Virus record (IMG/VR): IMGVR_UViG_3300025133_000034
DNA length: 64,000 nucleotides
Strand: one strand, 5' to 3'
From: an uncultured virus (IMG/VR IMGVR_UViG_3300025133_000034)
Lineage: Duplodnaviria; Heunggongvirae; Uroviricota; Caudoviricetes
Shown: positions 1 through 64,000 of the stretch, piece after piece
Layout: the number at the start of each line of letters is the position of its first letter
Numbering within the stretch: the stretch's first letter is position 1
Notes under the pieces: model-generated
Seen by the model: only the letters and a program-made list of their open reading frames with translations
Told to the model about the DNA's origin: nothing
The model's database searches: none
Position numbers and translations under genes: made by a program

Positions 1-1323
1 GCCGTCGGCGGCTTCAAATCTAGCCTTCCAGTGTTCTAGCTCTTGTAATTCAGCTAACTTGGAGGGGTTGTTCAAAGACAACTTAAATGACAAAAGATCT
101 TTGCCACGATATCCTAGAGTAAACAAATGAACTGTTACAATTTTTTCTAATTCAGAGATAACCGAACGCTGCAATCTTTGGATAGTGCGCGCAAATCTTA
201 TGTCTTTCTGGGCAAGAGCAGCTTTATCTTCCACAGACCCTTCAGGCTGCGTTAAATAAGCCGGCGGCACTTTGAGGGCGCTAAATAATTTATCACGCAA
301 ATATTTTACATCATCAATATCACCAGTATATTTACCGCCTCCTACAGATTCTATTTTTGTACCAGAGGTACCACCTCGAACTGGAATATAATAATCCTCT
401 TCGATACTAAGTGGGTTATATCTTAAGTCCACGCGGCCAGTATTAACGTCAACTACTTGATTTCTTTTCATTTGAGTCATAACGCGCTGCATGTATTGCT
501 CGACATCCTCCGGAGGGATGTTCCCCACATCAACATAAAAAGCCCGGCGGTCTGGAGAACGAACTATTCTATACGCCATCATCGCGTCTTCCAACAACGT
601 CAGCTGGCGCCAAATTCTTCTGGCTGGCTCAAGTACAGAAGTGCCGTACGGGGCAAATTTATCATTTCCCAAAATTCGAAAATGCCCGATTTGCCAATTT
701 TCTAAAGTTAAGCCGGCGGTGTTCCATTGGTACTGAATATAGTTTGGGTTGTTTTTATCTTCCCCCTCCAGCCTTTCAATCTCGTTTGAAGGTAAGCCAA
801 TTACGTTCTTTATTCCTTCGTCTTCTTCAATGTCTAAATATACAAAGAAATCTCCATATTTACACATAGAGCGGCACCAACCATATAAATTAAATTCAAC
901 ATTAATAACACTATAAAGCAGTGTTTCGACTGCAGTTTTAATCTCTTGGTTCTTACACAGAATATTAACCATGGGGCGATATACTGAATAGGTTGTCATT
1001 TCATCGGCATATATGTCTAAAGAAGAGGCAATCTCAGGTGTATACTCCATCTGATCAAAATCAACATATCTGTCTAATCTATTCTGGTTAGAGTAATAAT
1101 CATAATTAAGAGCGTTATACACGTCACTATATACAGAAGTCTTGAATTCTTGCCCACTAGCAGATCTTATTCTAGAACGATATTTGTCTAGCTTACGTCT
1201 TTTAAGTCGTCGTGTGTCTTGCCGGCGATAATTAACAATAGGCCCAGACAATAATTTTGTTAATTGTTTAAAAAGCGGATTCGCAGGGTTGTGGCTATTT
1301 CTTTTGTTTATTGGTCTGGCCAT
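1..1323 (-). CDS. gp20: T4 gp20-like portal protein (partial; runs off the window start; missing from the ORF track)
   Basis: Hand translation from ATG at 1323 stays open to position 1: MARPINKR...FDQMEYTPEIASSLDIYADE...PYGTSVLEPARRIWRQLTLLEDAMMAYRIVRSPDRRAFYVDVGNIPP...EEDYYIPVRGG...DIDDVKYLRDKLFSALKVPPAYL...KDIRFARTIQRLQ. These are gp20 hallmark motifs, and the gene follows the terminase. Confidence 0.95.
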   Translation of the reverse strand, partial: MARPINKRNSHNPANPLFKQLTKLLSGPIVNYRRQDTRRLKRRKLDKYRSRIRSASGQEFKTSVYSDVYNALNYDYYSNQNRLDRYVDFDQMEYTPEIASSLDIYADEMTTYSVYRPMVNILCKNQEIKTAVETLLYSVINVEFNLYGWCRSMCKYGDFFVYLDIEEDEGIKNVIGLPSNEIERLEGEDKNNPNYIQYQWNTAGLTLENWQIGHFRILGNDKFAPYGTSVLEPARRIWRQLTLLEDAMMAYRIVRSPDRRAFYVDVGNIPPEDVEQYMQRVMTQMKRNQVVDVNTGRVDLRYNPLSIEEDYYIPVRGGTSGTKIESVGGGKYTGDIDDVKYLRDKLFSALKVPPAYLTQPEGSVEDKAALAQKDIRFARTIQRLQRSVISELEKIVTVHLFTLGYRGKDLLSFKLSLNNPSKLAELQELEHWKARFEAADG

Positions 1324-1331
1324 TGGTTATC

Positions 1332-2906
1332 TCATCCTTTCAGAAGCCATAAGTGGTCTTCATAATTTTGTCTTTGTTTCTCTATATTTTTATTCTTTCT
1401 ATAGCCATCCATGCCCGGAATAGCAGTATTCATTTTTCTACCATCAGAGGTCATAGAACTTAAAAATGCCTTGCTGTACTCAACTGCTCTATGGTTTGTG
1501 GCTAAAGCCGTGTCTTTGACCCAACAGCCGATCGCGCATGCCATTATTAAATCATCATGATGCTTTTTCATAGCCTGAGGTCTTCCATTGTGCCAAATAA
1601 ATGTTTTCATTTCATTATAAAGTCTTTTTGATTTAATTTTAATTAGTTTATTTCTAACAAACTCTTCTAATTTAGCTACAACTAATGGTCTTGTTTTAGA
1701 AGTTGTAGAAAAACCAGGCGTTACGCCGGGCCCTTCTGCTAAATGAGGTTCAACATGCTCATGAGTCGATTTTCTAGAATAATATATATTAGGATAGCCC
1801 ATTTCTTCTAACTTGTTCAGTGTTGTCCAGCCAATAGAATTGTTCTCAACCACAACCATGCAATTGCCGTACTCTTTACCGGTCTGGAACAACAAATCAG
1901 CAAAAAGATCGGGCGCAGCTTTGCCCATGTATTCAGCGACAATAGTATTGGCTTCTAAATCAAATATATGAAACGTTGAATAGTCTTGGCCGTCTCCGCG
2001 GGCGACGTCAGCGGCCATCATATAAGAATGTTCAATATTGTATTCTTCCCATATCCACAAATTTCTATCAAATCCTGTTTTATATTTCGGCTCCTCTAGA
2101 GCGATGGCAATCTTCTCCATGTCCTCCGGATGAAACACTGTTTCGCCAGACATGTTGAAGTTGCACTCTAACTCCTGAGCAATTTGTCTACGAGACATGT
2201 TCTTTGTCTCCTTATCAAACCATTCTTGGTCTCTATCAGGGTGAACTCCCCATGGTAAAGAAACTAAATAAAAATCGTTTTTTTCCATTTCAGAGTCAAC
2301 ACAAGTCTGATGAAACCAGTTACCAACCCCGTTGGGGGTTGACAAAGCTATGCATCGGCCGCCTGTTGAAAGCGTTGGGTATAGGCCTGTCCAAAGTTCG
2401 TCTAATCCTTCGACATGAGCGGCTTCGTCAATTACTAATAGAGACAAAGCTTCAGAGCGGCCGGCGTCAGCGCTGGTCGAAGAAGCTTTTATTTGAGACC
2501 CGTTTGAAAGTTCGAAAGAGGTTCTATTATCTATAGATATATCCGCTATTTTGATCCAAGTTGGGAGATTTCGGTGAATAGCTTTAACTTTTTTAACTAG
2601 ATTGGCTGCAGTACCAAATTTAGTGGCTATAACAAGCACATTTTTATCGCGATGAAACAACATCATCCATGCAACATATGCTGCGGTAATCGTTGAAATA
2701 CCAAGCTGGCGTGCCTTTAAAATAACAGTAAAACGATGATCGTTATAGTCGTTAACTAGATCTGTTTGAAAATCGTAAGTCTTGAAAGGTATCAAACCTT
2801 TTATCGGGTGGGAAATTTTTGCATAATTATTAATAAAATAAACCGGTTCCTTCCCGCATTTAATAATCTCTTTTACGACCTGTTCTTTCGTTAAAGAAAA
2901 AGACAT
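1332..2906 (-). CDS. gp17: Terminase large subunit (T4 gp17-like)
   Basis: Walker A LKARQLGIST, Walker B LLVIDEAAH, coupling motif ALSTPNG, nuclease motifs AADVARGDGQDYS and HDDLIMA. Adjacent to the portal. ATG at 2906 is preferred over TTG at 2912. Confidence 0.96.
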   Translation of the reverse strand: MSFSLTKEQVVKEIIKCGKEPVYFINNYAKISHPIKGLIPFKTYDFQTDLVNDYNDHRFTVILKARQLGISTITAAYVAWMMLFHRDKNVLVIATKFGTAANLVKKVKAIHRNLPTWIKIADISIDNRTSFELSNGSQIKASSTSADAGRSEALSLLVIDEAAHVEGLDELWTGLYPTLSTGGRCIALSTPNGVGNWFHQTCVDSEMEKNDFYLVSLPWGVHPDRDQEWFDKETKNMSRRQIAQELECNFNMSGETVFHPEDMEKIAIALEEPKYKTGFDRNLWIWEEYNIEHSYMMAADVARGDGQDYSTFHIFDLEANTIVAEYMGKAAPDLFADLLFQTGKEYGNCMVVVENNSIGWTTLNKLEEMGYPNIYYSRKSTHEHVEPHLAEGPGVTPGFSTTSKTRPLVVAKLEEFVRNKLIKIKSKRLYNEMKTFIWHNGRPQAMKKHHDDLIMACAIGCWVKDTALATNHRAVEYSKAFLSSMTSDGRKMNTAIPGMDGYRKNKNIEKQRQNYEDHLWLLKG

Positions 2907-2908
2907 TT

Positions 2909-3427
2909 TCAAGTCTTATATTTGTTGCCACCCTGTTTTAGAAATTTCTGAAAATTCTTTTCTAATGCGGGAGGGCCGTCGTCAGTCAGGACGTCCTGGG
3001 TGTCACCCATATTACCAATCTTGTAGCTACATTTTGCAGTAGCCCAACAACGTACGCGACTAGATGATTCAATTCTGACAACGGGGTCACTCTTCTTTGT
3101 TAAGGTAAGGGCTTTCCCCTCGTTGGATTTGTATCGCTTTTTGAGTTCAGAAATAATTTTTGCCATCATACGACCAGTTTCGGCTTCGAAATCTTGGCTA
3201 TAGATCTCTTTTAGTTTTACGTCAGCATGATAAGATAGTACCAAAGTCTCACCCATTATACCCACATTAAAACCGTCCATTACTCTAGAGCCATAAATAG
3301 GATGCCCTTCTTCTCTCTTCAAGCCAATTTTGACTGGCTCTCCATTTTCATTAATTGCCCCGTCATAGCCAATATCGGCAGCTGCTTGGGCGATTCCTCT
3401 TACAATATCAAGTACTTTTTGTGACAT
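2909..3427 (-). CDS. Hypothetical phage protein, 172 aa
   Basis: Clean ORF, tightly coupled to both neighbours; no recognisable motif. Confidence 0.8.
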   Translation of the reverse strand: MSQKVLDIVRGIAQAAADIGYDGAINENGEPVKIGLKREEGHPIYGSRVMDGFNVGIMGETLVLSYHADVKLKEIYSQDFEAETGRMMAKIISELKKRYKSNEGKALTLTKKSDPVVRIESSSRVRCWATAKCSYKIGNMGDTQDVLTDDGPPALEKNFQKFLKQGGNKYKT

Positions 3428-3803
3428 TTTCTGGTCTCCATCCTTTTAACCATCTCTCTTCCCGGTGCTCAACAAATTTAATGTAACACTCGTGACAACA
3501 TTCATATTTTATGTAATATACTTCATCATTAACTGTTTTGCTCTTTGTATCGCAAACGGAACATGTTATTTTGTTACCTTTATTAAATAGTTTTTGAGTT
3601 ATTAAAACACCGTTAACATTTTCAGGCTCCACGTAGGTCTCGAAATTTTGCTGCTTTTTAACAAAATCTTTAACTTGTTCTAGATAATCGGTTTCTTTCA
3701 TTTTGTCCCATCGCGAGGCAGGGTTTTGAATTGCTTCATCGCCATACTTCTTTTTAATGGCCTTTTCCAATCCGGCAATATAATTCAAATCCTTTTCTTT
3801 CAT
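3408..3803 (-). CDS. Hypothetical protein with a putative Cys zinc-binding motif
   Basis: CSVC...CCHEC; ATGA overlap with the upstream gene. Confidence 0.75.
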   Translation of the reverse strand: MKEKDLNYIAGLEKAIKKKYGDEAIQNPASRWDKMKETDYLEQVKDFVKKQQNFETYVEPENVNGVLITQKLFNKGNKITCSVCDTKSKTVNDEVYYIKYECCHECYIKFVEHREERWLKGWRPENVTKST

Positions 3804-4258
3804 TTTACTACTTCGACGCTAGCGTAAAACACGGTGACAGACAAAACAATGCCAATAGCAACACCACCTAAAATCCACCATTCAGTATAATCATTGCCCA
3901 TTTCTTCTTTTAAAAGTAGGTTTAAGTCACTAATCTGTTGATCCCTCAGCAAAGTAATCTCTTTATGAACTTTTTGCAGGGAATCATGCTCTACTTTAAG
4001 GAGATCAAAAGCCAATCTTTTGTTGGCTAATTCTTGTTGAAACTCTTTCCTCAATTGAAGTTCAATTTCAGATCTTAAATACCTTTGATCTATAATCATT
4101 TTTGATGCGGCGATTGGATCTAATAAAACGCCGGCGTAGGGGGCTTTTTCATCTAGTGAAATTGAAGTGACCTTGCCTTCAAGTTCTTCTGCGTTTGCTT
4201 CGAATGGAACCAGAATAATTAAAGCCGATATAAAGCATGCTAATATTTTTTTAAACAT
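3800..4258 (-). CDS. Exported coiled-coil protein with a C-terminal TM helix (possibly spanin-like)
   Basis: Signal peptide MFKKILACFISALIILVPFEANA, heptad coiled coil, C-terminal hydrophobic WWILGGVAIGIVLSVTVFYA. The function is an inference. Confidence 0.6.
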   Translation of the reverse strand: MFKKILACFISALIILVPFEANAEELEGKVTSISLDEKAPYAGVLLDPIAASKMIIDQRYLRSEIELQLRKEFQQELANKRLAFDLLKVEHDSLQKVHKEITLLRDQQISDLNLLLKEEMGNDYTEWWILGGVAIGIVLSVTVFYASVEVVK

Positions 4259-4265
4259 ATATTAC

Positions 4266-4667
4266 CTATTTTTTTTTAAGAAATTCCGCGCTAAGAATTC
4301 TAGCTATCTCCTCTGCTAGCTTGTCTGGACTATCTTTGTTTTCTTCAATCGTAGCAACAAGCTCTTTTTGCTTTTCTTCTTCAAGTTCCTCTACCTTAAT
4401 GTCGTGCTCTTCTTCTATTTTCTCAATTTCTTTTATATGTTCCGTAAAGATCTCAGTTTTTTTCTTATCGGTTTCTTCAGCTGCTTCTTTAATGATCTGT
4501 ATTTCTTTTTCATAATTCTCCTTTTGTTTTTGAAGTAATTCAAAAACTTTCTTTTTTGAATTAGAGCCAGATACTACTGAAAAGATTAATAGCGCTATTA
4601 TGACAGGCCAATACCAATAATGCTTAAGCCAAGTCCAGACTTTTTTCCAAAAAACTTTAGTAAGCAT
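4266..4667 (-). CDS. N-terminal TM plus coiled-coil protein (i-spanin-like topology)
   Basis: WYWPVIIALLIFSVVS followed by a long E/K-rich coiled coil. Confidence 0.6.
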   Translation of the reverse strand: MLTKVFWKKVWTWLKHYWYWPVIIALLIFSVVSGSNSKKKVFELLQKQKENYEKEIQIIKEAAEETDKKKTEIFTEHIKEIEKIEEEHDIKVEELEEEKQKELVATIEENKDSPDKLAEEIARILSAEFLKKK

Positions 4668-4669
4668 GT

Positions 4670-5368
4670 TTAAACCTCTGGTAAGGGTAATTCCTGCTGC
4701 GAATACGCGTCGGACGGCTCATTGTAAGGATCAGCTAGCCAATCTGTTATCTTTTCAACTATTTTTATTTTTTCTAACTCATCAGCTATGTAATTAACTC
4801 GTTTTAAAAAAAGCTCAAGATTTTTCATCGGGTCGTAGGATGCTTGTGCTTTTTCAATCTCGCGCCGGGCGTGGCGTGTGAGTTTGGTAGGCTGGTACCC
4901 GACCCTGAGCCATGGTGGGGCGACAGGCACATAATATATATGTATCGCGCTGTAAGGCTCCGTCATAATATTAATACTACTTAATTGGGCTTCGTCGAAG
5001 TTCTCCAGGCGCGCATCGTCAATAATACCTCGAATTTCCTCTTCCAGATCCCCTTCGGCTTCGAAGCTTCTTTCGGATATTTTGACTGTTGCAATTTGTA
5101 TTGTCGCACTATAGACTATTTCATCGTCATCTAAATCAAGATCATAATCTACTATTGGTCTGCCGCGGCCCCATCGATGCTGGGATCCTTTAGCAGAATT
5201 AAGACTATATTTTTCAATTAATTTTTCTGCTGCATCAAAATCGATAGCCCATTGTTCTTGAGGAAGCTGATCGTACGCCTCCTGGTCGAAGCGGTGCCGG
5301 AGAATCTCTTCTGGGCTTTCTTCTGCTTCGTTAATATACCTTCTAAAATTTTCAAATAGCTTTTTCAT
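4670..5368 (-). CDS. Acidic hypothetical protein, putative internal head protein
   Basis: 232-aa ORF with N-terminal leader MKKLFENFRRYINE and a very acidic body. Confidence 0.7.
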   Translation of the reverse strand: MKKLFENFRRYINEAEESPEEILRHRFDQEAYDQLPQEQWAIDFDAAEKLIEKYSLNSAKGSQHRWGRGRPIVDYDLDLDDDEIVYSATIQIATVKISERSFEAEGDLEEEIRGIIDDARLENFDEAQLSSINIMTEPYSAIHIYYVPVAPPWLRVGYQPTKLTRHARREIEKAQASYDPMKNLELFLKRVNYIADELEKIKIVEKITDWLADPYNEPSDAYSQQELPLPEV

Positions 5369-5511
5369 TGGCTAACTTCTCCTACTTCATATGTTTTATC
5401 AAATATTTCTCTTCCGACGGCGCCATAATCTCCAGGACCATATTGTACCAGATAATCATCATGGTTAAAACCGGCAGCTACGATTACATCTTTTATTTTT
5501 CTTATTTCCAT
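5365..5511 (-). CDS. 48-aa small protein carrying a PGDYG motif (not in the ORF track)
   Basis: MEIRKIKDVIVAAGFNHDDYLVQYGPGDYGAVGREIFDKTYEVGEVSQ*. It starts 2 nt after the upstream stop, and its TGA overlaps the next ATG (ATGA), so it fills the gap exactly. Confidence 0.7.
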   Translation of the reverse strand: MEIRKIKDVIVAAGFNHDDYLVQYGPGDYGAVGREIFDKTYEVGEVSQ

Positions 5512-5513
5512 CT

Positions 5514-5927
5514 CTACAGATCATCATCATCTGGGAAAGCGTCAGCGTAGTCGTCTCCGGAACCCCCTGATTCTCCGGCCACGGCCTCTTTTGCTAAAGG
5601 GGTTTCCATCATCGTATATGCACCTGGGCCGGCCGGAACCATCTTTTCAGCATTAACAAGTATTTCGTCCTCACTCATGTTATCCGATCTTGCTTCCTCA
5701 GAATCGAGGGTCGGAATTATAGTTGCAGTAATAGCCTTTGGCCATGCCGGCGGTGCACCGCCGCGCTTAGCTAATATCCCATATGCATTGCTAACTGACG
5801 TTAACAAAGTACCGTAATCTTCCAGCCCTTCAGGTGCATCCCAGGCCCGGGCGCGCTTGGCATAATCCCTATTCTCATGCAGAAAATATCTAGGGTCTCT
5901 TCGTCTTTTATTTTTAATTAATTTCAT
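5514..5927 (-). CDS. Hypothetical protein, putative internal head protein
   Basis: Probable start MKLIKNKRRRDPRYFLHE (ATG at 5927, GGGAG upstream); acidic C-terminus. Confidence 0.7.
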   Translation of the reverse strand: MKLIKNKRRRDPRYFLHENRDYAKRARAWDAPEGLEDYGTLLTSVSNAYGILAKRGGAPPAWPKAITATIIPTLDSEEARSDNMSEDEILVNAEKMVPAGPGAYTMMETPLAKEAVAGESGGSGDDYADAFPDDDDL

Positions 5928-5929
5928 AA

Positions 5930-6124
5930 TTAACTCCCGTGTTTCCATCTAGCTGCTATATCAACTAACGCCTCGGAACCAATGTAACATAAGGTGACTG
6001 CAACCCAGTCCTCACTTGTTAATGAGTTGCTTGCAACCAAATAAGTTGCTGTGCCCCATGCTAAAAATTTACGGGATATAAATCGATTTAAATGTTTGTC
6101 CAACCATGCTGTTACTCTTGCCAT
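5930..6124 (-). CDS. Small membrane protein, holin-like
   Basis: 64 aa with two hydrophobic segments and an SRKFL...YIGSEALVD pattern resembling small phage holins. GGAG RBS and an upstream ACTATTTA motif. Confidence 0.55.
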   Translation of the reverse strand: MARVTAWLDKHLNRFISRKFLAWGTATYLVASNSLTSEDWVAVTLCYIGSEALVDIAARWKHGS

Positions 6125-6145
6125 AATATAAGTCTCCTATATATA

Positions 6146-6153
6146 TAAATAGT
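6146..6153 (-). promoter_or_regulatory. Candidate late promoter ACTATTTA
   Basis: Intergenic, about 22 nt upstream of the ATG at 6124; the same motif recurs before other genes. Confidence 0.55.
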
Positions 6154-9100
6154 CTACTCATTTACATATGCCCGATCGTCATTTTTCTCAATTAAGATTT
6201 CCTGGTCTACAATGTCTTTTAATGAATCCAAATGGGAAACAAGTATCACAGTTTTAAACTGAGATTTAATCATATCAAGAATACGAATAAAGCCTTCCAC
6301 ATTCTCAGCATCTAAAGCAGTGCCAGGTTCATCTAAAATAAATACATCGCCCTTTGGAAGGTTCGAGACATTCAAAAGCGCTAAGCGGATGGCCATGGCA
6401 GCAATTGTTTTCTCCGCCCCTGATCCCATCTCAATAGGACGAGCATCATGTTTCGGGTGTTTAAGGAGAATATCAAGTTTCTTCTCATCATTCTCAAAAA
6501 ACACTTCAAAATCAACAATATTTGTTAAAATTTTAGATATTTCATCATTGATAATAGGCAAGCGTTTCTTGATGATGTCGTAAGAAATACCATTTGGATG
6601 CATACACCTCATAAAAAGATCAGCAGCTGTGAACTCCTCTTGCAGATCAATATAATCTTGTCTCTGTCTATTTAGATCTTTGTTTTTTTGTTCCAAACTA
6701 CCAACAGTACGGTATAGCTCCATCAATTCTTGTTTAAAGTTCTCAGTTTTATTATCAAAAAGCTGGATTTGTGACTTTAAGAATTCTTTCTTCTCTTCTA
6801 GAGAATCTAAATTTTCAATTGCTTCCTTGTTTTGTTCATAAAGTTGCTCTTTCTCCTTTAGACCATCGAGGATGCTTTCTATTTGCATTAAACGTATCTT
6901 ATCTTTTTCGATCTGAAGCTTAAGGTCTGATACCTGCGCACCTTTTGTTACCTTTTTTTCTTGAATCATATAATATTTTTCAGCGTATTCATCTAGCTTT
7001 ACAGGGTTTAACTCTGTTAACTTCCCAGCGATCGTCTTTTTGTTCAATGTCAGCTGGTTCATGCCTATTTTTACGCGATTGACATCACCAATTGCACTTC
7101 GTGCATCAACTACAAAATGACACTTTTCTTGTAACTTGTACGCGCAGGGAACTTGACGAAGTAAATCAATCTTATGTTCTATGGCTTCCTTTTGTTGTTC
7201 ATAGCTACTAATTTCTGTTTCAATCTGATCAATCTTCTGTCGATATTCCTCTGCAGTTTGTTTTTGGCTATTAACATCTTCAATGTCAAATCCATTGATA
7301 AAATTTTCAATTTTTTGTAAAAATGCTTCTTCACTGCTTAACACCTCTTGTTTTTTCTTAAGATTTACCTCTACTATGGCAGCTTCTTGTTTGAGCTTCT
7401 TAAGCTTTTTAATAACTTGTCCAATATCAATAACTTCTTCTGGGATGGAACTAAACTGTTTCTCTATTTCTAAAAGCTGTGTCTGTAGGTCTTGAGATTC
7501 GAGCGCTAGCTCCTCTTGTTTTCTCTGTCTGTACATCAACTCTGTATCTGCAACGGCCAGCTCAGAATTAGATTCTTTAATTTCTGAATCGTAATCTCTA
7601 TCAGAGAGTTTTTTCAGTGCCCCCTTCATATCTGAAGAATCTTCTTTTACCAACTTAAACTTTTGATCAAAAATCTCCAAATCCAAGAACTTTGCAAGGA
7701 TCTCTTTCCGTCTCGTTGATCCCTCGTTTAGGTAAGACAAGGAGCCTAGCTGACTAGCCATTGAAGTTGTTAGAAAATCATCAATAGTTCCAAAGATCTT
7801 ACGAATATTTTTGTCTGTCTCTATTCGTGTAATGCCATTTAAGGGTGTCTCTAGCTCAGTTAGATGATCATAAACAGAGAATTCCACATCCGTCTTGGCT
7901 TCATCTGTGGTCTTACCTTTGATTTTCTTCTTATATTTCTTGCTTGTTCTCTCAATTTTATAAGTCTTCGTACCGATATCAACCTCAGTATAGCCTCGAC
8001 ACTCATCCTCATTTTGATTAATAAGATTAAGGTTTTTACGGCTATTCTTCGAAGTCGTGTTAAAGATTGTGTAAAGCATACTATCGATAATACTTGACTT
8101 TCCGGAAAAATTCTTCCCTAAAATACCCACCACTCCATTCATGTTGGAAAACTCAATTGAATTGCCCTCTCCATAGTTAAAGAGGTTGTCCCATTCTAAT
8201 CTCTTAATTTTCCAATTAATGTTTCTTCGAACGTCTTCTTCTTTTTCAACAAGACTATTGTATTTCTTGTTCATCTCATATACGTTCTTTAGCGTCTCGT
8301 CAGAAGGCTGGTAATCATTCAAATATTCTTGAATAAATTCTTCTTGTACGGCAATATCACGTAAGTCCTCCTGCACCAACCCGCTGGTTAGTTCTTCGAC
8401 GCTCCCTCTTTCACCGGCAGACCTACTTAAATAGGTTACGACCTCAGGTTGAAAGCGCGCCTTTGCGACGTCTACTGCTCGGCGAGCTACGTCTAAAGGT
8501 AAGTTGTTCTCAGAAATTAGCCGTAATCTGGCGTTTTTTTGTACTGCAAGCTTATTCGGGATCCTACCCTTAGGTGTGAGCTTAACAGTTATAAAAGGTT
8601 TAGGATTTGCTAAAATATGATGCTTACATGTGAAGCTATCTTTATCTAGAATATCCCATATCAAGAACCCTTTGTCGTTGGTTTCTCCATGATTTTGTTG
8701 GACCGTCGAGCCAGGATAACGAATCTTCCCCTCTTTGTCGAGGGTTTGATTGGTTTTGTGTATATCTCCAAGAAAACCATAGTCAAAATTATTAAAAATA
8801 TTAATGTCATCTTCGCCGTGTTCCATTGTCCAGCCAGTATCCGTTTTTACTCCACTAACAGAGCCGTGATACAAAGCAATATTAGTTCTATCTGAGCTGG
8901 TTGGGTTCTTCCAATTATCTCTATCAAAAACTGACAAAACATTAATAGTAAACTTGTCATCTAAAACAACCTCTCCGGAGTCCTTTAATAAATGTAGATT
9001 CGAATGATCTAAAGCCGAAACAATTGGAGTTAAAGCATCTTGTCGACTTAAATTACGCAAATTGCCATCATGATTCCCCAAAATAATATATGTCGGAGCA

Positions 9101-9309
9101 ATGTCAGCTAAGCTTTTAAAAAAGCCTGAACACATATCAACAAATTCAGGACTTATCTGAGTCTTCGTGTGTGCTATATCGCCACAATGAATAATATAAT
9201 CTGGTTTTTCTTCTCTAAGTCTCTCGTAAAGCTGTGAAAACACTTCACGATATTCTTTATGATATTTTAAATTACGTATATGTGTATCTGCTATATGAGC
9301 AAACTTCAT
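6154..9309 (-). CDS. Mre11/SbcD (gp47) - Rad50/SbcC (gp46) fusion nuclease-ATPase
   Basis: Phosphoesterase motifs HIADTH, GDIAH, GNHD, YHG and LGDIH. These are followed by Walker A GKNFSGKSS, a long coiled coil, signature GSGAEK, Walker B FILDEPGTALD and H-loop VSH. ATG at 9309 is preceded by GGAGG. Confidence 0.93.
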   Translation of the reverse strand: MKFAHIADTHIRNLKYHKEYREVFSQLYERLREEKPDYIIHCGDIAHTKTQISPEFVDMCSGFFKSLADIAPTYIILGNHDGNLRNLSRQDALTPIVSALDHSNLHLLKDSGEVVLDDKFTINVLSVFDRDNWKNPTSSDRTNIALYHGSVSGVKTDTGWTMEHGEDDINIFNNFDYGFLGDIHKTNQTLDKEGKIRYPGSTVQQNHGETNDKGFLIWDILDKDSFTCKHHILANPKPFITVKLTPKGRIPNKLAVQKNARLRLISENNLPLDVARRAVDVAKARFQPEVVTYLSRSAGERGSVEELTSGLVQEDLRDIAVQEEFIQEYLNDYQPSDETLKNVYEMNKKYNSLVEKEEDVRRNINWKIKRLEWDNLFNYGEGNSIEFSNMNGVVGILGKNFSGKSSIIDSMLYTIFNTTSKNSRKNLNLINQNEDECRGYTEVDIGTKTYKIERTSKKYKKKIKGKTTDEAKTDVEFSVYDHLTELETPLNGITRIETDKNIRKIFGTIDDFLTTSMASQLGSLSYLNEGSTRRKEILAKFLDLEIFDQKFKLVKEDSSDMKGALKKLSDRDYDSEIKESNSELAVADTELMYRQRKQEELALESQDLQTQLLEIEKQFSSIPEEVIDIGQVIKKLKKLKQEAAIVEVNLKKKQEVLSSEEAFLQKIENFINGFDIEDVNSQKQTAEEYRQKIDQIETEISSYEQQKEAIEHKIDLLRQVPCAYKLQEKCHFVVDARSAIGDVNRVKIGMNQLTLNKKTIAGKLTELNPVKLDEYAEKYYMIQEKKVTKGAQVSDLKLQIEKDKIRLMQIESILDGLKEKEQLYEQNKEAIENLDSLEEKKEFLKSQIQLFDNKTENFKQELMELYRTVGSLEQKNKDLNRQRQDYIDLQEEFTAADLFMRCMHPNGISYDIIKKRLPIINDEISKILTNIVDFEVFFENDEKKLDILLKHPKHDARPIEMGSGAEKTIAAMAIRLALLNVSNLPKGDVFILDEPGTALDAENVEGFIRILDMIKSQFKTVILVSHLDSLKDIVDQEILIEKNDDRAYVNE

Positions 9310-9366
9310 ACATACCTCCAAGCACTTCTCTAAATAAAGATAGACACCATAAAAAAATAATAAATA

Positions 9367-10062
9367 TTATCTTTTTCTTTGTTTTTTATTTTTAGATTTA
9401 GCTGGAGGGGTGGAATTTGGATTCAGCTCTTGGCGAGCTTGGACGTCTTCTGGAGTTTCACCGGTTTTAGTAGCTATCATATCATCGATACTTAAATTAA
9501 TTGCGTCCAATCCTTTAGAAATCGTCGGTTGCGACTGACCTAATAAAGCAATTATTTGTTGTATCAACGCGTTTGTTTGCCCTATCAGTGTTTCAAGATA
9601 CGGCGCTGAACCTCTGTTAATTGTGATGCCCAGTTTATCGGTCGTAGAAATGTCCGCAAGATCAACTTCTTGATCAATTGATTTGCCGACAAGACCGAGG
9701 GCGGCGCCGCCGGCGAGGCCGCGGGTAATGCCAGAAGATGCTGCGCCGGCGCCCACTGCAGTTCCTGTCCCAGCGCCCTTAGGGGGGCCGGGTGTTTTTC
9801 CGCCCTTTGGCTTTATTCCCTTTATCCATCCTGCGACTCTTCCAACAACATTTTTAGAGGCGCCTACTTGTTCTTCAAGAGCCTGTACCTTATCCACAGT
9901 AGCGTCACCAAAATCAAATGTAGAAATTGGCTGCGCCATATCGAATTCGGGGCCCAGTAAACGACTAAGAGCCGACTCCACAGGCGAATCGCCATATTCC
10001 TTGACTAAAATATCAATTTCATCTAAAAAGTTCTTTACTACTTCTTCTACAGTTTGAGTCAT
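9367..10062 (-). CDS. Hypothetical protein with a Gly/Ala-rich segment, probably virion-associated
   Basis: 231-aa ORF preceded by the ACTATTTA motif. Confidence 0.7.
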   Translation of the reverse strand: MTQTVEEVVKNFLDEIDILVKEYGDSPVESALSRLLGPEFDMAQPISTFDFGDATVDKVQALEEQVGASKNVVGRVAGWIKGIKPKGGKTPGPPKGAGTGTAVGAGAASSGITRGLAGGAALGLVGKSIDQEVDLADISTTDKLGITINRGSAPYLETLIGQTNALIQQIIALLGQSQPTISKGLDAINLSIDDMIATKTGETPEDVQARQELNPNSTPPAKSKNKKQRKR

Positions 10063-10067
10063 AATAA

Positions 10068-11012
10068 TTAAATATCCTGTATTCTATTTATTAAATAGTT
10101 ATCTAATGTCAAAATGCCTGCAGAGTCTTTGCGTCTTTGAAATTCTTTTTTTGTCATCTCTCCAACATCGCCATATGGTCTGACGTCAATATTATATATT
10201 TCAACGTCGTATTTTAACAAGAGTTTAATTATCTTATCAGCTTTCTTTTTTGCATCAGAGTCCAGCGCTAAATATACAGGCGCGCTATTTTGAACTATTT
10301 CCTTAAAAAGTCTAGACTGCTCAGTCAGAGTAGAACCGAGCAAAGGTATCGAATTATAGCCGGCTTTTATCGCGTCGAACACCCCCTCGACGATGGTTAT
10401 ATCATCATCAAAGTCCGTATATAAATGATTAAAAATCATATTTTTCGGAGCTTTCGGGTTTTTATATTTGGGCCAAGAATTATTGTATGATCTCCCGATA
10501 CAGTAATTTATATCGCCGTCTAAATCAAAGGACGGAACGATAACGCGGCCGGCGTATTCTCCATCAGCAGTATATCCGATTTTCCACTTAAGAATATCTG
10601 ATTTTGTTAGTCCTCTGCTTTCCAGATAATTCAAAGGGTACTTAGAACTTGTTGGCAAAGATTTGTTGGCCAAAGAAACAAACCCGCAAGGTAACTCAAT
10701 TTTATGCTTTACATCCGGGTTGGATGTCTCGCCAAAAAGCTTTTCGGCAAAGTCATTGACTTCAACCTGTTGGTTGAAGCGCCTCCATATTTGTTTTTGT
10801 TGATAATTACCATAACTTCTTATGATCCTATACAAATTTCGTCCGGACCAATCACACACCCAGCACTTAAAAAGCCCCTTCTCCACGTTGATAGAAAGTT
10901 TCTTCTTGTGGTGTTCACACTTCGGACAAGCAAACAAAAGTTGACTTGCGCCTTCTCTATAAAAAGACCCTAGGACTTCTTCTAAAATATCTATTTTTTC
11001 AGTTTCTGACAC
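10068..11012 (-). CDS. dnaG: DNA primase (zinc finger + TOPRIM; DnaG/gp61-like)
   Basis: CPKC...KCWVC zinc finger, KYKNP, IVEGVFDAI, LALDSDA and DVGE. The probable start is GTG at 11012. Confidence 0.9.
   Translation of the reverse strand: MSETEKIDILEEVLGSFYREGASQLLFACPKCEHHKKKLSINVEKGLFKCWVCDWSGRNLYRIIRSYGNYQQKQIWRRFNQQVEVNDFAEKLFGETSNPDVKHKIELPCGFVSLANKSLPTSSKYPLNYLESRGLTKSDILKWKIGYTADGEYAGRVIVPSFDLDGDINYCIGRSYNNSWPKYKNPKAPKNMIFNHLYTDFDDDITIVEGVFDAIKAGYNSIPLLGSTLTEQSRLFKEIVQNSAPVYLALDSDAKKKADKIIKLLLKYDVEIYNIDVRPYGDVGEMTKKEFQRRKDSAGILTLDNYLINRIQDI
10092..10099 (-). promoter_or_regulatory. Candidate late promoter ACTATTTA
   Basis: About 30 nt upstream of the ATG at 10062, inside the 3' end of the primase gene. 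Confidence 0.5.
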
Positions 11013-11509
11013 TGCAGCCAACCAGCCTTTGCGACGACCCAACTATCCGCCTTGTCATAACATTGCGGTTTAGGATTTCCATGCTTAGTATATTCTATAA
11101 GAACATCTGGTACAGAATCAATAATATATTTTAAAACAACCTCTTTTGCCTTTTGGCCCCTAGGTACTCTAATTCCACACTGTTTTCTAGCAGAGGTGGC
11201 AGCTACATATTGTGGCTCAAGGCCCCAGATTTCATAGCAGATCCAAGATACCACACCGTTAAAGCGCGCCAAAGTAGAAAGTGTTTTGGCTGACGAAAAC
11301 CCAGAACGAAAAGATTGCAAAGATTGTTCTATGTATATTGCTTCTGGATCAATAATTAACTTCTCTAATTTATCCTTTACAACCTCTATCTTATCAAAGA
11401 AATTTTTATATTTTCTAGTATCGATAGCAAAATTATATTCTATACTGCCATCTTCTGATAAAACAGTGACACCTGTTATGCTGGTGCTTATATCTAAACC
11501 TAAAATCAT
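10991..11509 (-). CDS. RuvC-like Holliday junction resolvase
   Basis: RNase H-fold acidic motifs ILGLDISTSITG, IYIEQ and DKADS. Confidence 0.85.
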   Translation of the reverse strand: MILGLDISTSITGVTVLSEDGSIEYNFAIDTRKYKNFFDKIEVVKDKLEKLIIDPEAIYIEQSLQSFRSGFSSAKTLSTLARFNGVVSWICYEIWGLEPQYVAATSARKQCGIRVPRGQKAKEVVLKYIIDSVPDVLIEYTKHGNPKPQCYDKADSWVVAKAGWLQCQKLKK

Positions 11510-11524
11510 GTAAGGTATATTCTA

Positions 11525-12721
11525 CTATATATCTAGCTTGAGTTTAAATGTATAGCCTCTTTCTTCTAATTTTCTTACTGGGTTGGCGAGGCCCGCGATG
11601 GCAATTAAATTCCTATCCTTGTCATATATGCCGATCTTTGAAATATAGGTCACAGGCTGGAAGCTGGCACTATAGTTTTTATAGCTACTAGAAACAATAT
11701 TTTTAATTTTTACCTGAGTATCTTGGTGATAATATACAGAACTAGAAATAGAATTCTTAACGCTAAAACTTCTTGTTAAGAACGTCGGATTATTAGAAAA
11801 ATTATTTTGTCCTTCCTTAGCATGTGCAAACATTGTAACGGTGTTAATATAGTCTAAACCATTAAATTCTAAATTAAAGCTTGAACCAGAAAGTCCCTGA
11901 GCTGACCCGGTTGCACCAAAATAATGCCAAGAAGGGTTGGTGAGGCTGGGAAGGTTCGGCGGCTCTCCTGTCATAGGATCATGATAGTCTGTACTTGAAG
12001 ATAGGGCCGCACTGGCTGTTAATATAATAAAGCCCTCATTATATAATACCACCCCAACAACACTACCTGTAGTAGAACCGGAAGTCTGGTAAAGGTTGCC
12101 GTTGCGATTGGTATCAGATGCCTCTGCCAACAATGATCCCGTAAGATAATATTTTAATTTTACACTACCCTTCTTTATGCTTGAACCATAGAAAATAGAC
12201 GGAATACTAATAATATTTAATTTTTGTAAGCTTTTATCTCCTAAGGAAGAAGAGTAGGCATAATGAGGGCTTAACACTGTGTGATAATCTAAAGTGGATT
12301 TTAAAGCATACACAACTCTTTTCTTTGCGTCAGTAAGAGAGGTACCATATCTATCGATAGATATTCCTGCTAGAAGTGGATAGGATCCTGTTATAGACTC
12401 ACCATAAACAAAATCATTATTAAATGAATCTGTGCTTACAGTCTTAAAGCTCGAAAAAGATCCATTTTTAGTAATGAAAGGATATATCATCTGTGGATCA
12501 GTACTTGAAGACACCAAATTACGATTGGTACTTAGTTCATATAAATTAATCTTTCCATTAGGTGTATGAAAATTTTGTGCATTCTGGTTCTCTTCATTAT
12601 AATAAATTGAACTAGAATAAATTAAAAAACTAACTTTTGGATAGGTCTTAATCCTGTTATGAAATATATCAGATTTTTCAAACTTATGAAAAGTTCCATA
12701 CTGTGGGGTGTGTGACGACAT
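11525..12721 (-). CDS. Virion structural protein (baseplate/tail-collar-like), Ser-rich
   Basis: The C-terminal YISKIGIYDKDRNLIAIAGLANPVRK...FKLKLDI is paralogous to the neighbouring gene; lies in the structural module. Confidence 0.7.
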   Translation of the reverse strand: MSSHTPQYGTFHKFEKSDIFHNRIKTYPKVSFLIYSSSIYYNEENQNAQNFHTPNGKINLYELSTNRNLVSSSTDPQMIYPFITKNGSFSSFKTVSTDSFNNDFVYGESITGSYPLLAGISIDRYGTSLTDAKKRVVYALKSTLDYHTVLSPHYAYSSSLGDKSLQKLNIISIPSIFYGSSIKKGSVKLKYYLTGSLLAEASDTNRNGNLYQTSGSTTGSVVGVVLYNEGFIILTASAALSSSTDYHDPMTGEPPNLPSLTNPSWHYFGATGSAQGLSGSSFNLEFNGLDYINTVTMFAHAKEGQNNFSNNPTFLTRSFSVKNSISSSVYYHQDTQVKIKNIVSSSYKNYSASFQPVTYISKIGIYDKDRNLIAIAGLANPVRKLEERGYTFKLKLDI

Positions 12722-12733
12722 CTCTTGCCCCCC

Positions 12734-13822
12734 TTAGTAATCGAGCCTAACCCTCAAAGTTAATTCAGTATTCGGATCTTTTCGAATCGGTTCTGACAAT
12801 TTAGCTACAGCTAGAAGCTCGTTGTCTGGCGAGTAGAGCCCAACAGAGGTAATATAGCTCACCGGTAAATCGCTTACATTATTTTTAACAACAATCTTGC
12901 TACCAGAAATATATGTCGGGTTGGCGCTGTAATTGTACTCATTATGATTGACGCGACAGAAATATATTGCAGAATTTAGTTCTATTGTGTTATTAAAATC
13001 TATATCATTGACCATGTGCCTAAAGCCATTAGCTAGTTTATCTATAGTAGAAGATGTTTGAGCGTGATTAATTCCGGTATTGGCGCCGCCATAGCCGCCA
13101 ATGGCGGTCTCATCTCCGGGCGCGCCGAATTCCTCTAGGAATAATGAGGAGGTTAAAGCAACTATCCCAGCTTGATAAAAAACCAAACCCTTACATGCTG
13201 TGCTTGTCGCTGACGAAGTTGTATCTGCGGAGGAAGTATAAATCAACCCATAATCACCTGCAGGACATGTACGATACTCCGTTGCAGAACCATAATCTCC
13301 TAGTGTTATGAGTCCAGTTCTAGCGGTACCGTTTCCTTCTACGGTGCCAGAAGTATATAATTTAAGTCTATAAGAACCTTTTTTGATTTCATCTTTAACC
13401 AACAAACGAGAATTGTTAATAAAGAAGCAATGATTCATAATCTGGCCTGCGCCGTCGATGGTACCGTCAGATTCAAATTTTCGAATAGTGCCGCTGACAT
13501 TGTATCCCAGCAAAACTTGAGCCATTTGATTATAGATATTTAATTTTTTTGCATTCTGTGTGTTTGCAGAAGAGCTTGCATTTGAACTGCATCCATAAGA
13601 TACATCAAAAATATGATTCGCTGAAGAGCTTAAATACGGATAATCGTAAACAGATTGATACATCCCATGAGAGAAGGTCTTAATATTTAATTCGGTACCG
13701 CCGGCACCGCCGGCTTGATAAGTTCCGGAGCTTATAGTACCAGTAATAGGGATCGCTTCGTGAAGAAGAGTTCTTGTAGTTACTGTATCATCTCCCAACA
13801 ATGGTTTAAAAGTTTTAGCCAT
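12734..13822 (-). CDS. Virion structural protein (baseplate/tail-collar-like)
   Basis: C-terminal YNYSANPTY...YITSVGLYSPDNELLAVAKLSEPIRKD...LRVRLDY. Confidence 0.7.
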   Translation of the reverse strand: MAKTFKPLLGDDTVTTRTLLHEAIPITGTISSGTYQAGGAGGTELNIKTFSHGMYQSVYDYPYLSSSANHIFDVSYGCSSNASSSANTQNAKKLNIYNQMAQVLLGYNVSGTIRKFESDGTIDGAGQIMNHCFFINNSRLLVKDEIKKGSYRLKLYTSGTVEGNGTARTGLITLGDYGSATEYRTCPAGDYGLIYTSSADTTSSATSTACKGLVFYQAGIVALTSSLFLEEFGAPGDETAIGGYGGANTGINHAQTSSTIDKLANGFRHMVNDIDFNNTIELNSAIYFCRVNHNEYNYSANPTYISGSKIVVKNNVSDLPVSYITSVGLYSPDNELLAVAKLSEPIRKDPNTELTLRVRLDY

Positions 13823-13833
13823 AATTTTCTATC

Positions 13834-15039
13834 CTATTGAATTTTTATAAAGCGCACTGGAATATCGATTCTGGCGCCGGTATTTGCTCCGATAACACGC
13901 ACAGCTGTATCTAACCAGTATGTTGTTTTACCATTGACGGCTGCGTCTGTTCCAGCGTCTGAATCGCCGTCGCCATTTTGTAATCCAGTTATTGTGCTAT
14001 CTATACCTACGCCGATGGCCTCTGAGAATCCAAGCTGTTCGAACAAATACGTTGAACTTTGTAATTCTGCGGAAGCCTGGATTCTAAAGTGCAGAGTGCT
14101 ACCTCTGGGGCCTTGATGCGTCTGAACCCTGTGCGCGGTGTAGGCGTCCGCGGACGACCTGGTCTCAAGGTAGGGCTCTTTGCCAGGATATGGGTTTACA
14201 AACTTATTATCAGTCAAATAGTAGGTTGCAATATTATCATCGTCAATAAAATTGACTGGAGCTATGTCCGCATTCTTGGTGGCTTTAACTCTTCCAAGTC
14301 TATAATCCATCTCAACAATGTACGCAGTTTCCAATAAATCTGAGTCCATACCTATTTGTGGGCTTATCTGGACTGTATTCAAACCCTGATCCACACGAAT
14401 CATAGTTGTGGCGTCAACTTTATAGCCGGGATCGCTGTCAGAGGGGGCATACCCCATCAAGACTCCATCAATTTCCGAGGACGGATCGAGCGCGAAGCCC
14501 GCGCCTGTGTCGCCCGCTTCGCGGGACCACGTCAGCGCGTAATGAGTGTCTGCGTCAACTGCAACATAAAAACCTTCGAAGGAAGGCGAATTATCTAGCT
14601 TGGGATTACCGGTGCCGGTCGTGCTTTGGCCTGTGTACCCGGGTTGACCGGTAGTGGTGTTGGTCCACATTTTGCCCATGCGCCTGAAAAATTTTGAAGA
14701 AGCCTTCTGGGCGCCGCCAGTGGCGTTTGCATGTACTTGATTTAGTCTTAAAGTCGGCATGTATAGCACATTAGTCCTATTCATTGTCATCAACTTTGAT
14801 TTAATTTGGCCTGAGTTATTAGTAAACGCCTCTAATATCGGCGTTTGCAATATCTCTAGATCGTAGTATGCACTACCGCTAGCATGATTTTTGTTATACA
14901 AACCATAATTTATTTCATCGTCGCCTAACGCAAACTTTGCGATCTTAAAACTACCATCGCCCTGAGCTAATCTTAAGCGACCAGTGTCTGTTAGTACAGC
15001 GTCAAGAATAATATCTCCTGAATTATCCAAAAAAGCCAT
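13834..15039 (-). CDS. Virion structural protein with a tail-collar/fibre-attachment-like N-terminus
   Basis: DAVLTDTGRLRLAQGDGSFKIAKFALGDDEINY; AAGGAG RBS and the ACTATTTA motif upstream. Confidence 0.7.
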   Translation of the reverse strand: MAFLDNSGDIILDAVLTDTGRLRLAQGDGSFKIAKFALGDDEINYGLYNKNHASGSAYYDLEILQTPILEAFTNNSGQIKSKLMTMNRTNVLYMPTLRLNQVHANATGGAQKASSKFFRRMGKMWTNTTTGQPGYTGQSTTGTGNPKLDNSPSFEGFYVAVDADTHYALTWSREAGDTGAGFALDPSSEIDGVLMGYAPSDSDPGYKVDATTMIRVDQGLNTVQISPQIGMDSDLLETAYIVEMDYRLGRVKATKNADIAPVNFIDDDNIATYYLTDNKFVNPYPGKEPYLETRSSADAYTAHRVQTHQGPRGSTLHFRIQASAELQSSTYLFEQLGFSEAIGVGIDSTITGLQNGDGDSDAGTDAAVNGKTTYWLDTAVRVIGANTGARIDIPVRFIKIQ

Positions 15040-15061
15040 TTGTTATACTCCTTTTCTCTAT

Positions 15062-15069
15062 TAAATAGT
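15062..15069 (-). promoter_or_regulatory. Candidate late promoter ACTATTTA with an A-rich upstream tract
   Basis: In the largest intergenic gap, about 23 nt upstream of the ATG at 15039. Confidence 0.55.
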
Positions 15070-15122
15070 TATGAATGTTTTTATTTTCTTGTTTTGTTTT
15101 TTAAACAAGCTTGTTGTTATCA

Positions 15123-18100
15123 TTATTGATCTTCATCAATTTTTTTCTCATACGAAAAATTAATATCTATCTTCTTTCCAGTCCCTTTTGACACCAATCT
15201 CAACTTATATCTTTTCTTTTTATTCTGTGTAGAAAATATTCCATCTACCTCTTCATCTTCAGAAAAATATAATTGTTTTAAATTTGGTTTAATATATATA
15301 TATTTTTGACACTCTCTCATATAAGTCTTTGGCCAGCTGGGCTCAAAATTGAAAAGATTTATAAGAGGCTTGACTGCTCCTTTTTCATCTATAAGCTCTA
15401 CCTCATAAATAGGCGATGGATTTGATATATGGTTGTGGTCGTCAATTGCTCTAAATGTATAGTAATATTTAGTATTTGGTAATATAGTTTCTTCAAAAAC
15501 TGCTGGTATAAAATCTTTATATAATTCAAAGTCTTGGAAGGAACTAGGTTTATTGCGTGTCCTGAATATCTGAAATCTAGTAACCGGATCATCGTTAGCG
15601 AACTCCACCGGAGCATCGAGGTTGTCATCAGTGCCGGCCAATGGGAAAACTAATTGTGATTTCTTTACCAAATCAAATTTCTCTTTATCACTATTAAGAA
15701 TTAAAATTGGTTTTTCCTTCATTCTACCAGACGTTCCGGTAAAAATAAATTTTAATTTATCGCTCACAGCCCGATAGGGTACGATATTAACATCAGGAGG
15801 CATAGGGGGCTTATCCATTATATAAACTTCTGGAGTTGAAAACAACTTATCTTCAATTATTTGGATTGATGGTTCTACAGTAACAAGAAATTTAGCTATA
15901 AAATTAAATGTTTCATTACTAGAATTCTCGGTGATTGTGAGGCCGGTGAAATACGGGGCGAAGTCAAATCCCTGCCCGGGCGCAGGGGCCGGGGGAAGAG
16001 CGCCGGCCTCTGAATAGATTGACATACCATAATTTTGGTGGACGTCTTCATAATCAAACCCCGGGGCGCCATCGGCAGTAGTCTGGCTACCCCAACGATA
16101 TTTATATTTACTTCCGAATACAGCACGAAGAGTATAAACATCGTATTTGTATGTTGCCTGATCAGAATATTTTAGTTGTGTATCCACATATCTAGCTATG
16201 TCTAATTCTGATGTGTTCGGAATTAAAATTTCTTGCAACACTGTCCATTCGGCGCCCTCTGTTCGATCTTTTTTGTATTTTACAATTTTATAAAATACGT
16301 CCTCAGTATATGCCGGCTTACCTTTTAGAATATCAAAATAGCTTCTTCTATTGTTTTTATAAATCTTAAGAATCTTGGCATAGAAAGCGGAGCCGCACAG
16401 TGTTCTAAATACAGTATTCTCATCACTAATTAATTTAACTGGATCTTTAAAATCATCTCGTACAAAAGTTACGTAATTTCTAACATCTCCGTAAAATTCG
16501 TCATCGGAGGTGGACGGGTAGTCGGCATCTTTGTGTGGCCACAAAGCATCGGGGCCGGCGGCTTGCCAGCTGGCCCAGGCCTTCGAGTTGTCAATAAAGT
16601 TGCCCATAGTTCTTTGTAAATCAAGCGTCTTTTTTACATTTGGCTCAGTTAACACATGTTCATCATAATCCAGCTCAGCATGCTTTATGTCTTTGTATAT
16701 TTTTTCTTCTGAATATTCTATAAATTTTTTGGGCGGCCCCAGATCAGGGACTTCATCCCAATGGTCCGGGTAGGATCCGCCCGGGTTCCAGTCATCTTGA
16801 ATTCCATACCGATATGGATGTGGATCTGCGGGGTTCCATTTAGAAGCCATGGCCTTATAGGACAGATATCTCGTCAAAAAAAGATCCTTCATTAAATCGC
16901 CTATACTTGTGAGCCTCTTTGCTGTAAATTGTAGATCAACATAATAAGGAAAATATTTTTTATATTGATCAACCTTATCCATAATCGGAATGAAATTAGG
17001 ACTAAAAGCAATCTTGCTCATTATTCTTTCTAAAGCTTGGATTTTGCTATATCGACGGGCGACCGACGCTCCATGGATCCATGAATATCCAGCCCCCTCG
17101 TTGCCTGAGTTGCCTGTAATCATTGCAGAAAAAGTATCAAAATAGTCTTCAAATAGTGCGCTAGCGTCATGTTTGGAAAAATCAAGACTAATAATTTTTT
17201 CTAGTATCTGGTTATTAACTCGGTTTGTATCGTTGTTTAGTTGTTCTGTTGAATACATGCTTATGGCGCCATATAAAAGAATTGCAGTTTCTAGAGGATA
17301 TTTCTGGAACAGAGTCTGATATACATTTTTTTTAGTCCGATTCTTCGTGCTCTTCGATCCCATGGGTTTTGTCGCCTGTCCCGAAGGTGTTCTCCATGCA
17401 TTCATATATTCTAACAGTTTGGTTAATTCAAAATTCCCATCTTCCAACAGTAAATCATTTTTTACAAGGCGCAAAAAACCATATATACTGGGGATGGAGT
17501 TATTTATGTTAGGTCGACTGGCCAACGCGCTTTCAAATGGTTTGCTGTCTAATCTTTCATTGTAATATGTCTTATAATCAGCGTAATAAGCCTTGCCGGC
17601 AGGTTGTTTCTTTTCTAACTCCAGAGGAGTGAACGGTATAAACGTAGAATGATAATGATCATGAAAATAATAATCAGCTTTAATAACGGGGGCATACCCA
17701 GTGCCTGAACTTGGAATTCCCTGGAGGCCGGCTTTCACGTAAGCTAGCCAATTAAGCATCATGGTGTTGGCATTAACTGCGCCTGATTCTAGTGTAACGG
17801 GTTTAGATTTTATAACAACTGTTTGATGTAATATTAAAGGGTTTTCAGAATCTTCCCATGGGGCGCTGCAGCCTTCTTGGTCTGAATCGCTGGACCCATC
17901 GGTGGATCCATTTAAAGGAGGATGAAATTCAATTGGCTGATCGCCAAAAGATTTGAATTTGTCAAAATAATTATTAAAGGGTTGTGCAGAGTCCTGGTGA
18001 TAGTCCCAAATTCTTGCAGTGACGACACGCACCTTGTCGACAGCTGTAGAAGAGTTGAAATATGTTCCGTGGTGGACGTTTTCTCCTAAAGATTGGTGTA

Positions 18101-18197
18101 ATATTGTAAAATCAGAATTTGTTCTTTTAGCATTGAAAAATGCCGATTCATCTATTACTCTTTTTCTTTTTCCAACTATTTCATAATCTTCTGCCAT
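15123..18197 (-). CDS. Large structural protein with C-terminal FN3-like modules, 1024 aa
   Basis: FQIFRT...ILPNTKYYYTFRAIDDHNHISNPS and YVDTQLKYSDQATYKYDV resemble fibronectin type III strands. Confidence 0.65.
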   Translation of the reverse strand: MAEDYEIVGKRKRVIDESAFFNAKRTNSDFTILHQSLGENVHHGTYFNSSTAVDKVRVVTARIWDYHQDSAQPFNNYFDKFKSFGDQPIEFHPPLNGSTDGSSDSDQEGCSAPWEDSENPLILHQTVVIKSKPVTLESGAVNANTMMLNWLAYVKAGLQGIPSSGTGYAPVIKADYYFHDHYHSTFIPFTPLELEKKQPAGKAYYADYKTYYNERLDSKPFESALASRPNINNSIPSIYGFLRLVKNDLLLEDGNFELTKLLEYMNAWRTPSGQATKPMGSKSTKNRTKKNVYQTLFQKYPLETAILLYGAISMYSTEQLNNDTNRVNNQILEKIISLDFSKHDASALFEDYFDTFSAMITGNSGNEGAGYSWIHGASVARRYSKIQALERIMSKIAFSPNFIPIMDKVDQYKKYFPYYVDLQFTAKRLTSIGDLMKDLFLTRYLSYKAMASKWNPADPHPYRYGIQDDWNPGGSYPDHWDEVPDLGPPKKFIEYSEEKIYKDIKHAELDYDEHVLTEPNVKKTLDLQRTMGNFIDNSKAWASWQAAGPDALWPHKDADYPSTSDDEFYGDVRNYVTFVRDDFKDPVKLISDENTVFRTLCGSAFYAKILKIYKNNRRSYFDILKGKPAYTEDVFYKIVKYKKDRTEGAEWTVLQEILIPNTSELDIARYVDTQLKYSDQATYKYDVYTLRAVFGSKYKYRWGSQTTADGAPGFDYEDVHQNYGMSIYSEAGALPPAPAPGQGFDFAPYFTGLTITENSSNETFNFIAKFLVTVEPSIQIIEDKLFSTPEVYIMDKPPMPPDVNIVPYRAVSDKLKFIFTGTSGRMKEKPILILNSDKEKFDLVKKSQLVFPLAGTDDNLDAPVEFANDDPVTRFQIFRTRNKPSSFQDFELYKDFIPAVFEETILPNTKYYYTFRAIDDHNHISNPSPIYEVELIDEKGAVKPLINLFNFEPSWPKTYMRECQKYIYIKPNLKQLYFSEDEEVDGIFSTQNKKKRYKLRLVSKGTGKKIDINFSYEKKIDEDQ

Positions 18198-18220
18198 AAT
18201 TTACCTCTTCTTATCAGTCT

Positions 18221-21200
18221 TTAGTTAGTTATAATAAAATATTTATCTAACATCGGTAGGTGCAATCCAGAAGTTCTAGCTTCTTCAAACAATTTAATAC
18301 GACAAAGCAGTTTTAAAGCTGTCGTGGTGCCTAGGCCGCTAGTACCCCAGTCTCCTCCGGATTGTTGTTGTATATTGGTTATGTCTTCTTTAGTTATCGG
18401 TCTCCAAGAAGTTCCATCGTCTTTTGCTATGCGGGACTTTGTTGCCGAGCCGAAGCCCGGGAGACTGGCGGTGACGGCGCTATATGGATCATATACCTCT
18501 ATCCCCGCTAATAGATCTATATTCACGAATCTAAAACCTGCATTTTCTGCAGTGAGTTCGTTACCGGTCATTGAAAGACCCGATTCATATTCAAGGCCTA
18601 TACCTAGGTTGTCCTTAAAAGTATCTTTCAAATACGCTCCGGCGACGCCGGACCACCCCGCGGTTAAAAACACTATAATATTTGGTAATAGGGTAGCTGT
18701 ATAATCAGAATCAGGAACAATAGTTTTCTTCTCCGAATATTTTATAAAGTCTTTTATGTTCGGGTTGGAAAGGAGTTCACGGAACCACACGGAAGTGTCG
18801 ACGGTGCCGTCTGAATAATCGCTCTTTATATGCAGACCCGGGTCACTGCTTTCAGTATGATATTCTTCTGCATCTGGCTCATCGGGACCGATGACGCCAG
18901 GACGCTTTGAAAAATCATAGTTATAAAATTTTGCAAAATTTGAAGGCGAATGTATCTGCATTCCAAAATTTTTAAAAATATTTTTGTAAGCCTCTCTTAC
19001 CTTAAGTTTATTGCGGGCCGCGGCCTTCTGGCTTGTTTGCCAGTTGTGTGGGCCCAGAGTTATGGAGTCCAACAAATCAGCATGAGGATTTGTTTCCTTG
19101 TTTATCGCGTGATTTATAGCTGCTATCAACAGCTGCTCGCTGGACCCTATATCCCCGAACTCCGAAGTCGTGACTAAGTTATCGTTGCCATTTTTGATAA
19201 GCGAGGACGCGAGCTTGGTAAATACGTGATATACAAAATCTGGGTTTTTTTCAACGCCCGAGAGAGAGTCCGAAATTTCTATTATTGAAGGAGCCAAAAA
19301 GGAACACCCCATGGTCGCCAGCGACGGGGCGGGGTCGGATGGCAGGCCGAGCGCTGCGAAGGCAGTGGCAAAGTTCGCGCTCGGCGTCGCGAACTTTGCC
19401 CACAGGCCGCCTGCGCCACCTCCCAATTGGGAGGTGGCGACGGTACCACCATAAAACTTTGCTGTTTCTAGTACGCACCTGGTTATATATTCGTCAACAC
19501 TAACTTTTCTTAAGCCAGTCGGCCGATTGGGGTCACCTAGGGCGGGGGATGAAATAGTACCTGAGGACCAATCTTCTTTAATTTTAAGATACTCAACATA
19601 TATATCCTTGTTTGAAGAGCCCTCAAACAAATTGTAAAAAGTGTGCTCTTCGTGAATTAAATTATCTGTAGGAGAGACAGTAACATCATAAAAATTATTA
19701 TAATTATAGCCATTAGCTAGAGTTTTACTAGCTAGCTCGGATCCTGTTTTGTTAAGTTTTGTTACATCAAGCAAATCTTCAAGTTTTTTTATCACTGTCT
19801 CAGTAAAACTAATAACAAAATTAATACCTTGCGGATTTCCGTTTACTGGGCTAATAAGATTTGTTATTGTTCCCACATCGGCTATACTTGAGAGGCCAAA
19901 AATATATTTTACTTTTTTCAGCATAGTAATAATGGGGGTCGTATCTTCAGTCATTATTTTGAGTCTACTATTAGATTCTAGATCTATCATAAACTGTCCT
20001 GCGAAAGCATTCGATTTATTATCATAGTAGGGCCTCCAATCTTTTTTTAGCCTCTCAGCTCCTACATCCCCCACCTTCGTCACCTTGACGAGATTTATGT
20101 TTCCCTTATTATAGTTACCTGCAGCAAACTGATAATACTCTGTTAGAAGACCCTTAACTTGTACAATCTCTCTCAAAAGATCACTTAAATATGAGTATGA
20201 AGCATCTTCAAAAACGACTTCTAGTCTATATTGGTACTGTCCTGTGGCCAGATCTGCTATGTTTTTATCACAGAATTCATAAAAGGGCGTCTCATTTGTG
20301 GAGCCCATTAGCCCTTCGATCTTAACAAGACCTTGTTTAATAGAGTCACCGGGGACGTCTACAGAGGGATCCCATTTAGAAACCAAATAAGATGGCTCCT
20401 CATATGAAGTATCATTTGCCCATTTTTCTCTTTTGCTATTTATGGCTTGTTTTTTAACTCGATCGCGGTATAGCTTGATTTCTAAAATCTTAGAATTATT
20501 TATTATTTTTTGTCTTTCTTCATATATTAGTTTAGCGCCTTGCGGAAGAATAAGTTGTTCGCCTCCGTCCATCGCCATGGCGGCCGCGTTGCCTGCGACG
20601 GGGCCCTCGCTCCAAGCAATCGCGAGGGCCTCTGTGGCGTCGAGCCCGGGGTCATCCTCGGGTGCAGAGGCGCCGAGCCAGGCCTGCGACAGCTTAATTA
20701 TTGGGTCTTGGTCAAAAAGAATAGGAAAAATTTTAGAATTATTAAATAAAAACTCTCTCTTATCAATATAAAAAACGCCGCGTGAAGATCCGTGCATATC
20801 ACGCGTTAAATATAATTTCGAAAATTCTGAGTCGTTATCATAGTATGAGACACCAGTTGAATTATAGTGGGCCTCCTTGCCGCCTGAGCCGGCGCCAAAT
20901 TTGCTAAGATACTTACGAGTCTCTTTTTGGAAAGGCGACAAGAACATATTAATTGAACCTTGTACGTTCTGATCCAAAGCGAAAACTGGATTATCAACTC
21001 CCAAGCCCAGGAACCCATCATAATATTCAGTATTGCTGCTTCTAAAATCTTGTATCTTATCATTCGGCACTTCACGCAATGCTAATTTAGGTTGATCAAC
21101 TTCTGGCATATGTCTCTCACCTACCATCCAGCCACGATTTTCGCCAAAGCCGCCGTCGCCCGAATAACCATCCGATGCAGGATTGTGTGTACTATGCAAA

Positions 21201-22102
21201 TGAACAGAGCCCTCCCATGTTTCACCGCCTGGAATAGTGAAGGCCTCGCGAGTTTGGGCCGGCTTTCCGTCTTTGAGAACTATTTCAGTGTTAACGGGGC
21301 CCTCAATAACATATCTTTCTAGTGTTTCTGATTGTCCAAAAACAGTGCTAATATCTTCATATAAACCAGTTTCTAGAAAGAAATGTGGAACATGTAGCAT
21401 AGAATAAAATAAAAATCCTAAATCCGGATTATCATTAACATTGTGCTTAAAAGACTGCTGAAACGGTATAATATAATATGCCTCTCCATTTATTATTTCT
21501 TCTCTTACCTTCCCGCCAGTAGTCTCGGCGGCCTCTAGAAACTGACCAGAAAGTCCTTCTACAATAGAAGAGCCCTGTATTCTTAATGGTGGTGTATATA
21601 AGTCGTTATCAAAATCACTAGCTTCTGGAAAAATAGAACTTTCTATGCCGCGGCCATAATAGCCAGGCACTGCATCAGAAGACCCACCATAGAAACCAGC
21701 GTACCCCTCTATCTGCCATGAATCAACGGAAGACCTAGGTAAATACCCATCTCCAAGATCCTGGTGAACAACATAAACATTTCCCGGGGACGTACGGATG
21801 ATGGCGTCGCCAGCCTCGGCGCCGGCGGTGGGCTCATTACTGGCCAATAATTTTTTAATATTGTTTGCACTTCTAAATGGTATGACCTCTATAAACATCG
21901 AATCATATATATTGGCACCTAAAATATTAAAGTTGTTTAACCAATTTGAACTCTGTAAGGCTGCAGCTTTTTGATATAATTCAATATGTAGCGTTACCAA
22001 CATATCCTCTGGGTTTTCCGGGTGGTTTTCTAAGACAACTTTCTTGCAATATACATGAGGAAGTAAGCCACCACCGGTTATAGTATCTAATATAGCCGAC
22101 AT
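18221..22102 (-). CDS. Large hypothetical structural protein, ~1293 aa
   Basis: Long ORF in the baseplate module; TAATG coupling with the upstream gene at 22102. Confidence 0.7.
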   Translation of the reverse strand: MSAILDTITGGGLLPHVYCKKVVLENHPENPEDMLVTLHIELYQKAAALQSSNWLNNFNILGANIYDSMFIEVIPFRSANNIKKLLASNEPTAGAEAGDAIIRTSPGNVYVVHQDLGDGYLPRSSVDSWQIEGYAGFYGGSSDAVPGYYGRGIESSIFPEASDFDNDLYTPPLRIQGSSIVEGLSGQFLEAAETTGGKVREEIINGEAYYIIPFQQSFKHNVNDNPDLGFLFYSMLHVPHFFLETGLYEDISTVFGQSETLERYVIEGPVNTEIVLKDGKPAQTREAFTIPGGETWEGSVHLHSTHNPASDGYSGDGGFGENRGWMVGERHMPEVDQPKLALREVPNDKIQDFRSSNTEYYDGFLGLGVDNPVFALDQNVQGSINMFLSPFQKETRKYLSKFGAGSGGKEAHYNSTGVSYYDNDSEFSKLYLTRDMHGSSRGVFYIDKREFLFNNSKIFPILFDQDPIIKLSQAWLGASAPEDDPGLDATEALAIAWSEGPVAGNAAAMAMDGGEQLILPQGAKLIYEERQKIINNSKILEIKLYRDRVKKQAINSKREKWANDTSYEEPSYLVSKWDPSVDVPGDSIKQGLVKIEGLMGSTNETPFYEFCDKNIADLATGQYQYRLEVVFEDASYSYLSDLLREIVQVKGLLTEYYQFAAGNYNKGNINLVKVTKVGDVGAERLKKDWRPYYDNKSNAFAGQFMIDLESNSRLKIMTEDTTPIITMLKKVKYIFGLSSIADVGTITNLISPVNGNPQGINFVISFTETVIKKLEDLLDVTKLNKTGSELASKTLANGYNYNNFYDVTVSPTDNLIHEEHTFYNLFEGSSNKDIYVEYLKIKEDWSSGTISSPALGDPNRPTGLRKVSVDEYITRCVLETAKFYGGTVATSQLGGGAGGLWAKFATPSANFATAFAALGLPSDPAPSLATMGCSFLAPSIIEISDSLSGVEKNPDFVYHVFTKLASSLIKNGNDNLVTTSEFGDIGSSEQLLIAAINHAINKETNPHADLLDSITLGPHNWQTSQKAAARNKLKVREAYKNIFKNFGMQIHSPSNFAKFYNYDFSKRPGVIGPDEPDAEEYHTESSDPGLHIKSDYSDGTVDTSVWFRELLSNPNIKDFIKYSEKKTIVPDSDYTATLLPNIIVFLTAGWSGVAGAYLKDTFKDNLGIGLEYESGLSMTGNELTAENAGFRFVNIDLLAGIEVYDPYSAVTASLPGFGSATKSRIAKDDGTSWRPITKEDITNIQQQSGGDWGTSGLGTTTALKLLCRIKLFEEARTSGLHLPMLDKYFIITN

Positions 22103-23097
22103 TAACAAATTTCTCCTGGATCACTATCGATACCATTTTCGTATATATTAAATACTTTTCTCTTCTGTTTATTGAGAAGATCTTGACAGAATTGTGTTCT
22201 TGGATCTGCAAAGGCACCTAGAGTGTCATCAACCGGGTCTAACTTACACAACAATTCATCGTCGATTTCATCGTCAATTTTTATATCAAAATAATATTCA
22301 GATTGTGTTATGTCTTCTTCTGGGTCGACTTCATCTATAAAATCCATTTCTTTTTCTGGATCATGCCGCACAGAAAAGGCTAGAGGCCTTAAAGTTTCAA
22401 TAGTCTTGTCGCCTTGTATTTCTTCTTCTATTTCATACAGTTCTACATCATAATTTTTTTTCTGAGAAAGACCATTAATCTCGCCTATTTTCATTAAAAC
22501 GAACATATCCTCCTCTGTTGATGTAATAGCTATATCAGACAGCACTGGGCCGCCTTCGAACTCATCCTCCATGGAGGTGTCATCACTGATGTCTTCAAAA
22601 TTAATGTATTTAACCTCTGTATGGCTATCCAGCTGGGGTATGAAAACATTGTTGGTACCACCTGTTTTGTCGACTAAAGTCTGGTAATCAGTGGCTCCCG
22701 ACAGGTACCCATTTAAAAAATGCACAGACCAAGATGGAGCGTATTCTGCATTTGCATCGGAGACTCCAAGTGGTTGTATCAGGGTATAATTTTTTTCTGC
22801 CGTTTTTTGAAAAGAAGTCGGTGGCGTGCCTTCTAATAAAATCTTTGCATAACTATTGCCAAATTCTTTCTCCAAAGGAGAAAAGCTTATTTGTGGTTTA
22901 CAAGTTTGTGTAGTTTTGATTCTCGGCTCGGCGTCGTTTTGTTCTTCAGGAAGACCGGTCGTGCTAGAATTATATACTATATTATCATCAAAAAATGAAT
23001 AATATACAGGTTTGAACCCCCCCTTAGATAATAAGTGGCGTCCAAATTGAGTAATTTTAAGATCTATCACTTCCTCTTTCTTGTTAAAAAATTCCAT
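22102..23097 (-). CDS. Structural protein whose N-terminus is paralogous to 13834-15039
   Basis: IDLKITQFGRHLLSKGGFKPVYYSFFDDNIVY aligns with LDAVLTDTGRLRLAQGDGSFKIAKFALGDDEINY. Confidence 0.65.
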   Translation of the reverse strand: MEFFNKKEEVIDLKITQFGRHLLSKGGFKPVYYSFFDDNIVYNSSTTGLPEEQNDAEPRIKTTQTCKPQISFSPLEKEFGNSYAKILLEGTPPTSFQKTAEKNYTLIQPLGVSDANAEYAPSWSVHFLNGYLSGATDYQTLVDKTGGTNNVFIPQLDSHTEVKYINFEDISDDTSMEDEFEGGPVLSDIAITSTEEDMFVLMKIGEINGLSQKKNYDVELYEIEEEIQGDKTIETLRPLAFSVRHDPEKEMDFIDEVDPEEDITQSEYYFDIKIDDEIDDELLCKLDPVDDTLGAFADPRTQFCQDLLNKQKRKVFNIYENGIDSDPGEIC

Positions 23098-26000
23098 TAT
23101 TTTGTCACCCCAATTTCTATATCAATCTTGGCCGTTTCTATCAACGAAAAGTAGTCATAAGGCCAGTTGGCGCCGTACACTTCTTTAACTTTTATATTTT
23201 CTAATAAGCTGCCTCCCTGAAAAACAAGCCATGGATTGGGCCCAGTGTTGATATACTGGCTGTTCAAGACTGTGTGAATTTGTTTGGAACGGTATTCTTT
23301 AAAATCTTTGTTGCCGCGCTGCTTAACTTTAAAAACCATAAAGCGAAGATTTTCATAAAACCCTTTTGCTCCTTCTTCTTTCAACCAGGTTGGTATTATA
23401 CTTGATTGTTCATCACAATATTTTATAAATAAATCATTTTCAAGTGGGTTTCCACCATGCATTAAGGGGGGTGTCAAAAAGTTCTCTAGGCCCCTGTCGA
23501 CGAGGTAATCGTTATCAAACCCACCGAGCGCGTCCATATCGAGGCCATCCGAGTTGCCGGGGAGGGGGTGTCCGCTTTCCTCGAAGGCCTTCATCGCCGC
23601 AGACAGCTCGTCGGCGTCTCCGGAGTACGTTTTCACCATATGTTCGAGGACGTGGAGACCCGTCAGCTGGAGCTGGGCTCTATTTGTTCTATGATTTTTT
23701 GCCATAAATGGTACCCAAGAAGGCAGGCGATGGGCTCCAGCACCGGGCATCGGCTTCGGGAAGACTGCGGTTCGACGGGTCGGGAAGACAGGCAGCTGCT
23801 CATCGGCCCTAGAAGCAAAACGAGCAGCTTTCGGCATTATACCTTGATACATATCAACTAAATCCTGTTTATCGAATGTGTGCTTAAAAGGCATTATTAC
23901 CATTTGAAACGGCTTCACTGTCCTATTGTGCACAAAATCAAACTCTGGAGGAAGCTGAAACCCTAAGTTATGGCTATAAGACAGATTAGCACTTCCTTCT
24001 GGATGAGGGGTTAAATCTCCTACAATCTGCTTTATCATGTTACCAACATCAGTACCTAAGGCCGTATTTAAGTTGGCTTCAAAATTTTGTGAATTAGGTG
24101 CTCCATCTATATCATAACTCATCTTTGAGGCCTTCGGCAGGTGCGCAGGCCCGTGGGTGTCCCCCCTCTTGTAAGCGGGAATGTATTTTTTTGTCAACAA
24201 TAAACTTAGCATTTGATTAAAGAGATCGTCTTGCACTGGCAAAAAATGTTTACCCGGTATTATTTCACGGGTACAGTATAATTGTTTTTGGCCGTACGCG
24301 GTTTCTTCAGAGAATTTTTGTTCAAAAGTGGCCTTGTTGCCGTCGTCGAGGTCGAGTTCCACAGTGACAGTGTGGCCATTAAGAACCTGTATCTTGTTAT
24401 GAGGATTAAATACTATTGGCTCCTCTAAGTAAGGAATTATAACAATGGCTTCATGAACGTCCTTCTGCGAAGCTATTTGCCCTAACTTATATTCAGCTTT
24501 TCTAAATTCTAGGACATCACATAGAGACCCCGTTAGATGACCAGTGTCGGTTGCACTTGAAGTTGGGCTTCCCATTGTGTAGAACCCTTCGGTGTCGACA
24601 CCTATCTCGTCAACAAACGTGGCGGACGGCTCATTCTCTTCTTCACTACCAAGATATATATCTTTCACGGTCAGATAAAGGCCTTTTGTTATCTTTCCGC
24701 GGGCAGCATTATCGTTGAAGCCTAATTTATCATATATACTATTCATTGCAGCCATATCATAGGGGTCTGTGCCATATCCTCCCCAGAGGCCGCGGCCAGT
24801 AGTATAATCATGATATCTATTACTAACTAATTTATTAGAGTAAGCCGGCATGTCATAGGCGTCGTTGTGAGCGTTCTTGCTGGCAAACTCTGTTACCGCA
24901 GACCATGAAGCGGAGAAGTCTAATATTGGACATGTCCACCATGGAGCAACAAAAGAAGTGTAGCCCATGGTGTCTCCGGTCTCGATCTTGTATATGGGTA
25001 TAGCCTTTGAAAATTCTAAACTGGCATCTACTTTCATCCTGGAACCGGCTCCTCGTGATACAGATGATGTGCCCGGGAGTGATAAGCATAGTCCGTCGAG
25101 ATCGCCATGGGCGTTGCCGGTTATATAACTCTCATAATAAAAAGTGTTTTCCTTTCCTAAAGAAGAGAACCATACATCTTGATATTGGTCTGTAGTGTTA
25201 GCTGGTTCATATTTTAATATTTTGCTACTTGGACCGTAGAAATATGGTGGTGTGTATGCTTGATAAGCGGGGTCCTGCAAATTATAGTAAAAATACATTT
25301 CGTAATCATTTTGAGCTAATGTAACTTCATTGAAAAACAGCTGTTGATTAGCCTTGGAAAATGACGTGCCGGCCAAGGGTGTCTCGCGCGCGGTCGCGTT
25401 GTTGGCTGCCACAACTTCTATCGGAGGACCATATATATATCCTCTCATTGTGGATCCGTAAGCGCCAAGTCCGACATTCGTTGACGCGGTACCGGCGAGT
25501 CCGGCGCGGCGTGGGCCTTCACATATTATTTGATGATTCCCCATCTTTAAACCAATTTCCATAAAATATTTTTTATTTTCATCTAGAGTGGGTATCACAT
25601 CAGTAATCGGCGCGGCTCTGTTAGGAGTAATAACTTGAAATTTTATACCTGCCGGCATGTTCATATCCACGGACTTCTCGGCGTCAGCTAAAAAGAAGTC
25701 CATCATCTCAGCTAGAAAGTTATTCATTGAGGAATTATAAATTAAAACTTTTGCGTTGTTCTCATAATGCGGCTGATTGAACCCGGCCTTGCCTAGTGTT
25801 TTAAAGATGGCGCCGGCATTGTCTGCGATCGCACCTGTGCCGGCATGGAGAGCATTGTTTAAACCACCTTCATGCCATGATCGTCCTTCAGCTGTTCTAC
25901 GATCTAGGTCCACAAAATCAGAAGGTAGAAACAGGTTCCTATCTGCCAAGAGATTCATTTTGCCATCTAACAAACCGTATAAAGCTGCAAAGGGCAAACG

Positions 26001-29000
26001 ATGTGAGGGGGCGTTTGCTAAGATTGATGGATAACATCTAGAGCTTCCCATCATGTACGCACCACCATAATTAAAAGTAGAAGAAACAGCAGACGTCACG
26101 TTGTCTCCACTATAGAAGTCCGTAGGCATATAATAAACTGGCACATTTTGTTTGTTTATAATCCCAACGTCCTGCGCGTACATTGGCCAATCAACAGCAA
26201 TGCCGGACTTGATAGAATTATATAATAGGCCCGGGCCAAAGAGGGGTTCTAGAAAAGTCTGCTTTATCATCGCCGCTTGTGTTCTTTGGTTTGGAACTCC
26301 GTAGCACGAGCCGCTTTGATAGCTGACTGCTAATGATGGATTATGATCATGAGACCGCGGTGGACTACCTTGAAGAATTCGGCGGCCCGGGCCGGAGTCA
26401 TGTAAGAAAGCTTCTGCAAATTGCGCCGCTAATTGTACTGTTCTAGTAACAGGGTAAAATCCATCTCTAATGCGCATTTTTTTGATGGTGTTGGCCCTAA
26501 ACGTAATCTTAGATGGGATAGTATTCTTACCATTTTTAAATCCCTCACCATTGTCAAAGCTCATCAGATTGGAAAAAGCTTTAAGAGTGTCTGTTTCTCC
26601 GAATAAAGATGCAAATTTAGCTGCTTGTCGATCTCGGGCCCAGTGGTTTGTAGAAGAAGCGCCGTACTTCCCATAACTTCCAGTTTCTGTAACATCGAAC
26701 AATGAAGAAGAGCCTTCGGGGTCAGATACATCTTTATATTTTAACAACTCGCTGGGTGTTGAAACTATCTTGTTTGTCCCGTTCTTATATTCGACATTGG
26801 TGCCGCCTAATTGATTTAAGCCCGAGGCCGGCAGATCTCCAGCCCACGCTTCTTCGCCGGCGGTGACTTGGTACACTTGAAGGGGGTGTTGGTTGCCGGC
26901 AAGGTTTTCCTGCATCCAAGCCGCCAGCTCGGGATTGTACGTCGCAGTGAAGTAATCGCTATCTCTTATGCTTATGACGTTTCTTAAACTAGAAAGAGTG
27001 CCGGTTCGTGACCCGTCATTGAGAAATTCTCTAGCGTTGGCGTCCTCTGCAGCAGCTGCCGTATAAGTTCTCTCAGCGCCGTCTGTGGCTCTAAGTGTTA
27101 TCGTTTGTCCATTAATCAGATTATTAAGATTAGTTATATGTATCCTGTACCTTCCTGGCTTGTCTGCAACAATTGCTGCGTTTTTTACATAATCATTTTG
27201 TGCACTAGACGTAACAACGGCGCCGTGGATCTCTAAAAAGTCAAACTTATGAGAACTATAATTCAAAGGGTTCTGGTCGGTGTCATCAGCTAAGGTTGGT
27301 AAAAAAAGCTTCACTTGATTGTCTGTAAACACAACTTGCTTATAGTTTTGCACTTCAAAAAGTCCGATATCTCGTCGCATTTGACTCATAATCCTAGGTG
27401 CTTCACCAGATGAAGTAAAGTACTCTTCTAGGTGATCCGACGCGTTATATTCAGGTATGATCGTGTAATCTCTACCAAGATGTTTGAGTTCGTTACCAAT
27501 AAATGCATTATAAGAATTATGATATGGATCAACTCCTCGTATTTTGTCTGTAGCATAAAATGGCGAGTTATATGGAAAAGTATGTCGCAAATATTGTGGT
27601 GAAGCTTTGCCCATACCGTAACCATCTAGGTTCGTCTCCGCGCTGCCTGTTCTATAAAAGAACAAAGTTGGTTTTGTGCTATAAACTAGTTCACCGGCTG
27701 AGCCAGTGTTAAGATTGTATATACTCGAAGTAATAACTGTGGGCTTCTTGGTTGCCGCGTTATCTTCGCCCAACTCACTAACATAAGAGCCGGTTTTACT
27801 AAAATAAGGATAGCCGGCGCGATGAGGAGTAAGCCCTATATGGGTGCCGCGGCCGCCAATGCTAGATGTTAGATAAACTGGCCTCTCATATATATCCTGG
27901 CGTGGGTCTAGTGGCCACATACTCAAGGCGCTTAATTCATATGGCTGATATGATTCTAATTGAATAAAAGCACCGTATGGCTGTATACCGGGGATTTCTC
28001 CCAAGTCTACTTCTGAACCCGTCATAACGTTGTGTTGACTTGCAACAACACCGTTCATCGAAAAAGTAACACGGTTATTCCAGGGGGTGTCACCGACCAG
28101 CGTGTCAAAAAGCTGCCTAGAGCCCGTGTTCATTAAAGCAGCTGCTGAGGCGGTCCAATAACTAGACACAGAAGATGTAAGCACTGTAGTGTTTGTATCA
28201 GCGTTCTTATATCTAGTATCTTCTGGTTCAGATCCATAAAACGGTACCGTATCGTTAATAAAAAGAGAATTTTTTGCAGCGCCGTCGGTGCGCATCCTAG
28301 TTATCCCATTAGACACGGCGGATGCAGCGCCGCCGCCCTGTTGGTCCCTCCAAAAACTTATTCTTTTTCCAGGCTTTTTATCATACATTTTTGAGCCGGA
28401 TGGGATTAGGTCGGAGGACATATTTGCCATAGAAGAAGCTTCTTCGTAATTGTCTCTTTTTAATTTATAGGGCCTATATGCATTAATACTTCTAGGATAT
28501 AGTCTTTCTGAATATACAAAGGCAGAGGCGAGCTTACCTGTGGCATCCTTAAAAAATAAATATTGCTCATGTTTTAATTTTCTCTGAGGCACGTCACCCG
28601 GTTTTGAGCCTGTAAGTGGGTCTCCAGAAGATATTCTTAGCGTTGCATTCATTTCAGGATTAGAAAAAAATGACACTTCATTAACCAGAGACTGACGTAC
28701 GACCATCGAGGTACCCACCATATAAGTAAGGGGCTTGTATTTGGTTACCAACACTGGCTCATAAAATTGTTTTAAATTAATATTGCTATTATATAATCTA
28801 TTTAAGTGTTCAGAAGAATCAGGGTTCTCGACGACATAATTAGCTCCAATCCACCTACTTACTGGTATTGCAAACTTATCCGGACCATATAAACTTTCTA
28901 TTTTTTGTGATGCCTCGGCTGAGTGAAGTTCCCTTGTTACTTCTTCATACCTCTGTGTAGTACTGGCATTAGCTAATGTATTAGGTATTGGATTATTAAT

Positions 29001-29411
29001 ATCAATTGAAATTAGATTATTTCTTTTATAATATCTAGCTAGAGGATGTTGGCCTCCTCTCCAGTGTTTCCACATAGGGTGCCCATACGGACCATTGCGA
29101 TGCAGAAGAAGGGCGTTTAATATTCCCGCATCGCCTGGTTGGTCACTTGTGTTAGCAACTACATGAGTAATAAGACCGCCTTTATAATTAAAATCTGTTG
29201 TGGAATTCCATATTTGATTTTCATACCCTAGAGTATTTTCGCTAGAAGACAGTGGTTCGTTTATATTTGTATTTAAACCAACAAAATCATCTGGTATAAA
29301 ATCGTAGTTGGCGCCCTGACCCTGGGTGATGCCGCGGCGGCGCCCGGAGCCGACTTTGTAACTACCCAGATTGCTAGCACTTATAAAATTTAATGATCCG
29401 CTTATTGCCAT
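23097..29411 (-). CDS. Very large putative virion (baseplate/tail) protein, 2104 aa
   Basis: Long ORF with a GAGG RBS and many S/T-G/A/S-S motifs; no catalytic motif recognised. Confidence 0.7.
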   Translation of the reverse strand: MAISGSLNFISASNLGSYKVGSGRRRGITQGQGANYDFIPDDFVGLNTNINEPLSSSENTLGYENQIWNSTTDFNYKGGLITHVVANTSDQPGDAGILNALLLHRNGPYGHPMWKHWRGGQHPLARYYKRNNLISIDINNPIPNTLANASTTQRYEEVTRELHSAEASQKIESLYGPDKFAIPVSRWIGANYVVENPDSSEHLNRLYNSNINLKQFYEPVLVTKYKPLTYMVGTSMVVRQSLVNEVSFFSNPEMNATLRISSGDPLTGSKPGDVPQRKLKHEQYLFFKDATGKLASAFVYSERLYPRSINAYRPYKLKRDNYEEASSMANMSSDLIPSGSKMYDKKPGKRISFWRDQQGGGAASAVSNGITRMRTDGAAKNSLFINDTVPFYGSEPEDTRYKNADTNTTVLTSSVSSYWTASAAALMNTGSRQLFDTLVGDTPWNNRVTFSMNGVVASQHNVMTGSEVDLGEIPGIQPYGAFIQLESYQPYELSALSMWPLDPRQDIYERPVYLTSSIGGRGTHIGLTPHRAGYPYFSKTGSYVSELGEDNAATKKPTVITSSIYNLNTGSAGELVYSTKPTLFFYRTGSAETNLDGYGMGKASPQYLRHTFPYNSPFYATDKIRGVDPYHNSYNAFIGNELKHLGRDYTIIPEYNASDHLEEYFTSSGEAPRIMSQMRRDIGLFEVQNYKQVVFTDNQVKLFLPTLADDTDQNPLNYSSHKFDFLEIHGAVVTSSAQNDYVKNAAIVADKPGRYRIHITNLNNLINGQTITLRATDGAERTYTAAAAEDANAREFLNDGSRTGTLSSLRNVISIRDSDYFTATYNPELAAWMQENLAGNQHPLQVYQVTAGEEAWAGDLPASGLNQLGGTNVEYKNGTNKIVSTPSELLKYKDVSDPEGSSSLFDVTETGSYGKYGASSTNHWARDRQAAKFASLFGETDTLKAFSNLMSFDNGEGFKNGKNTIPSKITFRANTIKKMRIRDGFYPVTRTVQLAAQFAEAFLHDSGPGRRILQGSPPRSHDHNPSLAVSYQSGSCYGVPNQRTQAAMIKQTFLEPLFGPGLLYNSIKSGIAVDWPMYAQDVGIINKQNVPVYYMPTDFYSGDNVTSAVSSTFNYGGAYMMGSSRCYPSILANAPSHRLPFAALYGLLDGKMNLLADRNLFLPSDFVDLDRRTAEGRSWHEGGLNNALHAGTGAIADNAGAIFKTLGKAGFNQPHYENNAKVLIYNSSMNNFLAEMMDFFLADAEKSVDMNMPAGIKFQVITPNRAAPITDVIPTLDENKKYFMEIGLKMGNHQIICEGPRRAGLAGTASTNVGLGAYGSTMRGYIYGPPIEVVAANNATARETPLAGTSFSKANQQLFFNEVTLAQNDYEMYFYYNLQDPAYQAYTPPYFYGPSSKILKYEPANTTDQYQDVWFSSLGKENTFYYESYITGNAHGDLDGLCLSLPGTSSVSRGAGSRMKVDASLEFSKAIPIYKIETGDTMGYTSFVAPWWTCPILDFSASWSAVTEFASKNAHNDAYDMPAYSNKLVSNRYHDYTTGRGLWGGYGTDPYDMAAMNSIYDKLGFNDNAARGKITKGLYLTVKDIYLGSEEENEPSATFVDEIGVDTEGFYTMGSPTSSATDTGHLTGSLCDVLEFRKAEYKLGQIASQKDVHEAIVIIPYLEEPIVFNPHNKIQVLNGHTVTVELDLDDGNKATFEQKFSEETAYGQKQLYCTREIIPGKHFLPVQDDLFNQMLSLLLTKKYIPAYKRGDTHGPAHLPKASKMSYDIDGAPNSQNFEANLNTALGTDVGNMIKQIVGDLTPHPEGSANLSYSHNLGFQLPPEFDFVHNRTVKPFQMVIMPFKHTFDKQDLVDMYQGIMPKAARFASRADEQLPVFPTRRTAVFPKPMPGAGAHRLPSWVPFMAKNHRTNRAQLQLTGLHVLEHMVKTYSGDADELSAAMKAFEESGHPLPGNSDGLDMDALGGFDNDYLVDRGLENFLTPPLMHGGNPLENDLFIKYCDEQSSIIPTWLKEEGAKGFYENLRFMVFKVKQRGNKDFKEYRSKQIHTVLNSQYINTGPNPWLVFQGGSLLENIKVKEVYGANWPYDYFSLIETAKIDIEIGVTK

Positions 29412-29448
29412 TTTTTACCTCAATCCTTCCATATAATTAGATTATACC

Positions 29449-32400
29449 CTAAATTAATGATCCTGTTATCCATCTATATTGCTTGTCTGTTCTTGGAATC
29501 ATATGAGAAACAAAGCCGTTATCATAGTACGATGCTGTAACGGCTGTCATAGAAGCGATATCCACATCTGAATCAGTAAGTTCTAATCTTTCAATATTAT
29601 TTCTATGAATTTTATGCTTTGATGCATCGCCAGACAGGGTATAGTCTGCAGCTTGAATAGTTCCTATAACTTCTGATCCATATACTCTAGCTGTTGTTGC
29701 GTCGTGCGTACTAACACCAAATTTACCGCAATGAGCTTGTAGCTGTGTATTATATACTTGTCGCATTGACATGTTTCTGAATGTCATTGCATTATACGCA
29801 GAATATGTTTCATGCGCGGGGTCCAAGAATCCACGAGATACAGTTTCATAACCGCCATGGGAAGTGAATCTAGACATTATTCTCGATCTATTTTTAACAG
29901 TTCCTGAAATATATGATCGATTTGGGAGGGTATAGTCAACATATGTGCCAGAAATAAACGACGTTGAACGGACAGTTCCAGGTGTTTGTTTTAGCAGGTC
30001 TTCTATCTTCGCGATAACCACTCTTTCTGATGATGTTACAGCAATTTGACTGGTATTCTTAACAAAAAATGGATCATTAGACTCTGGACTGATGGTATTA
30101 ACATATTCGTACCTATTAAGGAAATTTCCTGCTACTGTAGAGGTATTTGAAGCGTTTCCTGTCATGTGAATATTACGAATATTTACGGGACGCTTTGCGT
30201 ATTCTTGACGAGTGTGTATTGCGCTTGGTCTGTGGTGATTGTCATGAGTTGGACTAAATAATTTAAAGGAATCCTGTTTTGTTCCTGATCCCTTGTACAT
30301 AATAACATTATCAATCGCAATGTCGCCTTGTTGTGTGATGCCGGCAGTATAGAAAAATCTTATATAAAATCTTTTTCCAAGCCAATTGGCTAGCCCATTG
30401 CCATAAGTCGTGCTGGCTATATAGGCCCCCGAAAAAGTGTCAGAGCCGTTGGTGTGTTGCTGCCCAGAAAGAACAGTACTTTGGCCGCCGGAGGTGGACG
30501 CGTTCCAGTCAACCAACAGGTCCTCCACGCCTCTAGAAAAGTTTTTGTATCTACAGGCTTGTACTTTTAAACTCCCTATATGAAGTCCATACATTAAATA
30601 ACTGAAGGAAAGGGTCACGTTAGAGCCTGAATCAACTTCAGTTAAATCTATTAATGGAGTTACTATTCCGAATGTCTGTCCCACTTTAGAAGGCAATACC
30701 TCACAATACATGTATTTGCCAGAATTAGGGCCTGTACCTGCTGTAGCGGTCTGGCCACTTAGGAACGACCACTCATTATCTGCATTGACGCCATTTCTCC
30801 AATATTCATGCGGGCTTGGTTCTGTTTTTTTATCATCAAGAAGTCCGGTTGCGCTGGTGGGAGGCGCAGAGGTTCCCCAGGAGCCCATTGGGAGGTTTAG
30901 TACTTTGGTGTCTGTAGAAGGAGATGTTGTTGCCCGCCCAAAACCCTCATATAATATATATTCTATCGACCCTAAATTCAAAAACTCTTGTAAATGCCAG
31001 CCTTCTGGTCTCGTTAACGGGACATCAGGCCCCTCATTGAGGTCTATGTGTCTATGTTGCATCCCCCCAACGTACTTTTCAGCAAACGGCCCTTGCATTG
31101 GTATTTCTGCATCGAATCCATACTTGTCATCATGCATGTTGGTGAAATCAATTTTAAATTGATCAGCATATAAGCCTTGATAACCAGTATCAATTGAAGA
31201 AGAATATATACCAAATGGTAATAACAAATCTGCCTTCCCATCTGTTGAAAGCTGATCATTGATACCAGTCGCTGACCCATCAGAAGATGTAATTTGGTGG
31301 GCCGGCATGGTCAGGACTGTCATTTTAACGCGCTTCTTATTTGTTTCATCAGGAACAAACTTGTCATCACAGTCTTTCTTGGCTAATTCGTTGTCCATGT
31401 CTATAAAAATAAAGTCATCGTCACTGGCCCATTTCGTTACATTTTTATAAAAATCATGTTTTTGTTTGCGATGAGGATTAGACCCTCCTTTTAGTTTGAG
31501 AGTACGATTGGTTTCTAAGTCTATTACTCTCCTCAGGCTTCTGTTGGGGTAGTAGCTTTCTTGATATGCAGTACCATTGTCCATTAGTTTTGCGGTAGCA
31601 CCAGAAATTTCTGTAACTATGGTCTTCAAAATAACTGATTTATTTGAGTCAATATTTGTATCGCCAGAAGTCAGAACGTCGTCGCGGTCGGCTCTTTCTT
31701 TCCACCATAAACAATTCGTATTCTGATTGGTGTTTTGATCTGCACCTACTGGCGCATGGCCAACACGCCAATTATATTTCAGCTCTTCAATAGCGTGCAT
31801 AGTGCCAACAGGTTCTGGAATGTTAACTTCCATTGTAGGAAACTTATTCCAATATTTATTTCTTTCCAAAATATGACTTTCGACCATATTTCTTAATAAT
31901 TCTACTGTATTAGAAGAAACAGGTATAAGCTGTCCTATCATGATTGTTATTGCATCATCAATCCACTTAAAATATTCAATGAATTTTTCTAAATCAGGCT
32001 CATTTTCAACTCTTTCAAAGAATAATTCCCTAAGCTTCTCCATTCTTTTATAGTGAGGCCTATATCTGTTTAAGGGCTCACCGACCATGTTGTTGAAGTT
32101 CACAACAGTAGCAAAAAATCTTAACATTTCCTCAGACATAATCTGATACATACTTTTTTCTACTGACAATAAATGCTGTACATATGTTGTATCTCTGGTA
32201 AAGACAAGATCATCCTGCTTATTGAGGATTTTTACCATATCATCGCTGTTAGCGACTTCCGGAAGCTTTTGCTTGGCTGTCTGCACATATTCTACGTCAA
32301 CAGCCTGGTCTCTATAGCCAGAGGCAGAAACGAAATCATATCCTGTAGCAGGATAATTACGCTTACTTATGTTACTGAACCATCCATATCTCTCATTAGC

Positions 32401-35283
32401 AACGTCTGTTGCCGAGCCGGATGTATAATCCGGTATCATAAATTGTCCACTAGCATCTGAGCCAGTTACATTGTCCAGGCCCCAATGAAAGAGCAATGTA
32501 TCAATTTGTGGTATAAATTTATCAAATAATTGCTTATTACTAACAGTCAAATTAGAAGATTTATATGGATTCAAAACTCCGTAACTATTAGCATTTTTAG
32601 CATGAGCGCGGATGGTCTCGTTATCTAAATAATCGTACCACATTCTAGTGGAAGAGACTTTTACATCAGAATATGCTATAGTGCTGCCGGTAAAATTATT
32701 TCTGGCTGCACCCATAAACACTCTTTTATTTTTAGTAAAATATTTAGATGCATCGGTCAAACTCATGGTACCAGATATAGTAAATTCATTTTGTAAAATA
32801 TTAGAAACGTAATTAACACCATAAAACTCATAAGTATATGCCGAACCAGAACTTAGAAGGCTGCCACTAATTAAGTTTGCCAAGGGGGATTTTGTAGGCC
32901 GGAGCCTAAATGCTAAATTCCACTTTTCGTTGTCGTATACTCTATTATACGTGTCAGTAGAAAAGGCATCTGATATAATATTGCTTGACCCCGAAGTAAT
33001 TATACCAAATTTAACACTTCTTTTATCATTATCAGGTCTGGTGGCGACAATATTAAAATTAATTTTATCATCCGGATCACAAGTTAAATCCGTATTAGAT
33101 GCTACTACAGCATGCAGACCGATTATAGAAGAAGTTGAATAAGGTAAAATATTAAAATGTTTATCGCCTAGTTCCTTTTTTGGAAAAATAACTTCTGTTT
33201 CTAGCGTTAAAGAAGACCCAGACATAGAAGCAGATGGGATCCCAGGCACATAAGATATAGAATTTGAATCTGCAGATGCGGTCTGAAAGGCAGTTGCAGT
33301 AAAAGAGTTTGCATAACCGCCATTTGCGCCATATCTTGTCTCTGAATCATCAAAGTCTAAATATTTTTTACGTACAGCTATGTTGGTATGATTATTTTTA
33401 AATTCATATGTGTCGTCGTTGGTATAAATATTTAATTTAATTAATTCTTCATCTACACCAAAACATCTCAAAAAATTACGTAATGACTTGAAAGTCCCTT
33501 TGGATTTTTGTATATAAGATAAATTATTGTATATGTTATGATATATTATGTTTTTTACTTCATATAATTTTCTTTCAAACAGCTGTTTCTCATCCCTCTC
33601 AAGATATTTAGCTAGAGCAGAAGCATGGGCAAAAAGCTCCGGAGGGTCAAACCCCCTAGTGGTGAGAAGTCTTTCTGCAAATGGTAATGTTTTTTCATAT
33701 TTTTTGTCTTCTGGGTAATTTATATCTTTTAAACGAGGCAATTCTTGTATTTGCAGATATAAATCGTCAAAATAGCTAGCAATTATTTGAGTCAAGTATT
33801 TTAACTCATTAGATTCTTTTTCATCTTCTTCCATAATCCACCCTGGCAAAGAGCGGTATAATGAAACTGAATTTTCATGATCGTGGAAAGAGCCACTTAG
33901 TTTTTTACTAGTATATAAAGAAGAGACTTCAGGATGAGAGGAATAAATAATTGGATCTTTAAATTCTTTTGTTGCAGCTTGCGATATAACAATAGCGGAC
34001 CCGGTGTTTCGTGATTCTGAAGAATTATAATTTACAAAAGTTCCGTTAGATATCCTACCAGAATAATCTAATATTGTGGCATCAGTCGTAGAGTTTCCAG
34101 TTATGCCCTCATTAAATTTATAGTAGACACCAAGGTCAACAAAGTTTGATACATCATCATATTTTACATTATCAGTATTTGTACCTCCGCCTATTTGATC
34201 TCGCCAGTATCTGCCTATCTGTTGACCGTCTCTTTCTGTTTTCCAATATCTGAATTCATCGAAAGAGGCAGAAACAATATTACCCCAACCTAAATCACCA
34301 TATTGAGCGCTACCACGTTCGTCAGGTTGGCAAAGAGCACCAAGAGCTGCTATCATTGTTCCACCAATAGCATTGATTGTTTCATTATCTTCTTTTGTTG
34401 ATTTGTGTACACCATCGACATATAGATTGGATACTGTACTAGTTCCTTGTGTTTTGGCTGTAAAGGCGTAATGGTGCCAGGTGCTATCAGCTATAAGTGT
34501 TGCAGATCCAACATTGTGTGTAAAAAGTAACTGAGTTGAGCCGGAAAGAATTTCAAAATCGACGTTTTGAGGATTGCTGCTTCCTCTGGACGATATTCTT
34601 AATTGCTGGCCATATGCTTCTCCAGTCGAGCCAGACTTTGCTAAGTGAAAAAAGTTTTCTGTTTTGGTTGTGTCTGTTGATGCCCAGCCGTCTTTTTTCA
34701 TCCAAAATTCTATAGTGACACCCTTGTCTAGATCAAGCTCTAAATTGTTTGTTCTTTGGCTACCTGTGTGATATATATTAGCTTTTGATATACCACTTTT
34801 TGATGGGCCGGCAGAAAAATCACTCTTGTAGTCACCGCCTGGATCCGCGTGAGGGCCACCTTTTATAAAAATATATTGCGGGGCGCTACTGCTATAAATA
34901 TTAAGTTCTTGTGTGCTAGTATATGTGTTGGAGCCACTATTAAAAGTTACAAATCCGTTAGTTCTTGGATATTCGTTTTCAAATATGAAAAGGTCTAAAT
35001 AGGTACTTTCATTTTCCCATTCAATTTTCTCTGCTTGCGAGCCATCATAAGGATATGTTTGATAAATACGTTTAATCGCAGTATCATAGTATTCTTCAGC
35101 TAAACCGAAGCGGGCAAAATTAGAAGCGGTGCCTAAATCTATATCAGGTACAAATCGATCGCGTTTATTCGAATAAGAATCAATATATCTAAATGATTCT
35201 ACCTCTTCTCTAAGAGTATCCCGTGTATGATTCTTTAGAAGCTTCGTAGAATAACCTTTGTTAAACAGATCTTTAATACCCAT
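29449..35283 (-). CDS. Baseplate wedge (gp7/P2 gpI-like) protein with LamG-like lectin domains and a MAM-like domain, 1944 aa
   Basis: LamG motifs VTIEFWMK, DSTWHHYAFT, LYVDG and FDEFRYW. Wedge motif KSKGTFKSLRNFLRCFG. MAM-like motifs GTGP..GKYMYCE, TPLIDL, LSFSYLMYGLHIGSLKV and GDIAIDNV. Confidence 0.7.
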   Translation of the reverse strand: MGIKDLFNKGYSTKLLKNHTRDTLREEVESFRYIDSYSNKRDRFVPDIDLGTASNFARFGLAEEYYDTAIKRIYQTYPYDGSQAEKIEWENESTYLDLFIFENEYPRTNGFVTFNSGSNTYTSTQELNIYSSSAPQYIFIKGGPHADPGGDYKSDFSAGPSKSGISKANIYHTGSQRTNNLELDLDKGVTIEFWMKKDGWASTDTTKTENFFHLAKSGSTGEAYGQQLRISSRGSSNPQNVDFEILSGSTQLLFTHNVGSATLIADSTWHHYAFTAKTQGTSTVSNLYVDGVHKSTKEDNETINAIGGTMIAALGALCQPDERGSAQYGDLGWGNIVSASFDEFRYWKTERDGQQIGRYWRDQIGGGTNTDNVKYDDVSNFVDLGVYYKFNEGITGNSTTDATILDYSGRISNGTFVNYNSSESRNTGSAIVISQAATKEFKDPIIYSSHPEVSSLYTSKKLSGSFHDHENSVSLYRSLPGWIMEEDEKESNELKYLTQIIASYFDDLYLQIQELPRLKDINYPEDKKYEKTLPFAERLLTTRGFDPPELFAHASALAKYLERDEKQLFERKLYEVKNIIYHNIYNNLSYIQKSKGTFKSLRNFLRCFGVDEELIKLNIYTNDDTYEFKNNHTNIAVRKKYLDFDDSETRYGANGGYANSFTATAFQTASADSNSISYVPGIPSASMSGSSLTLETEVIFPKKELGDKHFNILPYSTSSIIGLHAVVASNTDLTCDPDDKINFNIVATRPDNDKRSVKFGIITSGSSNIISDAFSTDTYNRVYDNEKWNLAFRLRPTKSPLANLISGSLLSSGSAYTYEFYGVNYVSNILQNEFTISGTMSLTDASKYFTKNKRVFMGAARNNFTGSTIAYSDVKVSSTRMWYDYLDNETIRAHAKNANSYGVLNPYKSSNLTVSNKQLFDKFIPQIDTLLFHWGLDNVTGSDASGQFMIPDYTSGSATDVANERYGWFSNISKRNYPATGYDFVSASGYRDQAVDVEYVQTAKQKLPEVANSDDMVKILNKQDDLVFTRDTTYVQHLLSVEKSMYQIMSEEMLRFFATVVNFNNMVGEPLNRYRPHYKRMEKLRELFFERVENEPDLEKFIEYFKWIDDAITIMIGQLIPVSSNTVELLRNMVESHILERNKYWNKFPTMEVNIPEPVGTMHAIEELKYNWRVGHAPVGADQNTNQNTNCLWWKERADRDDVLTSGDTNIDSNKSVILKTIVTEISGATAKLMDNGTAYQESYYPNRSLRRVIDLETNRTLKLKGGSNPHRKQKHDFYKNVTKWASDDDFIFIDMDNELAKKDCDDKFVPDETNKKRVKMTVLTMPAHQITSSDGSATGINDQLSTDGKADLLLPFGIYSSSIDTGYQGLYADQFKIDFTNMHDDKYGFDAEIPMQGPFAEKYVGGMQHRHIDLNEGPDVPLTRPEGWHLQEFLNLGSIEYILYEGFGRATTSPSTDTKVLNLPMGSWGTSAPPTSATGLLDDKKTEPSPHEYWRNGVNADNEWSFLSGQTATAGTGPNSGKYMYCEVLPSKVGQTFGIVTPLIDLTEVDSGSNVTLSFSYLMYGLHIGSLKVQACRYKNFSRGVEDLLVDWNASTSGGQSTVLSGQQHTNGSDTFSGAYIASTTYGNGLANWLGKRFYIRFFYTAGITQQGDIAIDNVIMYKGSGTKQDSFKLFSPTHDNHHRPSAIHTRQEYAKRPVNIRNIHMTGNASNTSTVAGNFLNRYEYVNTISPESNDPFFVKNTSQIAVTSSERVVIAKIEDLLKQTPGTVRSTSFISGTYVDYTLPNRSYISGTVKNRSRIMSRFTSHGGYETVSRGFLDPAHETYSAYNAMTFRNMSMRQVYNTQLQAHCGKFGVSTHDATTARVYGSEVIGTIQAADYTLSGDASKHKIHRNNIERLELTDSDVDIASMTAVTASYYDNGFVSHMIPRTDKQYRWITGSLI

Positions 35284-35304
35284 AAAAAATTCCCAACTAT
35301 ATTA

Positions 35305-36852
35305 TTAATTATTCTCGACTCTAAATTTATACACCTTCTTGGACTCCCTCCAATCATCTGAAGTATGAAAAGCAAACTTAATGCCGTACATGTAGCCAGG
35401 TTCTAGCAAAGACATATCTAAGTCGAAATAACTACCAGATACATCATACGAAAGGAATGTATGGTAGTCTGAGCTTCCTGTAGAATTCTGTATAACAGTT
35501 CTTTCATCTACCATGCGCAGGACCTCGAACGAAGCGCTAGGAATAATAACTCCTTGTAATTCAGAATTAGCAACATTATATATTGTTGGGCTAGTATTAC
35601 GCTCTCTTATAAAGACCCTGAACCGCGGGTTTTCATCTTTAGTATATGCCGATTTTAAATTTGTTATTTTTGTTTCGTATTGGGGCGCCGAATTCCAGCC
35701 CGGAGATGTTAAAGATACTGGAGAAATCGAACCAGTAAAGTATTCATTGCCGATGCTTCCAGACCATACATCATATATTGTCTTTAAACTAGTTGATCCC
35801 GTAAAAGCAAAAGAAGCAGAATATATTCCAGTTGAAACATATCCGCCGGTCACGGTGAGATCACCATTGGCTGGTACACCTCCGCCGGCACTTAAAGCCA
35901 GTTTAGAGCCAGAAGGGGCGGTATTGTTGGCAGAGCCAGAATATATGCTCAAAAAAAGCTGGCCAGTGCCAACATCTGGTATGTTTCTTAACTGTCCTCT
36001 TACATAATTGTAAAGATAAACTGTATTTAAATTATCCTGCGCAGGCGCCAAAGAGCTGCTGTAATAAAAATTGCCTCTGTCGTCAGATTTTCTAGAATCC
36101 CAGCGCGCTTCAATCGCAGGCTTCTTGAAAAAATATTCACTTGACCTAGAGAAGAATCTTTTTGTATATGTGCTCTTTCTTGCACCATCTGTGTTTTGTG
36201 GTACGCCTGATTCAGCTGTTGCAACATATGCTTCGAAACTTGAAGTTAAATGTATGCCAAATCCATAATTTTCTTGTGTCGACGCGATCCATTCTTCAAC
36301 AGCAGATGTTACGTCAACAAGAAGATCTTCGTGCCCCTCATTAAAAGTAAAAGTATAATTAGGCATTGTCTCGTCGGCCACGTAAGACGAAGAGTGATAT
36401 ACACCGCCTTGGGCGCCCCAGCTAGCAACAGGATTTGAGTTTCTGTTAACCCAATTAGAGCCCTCAATATTATCCTTTGTCTTATCAGTATAGCTCTCCA
36501 TATCTAAACCATGGCCTTCTTGCCACGATTGAGACACAGCTAACACATTTACAGTAAAATTCTTAGGAAGCTGTTCTGAATGTCTAGCATTAAACATTCT
36601 TAAATAAAAGCTTACACTACCTGATGCAGGAATGGTACCAGCGAGTCTGTCAGAAGATATAGTACTTATGGGAAATTGTACCAATATACGAGATGATTCC
36701 GCAGATGAGGTTGTCTGTTGCCCATAAATTGAAAACGTCTCAAGTATATCAGCGGCGCCCATATTTGAACCGGTGGCGCGGGTAGAGAGATCCACGCCAT
36801 AAGCATTTGTAATAGTATTGTCCTTATTAGCAATATATTTTTTTATACCCAT
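35305..36852 (-). CDS. Virion protein with a DNRLRE/CBM96-like domain and Ig-like C-terminal modules
   Basis: SRILVQF, VLAVSQSWQEG, VDVTSAVEEW, NYGFGI and FFSRSSE...PAIEARW match the DNRLRE pattern. Confidence 0.6.
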   Translation of the reverse strand: MGIKKYIANKDNTITNAYGVDLSTRATGSNMGAADILETFSIYGQQTTSSAESSRILVQFPISTISSDRLAGTIPASGSVSFYLRMFNARHSEQLPKNFTVNVLAVSQSWQEGHGLDMESYTDKTKDNIEGSNWVNRNSNPVASWGAQGGVYHSSSYVADETMPNYTFTFNEGHEDLLVDVTSAVEEWIASTQENYGFGIHLTSSFEAYVATAESGVPQNTDGARKSTYTKRFFSRSSEYFFKKPAIEARWDSRKSDDRGNFYYSSSLAPAQDNLNTVYLYNYVRGQLRNIPDVGTGQLFLSIYSGSANNTAPSGSKLALSAGGGVPANGDLTVTGGYVSTGIYSASFAFTGSTSLKTIYDVWSGSIGNEYFTGSISPVSLTSPGWNSAPQYETKITNLKSAYTKDENPRFRVFIRERNTSPTIYNVANSELQGVIIPSASFEVLRMVDERTVIQNSTGSSDYHTFLSYDVSGSYFDLDMSLLEPGYMYGIKFAFHTSDDWRESKKVYKFRVENN

Positions 36853-38648
36853 TATTTAATAGTTCCTTTAATATCAGTATTTGGATATTTTAACTCGTAA
36901 ATAACATTTTGAGGCGCGTATAAAATCCTTCCGTCACTGGAGATCCAATCTTTAATATTTAAAGTTTCATCAGAATATAGGCCACCACTTTTATTTGTTA
37001 TTTTAACGCTTGCTATATCGACTATTTCTTCTGTGTTATTCAGAATGTCATATATTTTAGTAATATATATCGGTTGATTGATGTCCATCTGTTCTCTAAA
37101 CATTTTTTGCACTTCTGTTATTGCAATATTTAGGGCCTCAAATTTATCTTGTGAATAATCTACTACAGCAACAAAATCAATATGAATATTAATAATTCTT
37201 GGATCTAAGATATCTATCGTATCATTAATCATTTTATATTGATTTATCCACGTCTTAACGTTGTTTTTTAACACCTGATTACTATTAATCACATGGCCAT
37301 TAGAGTTTTCCGACAATAAATAAAGATTTAAATTACGTTTAAAAGAATCATGATCGCGATAAATCTTTGCTCTCTTAATCTTACCAAATTTTGATGGCAT
37401 TCGATAAACTAAGGCTTCGTAGTCGTCTGCAGTTACCGCACGATTTTGCGTAGAAAAAGTATCGTTAATTCTTTGTTTTAATTCGCTGACAGTGGGCAAG
37501 CTAGTATCACCAATTATAGGTTCCTCGTTTACCACCTCTAAGCTGTCCCTAACAAAATCAATTCTAGAGCTTACTGTAGCATCCGATCCAAAAAGTAATA
37601 TTGGATCTATAACGTTAGTCATAGTACGAGAAGCTAGATTGACATTCTCGCGCGAGTTGGTCCGGTATGTGACAGTTATAATGGTGTTCGCTGGAGCAAT
37701 ACCAAACTTATCTGATTCAACCAATTTTGAAGGGTCAAAAGAAGTGTCTTGCTCGTAGTCCTTGCCATGCATCTTAAGTATTACGTTTGAGGGGTGAGAA
37801 AGATTATCAATCTTTAAAGAAGACTCAGAACCATAACCAAATTTAATGTGAGCTGATCCATCCTTGTTTGTTACGACGAATCTTCTAGGAACTGAGGTTG
37901 TTACAATAATATCTGGTACATACTCACGCGTGAGGGGGTCTTTATTGACAACACTTCTAAAAACAGTATCTTGAGAAAGATAATCTACTTCAAAATATTC
38001 ATGGCCTTCAGTGTCAACAACAGAAACAATCTCAGAAATATTTGGATCTGCAAGCGTTAATGTTAAAAACCTAGAAAAAGAGCCTATAGTAAATTCTTCT
38101 TTCTCTTCTCTACCTGATATGACGCGTCCATAAGTTTTTACTGCATATGCTGTGGGTGCACCGTCACCAGTATTGGAGGTTGCTACTACAATTTCATTGT
38201 TAGGGTTGCCAAAATCAACATCTTCTATTAAAGTAAACACTTCTCCTCCGTCAGCAGAAAATTTAGTCCCATTGGCTAAAATTGGCAGATAGTCAGTATC
38301 GGGCCCTACTCCATTTGCGTCGACAGGCGCCAGTATATATAACGAAACCAATCCAAAAGAATTAGGACGCAAGGGTTGTTTATAACCAACTTGTTCTCCT
38401 AGTTTTAGAATGTTATTGTATTCGATCGCAGTATTTAAAAAAGACTCGTTAGTTTGATAGTCTAAGTAAAAAGATAAAATATCTCCTGCATATGCAACAG
38501 TATCTAACATCAATGAGCCAAAAGAAGCTTCAGAAAAATCTCTAAAAACATCCGGATAGTACCTCTTTGTGTATTGAACAAGAGAGTCTTTTATTGAGCT
38601 AAAATCTCTGTCTGTATATTTTATTAATTTTTTGTCTTTTTTAGTCAT
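36852..38648 (-). CDS. gp6: Baseplate wedge subunit (T4 gp6 / baseplate J-like)
   Basis: YTDRDFSSIKDSL, DFSEASFGSLMLDTVAYAGDILSFYLD and QNRAVTADDYE; adjacent to gp25. Confidence 0.9.
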   Translation of the reverse strand: MTKKDKKLIKYTDRDFSSIKDSLVQYTKRYYPDVFRDFSEASFGSLMLDTVAYAGDILSFYLDYQTNESFLNTAIEYNNILKLGEQVGYKQPLRPNSFGLVSLYILAPVDANGVGPDTDYLPILANGTKFSADGGEVFTLIEDVDFGNPNNEIVVATSNTGDGAPTAYAVKTYGRVISGREEKEEFTIGSFSRFLTLTLADPNISEIVSVVDTEGHEYFEVDYLSQDTVFRSVVNKDPLTREYVPDIIVTTSVPRRFVVTNKDGSAHIKFGYGSESSLKIDNLSHPSNVILKMHGKDYEQDTSFDPSKLVESDKFGIAPANTIITVTYRTNSRENVNLASRTMTNVIDPILLFGSDATVSSRIDFVRDSLEVVNEEPIIGDTSLPTVSELKQRINDTFSTQNRAVTADDYEALVYRMPSKFGKIKRAKIYRDHDSFKRNLNLYLLSENSNGHVINSNQVLKNNVKTWINQYKMINDTIDILDPRIINIHIDFVAVVDYSQDKFEALNIAITEVQKMFREQMDINQPIYITKIYDILNNTEEIVDIASVKITNKSGGLYSDETLNIKDWISSDGRILYAPQNVIYELKYPNTDIKGTIK

Positions 38649-38651
38649 TGT

Positions 38652-39050
38652 CTAGTTGATATCCTCTCTCTCTAAAATAATAGAAGTATTTATGCCCATA
38701 CTAGGAACATCGTATACTATTTTTATTGATAAAGTATGTGTTTCCTCTCGTAAAGCTGATTCCTCATTTCCAGAATTAAAATTAATCTGTTTTATCCTAA
38801 TATAAGGCAGATATTTAGAAGTTTGATGTTCAATTCTTTGCCTGATTTGTGGTATTAAGGTATTTCTAGGTTCAAATAAAAATCTCCTAAGGCCCACACC
38901 AAAATCCGGGTTCATCATTCTTTCGCCAGGAGAAGTTAAAAGCAAATTTTTAAAATTTTGCTGAACCTCTTTTTTGTAAGAGGTTATAAGAGCGAATGCC
39001 CCGTGCTTAATATCTCTATGAAGTGGTAATTCTGGTCCTATTCCGTTCAC
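38652..39050 (-). CDS. gp25: Baseplate wedge subunit / sheath initiator (gp25/GPW family)
   Basis: QNFKNLLLTSPGERMMNPDFGVGLRRFLFE...YLPYIRI; GTG start. Confidence 0.92.
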   Translation of the reverse strand: MNGIGPELPLHRDIKHGAFALITSYKKEVQQNFKNLLLTSPGERMMNPDFGVGLRRFLFEPRNTLIPQIRQRIEHQTSKYLPYIRIKQINFNSGNEESALREETHTLSIKIVYDVPSMGINTSIILEREDIN

Positions 39051-39060
39051 TTTCTACCCT

Positions 39061-42000
39061 CTACAGCTGGTCATCGCAATCTAGATCTGCTCCAAAGATG
39101 TCATCATGTTGTTTCTGCTCTATTGCATCTATAAGTAGTAACGCAATATAAATCATACCAGGAATGGTACTCGGCGGGCCAGCAAAGAATGGAAACGGGA
39201 TTATCCCGCCGCCATAAGGTATCATTGAGGGCAACATTGCAGCCCATAAACCAGGTAATAAGAGAGGAGACTGAAAAAGATCTTCTAGAGTCTCCTTGGC
39301 ATCCGTTTTAAAAGTGTCTAATGCACTGGTCGCATCTTCTAGGAGCTGGTTGGCTTCATCTAAAAATTGTTTTGCTTCAATAAATGTATCAAAAAGCAAA
39401 TTAACTTTTAAAAATTGTTCTATAAATCTATCAACAGTTTCTTTGTCGACTGCACTTAATCCATCATAAACAGTTTTAAATTCCGACCCCTCTTCTATTT
39501 CGCCGTTATCGTCGACACCATTAATATTTAATACAGCTTCATCGGTCGGGGTATAGTTCTCATTAATGTTATCAGTATTTATTTCTATGAAACTTCCAAC
39601 ACCTGGTATACTAGATTTAGCTGCATCCACCATACTAGCAGCAACTTTAAGTTGCATTAAGGCAGTTTGTAGCGCGGTGTCACCTGCTATCTTCACTCCC
39701 TGCTGTACCTGCTTGGCTATAGTCAGGCCTTGCTCCACAAGTGATAAAGTAGTCGTCACCACAGCGTTAGCTATATCAATAATAAGTTTTGCTATTATAA
39801 CGGCAGGATCTGTTAATTCAACAAAGCCCTTGAGAATCATAAACATCGTTTTATAAATTATTTTTAATATAAGCTTTGTCATATCAGGCTCTTTGCCTGT
39901 CGTGCCACCCATGCCTCTCAAACTTATATCGCCCATTGAGGACATCACGTCGTCTGGGACAAATTTATAATCTTGTGAACTCATTATGTTTTGAATAATC
40001 ATCAAAATTCTTTTTTTGGTCTCATCTAAAACATCAGTCGGTTCTGTAATAAACTTTGATAACCCGTCAGAAGCGTAGACAAATCCTAGTGTCATATACC
40101 TTCGAAGAGGTAAACAATGATCAAAAATTAGTTTAAATTCTGGAGAATTTTTTAAATCCTTAACAAGATCTTGCGCAAGGTATTTATAAAAGAATGTATA
40201 AGGAGTTTTTGTTAAATATTTAAATTTCTCTTCTTCTATTGTAACTACTTCTGATAGTTTGGCATTCCAACCAATGTTAGACACACCAGGCGCCCAAAAA
40301 CCCATTTCTTCTAAACTAAATAATCGCTCGTCTCCTTCAATTGTAAGGCCTCCTGTGTCTTCTTGTATTCTAACTTCCCTTTCAACCTCAGCAATAGGAA
40401 TGTGCATTTCTGTCATTATTCTTTTTTGGCTGCTGCCTTGATAGAAATAAGGCCTTTGTACGTACAATGATTTGCATGCCTTCAGCCCTTTAATTTTTTC
40501 CTGACCCGTGAAAGCGGCTTCAATTACGTTCTTTATTTTGCGACTTGAGGTGTTTATAGAGTTATCAAAATTATCTGTTGGCACTGAGTAAGTCATTCTC
40601 AACCCAATTTTGTATTTCTTGCAGATTAACTGGAAGCCGTATTTATTATACAAATCTTTTAAAGGATTAAACTCCGGGAAAGCGGGAGAATCAAAATTCA
40701 TAACTCTTTTTACAAAAATTGTGTTATAAAAATGACTCCATGCTGATATTGGGATATAAGCCGGCTTTCCATTGTATCCCAGCATATAACACCTAAAAAC
40801 ATTACTACCCTCGTCTAAAGTGGATAATATCATGTCTAGGGCTGCTCTTATTGCAGGATGGTTTGCATTAAATTCAGAAGAATAGGTATAATCTGGCTCA
40901 CATGGCTCTCCATGTTCATCGGTATCGGAGCCGTCGACTTCATATGAATGTCTGGTGCTCATATTAGACCAGTAGTTATCTTTTTCATCTTCTGATATGT
41001 GTGTAACCTTCATATAAGGTTGGATGATTACATTTCCCAATAATCTATTAAGGTCGGTCCCCATTGTGTTTTCTACAAAGTTCTCCTTTGTGAAAGCTGT
41101 GCTGCGTTCAAAAACGCTCTTTCTTCGGTTGTTCAACACCTTGAATTCAGACCAGTCAGGCGCATCAATGTCGAAGAAAGGTTCTTCTTGATAGGCGTCA
41201 AAAAGAGTTTTGTTGGCCGCGGCGCCGAAGTCACCGGATGCATGTTTTGCCTCATATGCCGCGTCCAGTGCGGCAAAGACTTCAGCGCGCTCTTTTATGA
41301 AGGCGCCGTGTTCGGCGTTGGCCGCTTCATACGCAGCCCGGGCGTCGTTGTAATAGCCCTCCGACCACAAGCTCATACCTTCCTCTAACTCGGCGGTGGC
41401 GAGTTCTAGTTGCCATGTCGTGTAGGCCTGCGACATGGCGACCATGGCCGACGTGCGGTTGGAGGTTGAATCAGAGAGCTTTTGATTCCAGTCAGCCTTG
41501 ATGGCCTGATAAACGGATTCATATAGCTCCTCTTTAGCGTCGAGGAGCGGCTGAATCTCAGCTTCTTTTGAATTTTGAGCAGAAAGCTGGTTGTCGTCGT
41601 CGGCCCAAGCTCCAGGAATATCTAACCAAGTATTGTTGTACAAGAATGCGTCACCTCGATGACTCATTGGCAACGAATGAAGGAAGTTTCTGTTGTTTCT
41701 TTGTCTTATACGATCAGAAGAATCCCATGTTTTTTTATCAAACAAATCAATAGTACCTAAAGTTCCATGAACTGCAGTACCTATACCACTCGGCGCAGAG
41801 GCATCCTCGTCATCGTGTCTGGGAGCAAGGTGTTTTGCGCCGTCTCCATAATTCATCGTGTAAATGTTTGATCCAAATCTTGCATCGATAATAAAGTCTT
41901 GTCCAGTCTGGTCATAAAATGCAGCGATCTCTGCCGTCTTGGCTGACGCTGATATTTGTTGCTGAGCCGGGTCGTCACTAAACCATATTTTTTTAGCCAC

Positions 42001-45000
42001 GCTATCAACGTCAACATTGGAGCTTTTTAAAATTTCTAAATTTAAATCCGATGTCATTGGTATCGAATTTATAAACATTCCTTTTATTGTCTTTGTTACA
42101 TTTTGACCTTCTGCCTTCACTAGATATTCTAAACCACTCTGCTTTCCTCTTTGATGAGCCATTTCAACATCGGATAAACCCTTTTCTTTTCGTAAAACAT
42201 CATTTGCAATATAGGCAATCATATCTAAGTTAATATCTTCTTTAATATTTTTAATAATTATCTTTACAAGGATGTCCTCTTTAACAACATCGGAAACGTC
42301 GTAGCTATCCCATGCGATGAGGCTAGCTAAACATACCTCCAGTGTATATATTTTTACCAAAAGTATAACACAGCCTTGAAGCAAAGCTATTCTAGCTGCG
42401 TTGTCTTCCGGAGAGCTTTTTTCATATACATCATGACAAATTGATTTTTCATAAAATGCTAAAATTCTTTGTTTTACATCGTCTAAATTGAAAAAATCTG
42501 TCTCTGAATTCTGTAAATCATCTCGCGAAGCGGCTGTATAACCAGCGGCGGCGTCTAGACATCTAGGATCTATAGAAGATGAATTTATAGGATTCTTAAG
42601 AATTTTTTTCCATAATTTTTTCATCATTCCGCGTTCATGAAGCCTGGAATGTTTCAATTTTGCAAAGCTTTGGTGTACGTACGCCATTTGTAGTGCTGGA
42701 AAGGAACTGTTCGCCAAACTGTGTTTGAGTGTCTTTTCAAAATTACCATTAAGCAGCAGTGTATTGGCTTCGGAGGGTTTATAATCATTGTACATGTCAA
42801 TAAATCTGCGAGAAAGGAGCTTTCCAAACACCTGGGCTTTAAAATTAAGGGGATTATAGCGCGGGGAAGAATAGCCAGGATGATCACTAATCATCTTTTT
42901 TACTATTGTCTCTCCGCTTTCATCTTTAAATAAATCTTGTACAAGATCTTGCACATCTGAATCTAGTTTTTTACCAAAATTAAAATTATATTTTTCTTTT
43001 CCAATTTCATTTTCAGATCCAACTATGTTTTTATCTGGCGACTCGCCGGCGTCGCTATTTAGTTTTCCCTTTACAAACTTAAACATATCTCTAAAATTAA
43101 CTAATTGAGAAGATATATTGTTTTCTAAAGGCAGGGCAACATTTTGATATATCAAATTGTCTTTCTTGTTAACAAAATCTAGCTGTCCAAGTATAGACTG
43201 AAAAGTCTCAGAGGCATTATCTTGCGACCGGAGTTTAGATAATATTTTCTCAGTTATTTTAGAACCATCAAAGCCGGCAACTTTTTTAGAAGCTAGCTCA
43301 GTAAAAGACGTTACAATTTTTATTATATCCGGATCATAATGTATCGCTCTAGAATAAATTCTTGGACCTGTGGGGTCGGACTTCTGCGAGCGCACCTTGT
43401 CCGGGCCGGGATCATAGGTAGAAATTGGATTCGGCACTACATCATTAACAAAGCCCAGATGCTGATTAAAGTTCGCTTCTCTAGTTAAGGAGTTATACAT
43501 CTCGGTATTCACTTTATCCTTGTCAGAAGAAAAGAACTCTATCATCTTTTCTTTTTCAAAAGATAACGGACTTTCTGGATCTGCAAAGTATTGCCTAAAA
43601 ACAATATATTGGGGGGTGTATGTACGATTTGTTTCTCTGTTAACTAAATTGCCCGGCTGGTTCGTCGCCCACTCTGTAGCGCTGACCATGTCGTCACTCT
43701 TTGTCTTTGCCTGCTTCCCCGGGGCGGTGATGACACGTGTCTTCTCCTTTCCGAAGGAGAGAATCACCCCCTCAATTGACTCTGGTAAAATTGGTCCGAA
43801 ACTAGAAAATATGCTTCCACACCTCTCAGCATCAAGGCCTAGCGCTTCATATAGCGTCAACTGCATAAATGTCTTTAATATGGTAGAGTCGCTATCTAAA
43901 GATTGTGTACCGTCTATTGTATCGCCGGACTCCGTGTCAGTGGGATCTGGAATCTGCGGAGGCTCGTATTCTGGGTCTGCCATTTGCTTGAACATTTTCC
44001 ATAATTTTACCAAGCCAGGAGAAACTTTAAGACCTTTTAGAACCTTTGTTGACAGGCTGCTTGGGCCGGCATCTCCGCGGAAGCCATCATTGCCTTTGCT
44101 CGTGTCTAGTACGGGCCACTTGCCAGCTGTAAAGTGCAGCCCAATAGACATAAAGTCGCCGGCGGCGTCCTGGCCAAGCCACTTATCATTCCATTCAAGA
44201 TCATAGCCAGTAAAATTACGTAACATGCCTAGCCACTTCGTATCACTTCCATGGCTGCCGTCAATTTCAAATAATGGGAGACCAATGGGGTTAATATCTG
44301 GTGAGGCGATGTCAATCGCTGTGTTCGAGGCCGGAAAGGATGTTGGTATAGGCCCTATAGGATTGTAATTCATGTCCTGAAGTTGCTCAACATCAAGAAT
44401 CAACTCTCTTAGATACATTGGTTTAATAGGCTCTTTGAACATGTCCACTATATCTTGGTTTATTTTTTCTCCATCTTCAACGGCCATGTCAGCCAACGCG
44501 GAGGATGGCGCGACGCCGTTTCTCACTCTTACTTTGTTTAACGCGTCTTTAAAGGGCGGCCGGTCGTCATAACGTTCTTGAATAAGCTCCCACTTTGCGT
44601 TATTATTTTCTGCTGCAGTCCACCCCTTAGCAGGAGAAACCTTGTCTGTTTTAAGAAGCGCTCCATAGTGCATTGGCTCAAAGTGCACCGCATTTTCTAG
44701 AAAATTTTCTACCCAAGTTAAAGTTGAATCATCAGAGGGGTGCCATCCATAAAAGAACGGATTCGAAGTCAGGTGGCCGCCGCCTTCGCCGGCCATGGCC
44801 GTTTCTATTAACCTTATAGCTGCTTGTCTATTTTTTTGGCGGAACTCTTTGCGAGTTTTTACTGTGTTTTCTGATCGTTTCCAGTCTATACCCCAGCCTT
44901 CTGTGGCCATAGCGCCGTAATGTAAATATTTGTTATATGTTAATGGGTACCACTTAAAAGCCCCAGTGTTTTTGTGGGATCCAATAAGACCATGTTCATA

Positions 45001-48000
45001 TTCAGGGTAGTTAGTAACATTCCATGGATTCCCTATATAGGCAAAACCAATTTTATAATATGGATTTCTAAGAGTATTGGAAAACATATTATATGCCTTC
45101 TTCATTTCTTCTGGATCTGTTGCAGCTAAAATTGCTCTAGGGGGTACAGAGAAAAATTCCAAAGAAGATAGGTCTTGTATTAAAGAGCTTTTTACTGTTG
45201 TTAACAGATTATCCGTTATTCGTGTCATCGAGTCTCTTACACCGGGCGGCAATTCAAAAAACCCCCCCTCAGAACAAGGAGAAGGAAGACCGTATTGCCC
45301 TGAAGCACTGGGAGACATGCCAAACATCCCCAAACTAGAGAGATCTATGAGCTTATTTTTTAAATCATTTAACTCATCTTGTATTTGTCTATCGCACTCC
45401 TCTTTTGTAAGGCCGGCTTTTTGAAGCTCTTCGCACCTTGCGTCGCTGTTATATATTGCTTCACATACCTCTGTAACAACAGGCGAAGAGGCAGTGAGAA
45501 CGTTACAGATATCTAAATTTGGTAAACTTCTCCCTAGTTTCTCGAAAGCCACTCGAATTTCATATATAGTATTGATACCGGCATTGTAAATTTGAGGCCA
45601 TTCAATTTCCGTCCTAGATAAGCATGCATTTAATGTTTTCTTGGACGCGTCGCCCCTAAGAAGAGCACACAACTGGCCGATTGATAAATTATCTATAAGA
45701 TCTTTCATCCATCCTATTACATCTTCATCCGATATGCCAGTAAGTTTAGGTATATCAGCAGTTCGTATATTGGGGATTGTCTCTGAGGCCGGCCTTCTGC
45801 TATTAACAGGGTTCATAGACGGGCCTTGGTCGTTGTTCTCCTCTAAACACTTTTCCAAAGCCTCCTTGATAAGAAGTTGCGCGATCTCACCAAAGATCAT
45901 TGCTACCATGGATAACAAAGCGTCTAGAAGCTTCTTGCTGTAGTCTCCCATGTGACTGTCTGTACTTAGGTTTTCAGGAAAGTTTAATGAAGGAAGATTA
46001 AAACTAAATGCCCTTTTCAGTGCATTCATAAAGTCTTCCCACCAATCGCCAAAGCCGCCAAGAAAAGCATGGGGATCTTTCATTAAAAATTCTAATCCGT
46101 CTAATATATCTCCAACTAAAAGTTCACACAAAGTGCTTAAATCGACAACATTCGCTTTCATGTAAGCTAGCCATGCTTTGGCGTCTTTGATAACTCCCGC
46201 TCCATCAGCTGCAGGATTATAATTAGAAGACTGCTTTACGCTCTCTAAAGCAGTCTGGTAATTAATCCTCCTAGGAGCATCTTTAAAAGAGTTTGGATAA
46301 TTAACATATAGGCCCCACTGGACTTCGTCCGGTACCATATATCCACCTTGAACCATAAGCGCTTGCACTTCACTACTGGTATATCCTAATTCTTTTAATC
46401 TATTGGTCTCAGAATCTACTTCTTTCTGCGTATAGACCTCGCCAGGAGAATAAGAAGACATTTGGTCAACATGTGGATCCAATGCGCCGGCCTTTCCGGA
46501 GGGAGATATTGTCCCATCAACATCGTATGCGCGCTGGGCCAACTTCAACTGGATAGCGAGGCCGGCCTTTTCCATGTTTCTTATTACTTCTATTGCGTCC
46601 GGAATAATATCAATCTCCCCCACTACTAATGCAGTGGCGATTGGGGCTCCATCATACCTCTCATCGAGTTTTAGACGTCTATCTGCTGCATATGGATCCT
46701 CTGTCGTATCTGCGTTTTCTAGGGAGGACTGCCTAGCTTCGGGATTGTAATATGGTGAATTAGGATCTCCTAATACACTTAGTATACGCTGAGATACTTC
46801 ACTTTGTGGGGTTGCAAAAGCTGCCGTTATCAACAAACTAGTCATAGTCTCGGTGCCCAATGTTTTAACAAGCTCTATAATCGCTGCCTCACAAATGGCC
46901 TCGATGGATAGGGGTATGCCAAGTTTTTTCTGTAAACAAGCCATTATCAGGGACATTAGCGCCATCGGATCTAAAATATGAAAAAATTGTTGAAATATTA
47001 TTGATATGTATTCTGTATGAGTACTCCCTGCGCCAGAAGATGATGCTAAGCGCATATCCTCACTAGCTTCCTCCAGTCCCTTGGTACTCAATGACGGATC
47101 GCCGGCATGTGTTGAGTCCTTGAACTGCTCAAAATACATTTCTTTACATCTAGGATTATTATATAATTTTTCTTGTAATAACTTCTCTTGTCTGCCAACG
47201 TTGGGGCCGGCCGCATTTAACTGCTGAATTAGTTCATCACAGTCCAAATCATCAACAGAGGTGAATTGTTGCGGGTCTTTTGATGGGTATATCTTAAGTG
47301 GCGGAACACAATATTTTTGAAGGAATTCAGCCCAGTCATATGAACTCAGATCTCCTCCAACAGTATTTAAGAATTTAGTAATACTACTATGGGCCATTAT
47401 TAGATGCAGAGTCCTGCTACCATATGCTCCGTCATAAACCTCTCTAATATAAGGTAGCGCTGTTTTCAGGTGAACCGCACTTCTTTTTATTCCAGAATCT
47501 CCATAAAGTTCTGCATCAGTAATAAAGGGATCAAAATCAAATAAATTTATATTTCCAAGTGTTTCAGGATCTGTCAGGCTTTTAGGATCTGGAGAAAACA
47601 AAACATAAGCTATTGTTTCTCTTACACCACAGCCTATAGTGTTATTATCAGCTATAGCAAATTGTATTATATGGTCGTATAGAGTTCTAGTCCCCTCAGA
47701 TATAGCCAAAGAGAAATCTGAATTGTCAGTTAAGGCTGGAAACGACTGTCTTTCCAAAAAATTATTTATTTCTTTTGGAAATCTTTCAAGTTGTTCAATT
47801 TGAATATTGATGTCGTATTCCAGATCGCTCACATCAAGGATCTTAAGACGTGATGTTTCCAATTTGCTTCTTACGGCTTTAAATTTAGATACTAGATCTG
47901 CACATATTTTTGGTAATTCATTAAGTTTAACTGCAAAAGCATAATTTTTACCATCTTTGTAGGGCGCCATCGAAGTGGTATCATAGATCTCTGAAAAGGT

Positions 48001-48954
48001 CTTGTCTGGTAATGCATCAACATAGCTAGACCGAATCGCAAACAGTGCTCTTTGATTATTGGGATCGACCGTCTGAGTATTCACCTTGAGGCCGGATAAG
48101 ACAAAGTGCTCGTTTCTAAGCATTTCCCCTACGTTTTCTTGTTCGGGAGGAATTTTTTTCCCTAGATAATCTAATAAGTTGTTAAAGGCGGCAACTTTCA
48201 AACTATCAATAGAGTTATTAGATTCTTGTAACTTGTCGGCTTCTATCTGTGCTTCTGACTTATATTCTCCATAAATCTCGCCACTGGTTACAGCCTCGCT
48301 CTGGCGAGCGTTTTCTCCTAAAATAAAATAATAATACCCCTCAGAACATCGCAATGTCGGATTTAAATTTACCCCCTCAATAGTATAATCTTCATTAACA
48401 ACCTCTTCGTTATGTTGGTTGAAATTATAATATGCTAGTCTGACGTCATTAGGGGTTAACGAAAGCCAATTTTGGTTGTCTTTGGGTGAAATGGCACGAC
48501 TGCCTGCAGGTATATATGTTAAAAATATCGGATCGTCCGGGCGTGAAAACTTCCTTGATATCAATGGGCATGTATACCCGTCTTTTATCCTGACATATGC
48601 CACATCTGTATACAGTATCTCCCCGTCTGAGATAAAGCCGGCCCATGTACCGGTTTCGCTTTCAACGACTTCTACGACCTCCAAAGGGTGACCAATCGCC
48701 ACGCTTAGTCCATCTAAATCATATCCCGCATCTGACCATCCAAGGCTTAGGCCATCGTTGTAAGGAGCAACCCTAACTGGTAAACGATGATCCCTTAACA
48801 TCCCAACATAATATTTGTAATCGCCTATGTTTAAAGTGCTTTCCAGATTTTTGTCACTAACAATAGGAGAAGTAGATGTTAATTCCTCAATATCTGGGGG
48901 GCCTTTGGGCTCATTGAAAGTTTCCAGGACGTCGATGTCTGTATAATCTGCCAT
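39061..48954 (-). CDS. Giant 3297-aa protein of unknown function (probably virion-associated)
   Basis: Uninterrupted 9.9-kb ORF between the spike gene and gp25, with a GAGG RBS, a Cys-rich helical region and a hydrophobic C-terminus. Confidence 0.75.
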   Translation of the reverse strand: MADYTDIDVLETFNEPKGPPDIEELTSTSPIVSDKNLESTLNIGDYKYYVGMLRDHRLPVRVAPYNDGLSLGWSDAGYDLDGLSVAIGHPLEVVEVVESETGTWAGFISDGEILYTDVAYVRIKDGYTCPLISRKFSRPDDPIFLTYIPAGSRAISPKDNQNWLSLTPNDVRLAYYNFNQHNEEVVNEDYTIEGVNLNPTLRCSEGYYYFILGENARQSEAVTSGEIYGEYKSEAQIEADKLQESNNSIDSLKVAAFNNLLDYLGKKIPPEQENVGEMLRNEHFVLSGLKVNTQTVDPNNQRALFAIRSSYVDALPDKTFSEIYDTTSMAPYKDGKNYAFAVKLNELPKICADLVSKFKAVRSKLETSRLKILDVSDLEYDINIQIEQLERFPKEINNFLERQSFPALTDNSDFSLAISEGTRTLYDHIIQFAIADNNTIGCGVRETIAYVLFSPDPKSLTDPETLGNINLFDFDPFITDAELYGDSGIKRSAVHLKTALPYIREVYDGAYGSRTLHLIMAHSSITKFLNTVGGDLSSYDWAEFLQKYCVPPLKIYPSKDPQQFTSVDDLDCDELIQQLNAAGPNVGRQEKLLQEKLYNNPRCKEMYFEQFKDSTHAGDPSLSTKGLEEASEDMRLASSSGAGSTHTEYISIIFQQFFHILDPMALMSLIMACLQKKLGIPLSIEAICEAAIIELVKTLGTETMTSLLITAAFATPQSEVSQRILSVLGDPNSPYYNPEARQSSLENADTTEDPYAADRRLKLDERYDGAPIATALVVGEIDIIPDAIEVIRNMEKAGLAIQLKLAQRAYDVDGTISPSGKAGALDPHVDQMSSYSPGEVYTQKEVDSETNRLKELGYTSSEVQALMVQGGYMVPDEVQWGLYVNYPNSFKDAPRRINYQTALESVKQSSNYNPAADGAGVIKDAKAWLAYMKANVVDLSTLCELLVGDILDGLEFLMKDPHAFLGGFGDWWEDFMNALKRAFSFNLPSLNFPENLSTDSHMGDYSKKLLDALLSMVAMIFGEIAQLLIKEALEKCLEENNDQGPSMNPVNSRRPASETIPNIRTADIPKLTGISDEDVIGWMKDLIDNLSIGQLCALLRGDASKKTLNACLSRTEIEWPQIYNAGINTIYEIRVAFEKLGRSLPNLDICNVLTASSPVVTEVCEAIYNSDARCEELQKAGLTKEECDRQIQDELNDLKNKLIDLSSLGMFGMSPSASGQYGLPSPCSEGGFFELPPGVRDSMTRITDNLLTTVKSSLIQDLSSLEFFSVPPRAILAATDPEEMKKAYNMFSNTLRNPYYKIGFAYIGNPWNVTNYPEYEHGLIGSHKNTGAFKWYPLTYNKYLHYGAMATEGWGIDWKRSENTVKTRKEFRQKNRQAAIRLIETAMAGEGGGHLTSNPFFYGWHPSDDSTLTWVENFLENAVHFEPMHYGALLKTDKVSPAKGWTAAENNNAKWELIQERYDDRPPFKDALNKVRVRNGVAPSSALADMAVEDGEKINQDIVDMFKEPIKPMYLRELILDVEQLQDMNYNPIGPIPTSFPASNTAIDIASPDINPIGLPLFEIDGSHGSDTKWLGMLRNFTGYDLEWNDKWLGQDAAGDFMSIGLHFTAGKWPVLDTSKGNDGFRGDAGPSSLSTKVLKGLKVSPGLVKLWKMFKQMADPEYEPPQIPDPTDTESGDTIDGTQSLDSDSTILKTFMQLTLYEALGLDAERCGSIFSSFGPILPESIEGVILSFGKEKTRVITAPGKQAKTKSDDMVSATEWATNQPGNLVNRETNRTYTPQYIVFRQYFADPESPLSFEKEKMIEFFSSDKDKVNTEMYNSLTREANFNQHLGFVNDVVPNPISTYDPGPDKVRSQKSDPTGPRIYSRAIHYDPDIIKIVTSFTELASKKVAGFDGSKITEKILSKLRSQDNASETFQSILGQLDFVNKKDNLIYQNVALPLENNISSQLVNFRDMFKFVKGKLNSDAGESPDKNIVGSENEIGKEKYNFNFGKKLDSDVQDLVQDLFKDESGETIVKKMISDHPGYSSPRYNPLNFKAQVFGKLLSRRFIDMYNDYKPSEANTLLLNGNFEKTLKHSLANSSFPALQMAYVHQSFAKLKHSRLHERGMMKKLWKKILKNPINSSSIDPRCLDAAAGYTAASRDDLQNSETDFFNLDDVKQRILAFYEKSICHDVYEKSSPEDNAARIALLQGCVILLVKIYTLEVCLASLIAWDSYDVSDVVKEDILVKIIIKNIKEDINLDMIAYIANDVLRKEKGLSDVEMAHQRGKQSGLEYLVKAEGQNVTKTIKGMFINSIPMTSDLNLEILKSSNVDVDSVAKKIWFSDDPAQQQISASAKTAEIAAFYDQTGQDFIIDARFGSNIYTMNYGDGAKHLAPRHDDEDASAPSGIGTAVHGTLGTIDLFDKKTWDSSDRIRQRNNRNFLHSLPMSHRGDAFLYNNTWLDIPGAWADDDNQLSAQNSKEAEIQPLLDAKEELYESVYQAIKADWNQKLSDSTSNRTSAMVAMSQAYTTWQLELATAELEEGMSLWSEGYYNDARAAYEAANAEHGAFIKERAEVFAALDAAYEAKHASGDFGAAANKTLFDAYQEEPFFDIDAPDWSEFKVLNNRRKSVFERSTAFTKENFVENTMGTDLNRLLGNVIIQPYMKVTHISEDEKDNYWSNMSTRHSYEVDGSDTDEHGEPCEPDYTYSSEFNANHPAIRAALDMILSTLDEGSNVFRCYMLGYNGKPAYIPISAWSHFYNTIFVKRVMNFDSPAFPEFNPLKDLYNKYGFQLICKKYKIGLRMTYSVPTDNFDNSINTSSRKIKNVIEAAFTGQEKIKGLKACKSLYVQRPYFYQGSSQKRIMTEMHIPIAEVEREVRIQEDTGGLTIEGDERLFSLEEMGFWAPGVSNIGWNAKLSEVVTIEEEKFKYLTKTPYTFFYKYLAQDLVKDLKNSPEFKLIFDHCLPLRRYMTLGFVYASDGLSKFITEPTDVLDETKKRILMIIQNIMSSQDYKFVPDDVMSSMGDISLRGMGGTTGKEPDMTKLILKIIYKTMFMILKGFVELTDPAVIIAKLIIDIANAVVTTTLSLVEQGLTIAKQVQQGVKIAGDTALQTALMQLKVAASMVDAAKSSIPGVGSFIEINTDNINENYTPTDEAVLNINGVDDNGEIEEGSEFKTVYDGLSAVDKETVDRFIEQFLKVNLLFDTFIEAKQFLDEANQLLEDATSALDTFKTDAKETLEDLFQSPLLLPGLWAAMLPSMIPYGGGIIPFPFFAGPPSTIPGMIYIALLLIDAIEQKQHDDIFGADLDCDDQL

Positions 48955-48961
48955 ATTTTCC

Positions 48962-50419
48962 TCAATTAACCTTGTTCAGCCGGCTGTTGATAAATTTTTC
49001 ACCGCTTTCTGTAAGATAGTTGTGTCTTATGCCTTGCAAATTGGTTGCCTGCTTCAATGTTGATAGCTCAGATTTTGTCATATTTTCAATATTCCATAGA
49101 TTACCGCCGGCTATAGCTTGGGGGGATTGTGTCGTTGGCAAGGCGAAGAATGGTGACAGGTGTGTATGCTGTTGCACGGCCTCGTTCATTTTCATCTGAT
49201 ATTTGTTTGCTGCATGGCATATGTTAGCTAGAGCCTCTATCTGGCTTATCATGGTATCTAGCAATTCAATTAAGTTTTCGCCCAAAACCATAGGTTGTAG
49301 TTTTTTTGTATCGTTCATAGCAATAATCTCAATTCCACTACGGCCCAGCACTTCGCCTCCTTGAGAATTGAACTTATCTGTTCCAGTTACAATACGTATG
49401 CTTTCTCGGCCAATAATACGAACATTGTCTGCCTTTGTTACAATAGCTGACTTTGCACCATATTTTCCCGTCTCTTTGTCGTTCGTGTCATCTTTTAAAT
49501 CTGATTCTGCCAACCCAAATTCACCAATTCCAAAACTTTTGTCAACATCTATTTTTTGTGATATATATACCCGGGCGGAGTCTAGAAAAAAGTTGGGGTT
49601 TGTTTTTATTTGGCTCTCGACCACCTCTCCATTCGCAGTGGAGGCTTTTTCAACCTCTCTAGGGGAGTGACCACCTAGGCCGGCCACTAGATCTATTGAA
49701 TCGCACTGCGTATGTCCTTTACCACCGTAGCCAGTATGCGGTTTGGAAGATCGATCATTCCCGATAACAATGAACGCATTATTGTCTGGGCCGCGGCCGA
49801 CTACCAACTCACTGGGAGTATTCTCCCTCTTTACTCTGGCTTGTATTCTTTTTGAACCAAAGACACCATTAACGTTTTTTTCGGCTTTTTGTTCTTCGGT
49901 TAACCCTTCGTACTGCTTTCTTTTTTCTTCCGGTAGTCCAGATAGATCACGCGCCTTTTTCTCAAACAAAGAATTATTAAAAATAGAAGACGGTGATAAA
50001 CTGTTTTGCCCGATACCTGGTAAAGAGGTATTGACAGCAGGAGTAAATTGATCAAAAGTATTATAAGACCCGGGATCGTTAGAATAAACATGACCTGGCT
50101 GGGCTGTTTCCTTGTCTAGCTGCAGATTAAGACTAGATTCTTTATTCTCGCTTTTTTCTATTTCTACATCGTAAGTTTCTTGAATACTAAAAGTACCATC
50201 TTCAAAAGGATCTGCGTTGGGTGTTCCATTAATTCTAACACCAGAATCTTCTTTTTTTGCTTCTTCAAGATACGCCTTGGCCTCTGTAAGGCTGGTGGTA
50301 TTAATGGCCGACTTAATTTGTCCGGTATTTTCATTGATCAAGACCATATTATAATATGTCTTAACGCCGCTACTAGTTGAAATAGTAATATTTTTAGCTA
50401 CTATATTATTATTTGCCAT
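48962..50419 (-). CDS. Baseplate spike/hub protein (gp5 C-terminal / gpV-like)
   Basis: Beta-helix-like SARVYISQK and KADNVRIIGRESIRIVTG, then QPMVLGENL and an HTH (HxH) tip motif in QQHTHLSP. Confidence 0.6.
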   Translation of the reverse strand: MANNNIVAKNITISTSSGVKTYYNMVLINENTGQIKSAINTTSLTEAKAYLEEAKKEDSGVRINGTPNADPFEDGTFSIQETYDVEIEKSENKESSLNLQLDKETAQPGHVYSNDPGSYNTFDQFTPAVNTSLPGIGQNSLSPSSIFNNSLFEKKARDLSGLPEEKRKQYEGLTEEQKAEKNVNGVFGSKRIQARVKRENTPSELVVGRGPDNNAFIVIGNDRSSKPHTGYGGKGHTQCDSIDLVAGLGGHSPREVEKASTANGEVVESQIKTNPNFFLDSARVYISQKIDVDKSFGIGEFGLAESDLKDDTNDKETGKYGAKSAIVTKADNVRIIGRESIRIVTGTDKFNSQGGEVLGRSGIEIIAMNDTKKLQPMVLGENLIELLDTMISQIEALANICHAANKYQMKMNEAVQQHTHLSPFFALPTTQSPQAIAGGNLWNIENMTKSELSTLKQATNLQGIRHNYLTESGEKFINSRLNKVN

Positions 50420-50422
50420 TTT

Positions 50423-53400
50423 TTACCCCACCCTCTTCTTCGTTGCAACAATCTGAGGCCATGGAACAACTGATTTACCGGACCAAAACTGAAAATGCAT
50501 ATGATCTTCTACAGATGTAGTCGACCAAGATATAGCTTTTATTCTATCAACTATATTTGGTATGCCATATATTTCTGATATTCTCTTTTTCTCTGTCTCG
50601 TCCCACGTTGAGCCGGCGCGATATCTTTTCTTCAAAAAATAAGCATTTCCCCAGTACATGCCTGATGACTCACAGAAAGTAATTAGCCATTTTGTAGGAT
50701 CTGATCCCCTAGGAATGATAGGAGATCCATTAGCTACAGACATCATCTTTTTGTATCTTTCTTTTTGTTTTGGATTGTCACCGGTATCTGGGCCTTTATA
50801 AGCGCTGGGGGCAGATCGCCAATTTTCCACCATCCTTAGGGTGTTTTCATCCTGAAAAGCATTTTTCAATAATGTCCTGGGCTTTGTCTTGAACACACCT
50901 AGATTATACAACTCTTGGCCATGTTTTGTTAAAAGATCAGCAGTCCAGGCTCCAGTATACACACTATACATTGGTCTGGTTCTTTTCCCGTAGCCGGCAA
51001 GTGTGGGGTCTATATCAATAGCCATACCAAAAGCATGTAACGACATCCCCCAATTATAAGCTGTTTTGCCTCTGTAATCTTCGTATCCACGTATTCCCCT
51101 CACAATTGAAAACGGTGTGTAGTTAGACGCGTTGCATGCAGTTGTCCAGCCGGCAGCCAATCTATCAGTCAGGCATGACCAAATAGGTGGGCTCTCAGAT
51201 GTAGTGGTCTGCCCATTTGCGCTTCGAGATTGGTATTTAAATGTGCCAAGCTTAAAGGAACTAACTTCGTCCAACCTAGTCGGGATCTTGGAAGATTTAC
51301 CTGTAATCTTAAAACGACTCTTCTTTGGAGCGTAGGAAATCATAGCATATATTTCATCAAAATTATTGGGAGTGATAATTTGTTTCCCTCTGCACGTTGG
51401 ATCTTTTTCCTCTTCATTTTTTGGTGGGGCGTTGGTGCTGGTTATCTCTCCAAGCTTTATGGGCGGCGGTGCGCACTCGGGGTCTAGACGAACTACTTGC
51501 GCAGAAAGCTTGTCAATAGTATTATCAACTTTAAGCATGATCTTTTCATATGCATCAGGCTGGGCCATGGTAGCAGCCCAGGTACCAAGTTCGTTGATTA
51601 CAAACTGCTCAGTAAAAGCTCCATTATCAAAATTCTCATATAATTTATCCCACTCTTCTGATAATATGTTGGCCCCGAGCTGGGCAACTGGTAATTGAGC
51701 TGTTAGCCACTCTTTAAAGTCTACCAGGCGAGGCTTATAAAGACTGTGAGATAGTAATTGTCCTTCAAAATCAGATATTATCTGTAGTTCTGCTAGATCT
51801 TTTTTGGCTGTTATATAACTGACATAATCAGCAAAAAACTGACTTGAGCTGTTTGTTGCAACACCACCCTCTAAAGAGCAATAAACTTCTACTTTCGAAG
51901 ATCCCTCTATTGGTTCTCCCGTACAATATTCCGTAAATCCATTGCTTAGCAAATCTAGTAAAACACCTTCAAAAAAGTCTATTCTTTCTGTCAAATCGCT
52001 TATTTTCTTTTGTATTTTTGCAGCGTCGGCTGCAGCTTGTGTTTTGCTACAAGTTTCTGCGTGATCCGGAACAGATCTATGTGAAGGTGATATGGAACCA
52101 TCACTATCATTTTTTAGTAATGCTAAATTACTACCATAATCATTTATCATTGAAAATGCATATCCAACTTTTCCTTTTATATTAGGTGCGTCCCTTTTTG
52201 CAGTGTGTAAACTAATAAAAGTGTTTCCAACTGCGGCTGCGTCTGGAAAACTACTAAAAGAAAATTTACGCTCCCCCAGGCCACTAGGCGGCTTATTGTG
52301 TTTATCAAACATTTCATGCTGACCCAGTATAGTAAACAAATCATTGGGGTTTGGAAAATATTCTGTAATATAATTAAGTTCCACGCTATCATTTGCTAGA
52401 AGGAAATCTCTATATATGTAATAAGAAGGTGGATAGTTTTCGAAATAAGAATAAGCCCCCACAAGATCCAGCCCAGTATCTATAAAATCTATTCTTTTAA
52501 TAGGGGTTGTCCTAAACATTCTCCATGCGTCATCTTTTGCCCCAACTGACATCGGATCTTTTGATATAGCGGCTAAAGCAATCCCGCCAAGGCCATCAGC
52601 TATGACTGATACATACCCAATTTTTTCCTCGATTCCGGGAAAATGTCTTTTTAACACACTTATAACTTCATAATGAAAATTATTAAAGTGACCTCCAGTG
52701 TAGGAGCCATCAAAAGTAGAGAATTCTCTATTAGAAAAATGAGAAACTTGCATTACATCTTTATCGCCACTGATGGGAAGACTTCTTAGATAATTTCTCG
52801 AAGCGGCGGAAGACGGTAGATCCATCGACGTTCGAACTGTTGTCGCTCCATCTCCTGTGTGGCCCGGGCCGACGTCGTACCCGTCAGCTATATCGTTTAT
52901 TCTAGATGCTGTGGTTGAACCGAAGCCGCGCGAATAGGACATCTCGGGTATCACCAAAATAAAATTCCTTCCCTCCCTTATTAAATCTTTTATGCCCGGG
53001 CCTATTTTTTCTCTAAAATCGTTCTCTAGTATTGCTTCTGCCGTCGTTATTGAATCTTCTATAGTTGTGTTAGGTCCGTTTATCCAAGCATTGCCAAAAC
53101 CTCCCTTATCATGAAGATAATATTTGATCTCGATGGGAGAAGAAAGATCTAATGTTCCAGGTGCATATATAATGGTTTCTCGACCTAGACTAATAGGTCG
53201 ATCGACTAAATCTAAGTATCCATTTCCTCTTAAATGGCCAACCCATGTAAAGGCTCCGTTTTCGCCCCATGGAGCTGCGCCTGGTATATTATATTTAGGC
53301 GAGATAGAGGAGAGAAATAAGCTGTATCCAAAATGTTGCTTTGTTTGTGCAGTACCGTTGCCATATATTCCTGTTTTAATGCGTCCTTTAAATTTTCGTA

Positions 53401-54106
53401 TTGGTGGGCCGGGAAACAAAACAGGGTTTGGTTCTGTATGGCCTATGTAAAGGCCGCCGGCGGGATCAGCCATATCTCTCAGCGATCGGCAAGGCGGCTT
53501 AAAATCGCTCTTTGCCGAAACAAGCGACTCTAATTGGCTAAAAGAGCCAACTTCATGTAAGCCTAAAATTTTTCCCACAGGATTGCCATCATATCCAGTC
53601 GTATTATTAAGATTGTCATACGAAACCCAGATTAAGGATCCTGGAATTACTTGCTCCAGCATTTTATCATTATTCATTTGGTGGAATTCACCATGAGCGG
53701 CCATCCTAGCTTCATCTTCCTCGTCATCAGGAAAATCGATATCAGCATCTATTTCTGGTATTCTTGCTATTACTTTAACTGGCTGTGGTCTATAAGCTTT
53801 GTCTTTCTCTTCAGTTTGTGGACTCTTAAAATTATTTAAACTAATAGCCTTTGTCAAGTTACCATTGTTGGTCGATGCTACGTTGTTCACTTGCGGACCG
53901 GAAAGCACTTTCAACACTATAGCCAGATAGGGACCATTCTTAGTTATGGTCTCATGAGAATACCGGCTGTGTAACATTTCAGAATAAGTAACAAATATAT
54001 CTTGATCAGTATCGTAATAATCACCAAAGATGTCTTCGTCTAAAGAGTTTAATTCACCAATATCATAATTTCGGTATGTGGCCCATGGTGGCTTGGGTTT
54101 CGCCAT
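50423..54106 (-). CDS. gp5-like virion-associated peptidoglycan hydrolase with a C-terminal M15 peptidase, 1227 aa
   Basis: M15 zinc motifs SLHAFGMAIDID and EDHMHFQF. The N-terminus is OB-fold-like (YLAIVLKVL, VKVIARIPE), and the centre is alpha/beta-hydrolase-like. Confidence 0.7.
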   Translation of the reverse strand: MAKPKPPWATYRNYDIGELNSLDEDIFGDYYDTDQDIFVTYSEMLHSRYSHETITKNGPYLAIVLKVLSGPQVNNVASTNNGNLTKAISLNNFKSPQTEEKDKAYRPQPVKVIARIPEIDADIDFPDDEEDEARMAAHGEFHQMNNDKMLEQVIPGSLIWVSYDNLNNTTGYDGNPVGKILGLHEVGSFSQLESLVSAKSDFKPPCRSLRDMADPAGGLYIGHTEPNPVLFPGPPIRKFKGRIKTGIYGNGTAQTKQHFGYSLFLSSISPKYNIPGAAPWGENGAFTWVGHLRGNGYLDLVDRPISLGRETIIYAPGTLDLSSPIEIKYYLHDKGGFGNAWINGPNTTIEDSITTAEAILENDFREKIGPGIKDLIREGRNFILVIPEMSYSRGFGSTTASRINDIADGYDVGPGHTGDGATTVRTSMDLPSSAASRNYLRSLPISGDKDVMQVSHFSNREFSTFDGSYTGGHFNNFHYEVISVLKRHFPGIEEKIGYVSVIADGLGGIALAAISKDPMSVGAKDDAWRMFRTTPIKRIDFIDTGLDLVGAYSYFENYPPSYYIYRDFLLANDSVELNYITEYFPNPNDLFTILGQHEMFDKHNKPPSGLGERKFSFSSFPDAAAVGNTFISLHTAKRDAPNIKGKVGYAFSMINDYGSNLALLKNDSDGSISPSHRSVPDHAETCSKTQAAADAAKIQKKISDLTERIDFFEGVLLDLLSNGFTEYCTGEPIEGSSKVEVYCSLEGGVATNSSSQFFADYVSYITAKKDLAELQIISDFEGQLLSHSLYKPRLVDFKEWLTAQLPVAQLGANILSEEWDKLYENFDNGAFTEQFVINELGTWAATMAQPDAYEKIMLKVDNTIDKLSAQVVRLDPECAPPPIKLGEITSTNAPPKNEEEKDPTCRGKQIITPNNFDEIYAMISYAPKKSRFKITGKSSKIPTRLDEVSSFKLGTFKYQSRSANGQTTTSESPPIWSCLTDRLAAGWTTACNASNYTPFSIVRGIRGYEDYRGKTAYNWGMSLHAFGMAIDIDPTLAGYGKRTRPMYSVYTGAWTADLLTKHGQELYNLGVFKTKPRTLLKNAFQDENTLRMVENWRSAPSAYKGPDTGDNPKQKERYKKMMSVANGSPIIPRGSDPTKWLITFCESSGMYWGNAYFLKKRYRAGSTWDETEKKRISEIYGIPNIVDRIKAISWSTTSVEDHMHFQFWSGKSVVPWPQIVATKKRVG

Positions 54107-54118
54107 TTATCTGTATCC

Positions 54119-54418
54119 TCATTTTTTTTCTTGTAATAAGTCATAAATATCAGATTTATCATCTGGCGACAGGCCTTCAACAATCGTTTCTTTTTTAGAA
54201 ATAAGTGAGGCCAGCTTCACCAACTGTTCATTTGATCTTTGTAGTGTTTCTAAATATTTGGCAGCTACAGGGCCAGAATATTGGTGTTTGGTTTCATCTT
54301 GTTTCAGAATTTTCATTAATTCTATTAGAAGAGTCGAGGCGAGGGCCCGATCTTTTCTAATATTGTCAAATGCTTCTTCAACGAAAGCATGTGAATTTAT
54401 ATGTTTCCCCTTTCCCAT
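54119..54418 (-). CDS. Small helical hypothetical protein, 99 aa
   Basis: Overlaps the 3' end of the sigma gene; amphipathic helices. Confidence 0.7.
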   Translation of the reverse strand: MGKGKHINSHAFVEEAFDNIRKDRALASTLLIELMKILKQDETKHQYSGPVAAKYLETLQRSNEQLVKLASLISKKETIVEGLSPDDKSDIYDLLQEKK

Positions 54419-55089
54419 TCGTTTTTAAACATCCTATATCTTTTTCGTATCCTGTTGAGATTGTTTACAATCTGCTTAGTATTCAAGCCCGTGATTTCTC
54501 GCATATACAGGTAAATAGCTTTTTTATTAAAAATTTCAATTTCGTCAATACTATTAAAGAGGATGTTAATGGCATCTAGGACTTTTTTTTCATTATCCTT
54601 TAACTTAAGTTTTTCCCAGCTTTTCATTTCTTGAAACAAATGCTGCCAAAACTCGGCTTCCTCCCTCTCGGATTCATAATAGTTTTTAGTTATTAACTTA
54701 TCAGATTCTAAATTTATAGGCAGATCTTCGTATTGAACATCCCTCTTTAATCTTTTAGAATTTTGTTTTACTTTATGAATAAACCAATTTTTAGTTATGA
54801 CACTGAAATAAGAAAACGCTTTTGATTTTTTACTTGGATCGTATTTGTCTAAAATTGTTATAAGCCATAGCTTGCAATCATCTTTTAAATAATCGATATT
54901 TGGCAAATTATTAAATTTGTACGTATACACAATTTTATCTACCATTTCGTCAAATGCAGGACCAATATATTGTATATATAATTCTGATCTTATACTTTTT
55001 TCGTCAGTTAAGGCATAATCTATAATTGCATTTTCATGCACTTTTGTAAAATAATTATTCTTCTTTCGGGTTTTCTTCTTCGTAGTCAT
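54397..55089 (-). CDS. gp55: Phage RNA polymerase sigma factor (gp55-like late sigma)
   Basis: N-terminal NYFTK and sigma region 2 pattern DDCKLWLITILDKYDPSKKSKAFSYFSVITKNWFI; C-terminal HTH-like MREITGLNTKQI. Confidence 0.8.
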   Translation of the reverse strand: MTTKKKTRKKNNYFTKVHENAIIDYALTDEKSIRSELYIQYIGPAFDEMVDKIVYTYKFNNLPNIDYLKDDCKLWLITILDKYDPSKKSKAFSYFSVITKNWFIHKVKQNSKRLKRDVQYEDLPINLESDKLITKNYYESEREEAEFWQHLFQEMKSWEKLKLKDNEKKVLDAINILFNSIDEIEIFNKKAIYLYMREITGLNTKQIVNNLNRIRKRYRMFKNEWERGNI

Positions 55090-55444
55090 CTTCTTCTTCT
55101 TCTTGGATATCGACCTCTATATTAAAATATTTTTCTTGTATATCAATATATTGGTTGAGTAGTTCTCTAGAGTGATCAATGAGATATTGTAAATTTTCAT
55201 CGCCGTAATACATCTCTAATTCATGAATCTGCTCCAAGTGTTCAGAAAACTTTTCTGTACTCTCGAACATAATATTCATGTCATCTTCAATTTTACTACT
55301 TTCTATCAAAAACTGGTAAACATACCAAAGAAAGAAGATGTTTATTAATGCACTAACATATAAAAGGAAAGGAACAACTCCAGCTATGTACATCAATAAT
55401 ATTGCATTCAATATTATTGATACAAAAAAAATAATTTTACTCAT
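55055..55444 (-). CDS. Membrane protein, two TM segments and an acidic tail
   Basis: IIFFVSIILNAILLMYIAGVVPFLLYVSALINIFFLWYV; probable ATG at 55444. Confidence 0.7.
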   Translation of the reverse strand: MSKIIFFVSIILNAILLMYIAGVVPFLLYVSALINIFFLWYVYQFLIESSKIEDDMNIMFESTEKFSEHLEQIHELEMYYGDENLQYLIDHSRELLNQYIDIQEKYFNIEVDIQEEEEDDYEEENPKEE

Positions 55445-55697
55445 TTGAGCTATAAAGTTCATTACTTAATTTCTCTTTCTGATTATCTAAATCAGACTTA
55501 AATTCTTCAATCGAGCGTTTAACAATATCACCAACTTTTTTATCTGCTTCTCTTATATCTAAAACAAATTGAGTTGGTAATTTTTGTAAAGAATTTTGTT
55601 TGCCACAATCTTCACATTTTTCTCTTTTATCGCTCATAGAGTGATAAATAGCAACAATACTTTTACAGTCAGTGCACTTGTAAATGTATTTAGGCAC
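55437..55697 (-). CDS. FmdB-family zinc-ribbon protein
   Basis: (M)PKYIYKCTDC...CEDCG; probable GTG start at 55697. Confidence 0.8.
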   Translation of the reverse strand: MPKYIYKCTDCKSIVAIYHSMSDKREKCEDCGKQNSLQKLPTQFVLDIREADKKVGDIVKRSIEEFKSDLDNQKEKLSNELYSSNE

Positions 55698-55698
55698 C

Positions 55699-55905
55699 TT
55701 ATTCTGACCCACTATCTATGGGGTATTCATCGTCGCTGTCGTGTTCTAATTTCACTAGCGGAGGATTCATAATATACAATTGTTGTTCTTCGCCTATTTT
55801 AAAATCAAAATCTTTTAAAACAGGCACTATATCGCTCTGCTCCAACAAAGATTTTTGTAGGGCCATCATGACCGCGCCTAAAGCCTCATCTGATAGTTTT
55901 AACAT
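55699..55905 (-). CDS. Small hypothetical protein
   Basis: MLKLSDEALGAVMMALQKSLLEQSDIVPVL; AAGGAG RBS before the ATG at 55905. Confidence 0.65.
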   Translation of the reverse strand: MLKLSDEALGAVMMALQKSLLEQSDIVPVLKDFDFKIGEEQQLYIMNPPLVKLEHDSDDEYPIDSGSE

Positions 55906-55906
55906 T

Positions 55907-56806
55907 TTATTCTCCTTTGTTATACCATTCATAAGTTTTTCTCAAGCCCTCCTGAAAGGGCGTAAAATTATATTTTCCGATTAGCTGCATTAATATGTCG
56001 TTCCTGCCATCTTTGCGTAGTGGCCCTTCAAGTTTTCCATTAAAGTTATATTTTACATCTTTTTTAGAAATTTTTAAACAAATATCAATCATTTCTTTAA
56101 TAGAGGGGTTTTCATAAGGCGCCACTATAATGGGATCGTTCGTGTGGTGTTTTTCTAGTAATAGTGGAATAATTTGTGCCAAATCTTCGACATAAAGCTG
56201 TTGCCGTCGAGGCTTTCCTGTGCCCCAAAACTCTAGCGTATCGCCATGGTTTGATTCAGAAAATTTTCTTATCATAGCTGGAACAAAATGAGAAGATGTA
56301 GAATCAAAATTATCATCCGGGCCGTATACATTTGAAGGTGAGAATGTACTATAATCCACTCCATACTGCTGTCTATATGCAGATGACATTACATGTAGAC
56401 ATCTTTTTGCATAACCATATGAAAAATTGCTTTCTGGTGGAGGGCCTTTAAATAAATCACCCTCGTTAAAAGGAAAAGATTTTATATTTTCCGGGAAGAC
56501 ACACGTGCTCAAAATTGATAATACACGAGGGACACTCTCTTTATACGCTTCATGTATTACATTTGTATTGATTTTAATATTCTTATGTATATATTCAGCT
56601 TGTTTATCGGTATTATCCTTAATTCCACCTACTTTGCCAGCTAAATGTATAATGGCATCTAGATGCCTATGATCACGAATCATGCCACGAGTTTGATAAT
56701 CGCTGGTTAAATCGTAGTCTTTTGATGAAATGTAAATCCATTCTGGCTTTTCTTTTTTAAGAGCGGAACCTATAAAACCACTACCGCCTGTAACTAATAT
56801 TCTCAT
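55907..56806 (-). CDS. fcl: GDP-L-fucose synthase-like epimerase/reductase (extended SDR)
   Basis: TGGSGFIG, HLAGKVGGI, STCVFP, YGYAK, NVYGPDDNF, SHFVPAMIRKF and WGTGKPRRQ. Confidence 0.88.
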   Translation of the reverse strand: MRILVTGGSGFIGSALKKEKPEWIYISSKDYDLTSDYQTRGMIRDHRHLDAIIHLAGKVGGIKDNTDKQAEYIHKNIKINTNVIHEAYKESVPRVLSILSTCVFPENIKSFPFNEGDLFKGPPPESNFSYGYAKRCLHVMSSAYRQQYGVDYSTFSPSNVYGPDDNFDSTSSHFVPAMIRKFSESNHGDTLEFWGTGKPRRQQLYVEDLAQIIPLLLEKHHTNDPIIVAPYENPSIKEMIDICLKISKKDVKYNFNGKLEGPLRKDGRNDILMQLIGKYNFTPFQEGLRKTYEWYNKGE

Positions 56807-57681
56807 TAAAGTGTAAACTCCTTCTCAAAAAAATCACCGCAAGCACAATGTTCGGTGAAATACTTTTTTGCATCTTCGCTAAACCATTTAAAAATATAAT
56901 TATTCATTAATTTAACAAAATTTTCTTCGCTTAAGTTGCCAAAACCATCACAATAATGCCATACTTTTATCTGTTTATGATCTTTAGTATAAAGTTTTTT
57001 ATCTTGAACATAGAATTTATTTAAATGAGGTCCCCAAGGTTTTTCATAAGTAGAAAATTTTGCTGGTTTACCAGGTCCATCCAACGGCTGGGCGTGATAA
57101 CCTTTCGGAAGACACATGTTTCCTTTTGAGCGAACATTGTAAACAACTTTACTTTTTAAATAAGGTCCATCAACTATTTTACAAGAATATTTATAATCAT
57201 TTGACCATACAACATAGTTCAACGCACCCTGTTCCGCATATGCAGGGAAAAGTGGTGATTTTTTTATAATGTCACGAATAGCTTTTAAGTTATTAAAACA
57301 AATTACATCTGCATTTAAATGTGTTTCTTCGGTTGGAGTGAGCAACATATGATTGTCAACCAAGTAATAGGGATAATCTAGCGAAGCTAAAATATCATGT
57401 TCATTATCATCTAAAAATTCATTTAATCTTGCACATGTTATAGTATCGGCGCCTAAAATAATTATTTTGTCTAATTTATGTTTTATCATTATTTCATAAG
57501 CTAGCATATATTTAGAAGCGCCGGTGTCCGGCACCGCGGTTAGCCCGTGAGCTTCTCTATTATTCTTATTAACATGAAACAATGTTATATCAGGATGGAA
57601 TTTTTTGAAACTTTCCATCGCACATGATCCAAGTTTTTCGTATTTTCTTCCATAAAAATATATTAAACAACCAATTTTCAT
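56806..57681 (-). CDS. Putative GT-A fold glycosyltransferase (GT8-like)
   Basis: IILGADTI (DxD-like), HLNADVICF, AEQGALNYV and WHY; lies within the sugar cluster. Confidence 0.55.
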   Translation of the reverse strand: MKIGCLIYFYGRKYEKLGSCAMESFKKFHPDITLFHVNKNNREAHGLTAVPDTGASKYMLAYEIMIKHKLDKIIILGADTITCARLNEFLDDNEHDILASLDYPYYLVDNHMLLTPTEETHLNADVICFNNLKAIRDIIKKSPLFPAYAEQGALNYVVWSNDYKYSCKIVDGPYLKSKVVYNVRSKGNMCLPKGYHAQPLDGPGKPAKFSTYEKPWGPHLNKFYVQDKKLYTKDHKQIKVWHYCDGFGNLSEENFVKLMNNYIFKWFSEDAKKYFTEHCACGDFFEKEFTL

Positions 57682-57720
57682 TCAGCCCTCTTTAATTGTA
57701 AAATGAACTTTAAATTTATA

Positions 57721-59574
57721 CTATTCAACTTCACTATATTTAACACTAGTGTTATTGCGTCCGTCCATGGTGATGATAGGAAAACGTTTTTTTATAGTTT
57801 TTCCTTTGATTCTATTTCTTTCATCATCAAAATCACTCTCAATAGCAGTAATCATGGTGCCGTCTTCCCTAACAACAGCTTCGGAAGCTTGTTCATTATT
57901 GTGCTCAATTCCAGACTTTTCTTTTCTTTGAATTCCGTGCCAATAATTCATTCTTTCTTTGTCTCTCTCTACTTGTTCTTTGTATTTTTTCTTAAATGGC
58001 TCCCGGGCGGGAGCACTCATACCATTCAATAAGTTGCTCAACAGCGCTTTCTCTACTTCTTCATAAAACATTTTTCTTTCTTCTACGGCATCTTCTCTAA
58101 CAAAAGAAGCCCTTAGAAGACCATACGTTAAATCCCCTCTTGCAGAAAAAATTTGTTTAATGAGACCGGTCAAGCCAAAATTATATTTTAATGAATAATC
58201 TACAATAGAAGGTATCAATTTTCTTTGTATCAAAAAGTTTTCAGGAGATTCTAATATGCGATTTAAGCTAATAGCATTTCTTATTTTATCTTTCCATTCT
58301 AAAAGTTTTGCATACGTGTGGTCAACTTCATAAAACGGAACGCCACCATCTGTTAGCCAGTATTCATCATCGATGACACCATAGTCTTCAATTTCCATCT
58401 TGGCTTCTTTAGCTATAGTAAATAATTCTGTCCCGGGATATATACCGGCCACACCAATGTCATCATAGTATATATATTGCATTTCTTGCAATTCTTGCAC
58501 AAAATCTATTGTCTCATCTATTGTCTCTTCTGACTCACCAGGAAGACCTGCTATAAGAAAGGTGGTGGTTTTTATACCAGTTTCTGAAAATAATTTTCTG
58601 CCATGACGAACAGACTTATGAGTTAATCCCTTTTTCATTAACCTCATTACGTGTTCCGAGCCTGATTCTAGACCAAAAAGAACATGCACAAATCCAGCTT
58701 CTTTCATCAACATAACAACTTCTCTAGAGATTGGTCGAAAGCGAGCGCTGCAAATAAAATTTGTTTTGATGCCTCGCTTAATTATTTCTTTGCAAAACTC
58801 TATTGTTCTGTCCTTCACAATCATAAAAGCGTCATCATGAATCCACACCGTGTTGATTGAGGGGTGATTAATTAAAATTTGTTCTACTTCATCGCATATA
58901 TTGCTAGCAGAGCGACATCTAACTTTACGACGGCTTGCTGCGTCTAGAACGCAGAAATTACACTTATACGGGCAGCCGCGGCTAGTAAGAAGGCCGGCAA
59001 TGTCTTTCCCCTCCCAAATAAAAAGCTCATGCTTGGGAAATGGAAGTACATCGAGATCAGCAATCAGGGCGCGGGCGCCAGTTACTACAACTTCTTCTTT
59101 ATTTTTATCATAGTAAGCTATGCCTCTGACATCATCGATCGGCAATCCATTTTCCCACCTCTCCATAAGCTCGCCTAGTGTTACCTCTCCCTCCCCGACA
59201 ACACATATGACCTCAGGATAAGCTTCAGCCAGCTGGTGATACATAACACTGACGTGCATCCCGCCAATTACAATTTTAGTATCTGGCGAAATTTTCTGAA
59301 TTAATTTAATTAATTTATAAGCGCCGACGCGGCTGTGAGTCATCATAGAAATCCCCACCACATCAGGCTTGAACGTTTCTATGTCTCCCTTGAGGGTCTT
59401 AAGACATTTCTCCATTGAGACATTGTTTAAGAATTGTGTTTTGATATTGTAGCCCCTGTCTAGGCTCTCTAGGTAAGAATGTAGATAACCCAATCCTAGT
59501 GGATAGTGGCTGTCATGATCATTCTCTATTCTATGATCTTCTTCTATAGTAGTACAAGTTAATAATATATTCAT
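57721..59574 (-). CDS. Cobalamin-binding radical SAM protein (class B methyltransferase-like)
   Basis: B12 domain YPLGLGYL, PDVVGIS, IVIGGMH and GEGE; TSRGCPYKCNFC (CxxxCxxC); FGLESGS and IAGLPGES. Probable ATG at 59574. Confidence 0.9.
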   Translation of the reverse strand: MNILLTCTTIEEDHRIENDHDSHYPLGLGYLHSYLESLDRGYNIKTQFLNNVSMEKCLKTLKGDIETFKPDVVGISMMTHSRVGAYKLIKLIQKISPDTKIVIGGMHVSVMYHQLAEAYPEVICVVGEGEVTLGELMERWENGLPIDDVRGIAYYDKNKEEVVVTGARALIADLDVLPFPKHELFIWEGKDIAGLLTSRGCPYKCNFCVLDAASRRKVRCRSASNICDEVEQILINHPSINTVWIHDDAFMIVKDRTIEFCKEIIKRGIKTNFICSARFRPISREVVMLMKEAGFVHVLFGLESGSEHVMRLMKKGLTHKSVRHGRKLFSETGIKTTTFLIAGLPGESEETIDETIDFVQELQEMQYIYYDDIGVAGIYPGTELFTIAKEAKMEIEDYGVIDDEYWLTDGGVPFYEVDHTYAKLLEWKDKIRNAISLNRILESPENFLIQRKLIPSIVDYSLKYNFGLTGLIKQIFSARGDLTYGLLRASFVREDAVEERKMFYEEVEKALLSNLLNGMSAPAREPFKKKYKEQVERDKERMNYWHGIQRKEKSGIEHNNEQASEAVVREDGTMITAIESDFDDERNRIKGKTIKKRFPIITMDGRNNTSVKYSEVE

Positions 59575-59579
59575 TTTTC

Positions 59580-60530
59580 TTACCATCGCCAATTATCTTT
59601 ATAATATTCAACAATTTTTATTATTTCCTCATCAAAAGACTTCTTTGGCCTCCAGCCTAGATTTTTTATTTTTTCGTCATTTAACGCATACCTTACATCT
59701 TGACCGATGCGAGAATAAGAGAAGTCTATATGTTCTTTATAGTTTTCTCTATCTCCATGATATTGCACAATAATCTTTCTAACAGTATCTAGGTTCTGTT
59801 GTTCAAAATTACCAGCAACATTATAGACTTCATTAAAAAAACCAGAATTAATAACAGTTATAACTGCAGCTGTAGTATCATCAACATGTAGCCAGTTTCT
59901 ATAAGGGGTACCGCCATTATGCAGCCGTATTTTTTTACCTCTCATGAGATTTTTTACTGACAATGGAATAAGTTTTTCGGGATATTGCCCGATACCATAA
60001 TTGTTAGTTGGGCGGAGGATGTTGTAGCGAAGGCCATATGTTCTGGCCCATGCTAGTATCAGCATATCTGCTGCAGCTTTTGACGCAGCATATGGGTTAC
60101 TAGGGTATAAGAGATCTTCTTCTGTGTGTTCGCCATGATTGATATCCCCATATACCTCATCTGTGCTAAGATGAAGAAAGGCAGGTCGCGGATTACAATT
60201 CTCCTGCTTATGCCGAATAAGTTCTAATAGATTCTTAACTCCTAAAATATTGGTATTTATAAAATCATCGCTTGATACAATACTATTTCCAACATGAGAT
60301 TCAGCTGCATAATTTACTACATAATCACAATCGTAAAGATGTGTGAGGCTTCTTATATCCTTCCTTTCGAAAGAGAAGTTTTCATAACTACAAAACTCAT
60401 CAAGCAATTTAGAATTAGCTGCATAAGTCAGCTTGTCAACGCCATAAACTTTCCAACCAAGTTTTAAGGCAGCTCTTGTAAAATGTGAGCCCATAAAGCC
60501 TAAACATCCGGTTACATATATTAGTTTCAT
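59580..60530 (-). CDS. rfbB: dTDP-glucose 4,6-dehydratase-like
   Basis: TGCLGFMG, DKLTYA, AAESHV, STDEVYG, PYAASKA, NNYG..QYPEKLIP and RIGQDVRYA. Confidence 0.92.
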   Translation of the reverse strand: MKLIYVTGCLGFMGSHFTRAALKLGWKVYGVDKLTYAANSKLLDEFCSYENFSFERKDIRSLTHLYDCDYVVNYAAESHVGNSIVSSDDFINTNILGVKNLLELIRHKQENCNPRPAFLHLSTDEVYGDINHGEHTEEDLLYPSNPYAASKAAADMLILAWARTYGLRYNILRPTNNYGIGQYPEKLIPLSVKNLMRGKKIRLHNGGTPYRNWLHVDDTTAAVITVINSGFFNEVYNVAGNFEQQNLDTVRKIIVQYHGDRENYKEHIDFSYSRIGQDVRYALNDEKIKNLGWRPKKSFDEEIIKIVEYYKDNWRW

Positions 60531-61855
60531 TGTAACTCCTTGAAAAACGTGTCGACTATTTTTTTAATATAAGAAATTTTTTGTTCAGTCATGCCAATAA
60601 ATGTTCCCAAAAAGAAAGAGCTAGTAGTTACTAAATGGGCGTTTTTAAACGTGTTTCTAAGGTCTGTGTAGTCGTCCCTTAAGTGCATATAGCCTGGATG
60701 ATACATAATATTACCAGAAAAATAAGATCTAGTTTGAATCTTATTTTTCTCCAAGAAGGAAACAAAATCATTTCTATTAAATGGCGATTCTTCTTTAATA
60801 GTTAACAAAAAAGCAAACCAATTTGGATCAGAGTTCTCTGTTCGCTCCGGCAAATGAAAATATTTCTCATAAGGCTTGAAAACTTTTAAAAGCTTTCGAA
60901 AATTCTCTCGACGGGCTTCATCTAGAACAGGAAGTTTCTTAATCTGCTCTAGGCCAATAGCAGCTTGTAGTTCTATAGGTTTTAAATTATATCCAATTTC
61001 ATCAAAAACGTATCTGTGGTCGTAATTAAATTCAGGTAAATCCGGGAGCCATGGTTGAAGCCTGTCTCCGCATGCAGTATCGGAGACAACGCAGCCGGGC
61101 TTTCCAGTATTGCAATAGCATGCGCGGCCCCAGTCTCTAAAACTAGATAACGATTTTCTCATTGCGCCTTTGTCTGTCGCGATGAAGCCGCCTTCGCCCA
61201 AGGTCATGTGATGTGCCGGAAAAAAAGAACATGTTGAGACGTCGCCAAAAGATCCCAATTTTTTGTCTCTATAAGTAGAACCTAGAGCGTCACATGCGTC
61301 TTCGATAAAGATTAAATTATGATCATCTATAATACTCATCAAGCGATCCATATTTGGAGGATTTCCAAGTACATGCGCGAACATTATTCCTTTAATGCCG
61401 GGATCTTTTTTCAATATTTTTTCTACTTCATCTAGATCTAGATTTAAATCTGGCAATGTCACATCTACAAAGACCGGCTTCAGATTGCATTGAATTAAAG
61501 GATTTATAGTAGTAGGAAAGCATACAACAGGAGTTATAAATTTATCTCCATCTTTTAGGCCAAAATGAGATTTTACTGCAGTCACGGCCAGCAAATTAGC
61601 TGAGCTTCCTGAATTTGTCAAGGATCCATATTTTTTTCCTAAGAATTTCGGAAATTCTAATTCAAACTCCCGAGACTTCTTACCAAAAATTAACCATTCA
61701 TCCAAAAGGCTATCAAACGCCGCGGTATACTCTTTTTCATCGAAATGAGGTCCGGAATAGGAAACCCAGTCTTTTCCTGGTACCCAGGAATCACATGACC
61801 TTTTCTCTAGAATATATTTTTTTACTAGATCTAATATCTCTCGTTTTGTTACCAT
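60527..61855 (-). CDS. rfbH: NDP-4-keto-6-deoxyglucose 3-dehydrase (E1, RfbH/DdhC)
   Basis: NSGSSANL, HVLGNP, EDACDALG and SFFPAHHMTLGEGG (His replaces the Schiff-base Lys); DWGRACYC...C...C Fe-S ligands; GYNLKP. Confidence 0.9.
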   Translation of the reverse strand: MVTKREILDLVKKYILEKRSCDSWVPGKDWVSYSGPHFDEKEYTAAFDSLLDEWLIFGKKSREFELEFPKFLGKKYGSLTNSGSSANLLAVTAVKSHFGLKDGDKFITPVVCFPTTINPLIQCNLKPVFVDVTLPDLNLDLDEVEKILKKDPGIKGIMFAHVLGNPPNMDRLMSIIDDHNLIFIEDACDALGSTYRDKKLGSFGDVSTCSFFPAHHMTLGEGGFIATDKGAMRKSLSSFRDWGRACYCNTGKPGCVVSDTACGDRLQPWLPDLPEFNYDHRYVFDEIGYNLKPIELQAAIGLEQIKKLPVLDEARRENFRKLLKVFKPYEKYFHLPERTENSDPNWFAFLLTIKEESPFNRNDFVSFLEKNKIQTRSYFSGNIMYHPGYMHLRDDYTDLRNTFKNAHLVTTSSFFLGTFIGMTEQKISYIKKIVDTFFKELQ

Positions 61856-62640
61856 TTCCCCTCATGCGTTTTTTTAAGAGCCGTAATAGTCTCTTCTAAT
61901 CTAACAAATATATCGCTGCTAATTATCTTATTCAAATATTCTGTATTCTGGCCAAAATAATTATCAATACTGGGCTCAAGGATTTTAACACCTGCTTCAG
62001 TGATGCATCTTTCTTTTATTATATTAGCTATCTCGTGTAATGTCAAGCTAGTCCTATAGCTACAATCTACGCTTTTTTTTAAGTTATTGTTATTAATATA
62101 ATAATCAATTAAAATTAATAAATCTTTCATATGAAAAAAATCCATTTTCTTGTCTTTGTGGACTATTATCTCCTTTCCACCTAGCGCTCTATTGACACTT
62201 GCTTTAATGAATCGTGTGTTGATTTCATTTTCATCAAAAAGACCATAAATTTTGATATTATAAAAAGAATCTAAGTCTTCTATAAGTAAGCCAATCGCTT
62301 TTTTGCTGATACCATAAAAACTAGTAGGCTTATCTTGAGCGCCTGATCCAAAATGAATAAACTTACCATATTTAGATTTGTGTCTTAGCAAGTTACAAAA
62401 CATCTCTAGATTGTCTGAAACGATGCTTTCTGTTTCTTGAATTAAACGACTGCCGCCCACAACGGCTGTATGTATAACGACGTCACAGCTAAAGCCTTTA
62501 AAGTAGCCATCAACTTGTTCTTTGTTCGACAAGTCACACACAGCTCTATTTAGCCTGAATATTTGATGTCCTTTACTTTCTAAGTAATTGCTAACAGAAG
62601 AGCCAATATAACCATTTGATCCTGTAATCAATATTTTCAT
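61849..62640 (-). CDS. NAD-dependent sugar epimerase/dehydratase/reductase (SDR)
   Basis: ITGSNGYIG, HTAVVGG and YGISK. Confidence 0.85.
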   Translation of the reverse strand: MKILITGSNGYIGSSVSNYLESKGHQIFRLNRAVCDLSNKEQVDGYFKGFSCDVVIHTAVVGGSRLIQETESIVSDNLEMFCNLLRHKSKYGKFIHFGSGAQDKPTSFYGISKKAIGLLIEDLDSFYNIKIYGLFDENEINTRFIKASVNRALGGKEIIVHKDKKMDFFHMKDLLILIDYYINNNNLKKSVDCSYRTSLTLHEIANIIKERCITEAGVKILEPSIDNYFGQNTEYLNKIISSDIFVRLEETITALKKTHEGKW

Positions 62641-62641
62641 T

Positions 62642-63118
62642 TTACCTCTTGAGATTCAAGTAAGTAGGCATGTTGTTATTTATTAGGTTGTCAAAATTTT
62701 TGTCTAGCTCATGCTCTGTTCTAGGATGCATGGTAATGACGTTTTCGAAACACTTCATTATTTTTTTGTCGTCTTCTGCCCAATGAGAAAATCCAAGATA
62801 TCCATAATCTCTATCGCGACCACCGCCAATTAGCTTGACAGGTGTTTTTTCATGATCAAGATAGTTTCTTATTAATTCGAAAGGACGGTATAACACAAAA
62901 GGAGTTATAGAATATACCACTGGTATCTTTCCTTCCATGGCCATTCCTGTTGCCGCTCCTACCATCAACTGTTCGGACGAACCAAAGTTATAAAAGCGAT
63001 CGCTATAGTCGATTCTTATGCGATCCCACAGACCATATCCGAGATCACCCGTTAATAGAATGATATCTTGGTTTACACTCATTTCAGAATGTAGCTTTTG
63101 ACTAAAGTGTTTTCTCAT
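62642..63118 (-). CDS. Transketolase-like pyrimidine-binding subunit
   Basis: LLTGDLG, FYNFGSSEQLMVGAATGMA, RPFELIR and GFSHWAEDD. Confidence 0.88.
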   Translation of the reverse strand: MRKHFSQKLHSEMSVNQDIILLTGDLGYGLWDRIRIDYSDRFYNFGSSEQLMVGAATGMAMEGKIPVVYSITPFVLYRPFELIRNYLDHEKTPVKLIGGGRDRDYGYLGFSHWAEDDKKIMKCFENVITMHPRTEHELDKNFDNLINNNMPTYLNLKR

Positions 63119-63749
63119 TTTCTATTAACTTCTTACCTAGTTTATAATCGCTTTCGCTCATTATGTGATAATGTGCATTTAAACCTTTTAAAAATGGAAA
63201 AGCACTCACATCAGTATATACAATGTTGATTGTTGGTAGAAAAACTTTTAGCCTATCGACCAAATATCTAGTATCTACTGAGCCATATGCTGCGTACCCA
63301 TTAACATTAACATATACTTTTATATTTTTTAAGTTGTTTTCCCATATGAACTTTAATGCCTCCCATATACTACCTTCTGCGCACTCTCCATCACTTATAA
63401 GGCAATATACATCCTGGTCTTTGTTTGATAAAGCACGACCGACTGCAACTGTTAGTCCCAACCCCAAACTTCCTGTTGAGCAATAAATCTTATCTTCTTC
63501 ACACAAGTGTGGATGGCCACCATGTTTTGCGAACAATTCTGCTGCATCTAAATTGCAATATTTTTCTAATACTGCGTATAGTGATAGTGCGCAGTGGCCA
63601 CAAGACAAAATAAATTTATCTTTTTCTAAGTCCATCTCGGAATAGATTTCGTCAATGATTTGCAAACTAGAAAAATATGATCCCAGATGAGAAAGCTTGT
63701 TTTTATAGGCAATTTCTAAAACTCTTTCTTTTAATTTTACATCTGCCAT
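63102..63749 (-). CDS. Transketolase-like N-terminal TPP-binding subunit
   Basis: SHLGS, FILSCGH, GHP, STGSLGLG and the TPP motif SDGECAEGSIWEA...N; GGAGG before the ATG at 63749. Confidence 0.9.
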   Translation of the reverse strand: MADVKLKERVLEIAYKNKLSHLGSYFSSLQIIDEIYSEMDLEKDKFILSCGHCALSLYAVLEKYCNLDAAELFAKHGGHPHLCEEDKIYCSTGSLGLGLTVAVGRALSNKDQDVYCLISDGECAEGSIWEALKFIWENNLKNIKVYVNVNGYAAYGSVDTRYLVDRLKVFLPTINIVYTDVSAFPFLKGLNAHYHIMSESDYKLGKKLIENEKTL

Positions 63750-64000
63750 TTCTTCCTCCAATAATCTTGTATCATCTGATCATAGTTTTTCCCTTCTCTA
63801 TGCACATTCCAAGTTGCTTGCTCGGGATGCCATCTATAGTTATAGCCTGTAAATTTATGGGCTGGCCAAATAAATATATCTTTATCAGCTAGTTGGCAAT
63901 ACAGATCATAGTCTGCGGCGCCACCATAAACTTCTGGCTTAGTAGTCAGCATATTTTGCTCAAAGAGCTTTCTACTATAAACAACAGTTGGGCTATTAAC
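63737..64000 (-). CDS. GT2-family glycosyltransferase, C-terminal part (truncated by the window edge)
   Basis: The frame is open to 64000: VNSPTVVYSRK...AADYDLYCQL...YNYRWHPEQAT, a typical GT2 C-terminal half. Confidence 0.75.
   Translation of the reverse strand, partial: VNSPTVVYSRKLFEQNMLTTKPEVYGGAADYDLYCQLADKDIFIWPAHKFTGYNYRWHPEQATWNVHREGKNYDQMIQDYWRKKWQM

Follow-up and report, generated by a model that had tools for sequence, protein, structure and literature searches.

A Ser/Thr-Gly-Ser motif in predicted tail proteins of aquatic myophages follows a conserved pair of glycosyltransferase genes and is likely an O-glycosylation sequon

Why does a short tripeptide recur in some predicted virion proteins of a phage and not in others encoded beside them? 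The question arises from a 64,000-nt stretch of DNA (the window) of the uncultured virus IMGVR_UViG_3300025133_000034, which is part of a 136.7-kb contig (G000, 66% complete). The contig encodes a gp23 capsid, gp20 portal, T4-type terminase, sheath, gp6, gp25 and late sigma factor, as in a T4-like myophage of the group related to phages immuto and RM378. A first-pass annotation of the window had noticed that [S/T]-[G/A/S]-S recurs in a subset of structural proteins, and had proposed that the tripeptide is read by glycosyltransferases (GTs) encoded in the same window.

Five proteins, all encoded on the minus strand, contained more motifs than expected. Two of these are predicted baseplate/tail proteins of one family: a 398-aa candidate acceptor (11525..12721; 14 motifs vs 3.3 expected, including six [ST]GS) and a 362-aa protein (12734..13822; 7 vs 2.0) with homologues in Flavobacterium phage immuto, Microcystis phage Mel-JY01 and Rhodothermus phage RM378. 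The other three are predicted structural proteins of 2104 aa (23097..29411; 24 vs 5.7, with 9 of the 11 [ST]GS within the first 910 aa), 1944 aa (29449..35283; 26 vs 7.0, 15 [ST]GS, weak MAM match) and 515 aa (35305..36852; 15 vs 4.1, 9 [ST]GS, weak DNRLRE/disaggregatase match). Expected counts came from 500 composition-preserving shuffles per protein, in which the five enriched proteins had p<=0.002-0.004; summed over the five, 86 motifs were observed versus ~22 expected. These counts confirmed the selective excess and agreed with the earlier hand counts for the 398-, 515- and 1944-aa proteins (~14, ~15 and >20), the "many more" in the 2104-aa protein and the "several" in the 362-aa protein.

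The five motif-rich proteins had no match among the structural-protein families of Pfam and PHROG, and the profile of the 398-aa family matched no PDB sequence, so we infer that they are virion parts from their gene order beside the baseplate genes. The gp6-like baseplate wedge next to them (36852..38648, minus strand), our internal control, had no motif (0 vs 1.3), nor did the terminase (0 vs 0.7), while Mre11-Rad50 had one (1 vs 1.0), all as counted by hand. A 3297-aa protein contained seven motifs and not the ~6 reported, but this is still chance level (6.8 expected). The gp25-like wedge protein (38652..39050, minus strand) also contained none, the 401-, 1024-, 1295- and 331-aa genes within 11525..36852 showed no excess (1, 0, 2 and 0 motifs), and neither did the capsid and portal. 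Plain Ser/Thr/Gly composition was ruled out as the cause by the shuffles and a composition-matched control.

To guard against a post hoc choice of motif, we ranked every one of the 8000 tripeptides across the contig's 119 ORFs. SGS ranked first (70 vs 20.6) and TGS fourth (37 vs 16.7); SAS, TAS and SSS were not enriched genome-wide. In the five window proteins (11525..13822 and 23097..36852), [ST]GS was found 42 times versus 7.0 expected, about six times chance, [ST]SS 30 times versus 9.7 and [ST]AS 14 times versus 5.9. The motif as first described is therefore enriched in these proteins, but its core is narrower: [S/T]-G-S, with a middle Ala or Ser as weaker variants. Motifs were dispersed along the proteins and did not form long serine-rich repeats.

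We looked at the location of the motifs in a single, mediocre model of the 398-aa protein (pLDDT 65, pTM 0.55), where 4 of the 14 motifs fall in blocks below 50. None of the 14 lay wholly inside an assigned strand or helix; two occupy hairpin turns. In this one medium-quality model the motifs appear to fall in turns and loops, with positions at strand ends. Homologues carry DGK, NGN or GPT in the same turns, which indicates that the motif is dispensable for the fold. In six sheaths, 57 motifs versus 21.4 expected were in the N-terminal part and 1 versus 4.4 in the last 315 aa, the part that forms the inner domains in T4.

The window also encodes, on the same minus strand, the two GTs and the rare-sugar pathway that the first-pass annotation had described. 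Upstream of the late sigma factor (54397..55089), which marks the downstream edge of this island, lie a GDP-fucose-synthase-like NDP-sugar epimerase/reductase (55907..56806), a 291-aa GT8/nucleotide-diphospho-sugar transferase-like gene (56806..57681), which had no Pfam match and was named by ESM Atlas alone, and a B12-binding radical SAM protein that is likely a methyltransferase (57721..59592). A predicted dideoxy-sugar pathway follows (59580..62640), consisting of a dTDP-glucose-4,6-dehydratase-like protein, RfbH, whose match scores above the NCBIfam cut-off, and a further epimerase. Next are a transketolase-like module in two pieces, which may serve a branched sugar (62642..63761), and the 3' end of a 223-aa GT2 that is cut by the window end (63737..64000). 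A complete relative (G001) had no detectable homologue of the GT8-like gene, the GT2 or the transketolase pair, and its other sugar genes matched weakly or partially. Despite this different island, SGS and TGS rank first and second in G001. The sugar genes in the window form a swappable island that cannot explain the motif, and the proposal that these enzymes read it is disfavoured.

A different set of genes was found just past the window. Three more GT genes separate the GT2 from two adjacent genes, GT432 (432 aa; G000 129114-130412) and GT417 (417 aa; G000 130391-131644), which are located 3-6 kb past the window's end and form a conserved pair. Between G000 125737 and 131644, Pfam gave six GT matches, of which one was weak (E 0.016). 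PF00534 (Glycos_transf_1) scored above cut-off in both members of the pair. Both glutamates of the EX7E motif of GT417 (E285 and E293) are invariant in 74 sequences, while in GT432 the first never varies and the second, the majority residue at its position, stays under 90%. Domain and motif together assign both proteins to GT4-like enzymes with a predicted GT-B fold. The best PDB match of both profiles was the chlorovirus GT B736L (E 1.2e-16 and 3.4e-6). The two genes are also adjacent in three cultured phages, immuto, RM378 and Mel-JY01, which are distant relatives (21-35% GT identity).

We next compared the motif with the pair across genomes. In the six genomes with [ST]GS at 2.44-2.87 times expectation (G000, G001, immuto, Mel-JY01, RM378 and G056), the pair was always present; GT417 was detected in all six by BLAST and GT432 in five, with that of RM378 found by HMM. 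Eight genomes at 0.70-1.37 times (G045, G046, G053, T4, Samisti12, S-CBS4, P-SSM2 and LR756508) all lacked the pair, although G053, LR756508 and P-SSM2 were mildly raised (1.3-1.4 times). The difference persisted when only Ser/Thr/Gly-rich proteins were counted (454 vs 128 in pair-positive and 223 vs 173 in pair-negative genomes). Weak GT4 matches in Samisti12 and S-CBS4, where the motif is absent, were rejected as pair members, as their 42 and 70 bits are far below the at least 283 of true orthologues. Both GT genes were absent from all four complete sister-clade jumbo records, and the large Ser/Thr/Gly-rich baseplate proteins of this clade had no motif excess. Of 30 families common to at least four of the six positive genomes, only GT417 and GT432 were in all six and missing from both G045 and G053. 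A single genome carries GT417 alone, and it had little motif. Thus, the suggestion that motif density co-varies with GT genes applies to this pair, and not to the GTs in the window.

The contrast is mostly clade versus clade, with roughly two independent events (G056 and LR756508). By gp6, which is the basis of our clade tree, G056 is nested in the motif-free sister clade, yet it has both GT genes, which group with those of immuto, and SGS ranks second among its tripeptides. Its motifs are mostly in fibre-like genes that have no orthologue in the negative clade, so the pair could have been transferred jointly with motif-rich genes. Inherited genes of G056 contained 17 versus 9.0, 15 versus 8.2 and 10 versus 5.5 motifs, and its close relative G061 showed 8-12 versus 7-10. 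G061 itself (motif 2.07 times, no GT seen) was left out of the comparison as incomplete (36%). Another contig, G038 (motif 2.0 times, no GT), was also left out and is not counted as a counter-example, because it breaks off where the island begins. Although it lacks the pair, P-SSM2 encodes a single Gly-rich protein (597 aa) in which [ST]GS reaches 15 versus 3.8.

The sequence preferences of the motif were then determined. Before GS, only Ser (2.9 times) and Thr (2.4 times) were clearly raised in the six pair-positive genomes, with Asp at 1.5 times; after [ST]G, Ser alone was raised (2.6 times). In six pair-negative genomes [ST]GS was flat (254 vs 232). [ND]GS was not raised in the five window proteins (5 vs 5.0). 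The flanks are beta-type, with V/I/F ahead of the motif and L/F/I behind. The hydrophobic residue said to precede the motif was recovered as V, I and L, but Tyr, also named, is not favoured (0.7 times over five genomes). A DNA-level cause was rejected because codons are diverse and other frames flat: 87 [ST]GS sites comprise 68 distinct 9-mers with both Ser codon groups, and the five other reading frames gave 26 versus 20. The excess is therefore selected on the protein, not the DNA. Along the family tree, S/T at position i and S at i+2 changed together (276:144, p=1e-10, 54 independent tree pairs), whereas the ratio was close to 1:1 for offsets 3, 4 and 5, and offset 1 gave 228:187. Restricted to 14 motif sites, the ratio was 111:6. 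Both hydroxyl residues are thus needed and are gained and lost together. One of 150 distant homologues, P0266 on a 2-kb contig, was without any motif. N-x-S/T was not enriched in the candidate acceptor proteins (59 vs 61.3), nor was the Bacteroidota sequon D-[ST]-[AILVMT] (12 vs 18.3).

Since the excess follows the conserved GT pair among the compared phages, it likely marks sugar attachment sites. We suggest that [ST]GS is probably an O-glycosylation sequon primed by the GT4-like pair beyond the window. Late in infection, soluble GT417 and GT432 would add the first sugar(s) to a Ser/Thr sitting in a strand-turn-strand site. GT432 would be the better candidate for site recognition, given the little motif in the genome with GT417 alone. 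Rare outer sugars that differ between strains would come from the swappable island, which includes the GT8-like, GT2, RfbH, transketolase and radical-SAM genes of the window. The outward-facing tail parts, but not the capsid, would thereby acquire a glycan coat that varies. More tentatively, this may be a portable system in which a horizontally mobile GT4 pair recognises [ST]GS in hairpin turns and primes dozens of outer-tail sites, with serotype-like outer glycans then assembled by a swappable island. Equally tentative is its scope, sequon-directed protein O-glycosylation in a very large aquatic myophage clade that comprises thousands of sequence clusters, three of its members being in culture.

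As the main rival, the motif could be structural and particular to the clade, a beta-hairpin capped by hydroxyls or an ST-type turn favoured in beta-rich tail proteins. The pair would then merely be inherited alongside it as part of the core genome and act on DNA, lipid or the host surface. Phage GTs do also modify DNA or host surfaces (PMC12619734). A structural hairpin would likewise place motifs at strand ends with beta-type flanks, the joint change at i and i+2 might stem from a side-chain hydrogen bond, P-SSM2 has its one SGS-rich protein without the pair, and the phylogenetic contrasts are few, with the motif-rich genes of G056 perhaps having moved with the GTs. Against this, homologues build the same turns from other residues, Asn/Asp-Gly-Ser is not raised, and the motif occurs in unrelated sheath, baseplate and fibre proteins only where the pair is present. 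It is also lacking from Ser/Thr/Gly-rich baseplate proteins of the sister clade and of P-SSM2, whose 5195-aa baseplate protein shows no excess (7 vs 8.5). We consider a purely structural origin unlikely.

Still less probable is that the motif is a site for a host enzyme or for a non-sugar group such as phosphate or methyl. The need for both hydroxyls and the loop positions would fit any Ser/Thr modification, and host-dependent methylation of a phage tail protein is reported (PMC13445384). However, the motif is common to phages recorded on the unrelated hosts Flavobacterium, Microcystis and Rhodothermus, neither comparison sequon is raised, and the two GTs are the only families that track the motif in the presence profile. 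A direct reading of the motif by the GT8-like gene and the GT2 of the window, with their rare-sugar pathway, is very improbable: these genes share a strand with, and adjoin, the late sigma factor and structural block, but G001 keeps the same motif density without either, and P-SSM2 has NDP-sugar genes but no excess in its baseplate proteins.

How does the preferred reading, a sequon primed by the pair, relate to known systems? GtfA/GtfB, as outlined in PMC6973325, are a conserved adjacent pair that primes cytoplasmic Ser/Thr before variable GTs extend the glycan, and this analogy provides our working model for the pair and the island. Their acceptors are described there as long serine-rich repeats, unlike the dispersed tripeptides in folded domains found here, and GtfB as a chaperone, whereas GT432 mostly keeps EX7E. 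The GT genes of G000 had no DUF1975 Pfam match, neither GT profile had GtfA or GtfB among its PDB matches, the SdgA model scored 22.9 bits versus a cut-off of 800, and no SecA2/SecY2 (accessory Sec) was among the annotated island genes. The BAHT heptosyltransferases TibC and Aah (PMC4358343) also O-glycosylate many serines in the cytoplasm, at strand-loop-strand sites of a beta-rich protein. BAHT (TIGR04414) was rejected as the sequon enzyme, being absent from G000 and from 11 complete close relatives. It was found in 2 of 21 records, Mel-JY01 and the motif-poor G053, and so does not track the motif.

Among viruses, chlorovirus NY-2A B736L and PBCV-1 A546L resemble the pair as soluble virus-encoded GTs associated with atypical sequons, but the chlorovirus glycans are N-linked (NTxT) and on the major capsid protein (PMC9614988). 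B736L has remote similarity to GT417 and GT432, and its own activity and acceptor are treated as uncharacterised in that source. Mycobacteriophages Che8, Corndog and Myrna are tailed phages with their own GTs and glycosylated virions (Freeman et al. 2023; PMC12619734, PMC12363180), a likeness to what is proposed here. Their glycans are at the C-termini of capsid and tail-tube subunits. In our myophage the capsid has no motif, and dozens of dispersed internal sites are in predicted baseplate, sheath and fibre proteins. Cultured counterparts are immuto, Mel-JY01 and RM378, where the two GT genes are likewise neighbours and [ST]GS is in the same excess. The literature searched contained no virion glycan data for these three phages and no phage O-glycosylation sequon.

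To our knowledge, virion glycosylation in tailed phages has been shown for a few mycobacteriophages only. The reading proposed here names both enzyme and substrate and, as three cultured phages carry the pair and the motif, is directly testable. If true, the sequon would be a virus-encoded one for O-glycosylation, and the two genes would offer a compact, portable means of glycosylating proteins at defined sites within the bacterial cytoplasm. The same reading would also explain why abundant uncultured phages keep the GT pair while exchanging large export-less sugar islands. Their tails would then carry a variable sugar coat that might influence host binding, grazing and stability.

The window occupies positions 62001-126000 of a 136.7-kb virus record (G000; 66% complete by CheckV) that belongs to a T4-like myophage, as shown by genes for the gp23 capsid, the gp20 portal, a T4-type terminase, the sheath, gp6, gp25 and a late sigma factor. 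A search of 50,697 annotated phage records with the window gp6 gave matches at E<=1e-10 to immuto (four records), to Mel-JY01 and to LR756508 only. Relatives of the 398-aa protein encoded at 11525-12721 made up 4550 of 8000 scored candidates (E<=0.001). Family searches returned no structural-protein match for this protein or for those at 12734-13822, 23097-29411, 29449-35283 and 35305-36852, and the 398-aa family had no match in the PDB, so the label of virion protein rests on gene order for all five. Elsewhere in the window (50423-54106), a 1227-aa protein with a weak Peptidase_M15_4 match near its C-terminus is a possible tail-associated peptidoglycan hydrolase.

The first-pass annotation held that an [ST][GAS]S tripeptide recurs in selected structural proteins and is scarce in others, and comparison with 500 composition-preserving shuffles per protein bore out both statements. 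The five proteins contained, in window order, 14, 7, 24, 26 and 15 copies against 3.3, 2.0, 5.7, 7.0 and 4.1 expected. No excess over shuffles was found in gp6, the terminase, Mre11-Rad50, the 3297-aa protein or four other genes within 11525-36852. Outside the window, two fibre-like genes of the same record were enriched (31 versus 9.4 and 18 versus 7.5), and its sheath was mildly raised (10 versus 5.9). When all 8000 tripeptides were ranked across its 119 ORFs, SGS came first and TGS fourth, while SAS, TAS and SSS were flat. Within the five proteins [ST]GS was raised 6.0-fold and the variants with Ala or Ser in the middle 2.4- to 3.1-fold.

The motif had been tentatively linked to the glycosyltransferases and rare-sugar genes of the window. 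These form a swappable island with fucose-synthase-like, GT8-like, B12 radical SAM, dehydratase, RfbH, epimerase, split transketolase and GT2 genes; at 57721-63761, the combination of RfbH, the two-piece transketolase and the B12 radical SAM gene points to a dideoxy sugar that is branched and methylated. The complete relative G001 has a different island gene set and matches neither in-window glycosyltransferase, yet SGS and TGS are its first- and second-ranked tripeptides, which tells against that assignment. Across the phages compared, motif density does track glycosyltransferases, but those of an adjacent GT4-like pair, GT417 and GT432, rather than of the window's island. Complete relatives that were open to testing and lack this island still carry the pair.

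The pair is among further glycosyltransferase genes of the record beyond the window, and is also adjacent in immuto, Mel-JY01 and RM378; in Mel-JY01 (L015:8441-9932) the GT417 orthologue is split, one ORF matching the N-terminal half and its direct neighbour the C-terminal half. Near GT417, GT432 was found in 78 of 80 loci and a 280-aa glycosyltransferase in 56, with the remaining island genes in at least 5-35. A 225-aa HExxH-type metallopeptidase-like gene (L001:16716-17393; G000 132716-133393), with weak ATLF and M90 Pfam matches below cut-off, is kept beside the pair in 69 of the 80. A search of 50 records, most of them partial, found GT417 in 26. The GT432 profile matched 25 of 56 records, including 13 of 17 complete ones, most of which had been picked via GT417; all four complete records picked via a baseplate gene carry both genes. 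Each of the four complete records lacking a GT432 match comes from a jumbo sister clade, where the motif is mostly near expectation in the gp6 flanks. The GT417 profile matched one of 30 records in a set drawn mostly from that clade.

Genome-wide [ST]GS ratios were 2.44-2.87 in pair-bearing genomes. Without the pair they were 0.99 in G045, 0.96 in G046 (partial), 1.33 in G053, 0.70 in T4, 1.16 in Samisti12, 1.23 in S-CBS4 and 1.32 in P-SSM2. In an unbiased profile of 30 shared families, GT417 and GT432 alone occurred in all six positive genomes and were absent from G045 and G053; one positive, G056, is 60% complete, which makes its gene absences weak. Two genomes serve as natural experiments. 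By gp6, G056 lies inside the motif-free sister clade, yet it has both glycosyltransferases, which group with those of immuto, and 206 [ST]GS against 77.5 expected, mostly in fibre-like genes. Its inherited genes are raised only about 1.8-1.9-fold, on small counts, and those of G061 less. LR756508, in the immuto group by gp6, has GT417 without GT432; its [ST]GS ratio is 1.37 and none of its 630 ORFs is individually enriched.

The excess acts on the protein, since 87 [ST]GS sites in eight motif-bearing genes comprise 68 different 9-mers and use both Ser codon groups, and the other five reading frames hold 26 against 20. In the six pair-positive genomes (1037 ORFs, leaving out two collagen-like repeat ORFs of Mel-JY01), the residue before GS was raised for S (2.9-fold), T (2.4-fold) and slightly D (1.5-fold), and after [ST]G for Ser alone (2.6-fold); six pair-negative genomes (1485 ORFs) were flat. 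Co-change was followed over 54 independent tree pairs from 108 sequences (the query and 107 representatives of <=460 aa). For S/T at position i paired with S two residues further on, 276 changes were concordant and 144 discordant (p=1e-10), compared with 228:187, 173:169, 142:149 and 123:135 at offsets 1, 3, 4 and 5. The 14 motif sites gave 111:6, being picked by frequency and hence biased to concordance, and the remaining sites 165:138. The motif needs both hydroxyls. All 129 distinct orthologues from fetched loci had at least three motifs, and 126 at least twice the expectation; the median ratio was 4.1 among 150 distant representatives. Sites turn over while density stays, and the excess is real, clade-wide and under selection. 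One representative, P0266 (ENA contig, 2007 bp), is a full-length orthologue of the 398-aa protein at 51% identity with zero motifs, possibly from a lineage that lost the system.

Surface loops had been expected. The 398-aa protein was modelled with AlphaFold2 from a 119-sequence alignment (pLDDT 65, pTM 0.55). In the model, none of the 14 motifs lies wholly within a listed strand or helix, and four are in blocks with pLDDT <50. Two fill two-residue hairpin turns and three begin at a strand end. The hydrophobic or aromatic residue noted before the motif was found as V/I/F, with L/F/I after it. In six sheaths, the last 315 aa, the part that makes up the inner domains of T4 gp18, are motif-poor (1 versus 4.4; the rest, 57 versus 21.4). 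Capsid, portal, terminase and gp6 orthologues showed no consistent excess.

These locations suit exposed acceptor loops and a structural turn equally. A turn motif, with the pair coincidental, is a minority reading that retains some weight: pair-less P-SSM2 has one Gly-rich protein at 15 versus 3.8 [ST]GS, and the independent pair/motif contrasts (G056 and LR756508) number about two. Modification by the host, or by something other than a sugar, appears improbable, and recognition by the in-window enzymes, given G001, very improbable indeed. Glycosylation is the best supported reading, if unproven, and [ST]GS is probably its sequon.

The proposed pair and island would resemble GtfA/GtfB, whose priming is followed by variable extension (PMC6973325), and BAHT enzymes, which glycosylate serines at multiple sites (PMC4358343). 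Judged by sequence, the pair belongs to neither family. The best solved relative of both its members is chlorovirus B736L, whose acceptor is not established (PMC9614988). Virion glycosylation is reported for mycobacteriophages (PMC12619734, PMC12363180). No SGS/TGS motif in phage proteins was found in the open-access literature, most subscription journals and all supplements being beyond reach.

Other candidates emerged. In a 1227-aa ORF of Mel-JY01 (PP395634.1; L027:4747-8430), a GT4-like N-domain is fused to an Aah/TibC heptosyltransferase at the C-terminus (317 bits; NCBIfam cut-off 200). This ORF, which gives a cultured phage a predicted protein O-glycosyltransferase of BAHT type, is flanked by genes with collagen-like Ser-Gly-Thr-Ser-Gly repeats. 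G053, a 362-kb jumbo phage without the pair, has a stand-alone BAHT homologue (C1:270139-271197; 185 bits, below cut-off). Mucin-like Pro/Thr repeats in predicted structural proteins of the jumbo sister clade, namely of G045 (EPTTT; C1:302689-321624 and 1-648) and of G056 and G061, where TPT is the top tripeptide, are possibly acceptors for a different glycosylation system.

In the pair-bearing phages, the likely role of the two soluble GT4-like enzymes is to prime Ser/Thr-Gly-Ser at strand-turn-strand sites of outer tail proteins, to which the island enzymes would likely add variable rare sugars.
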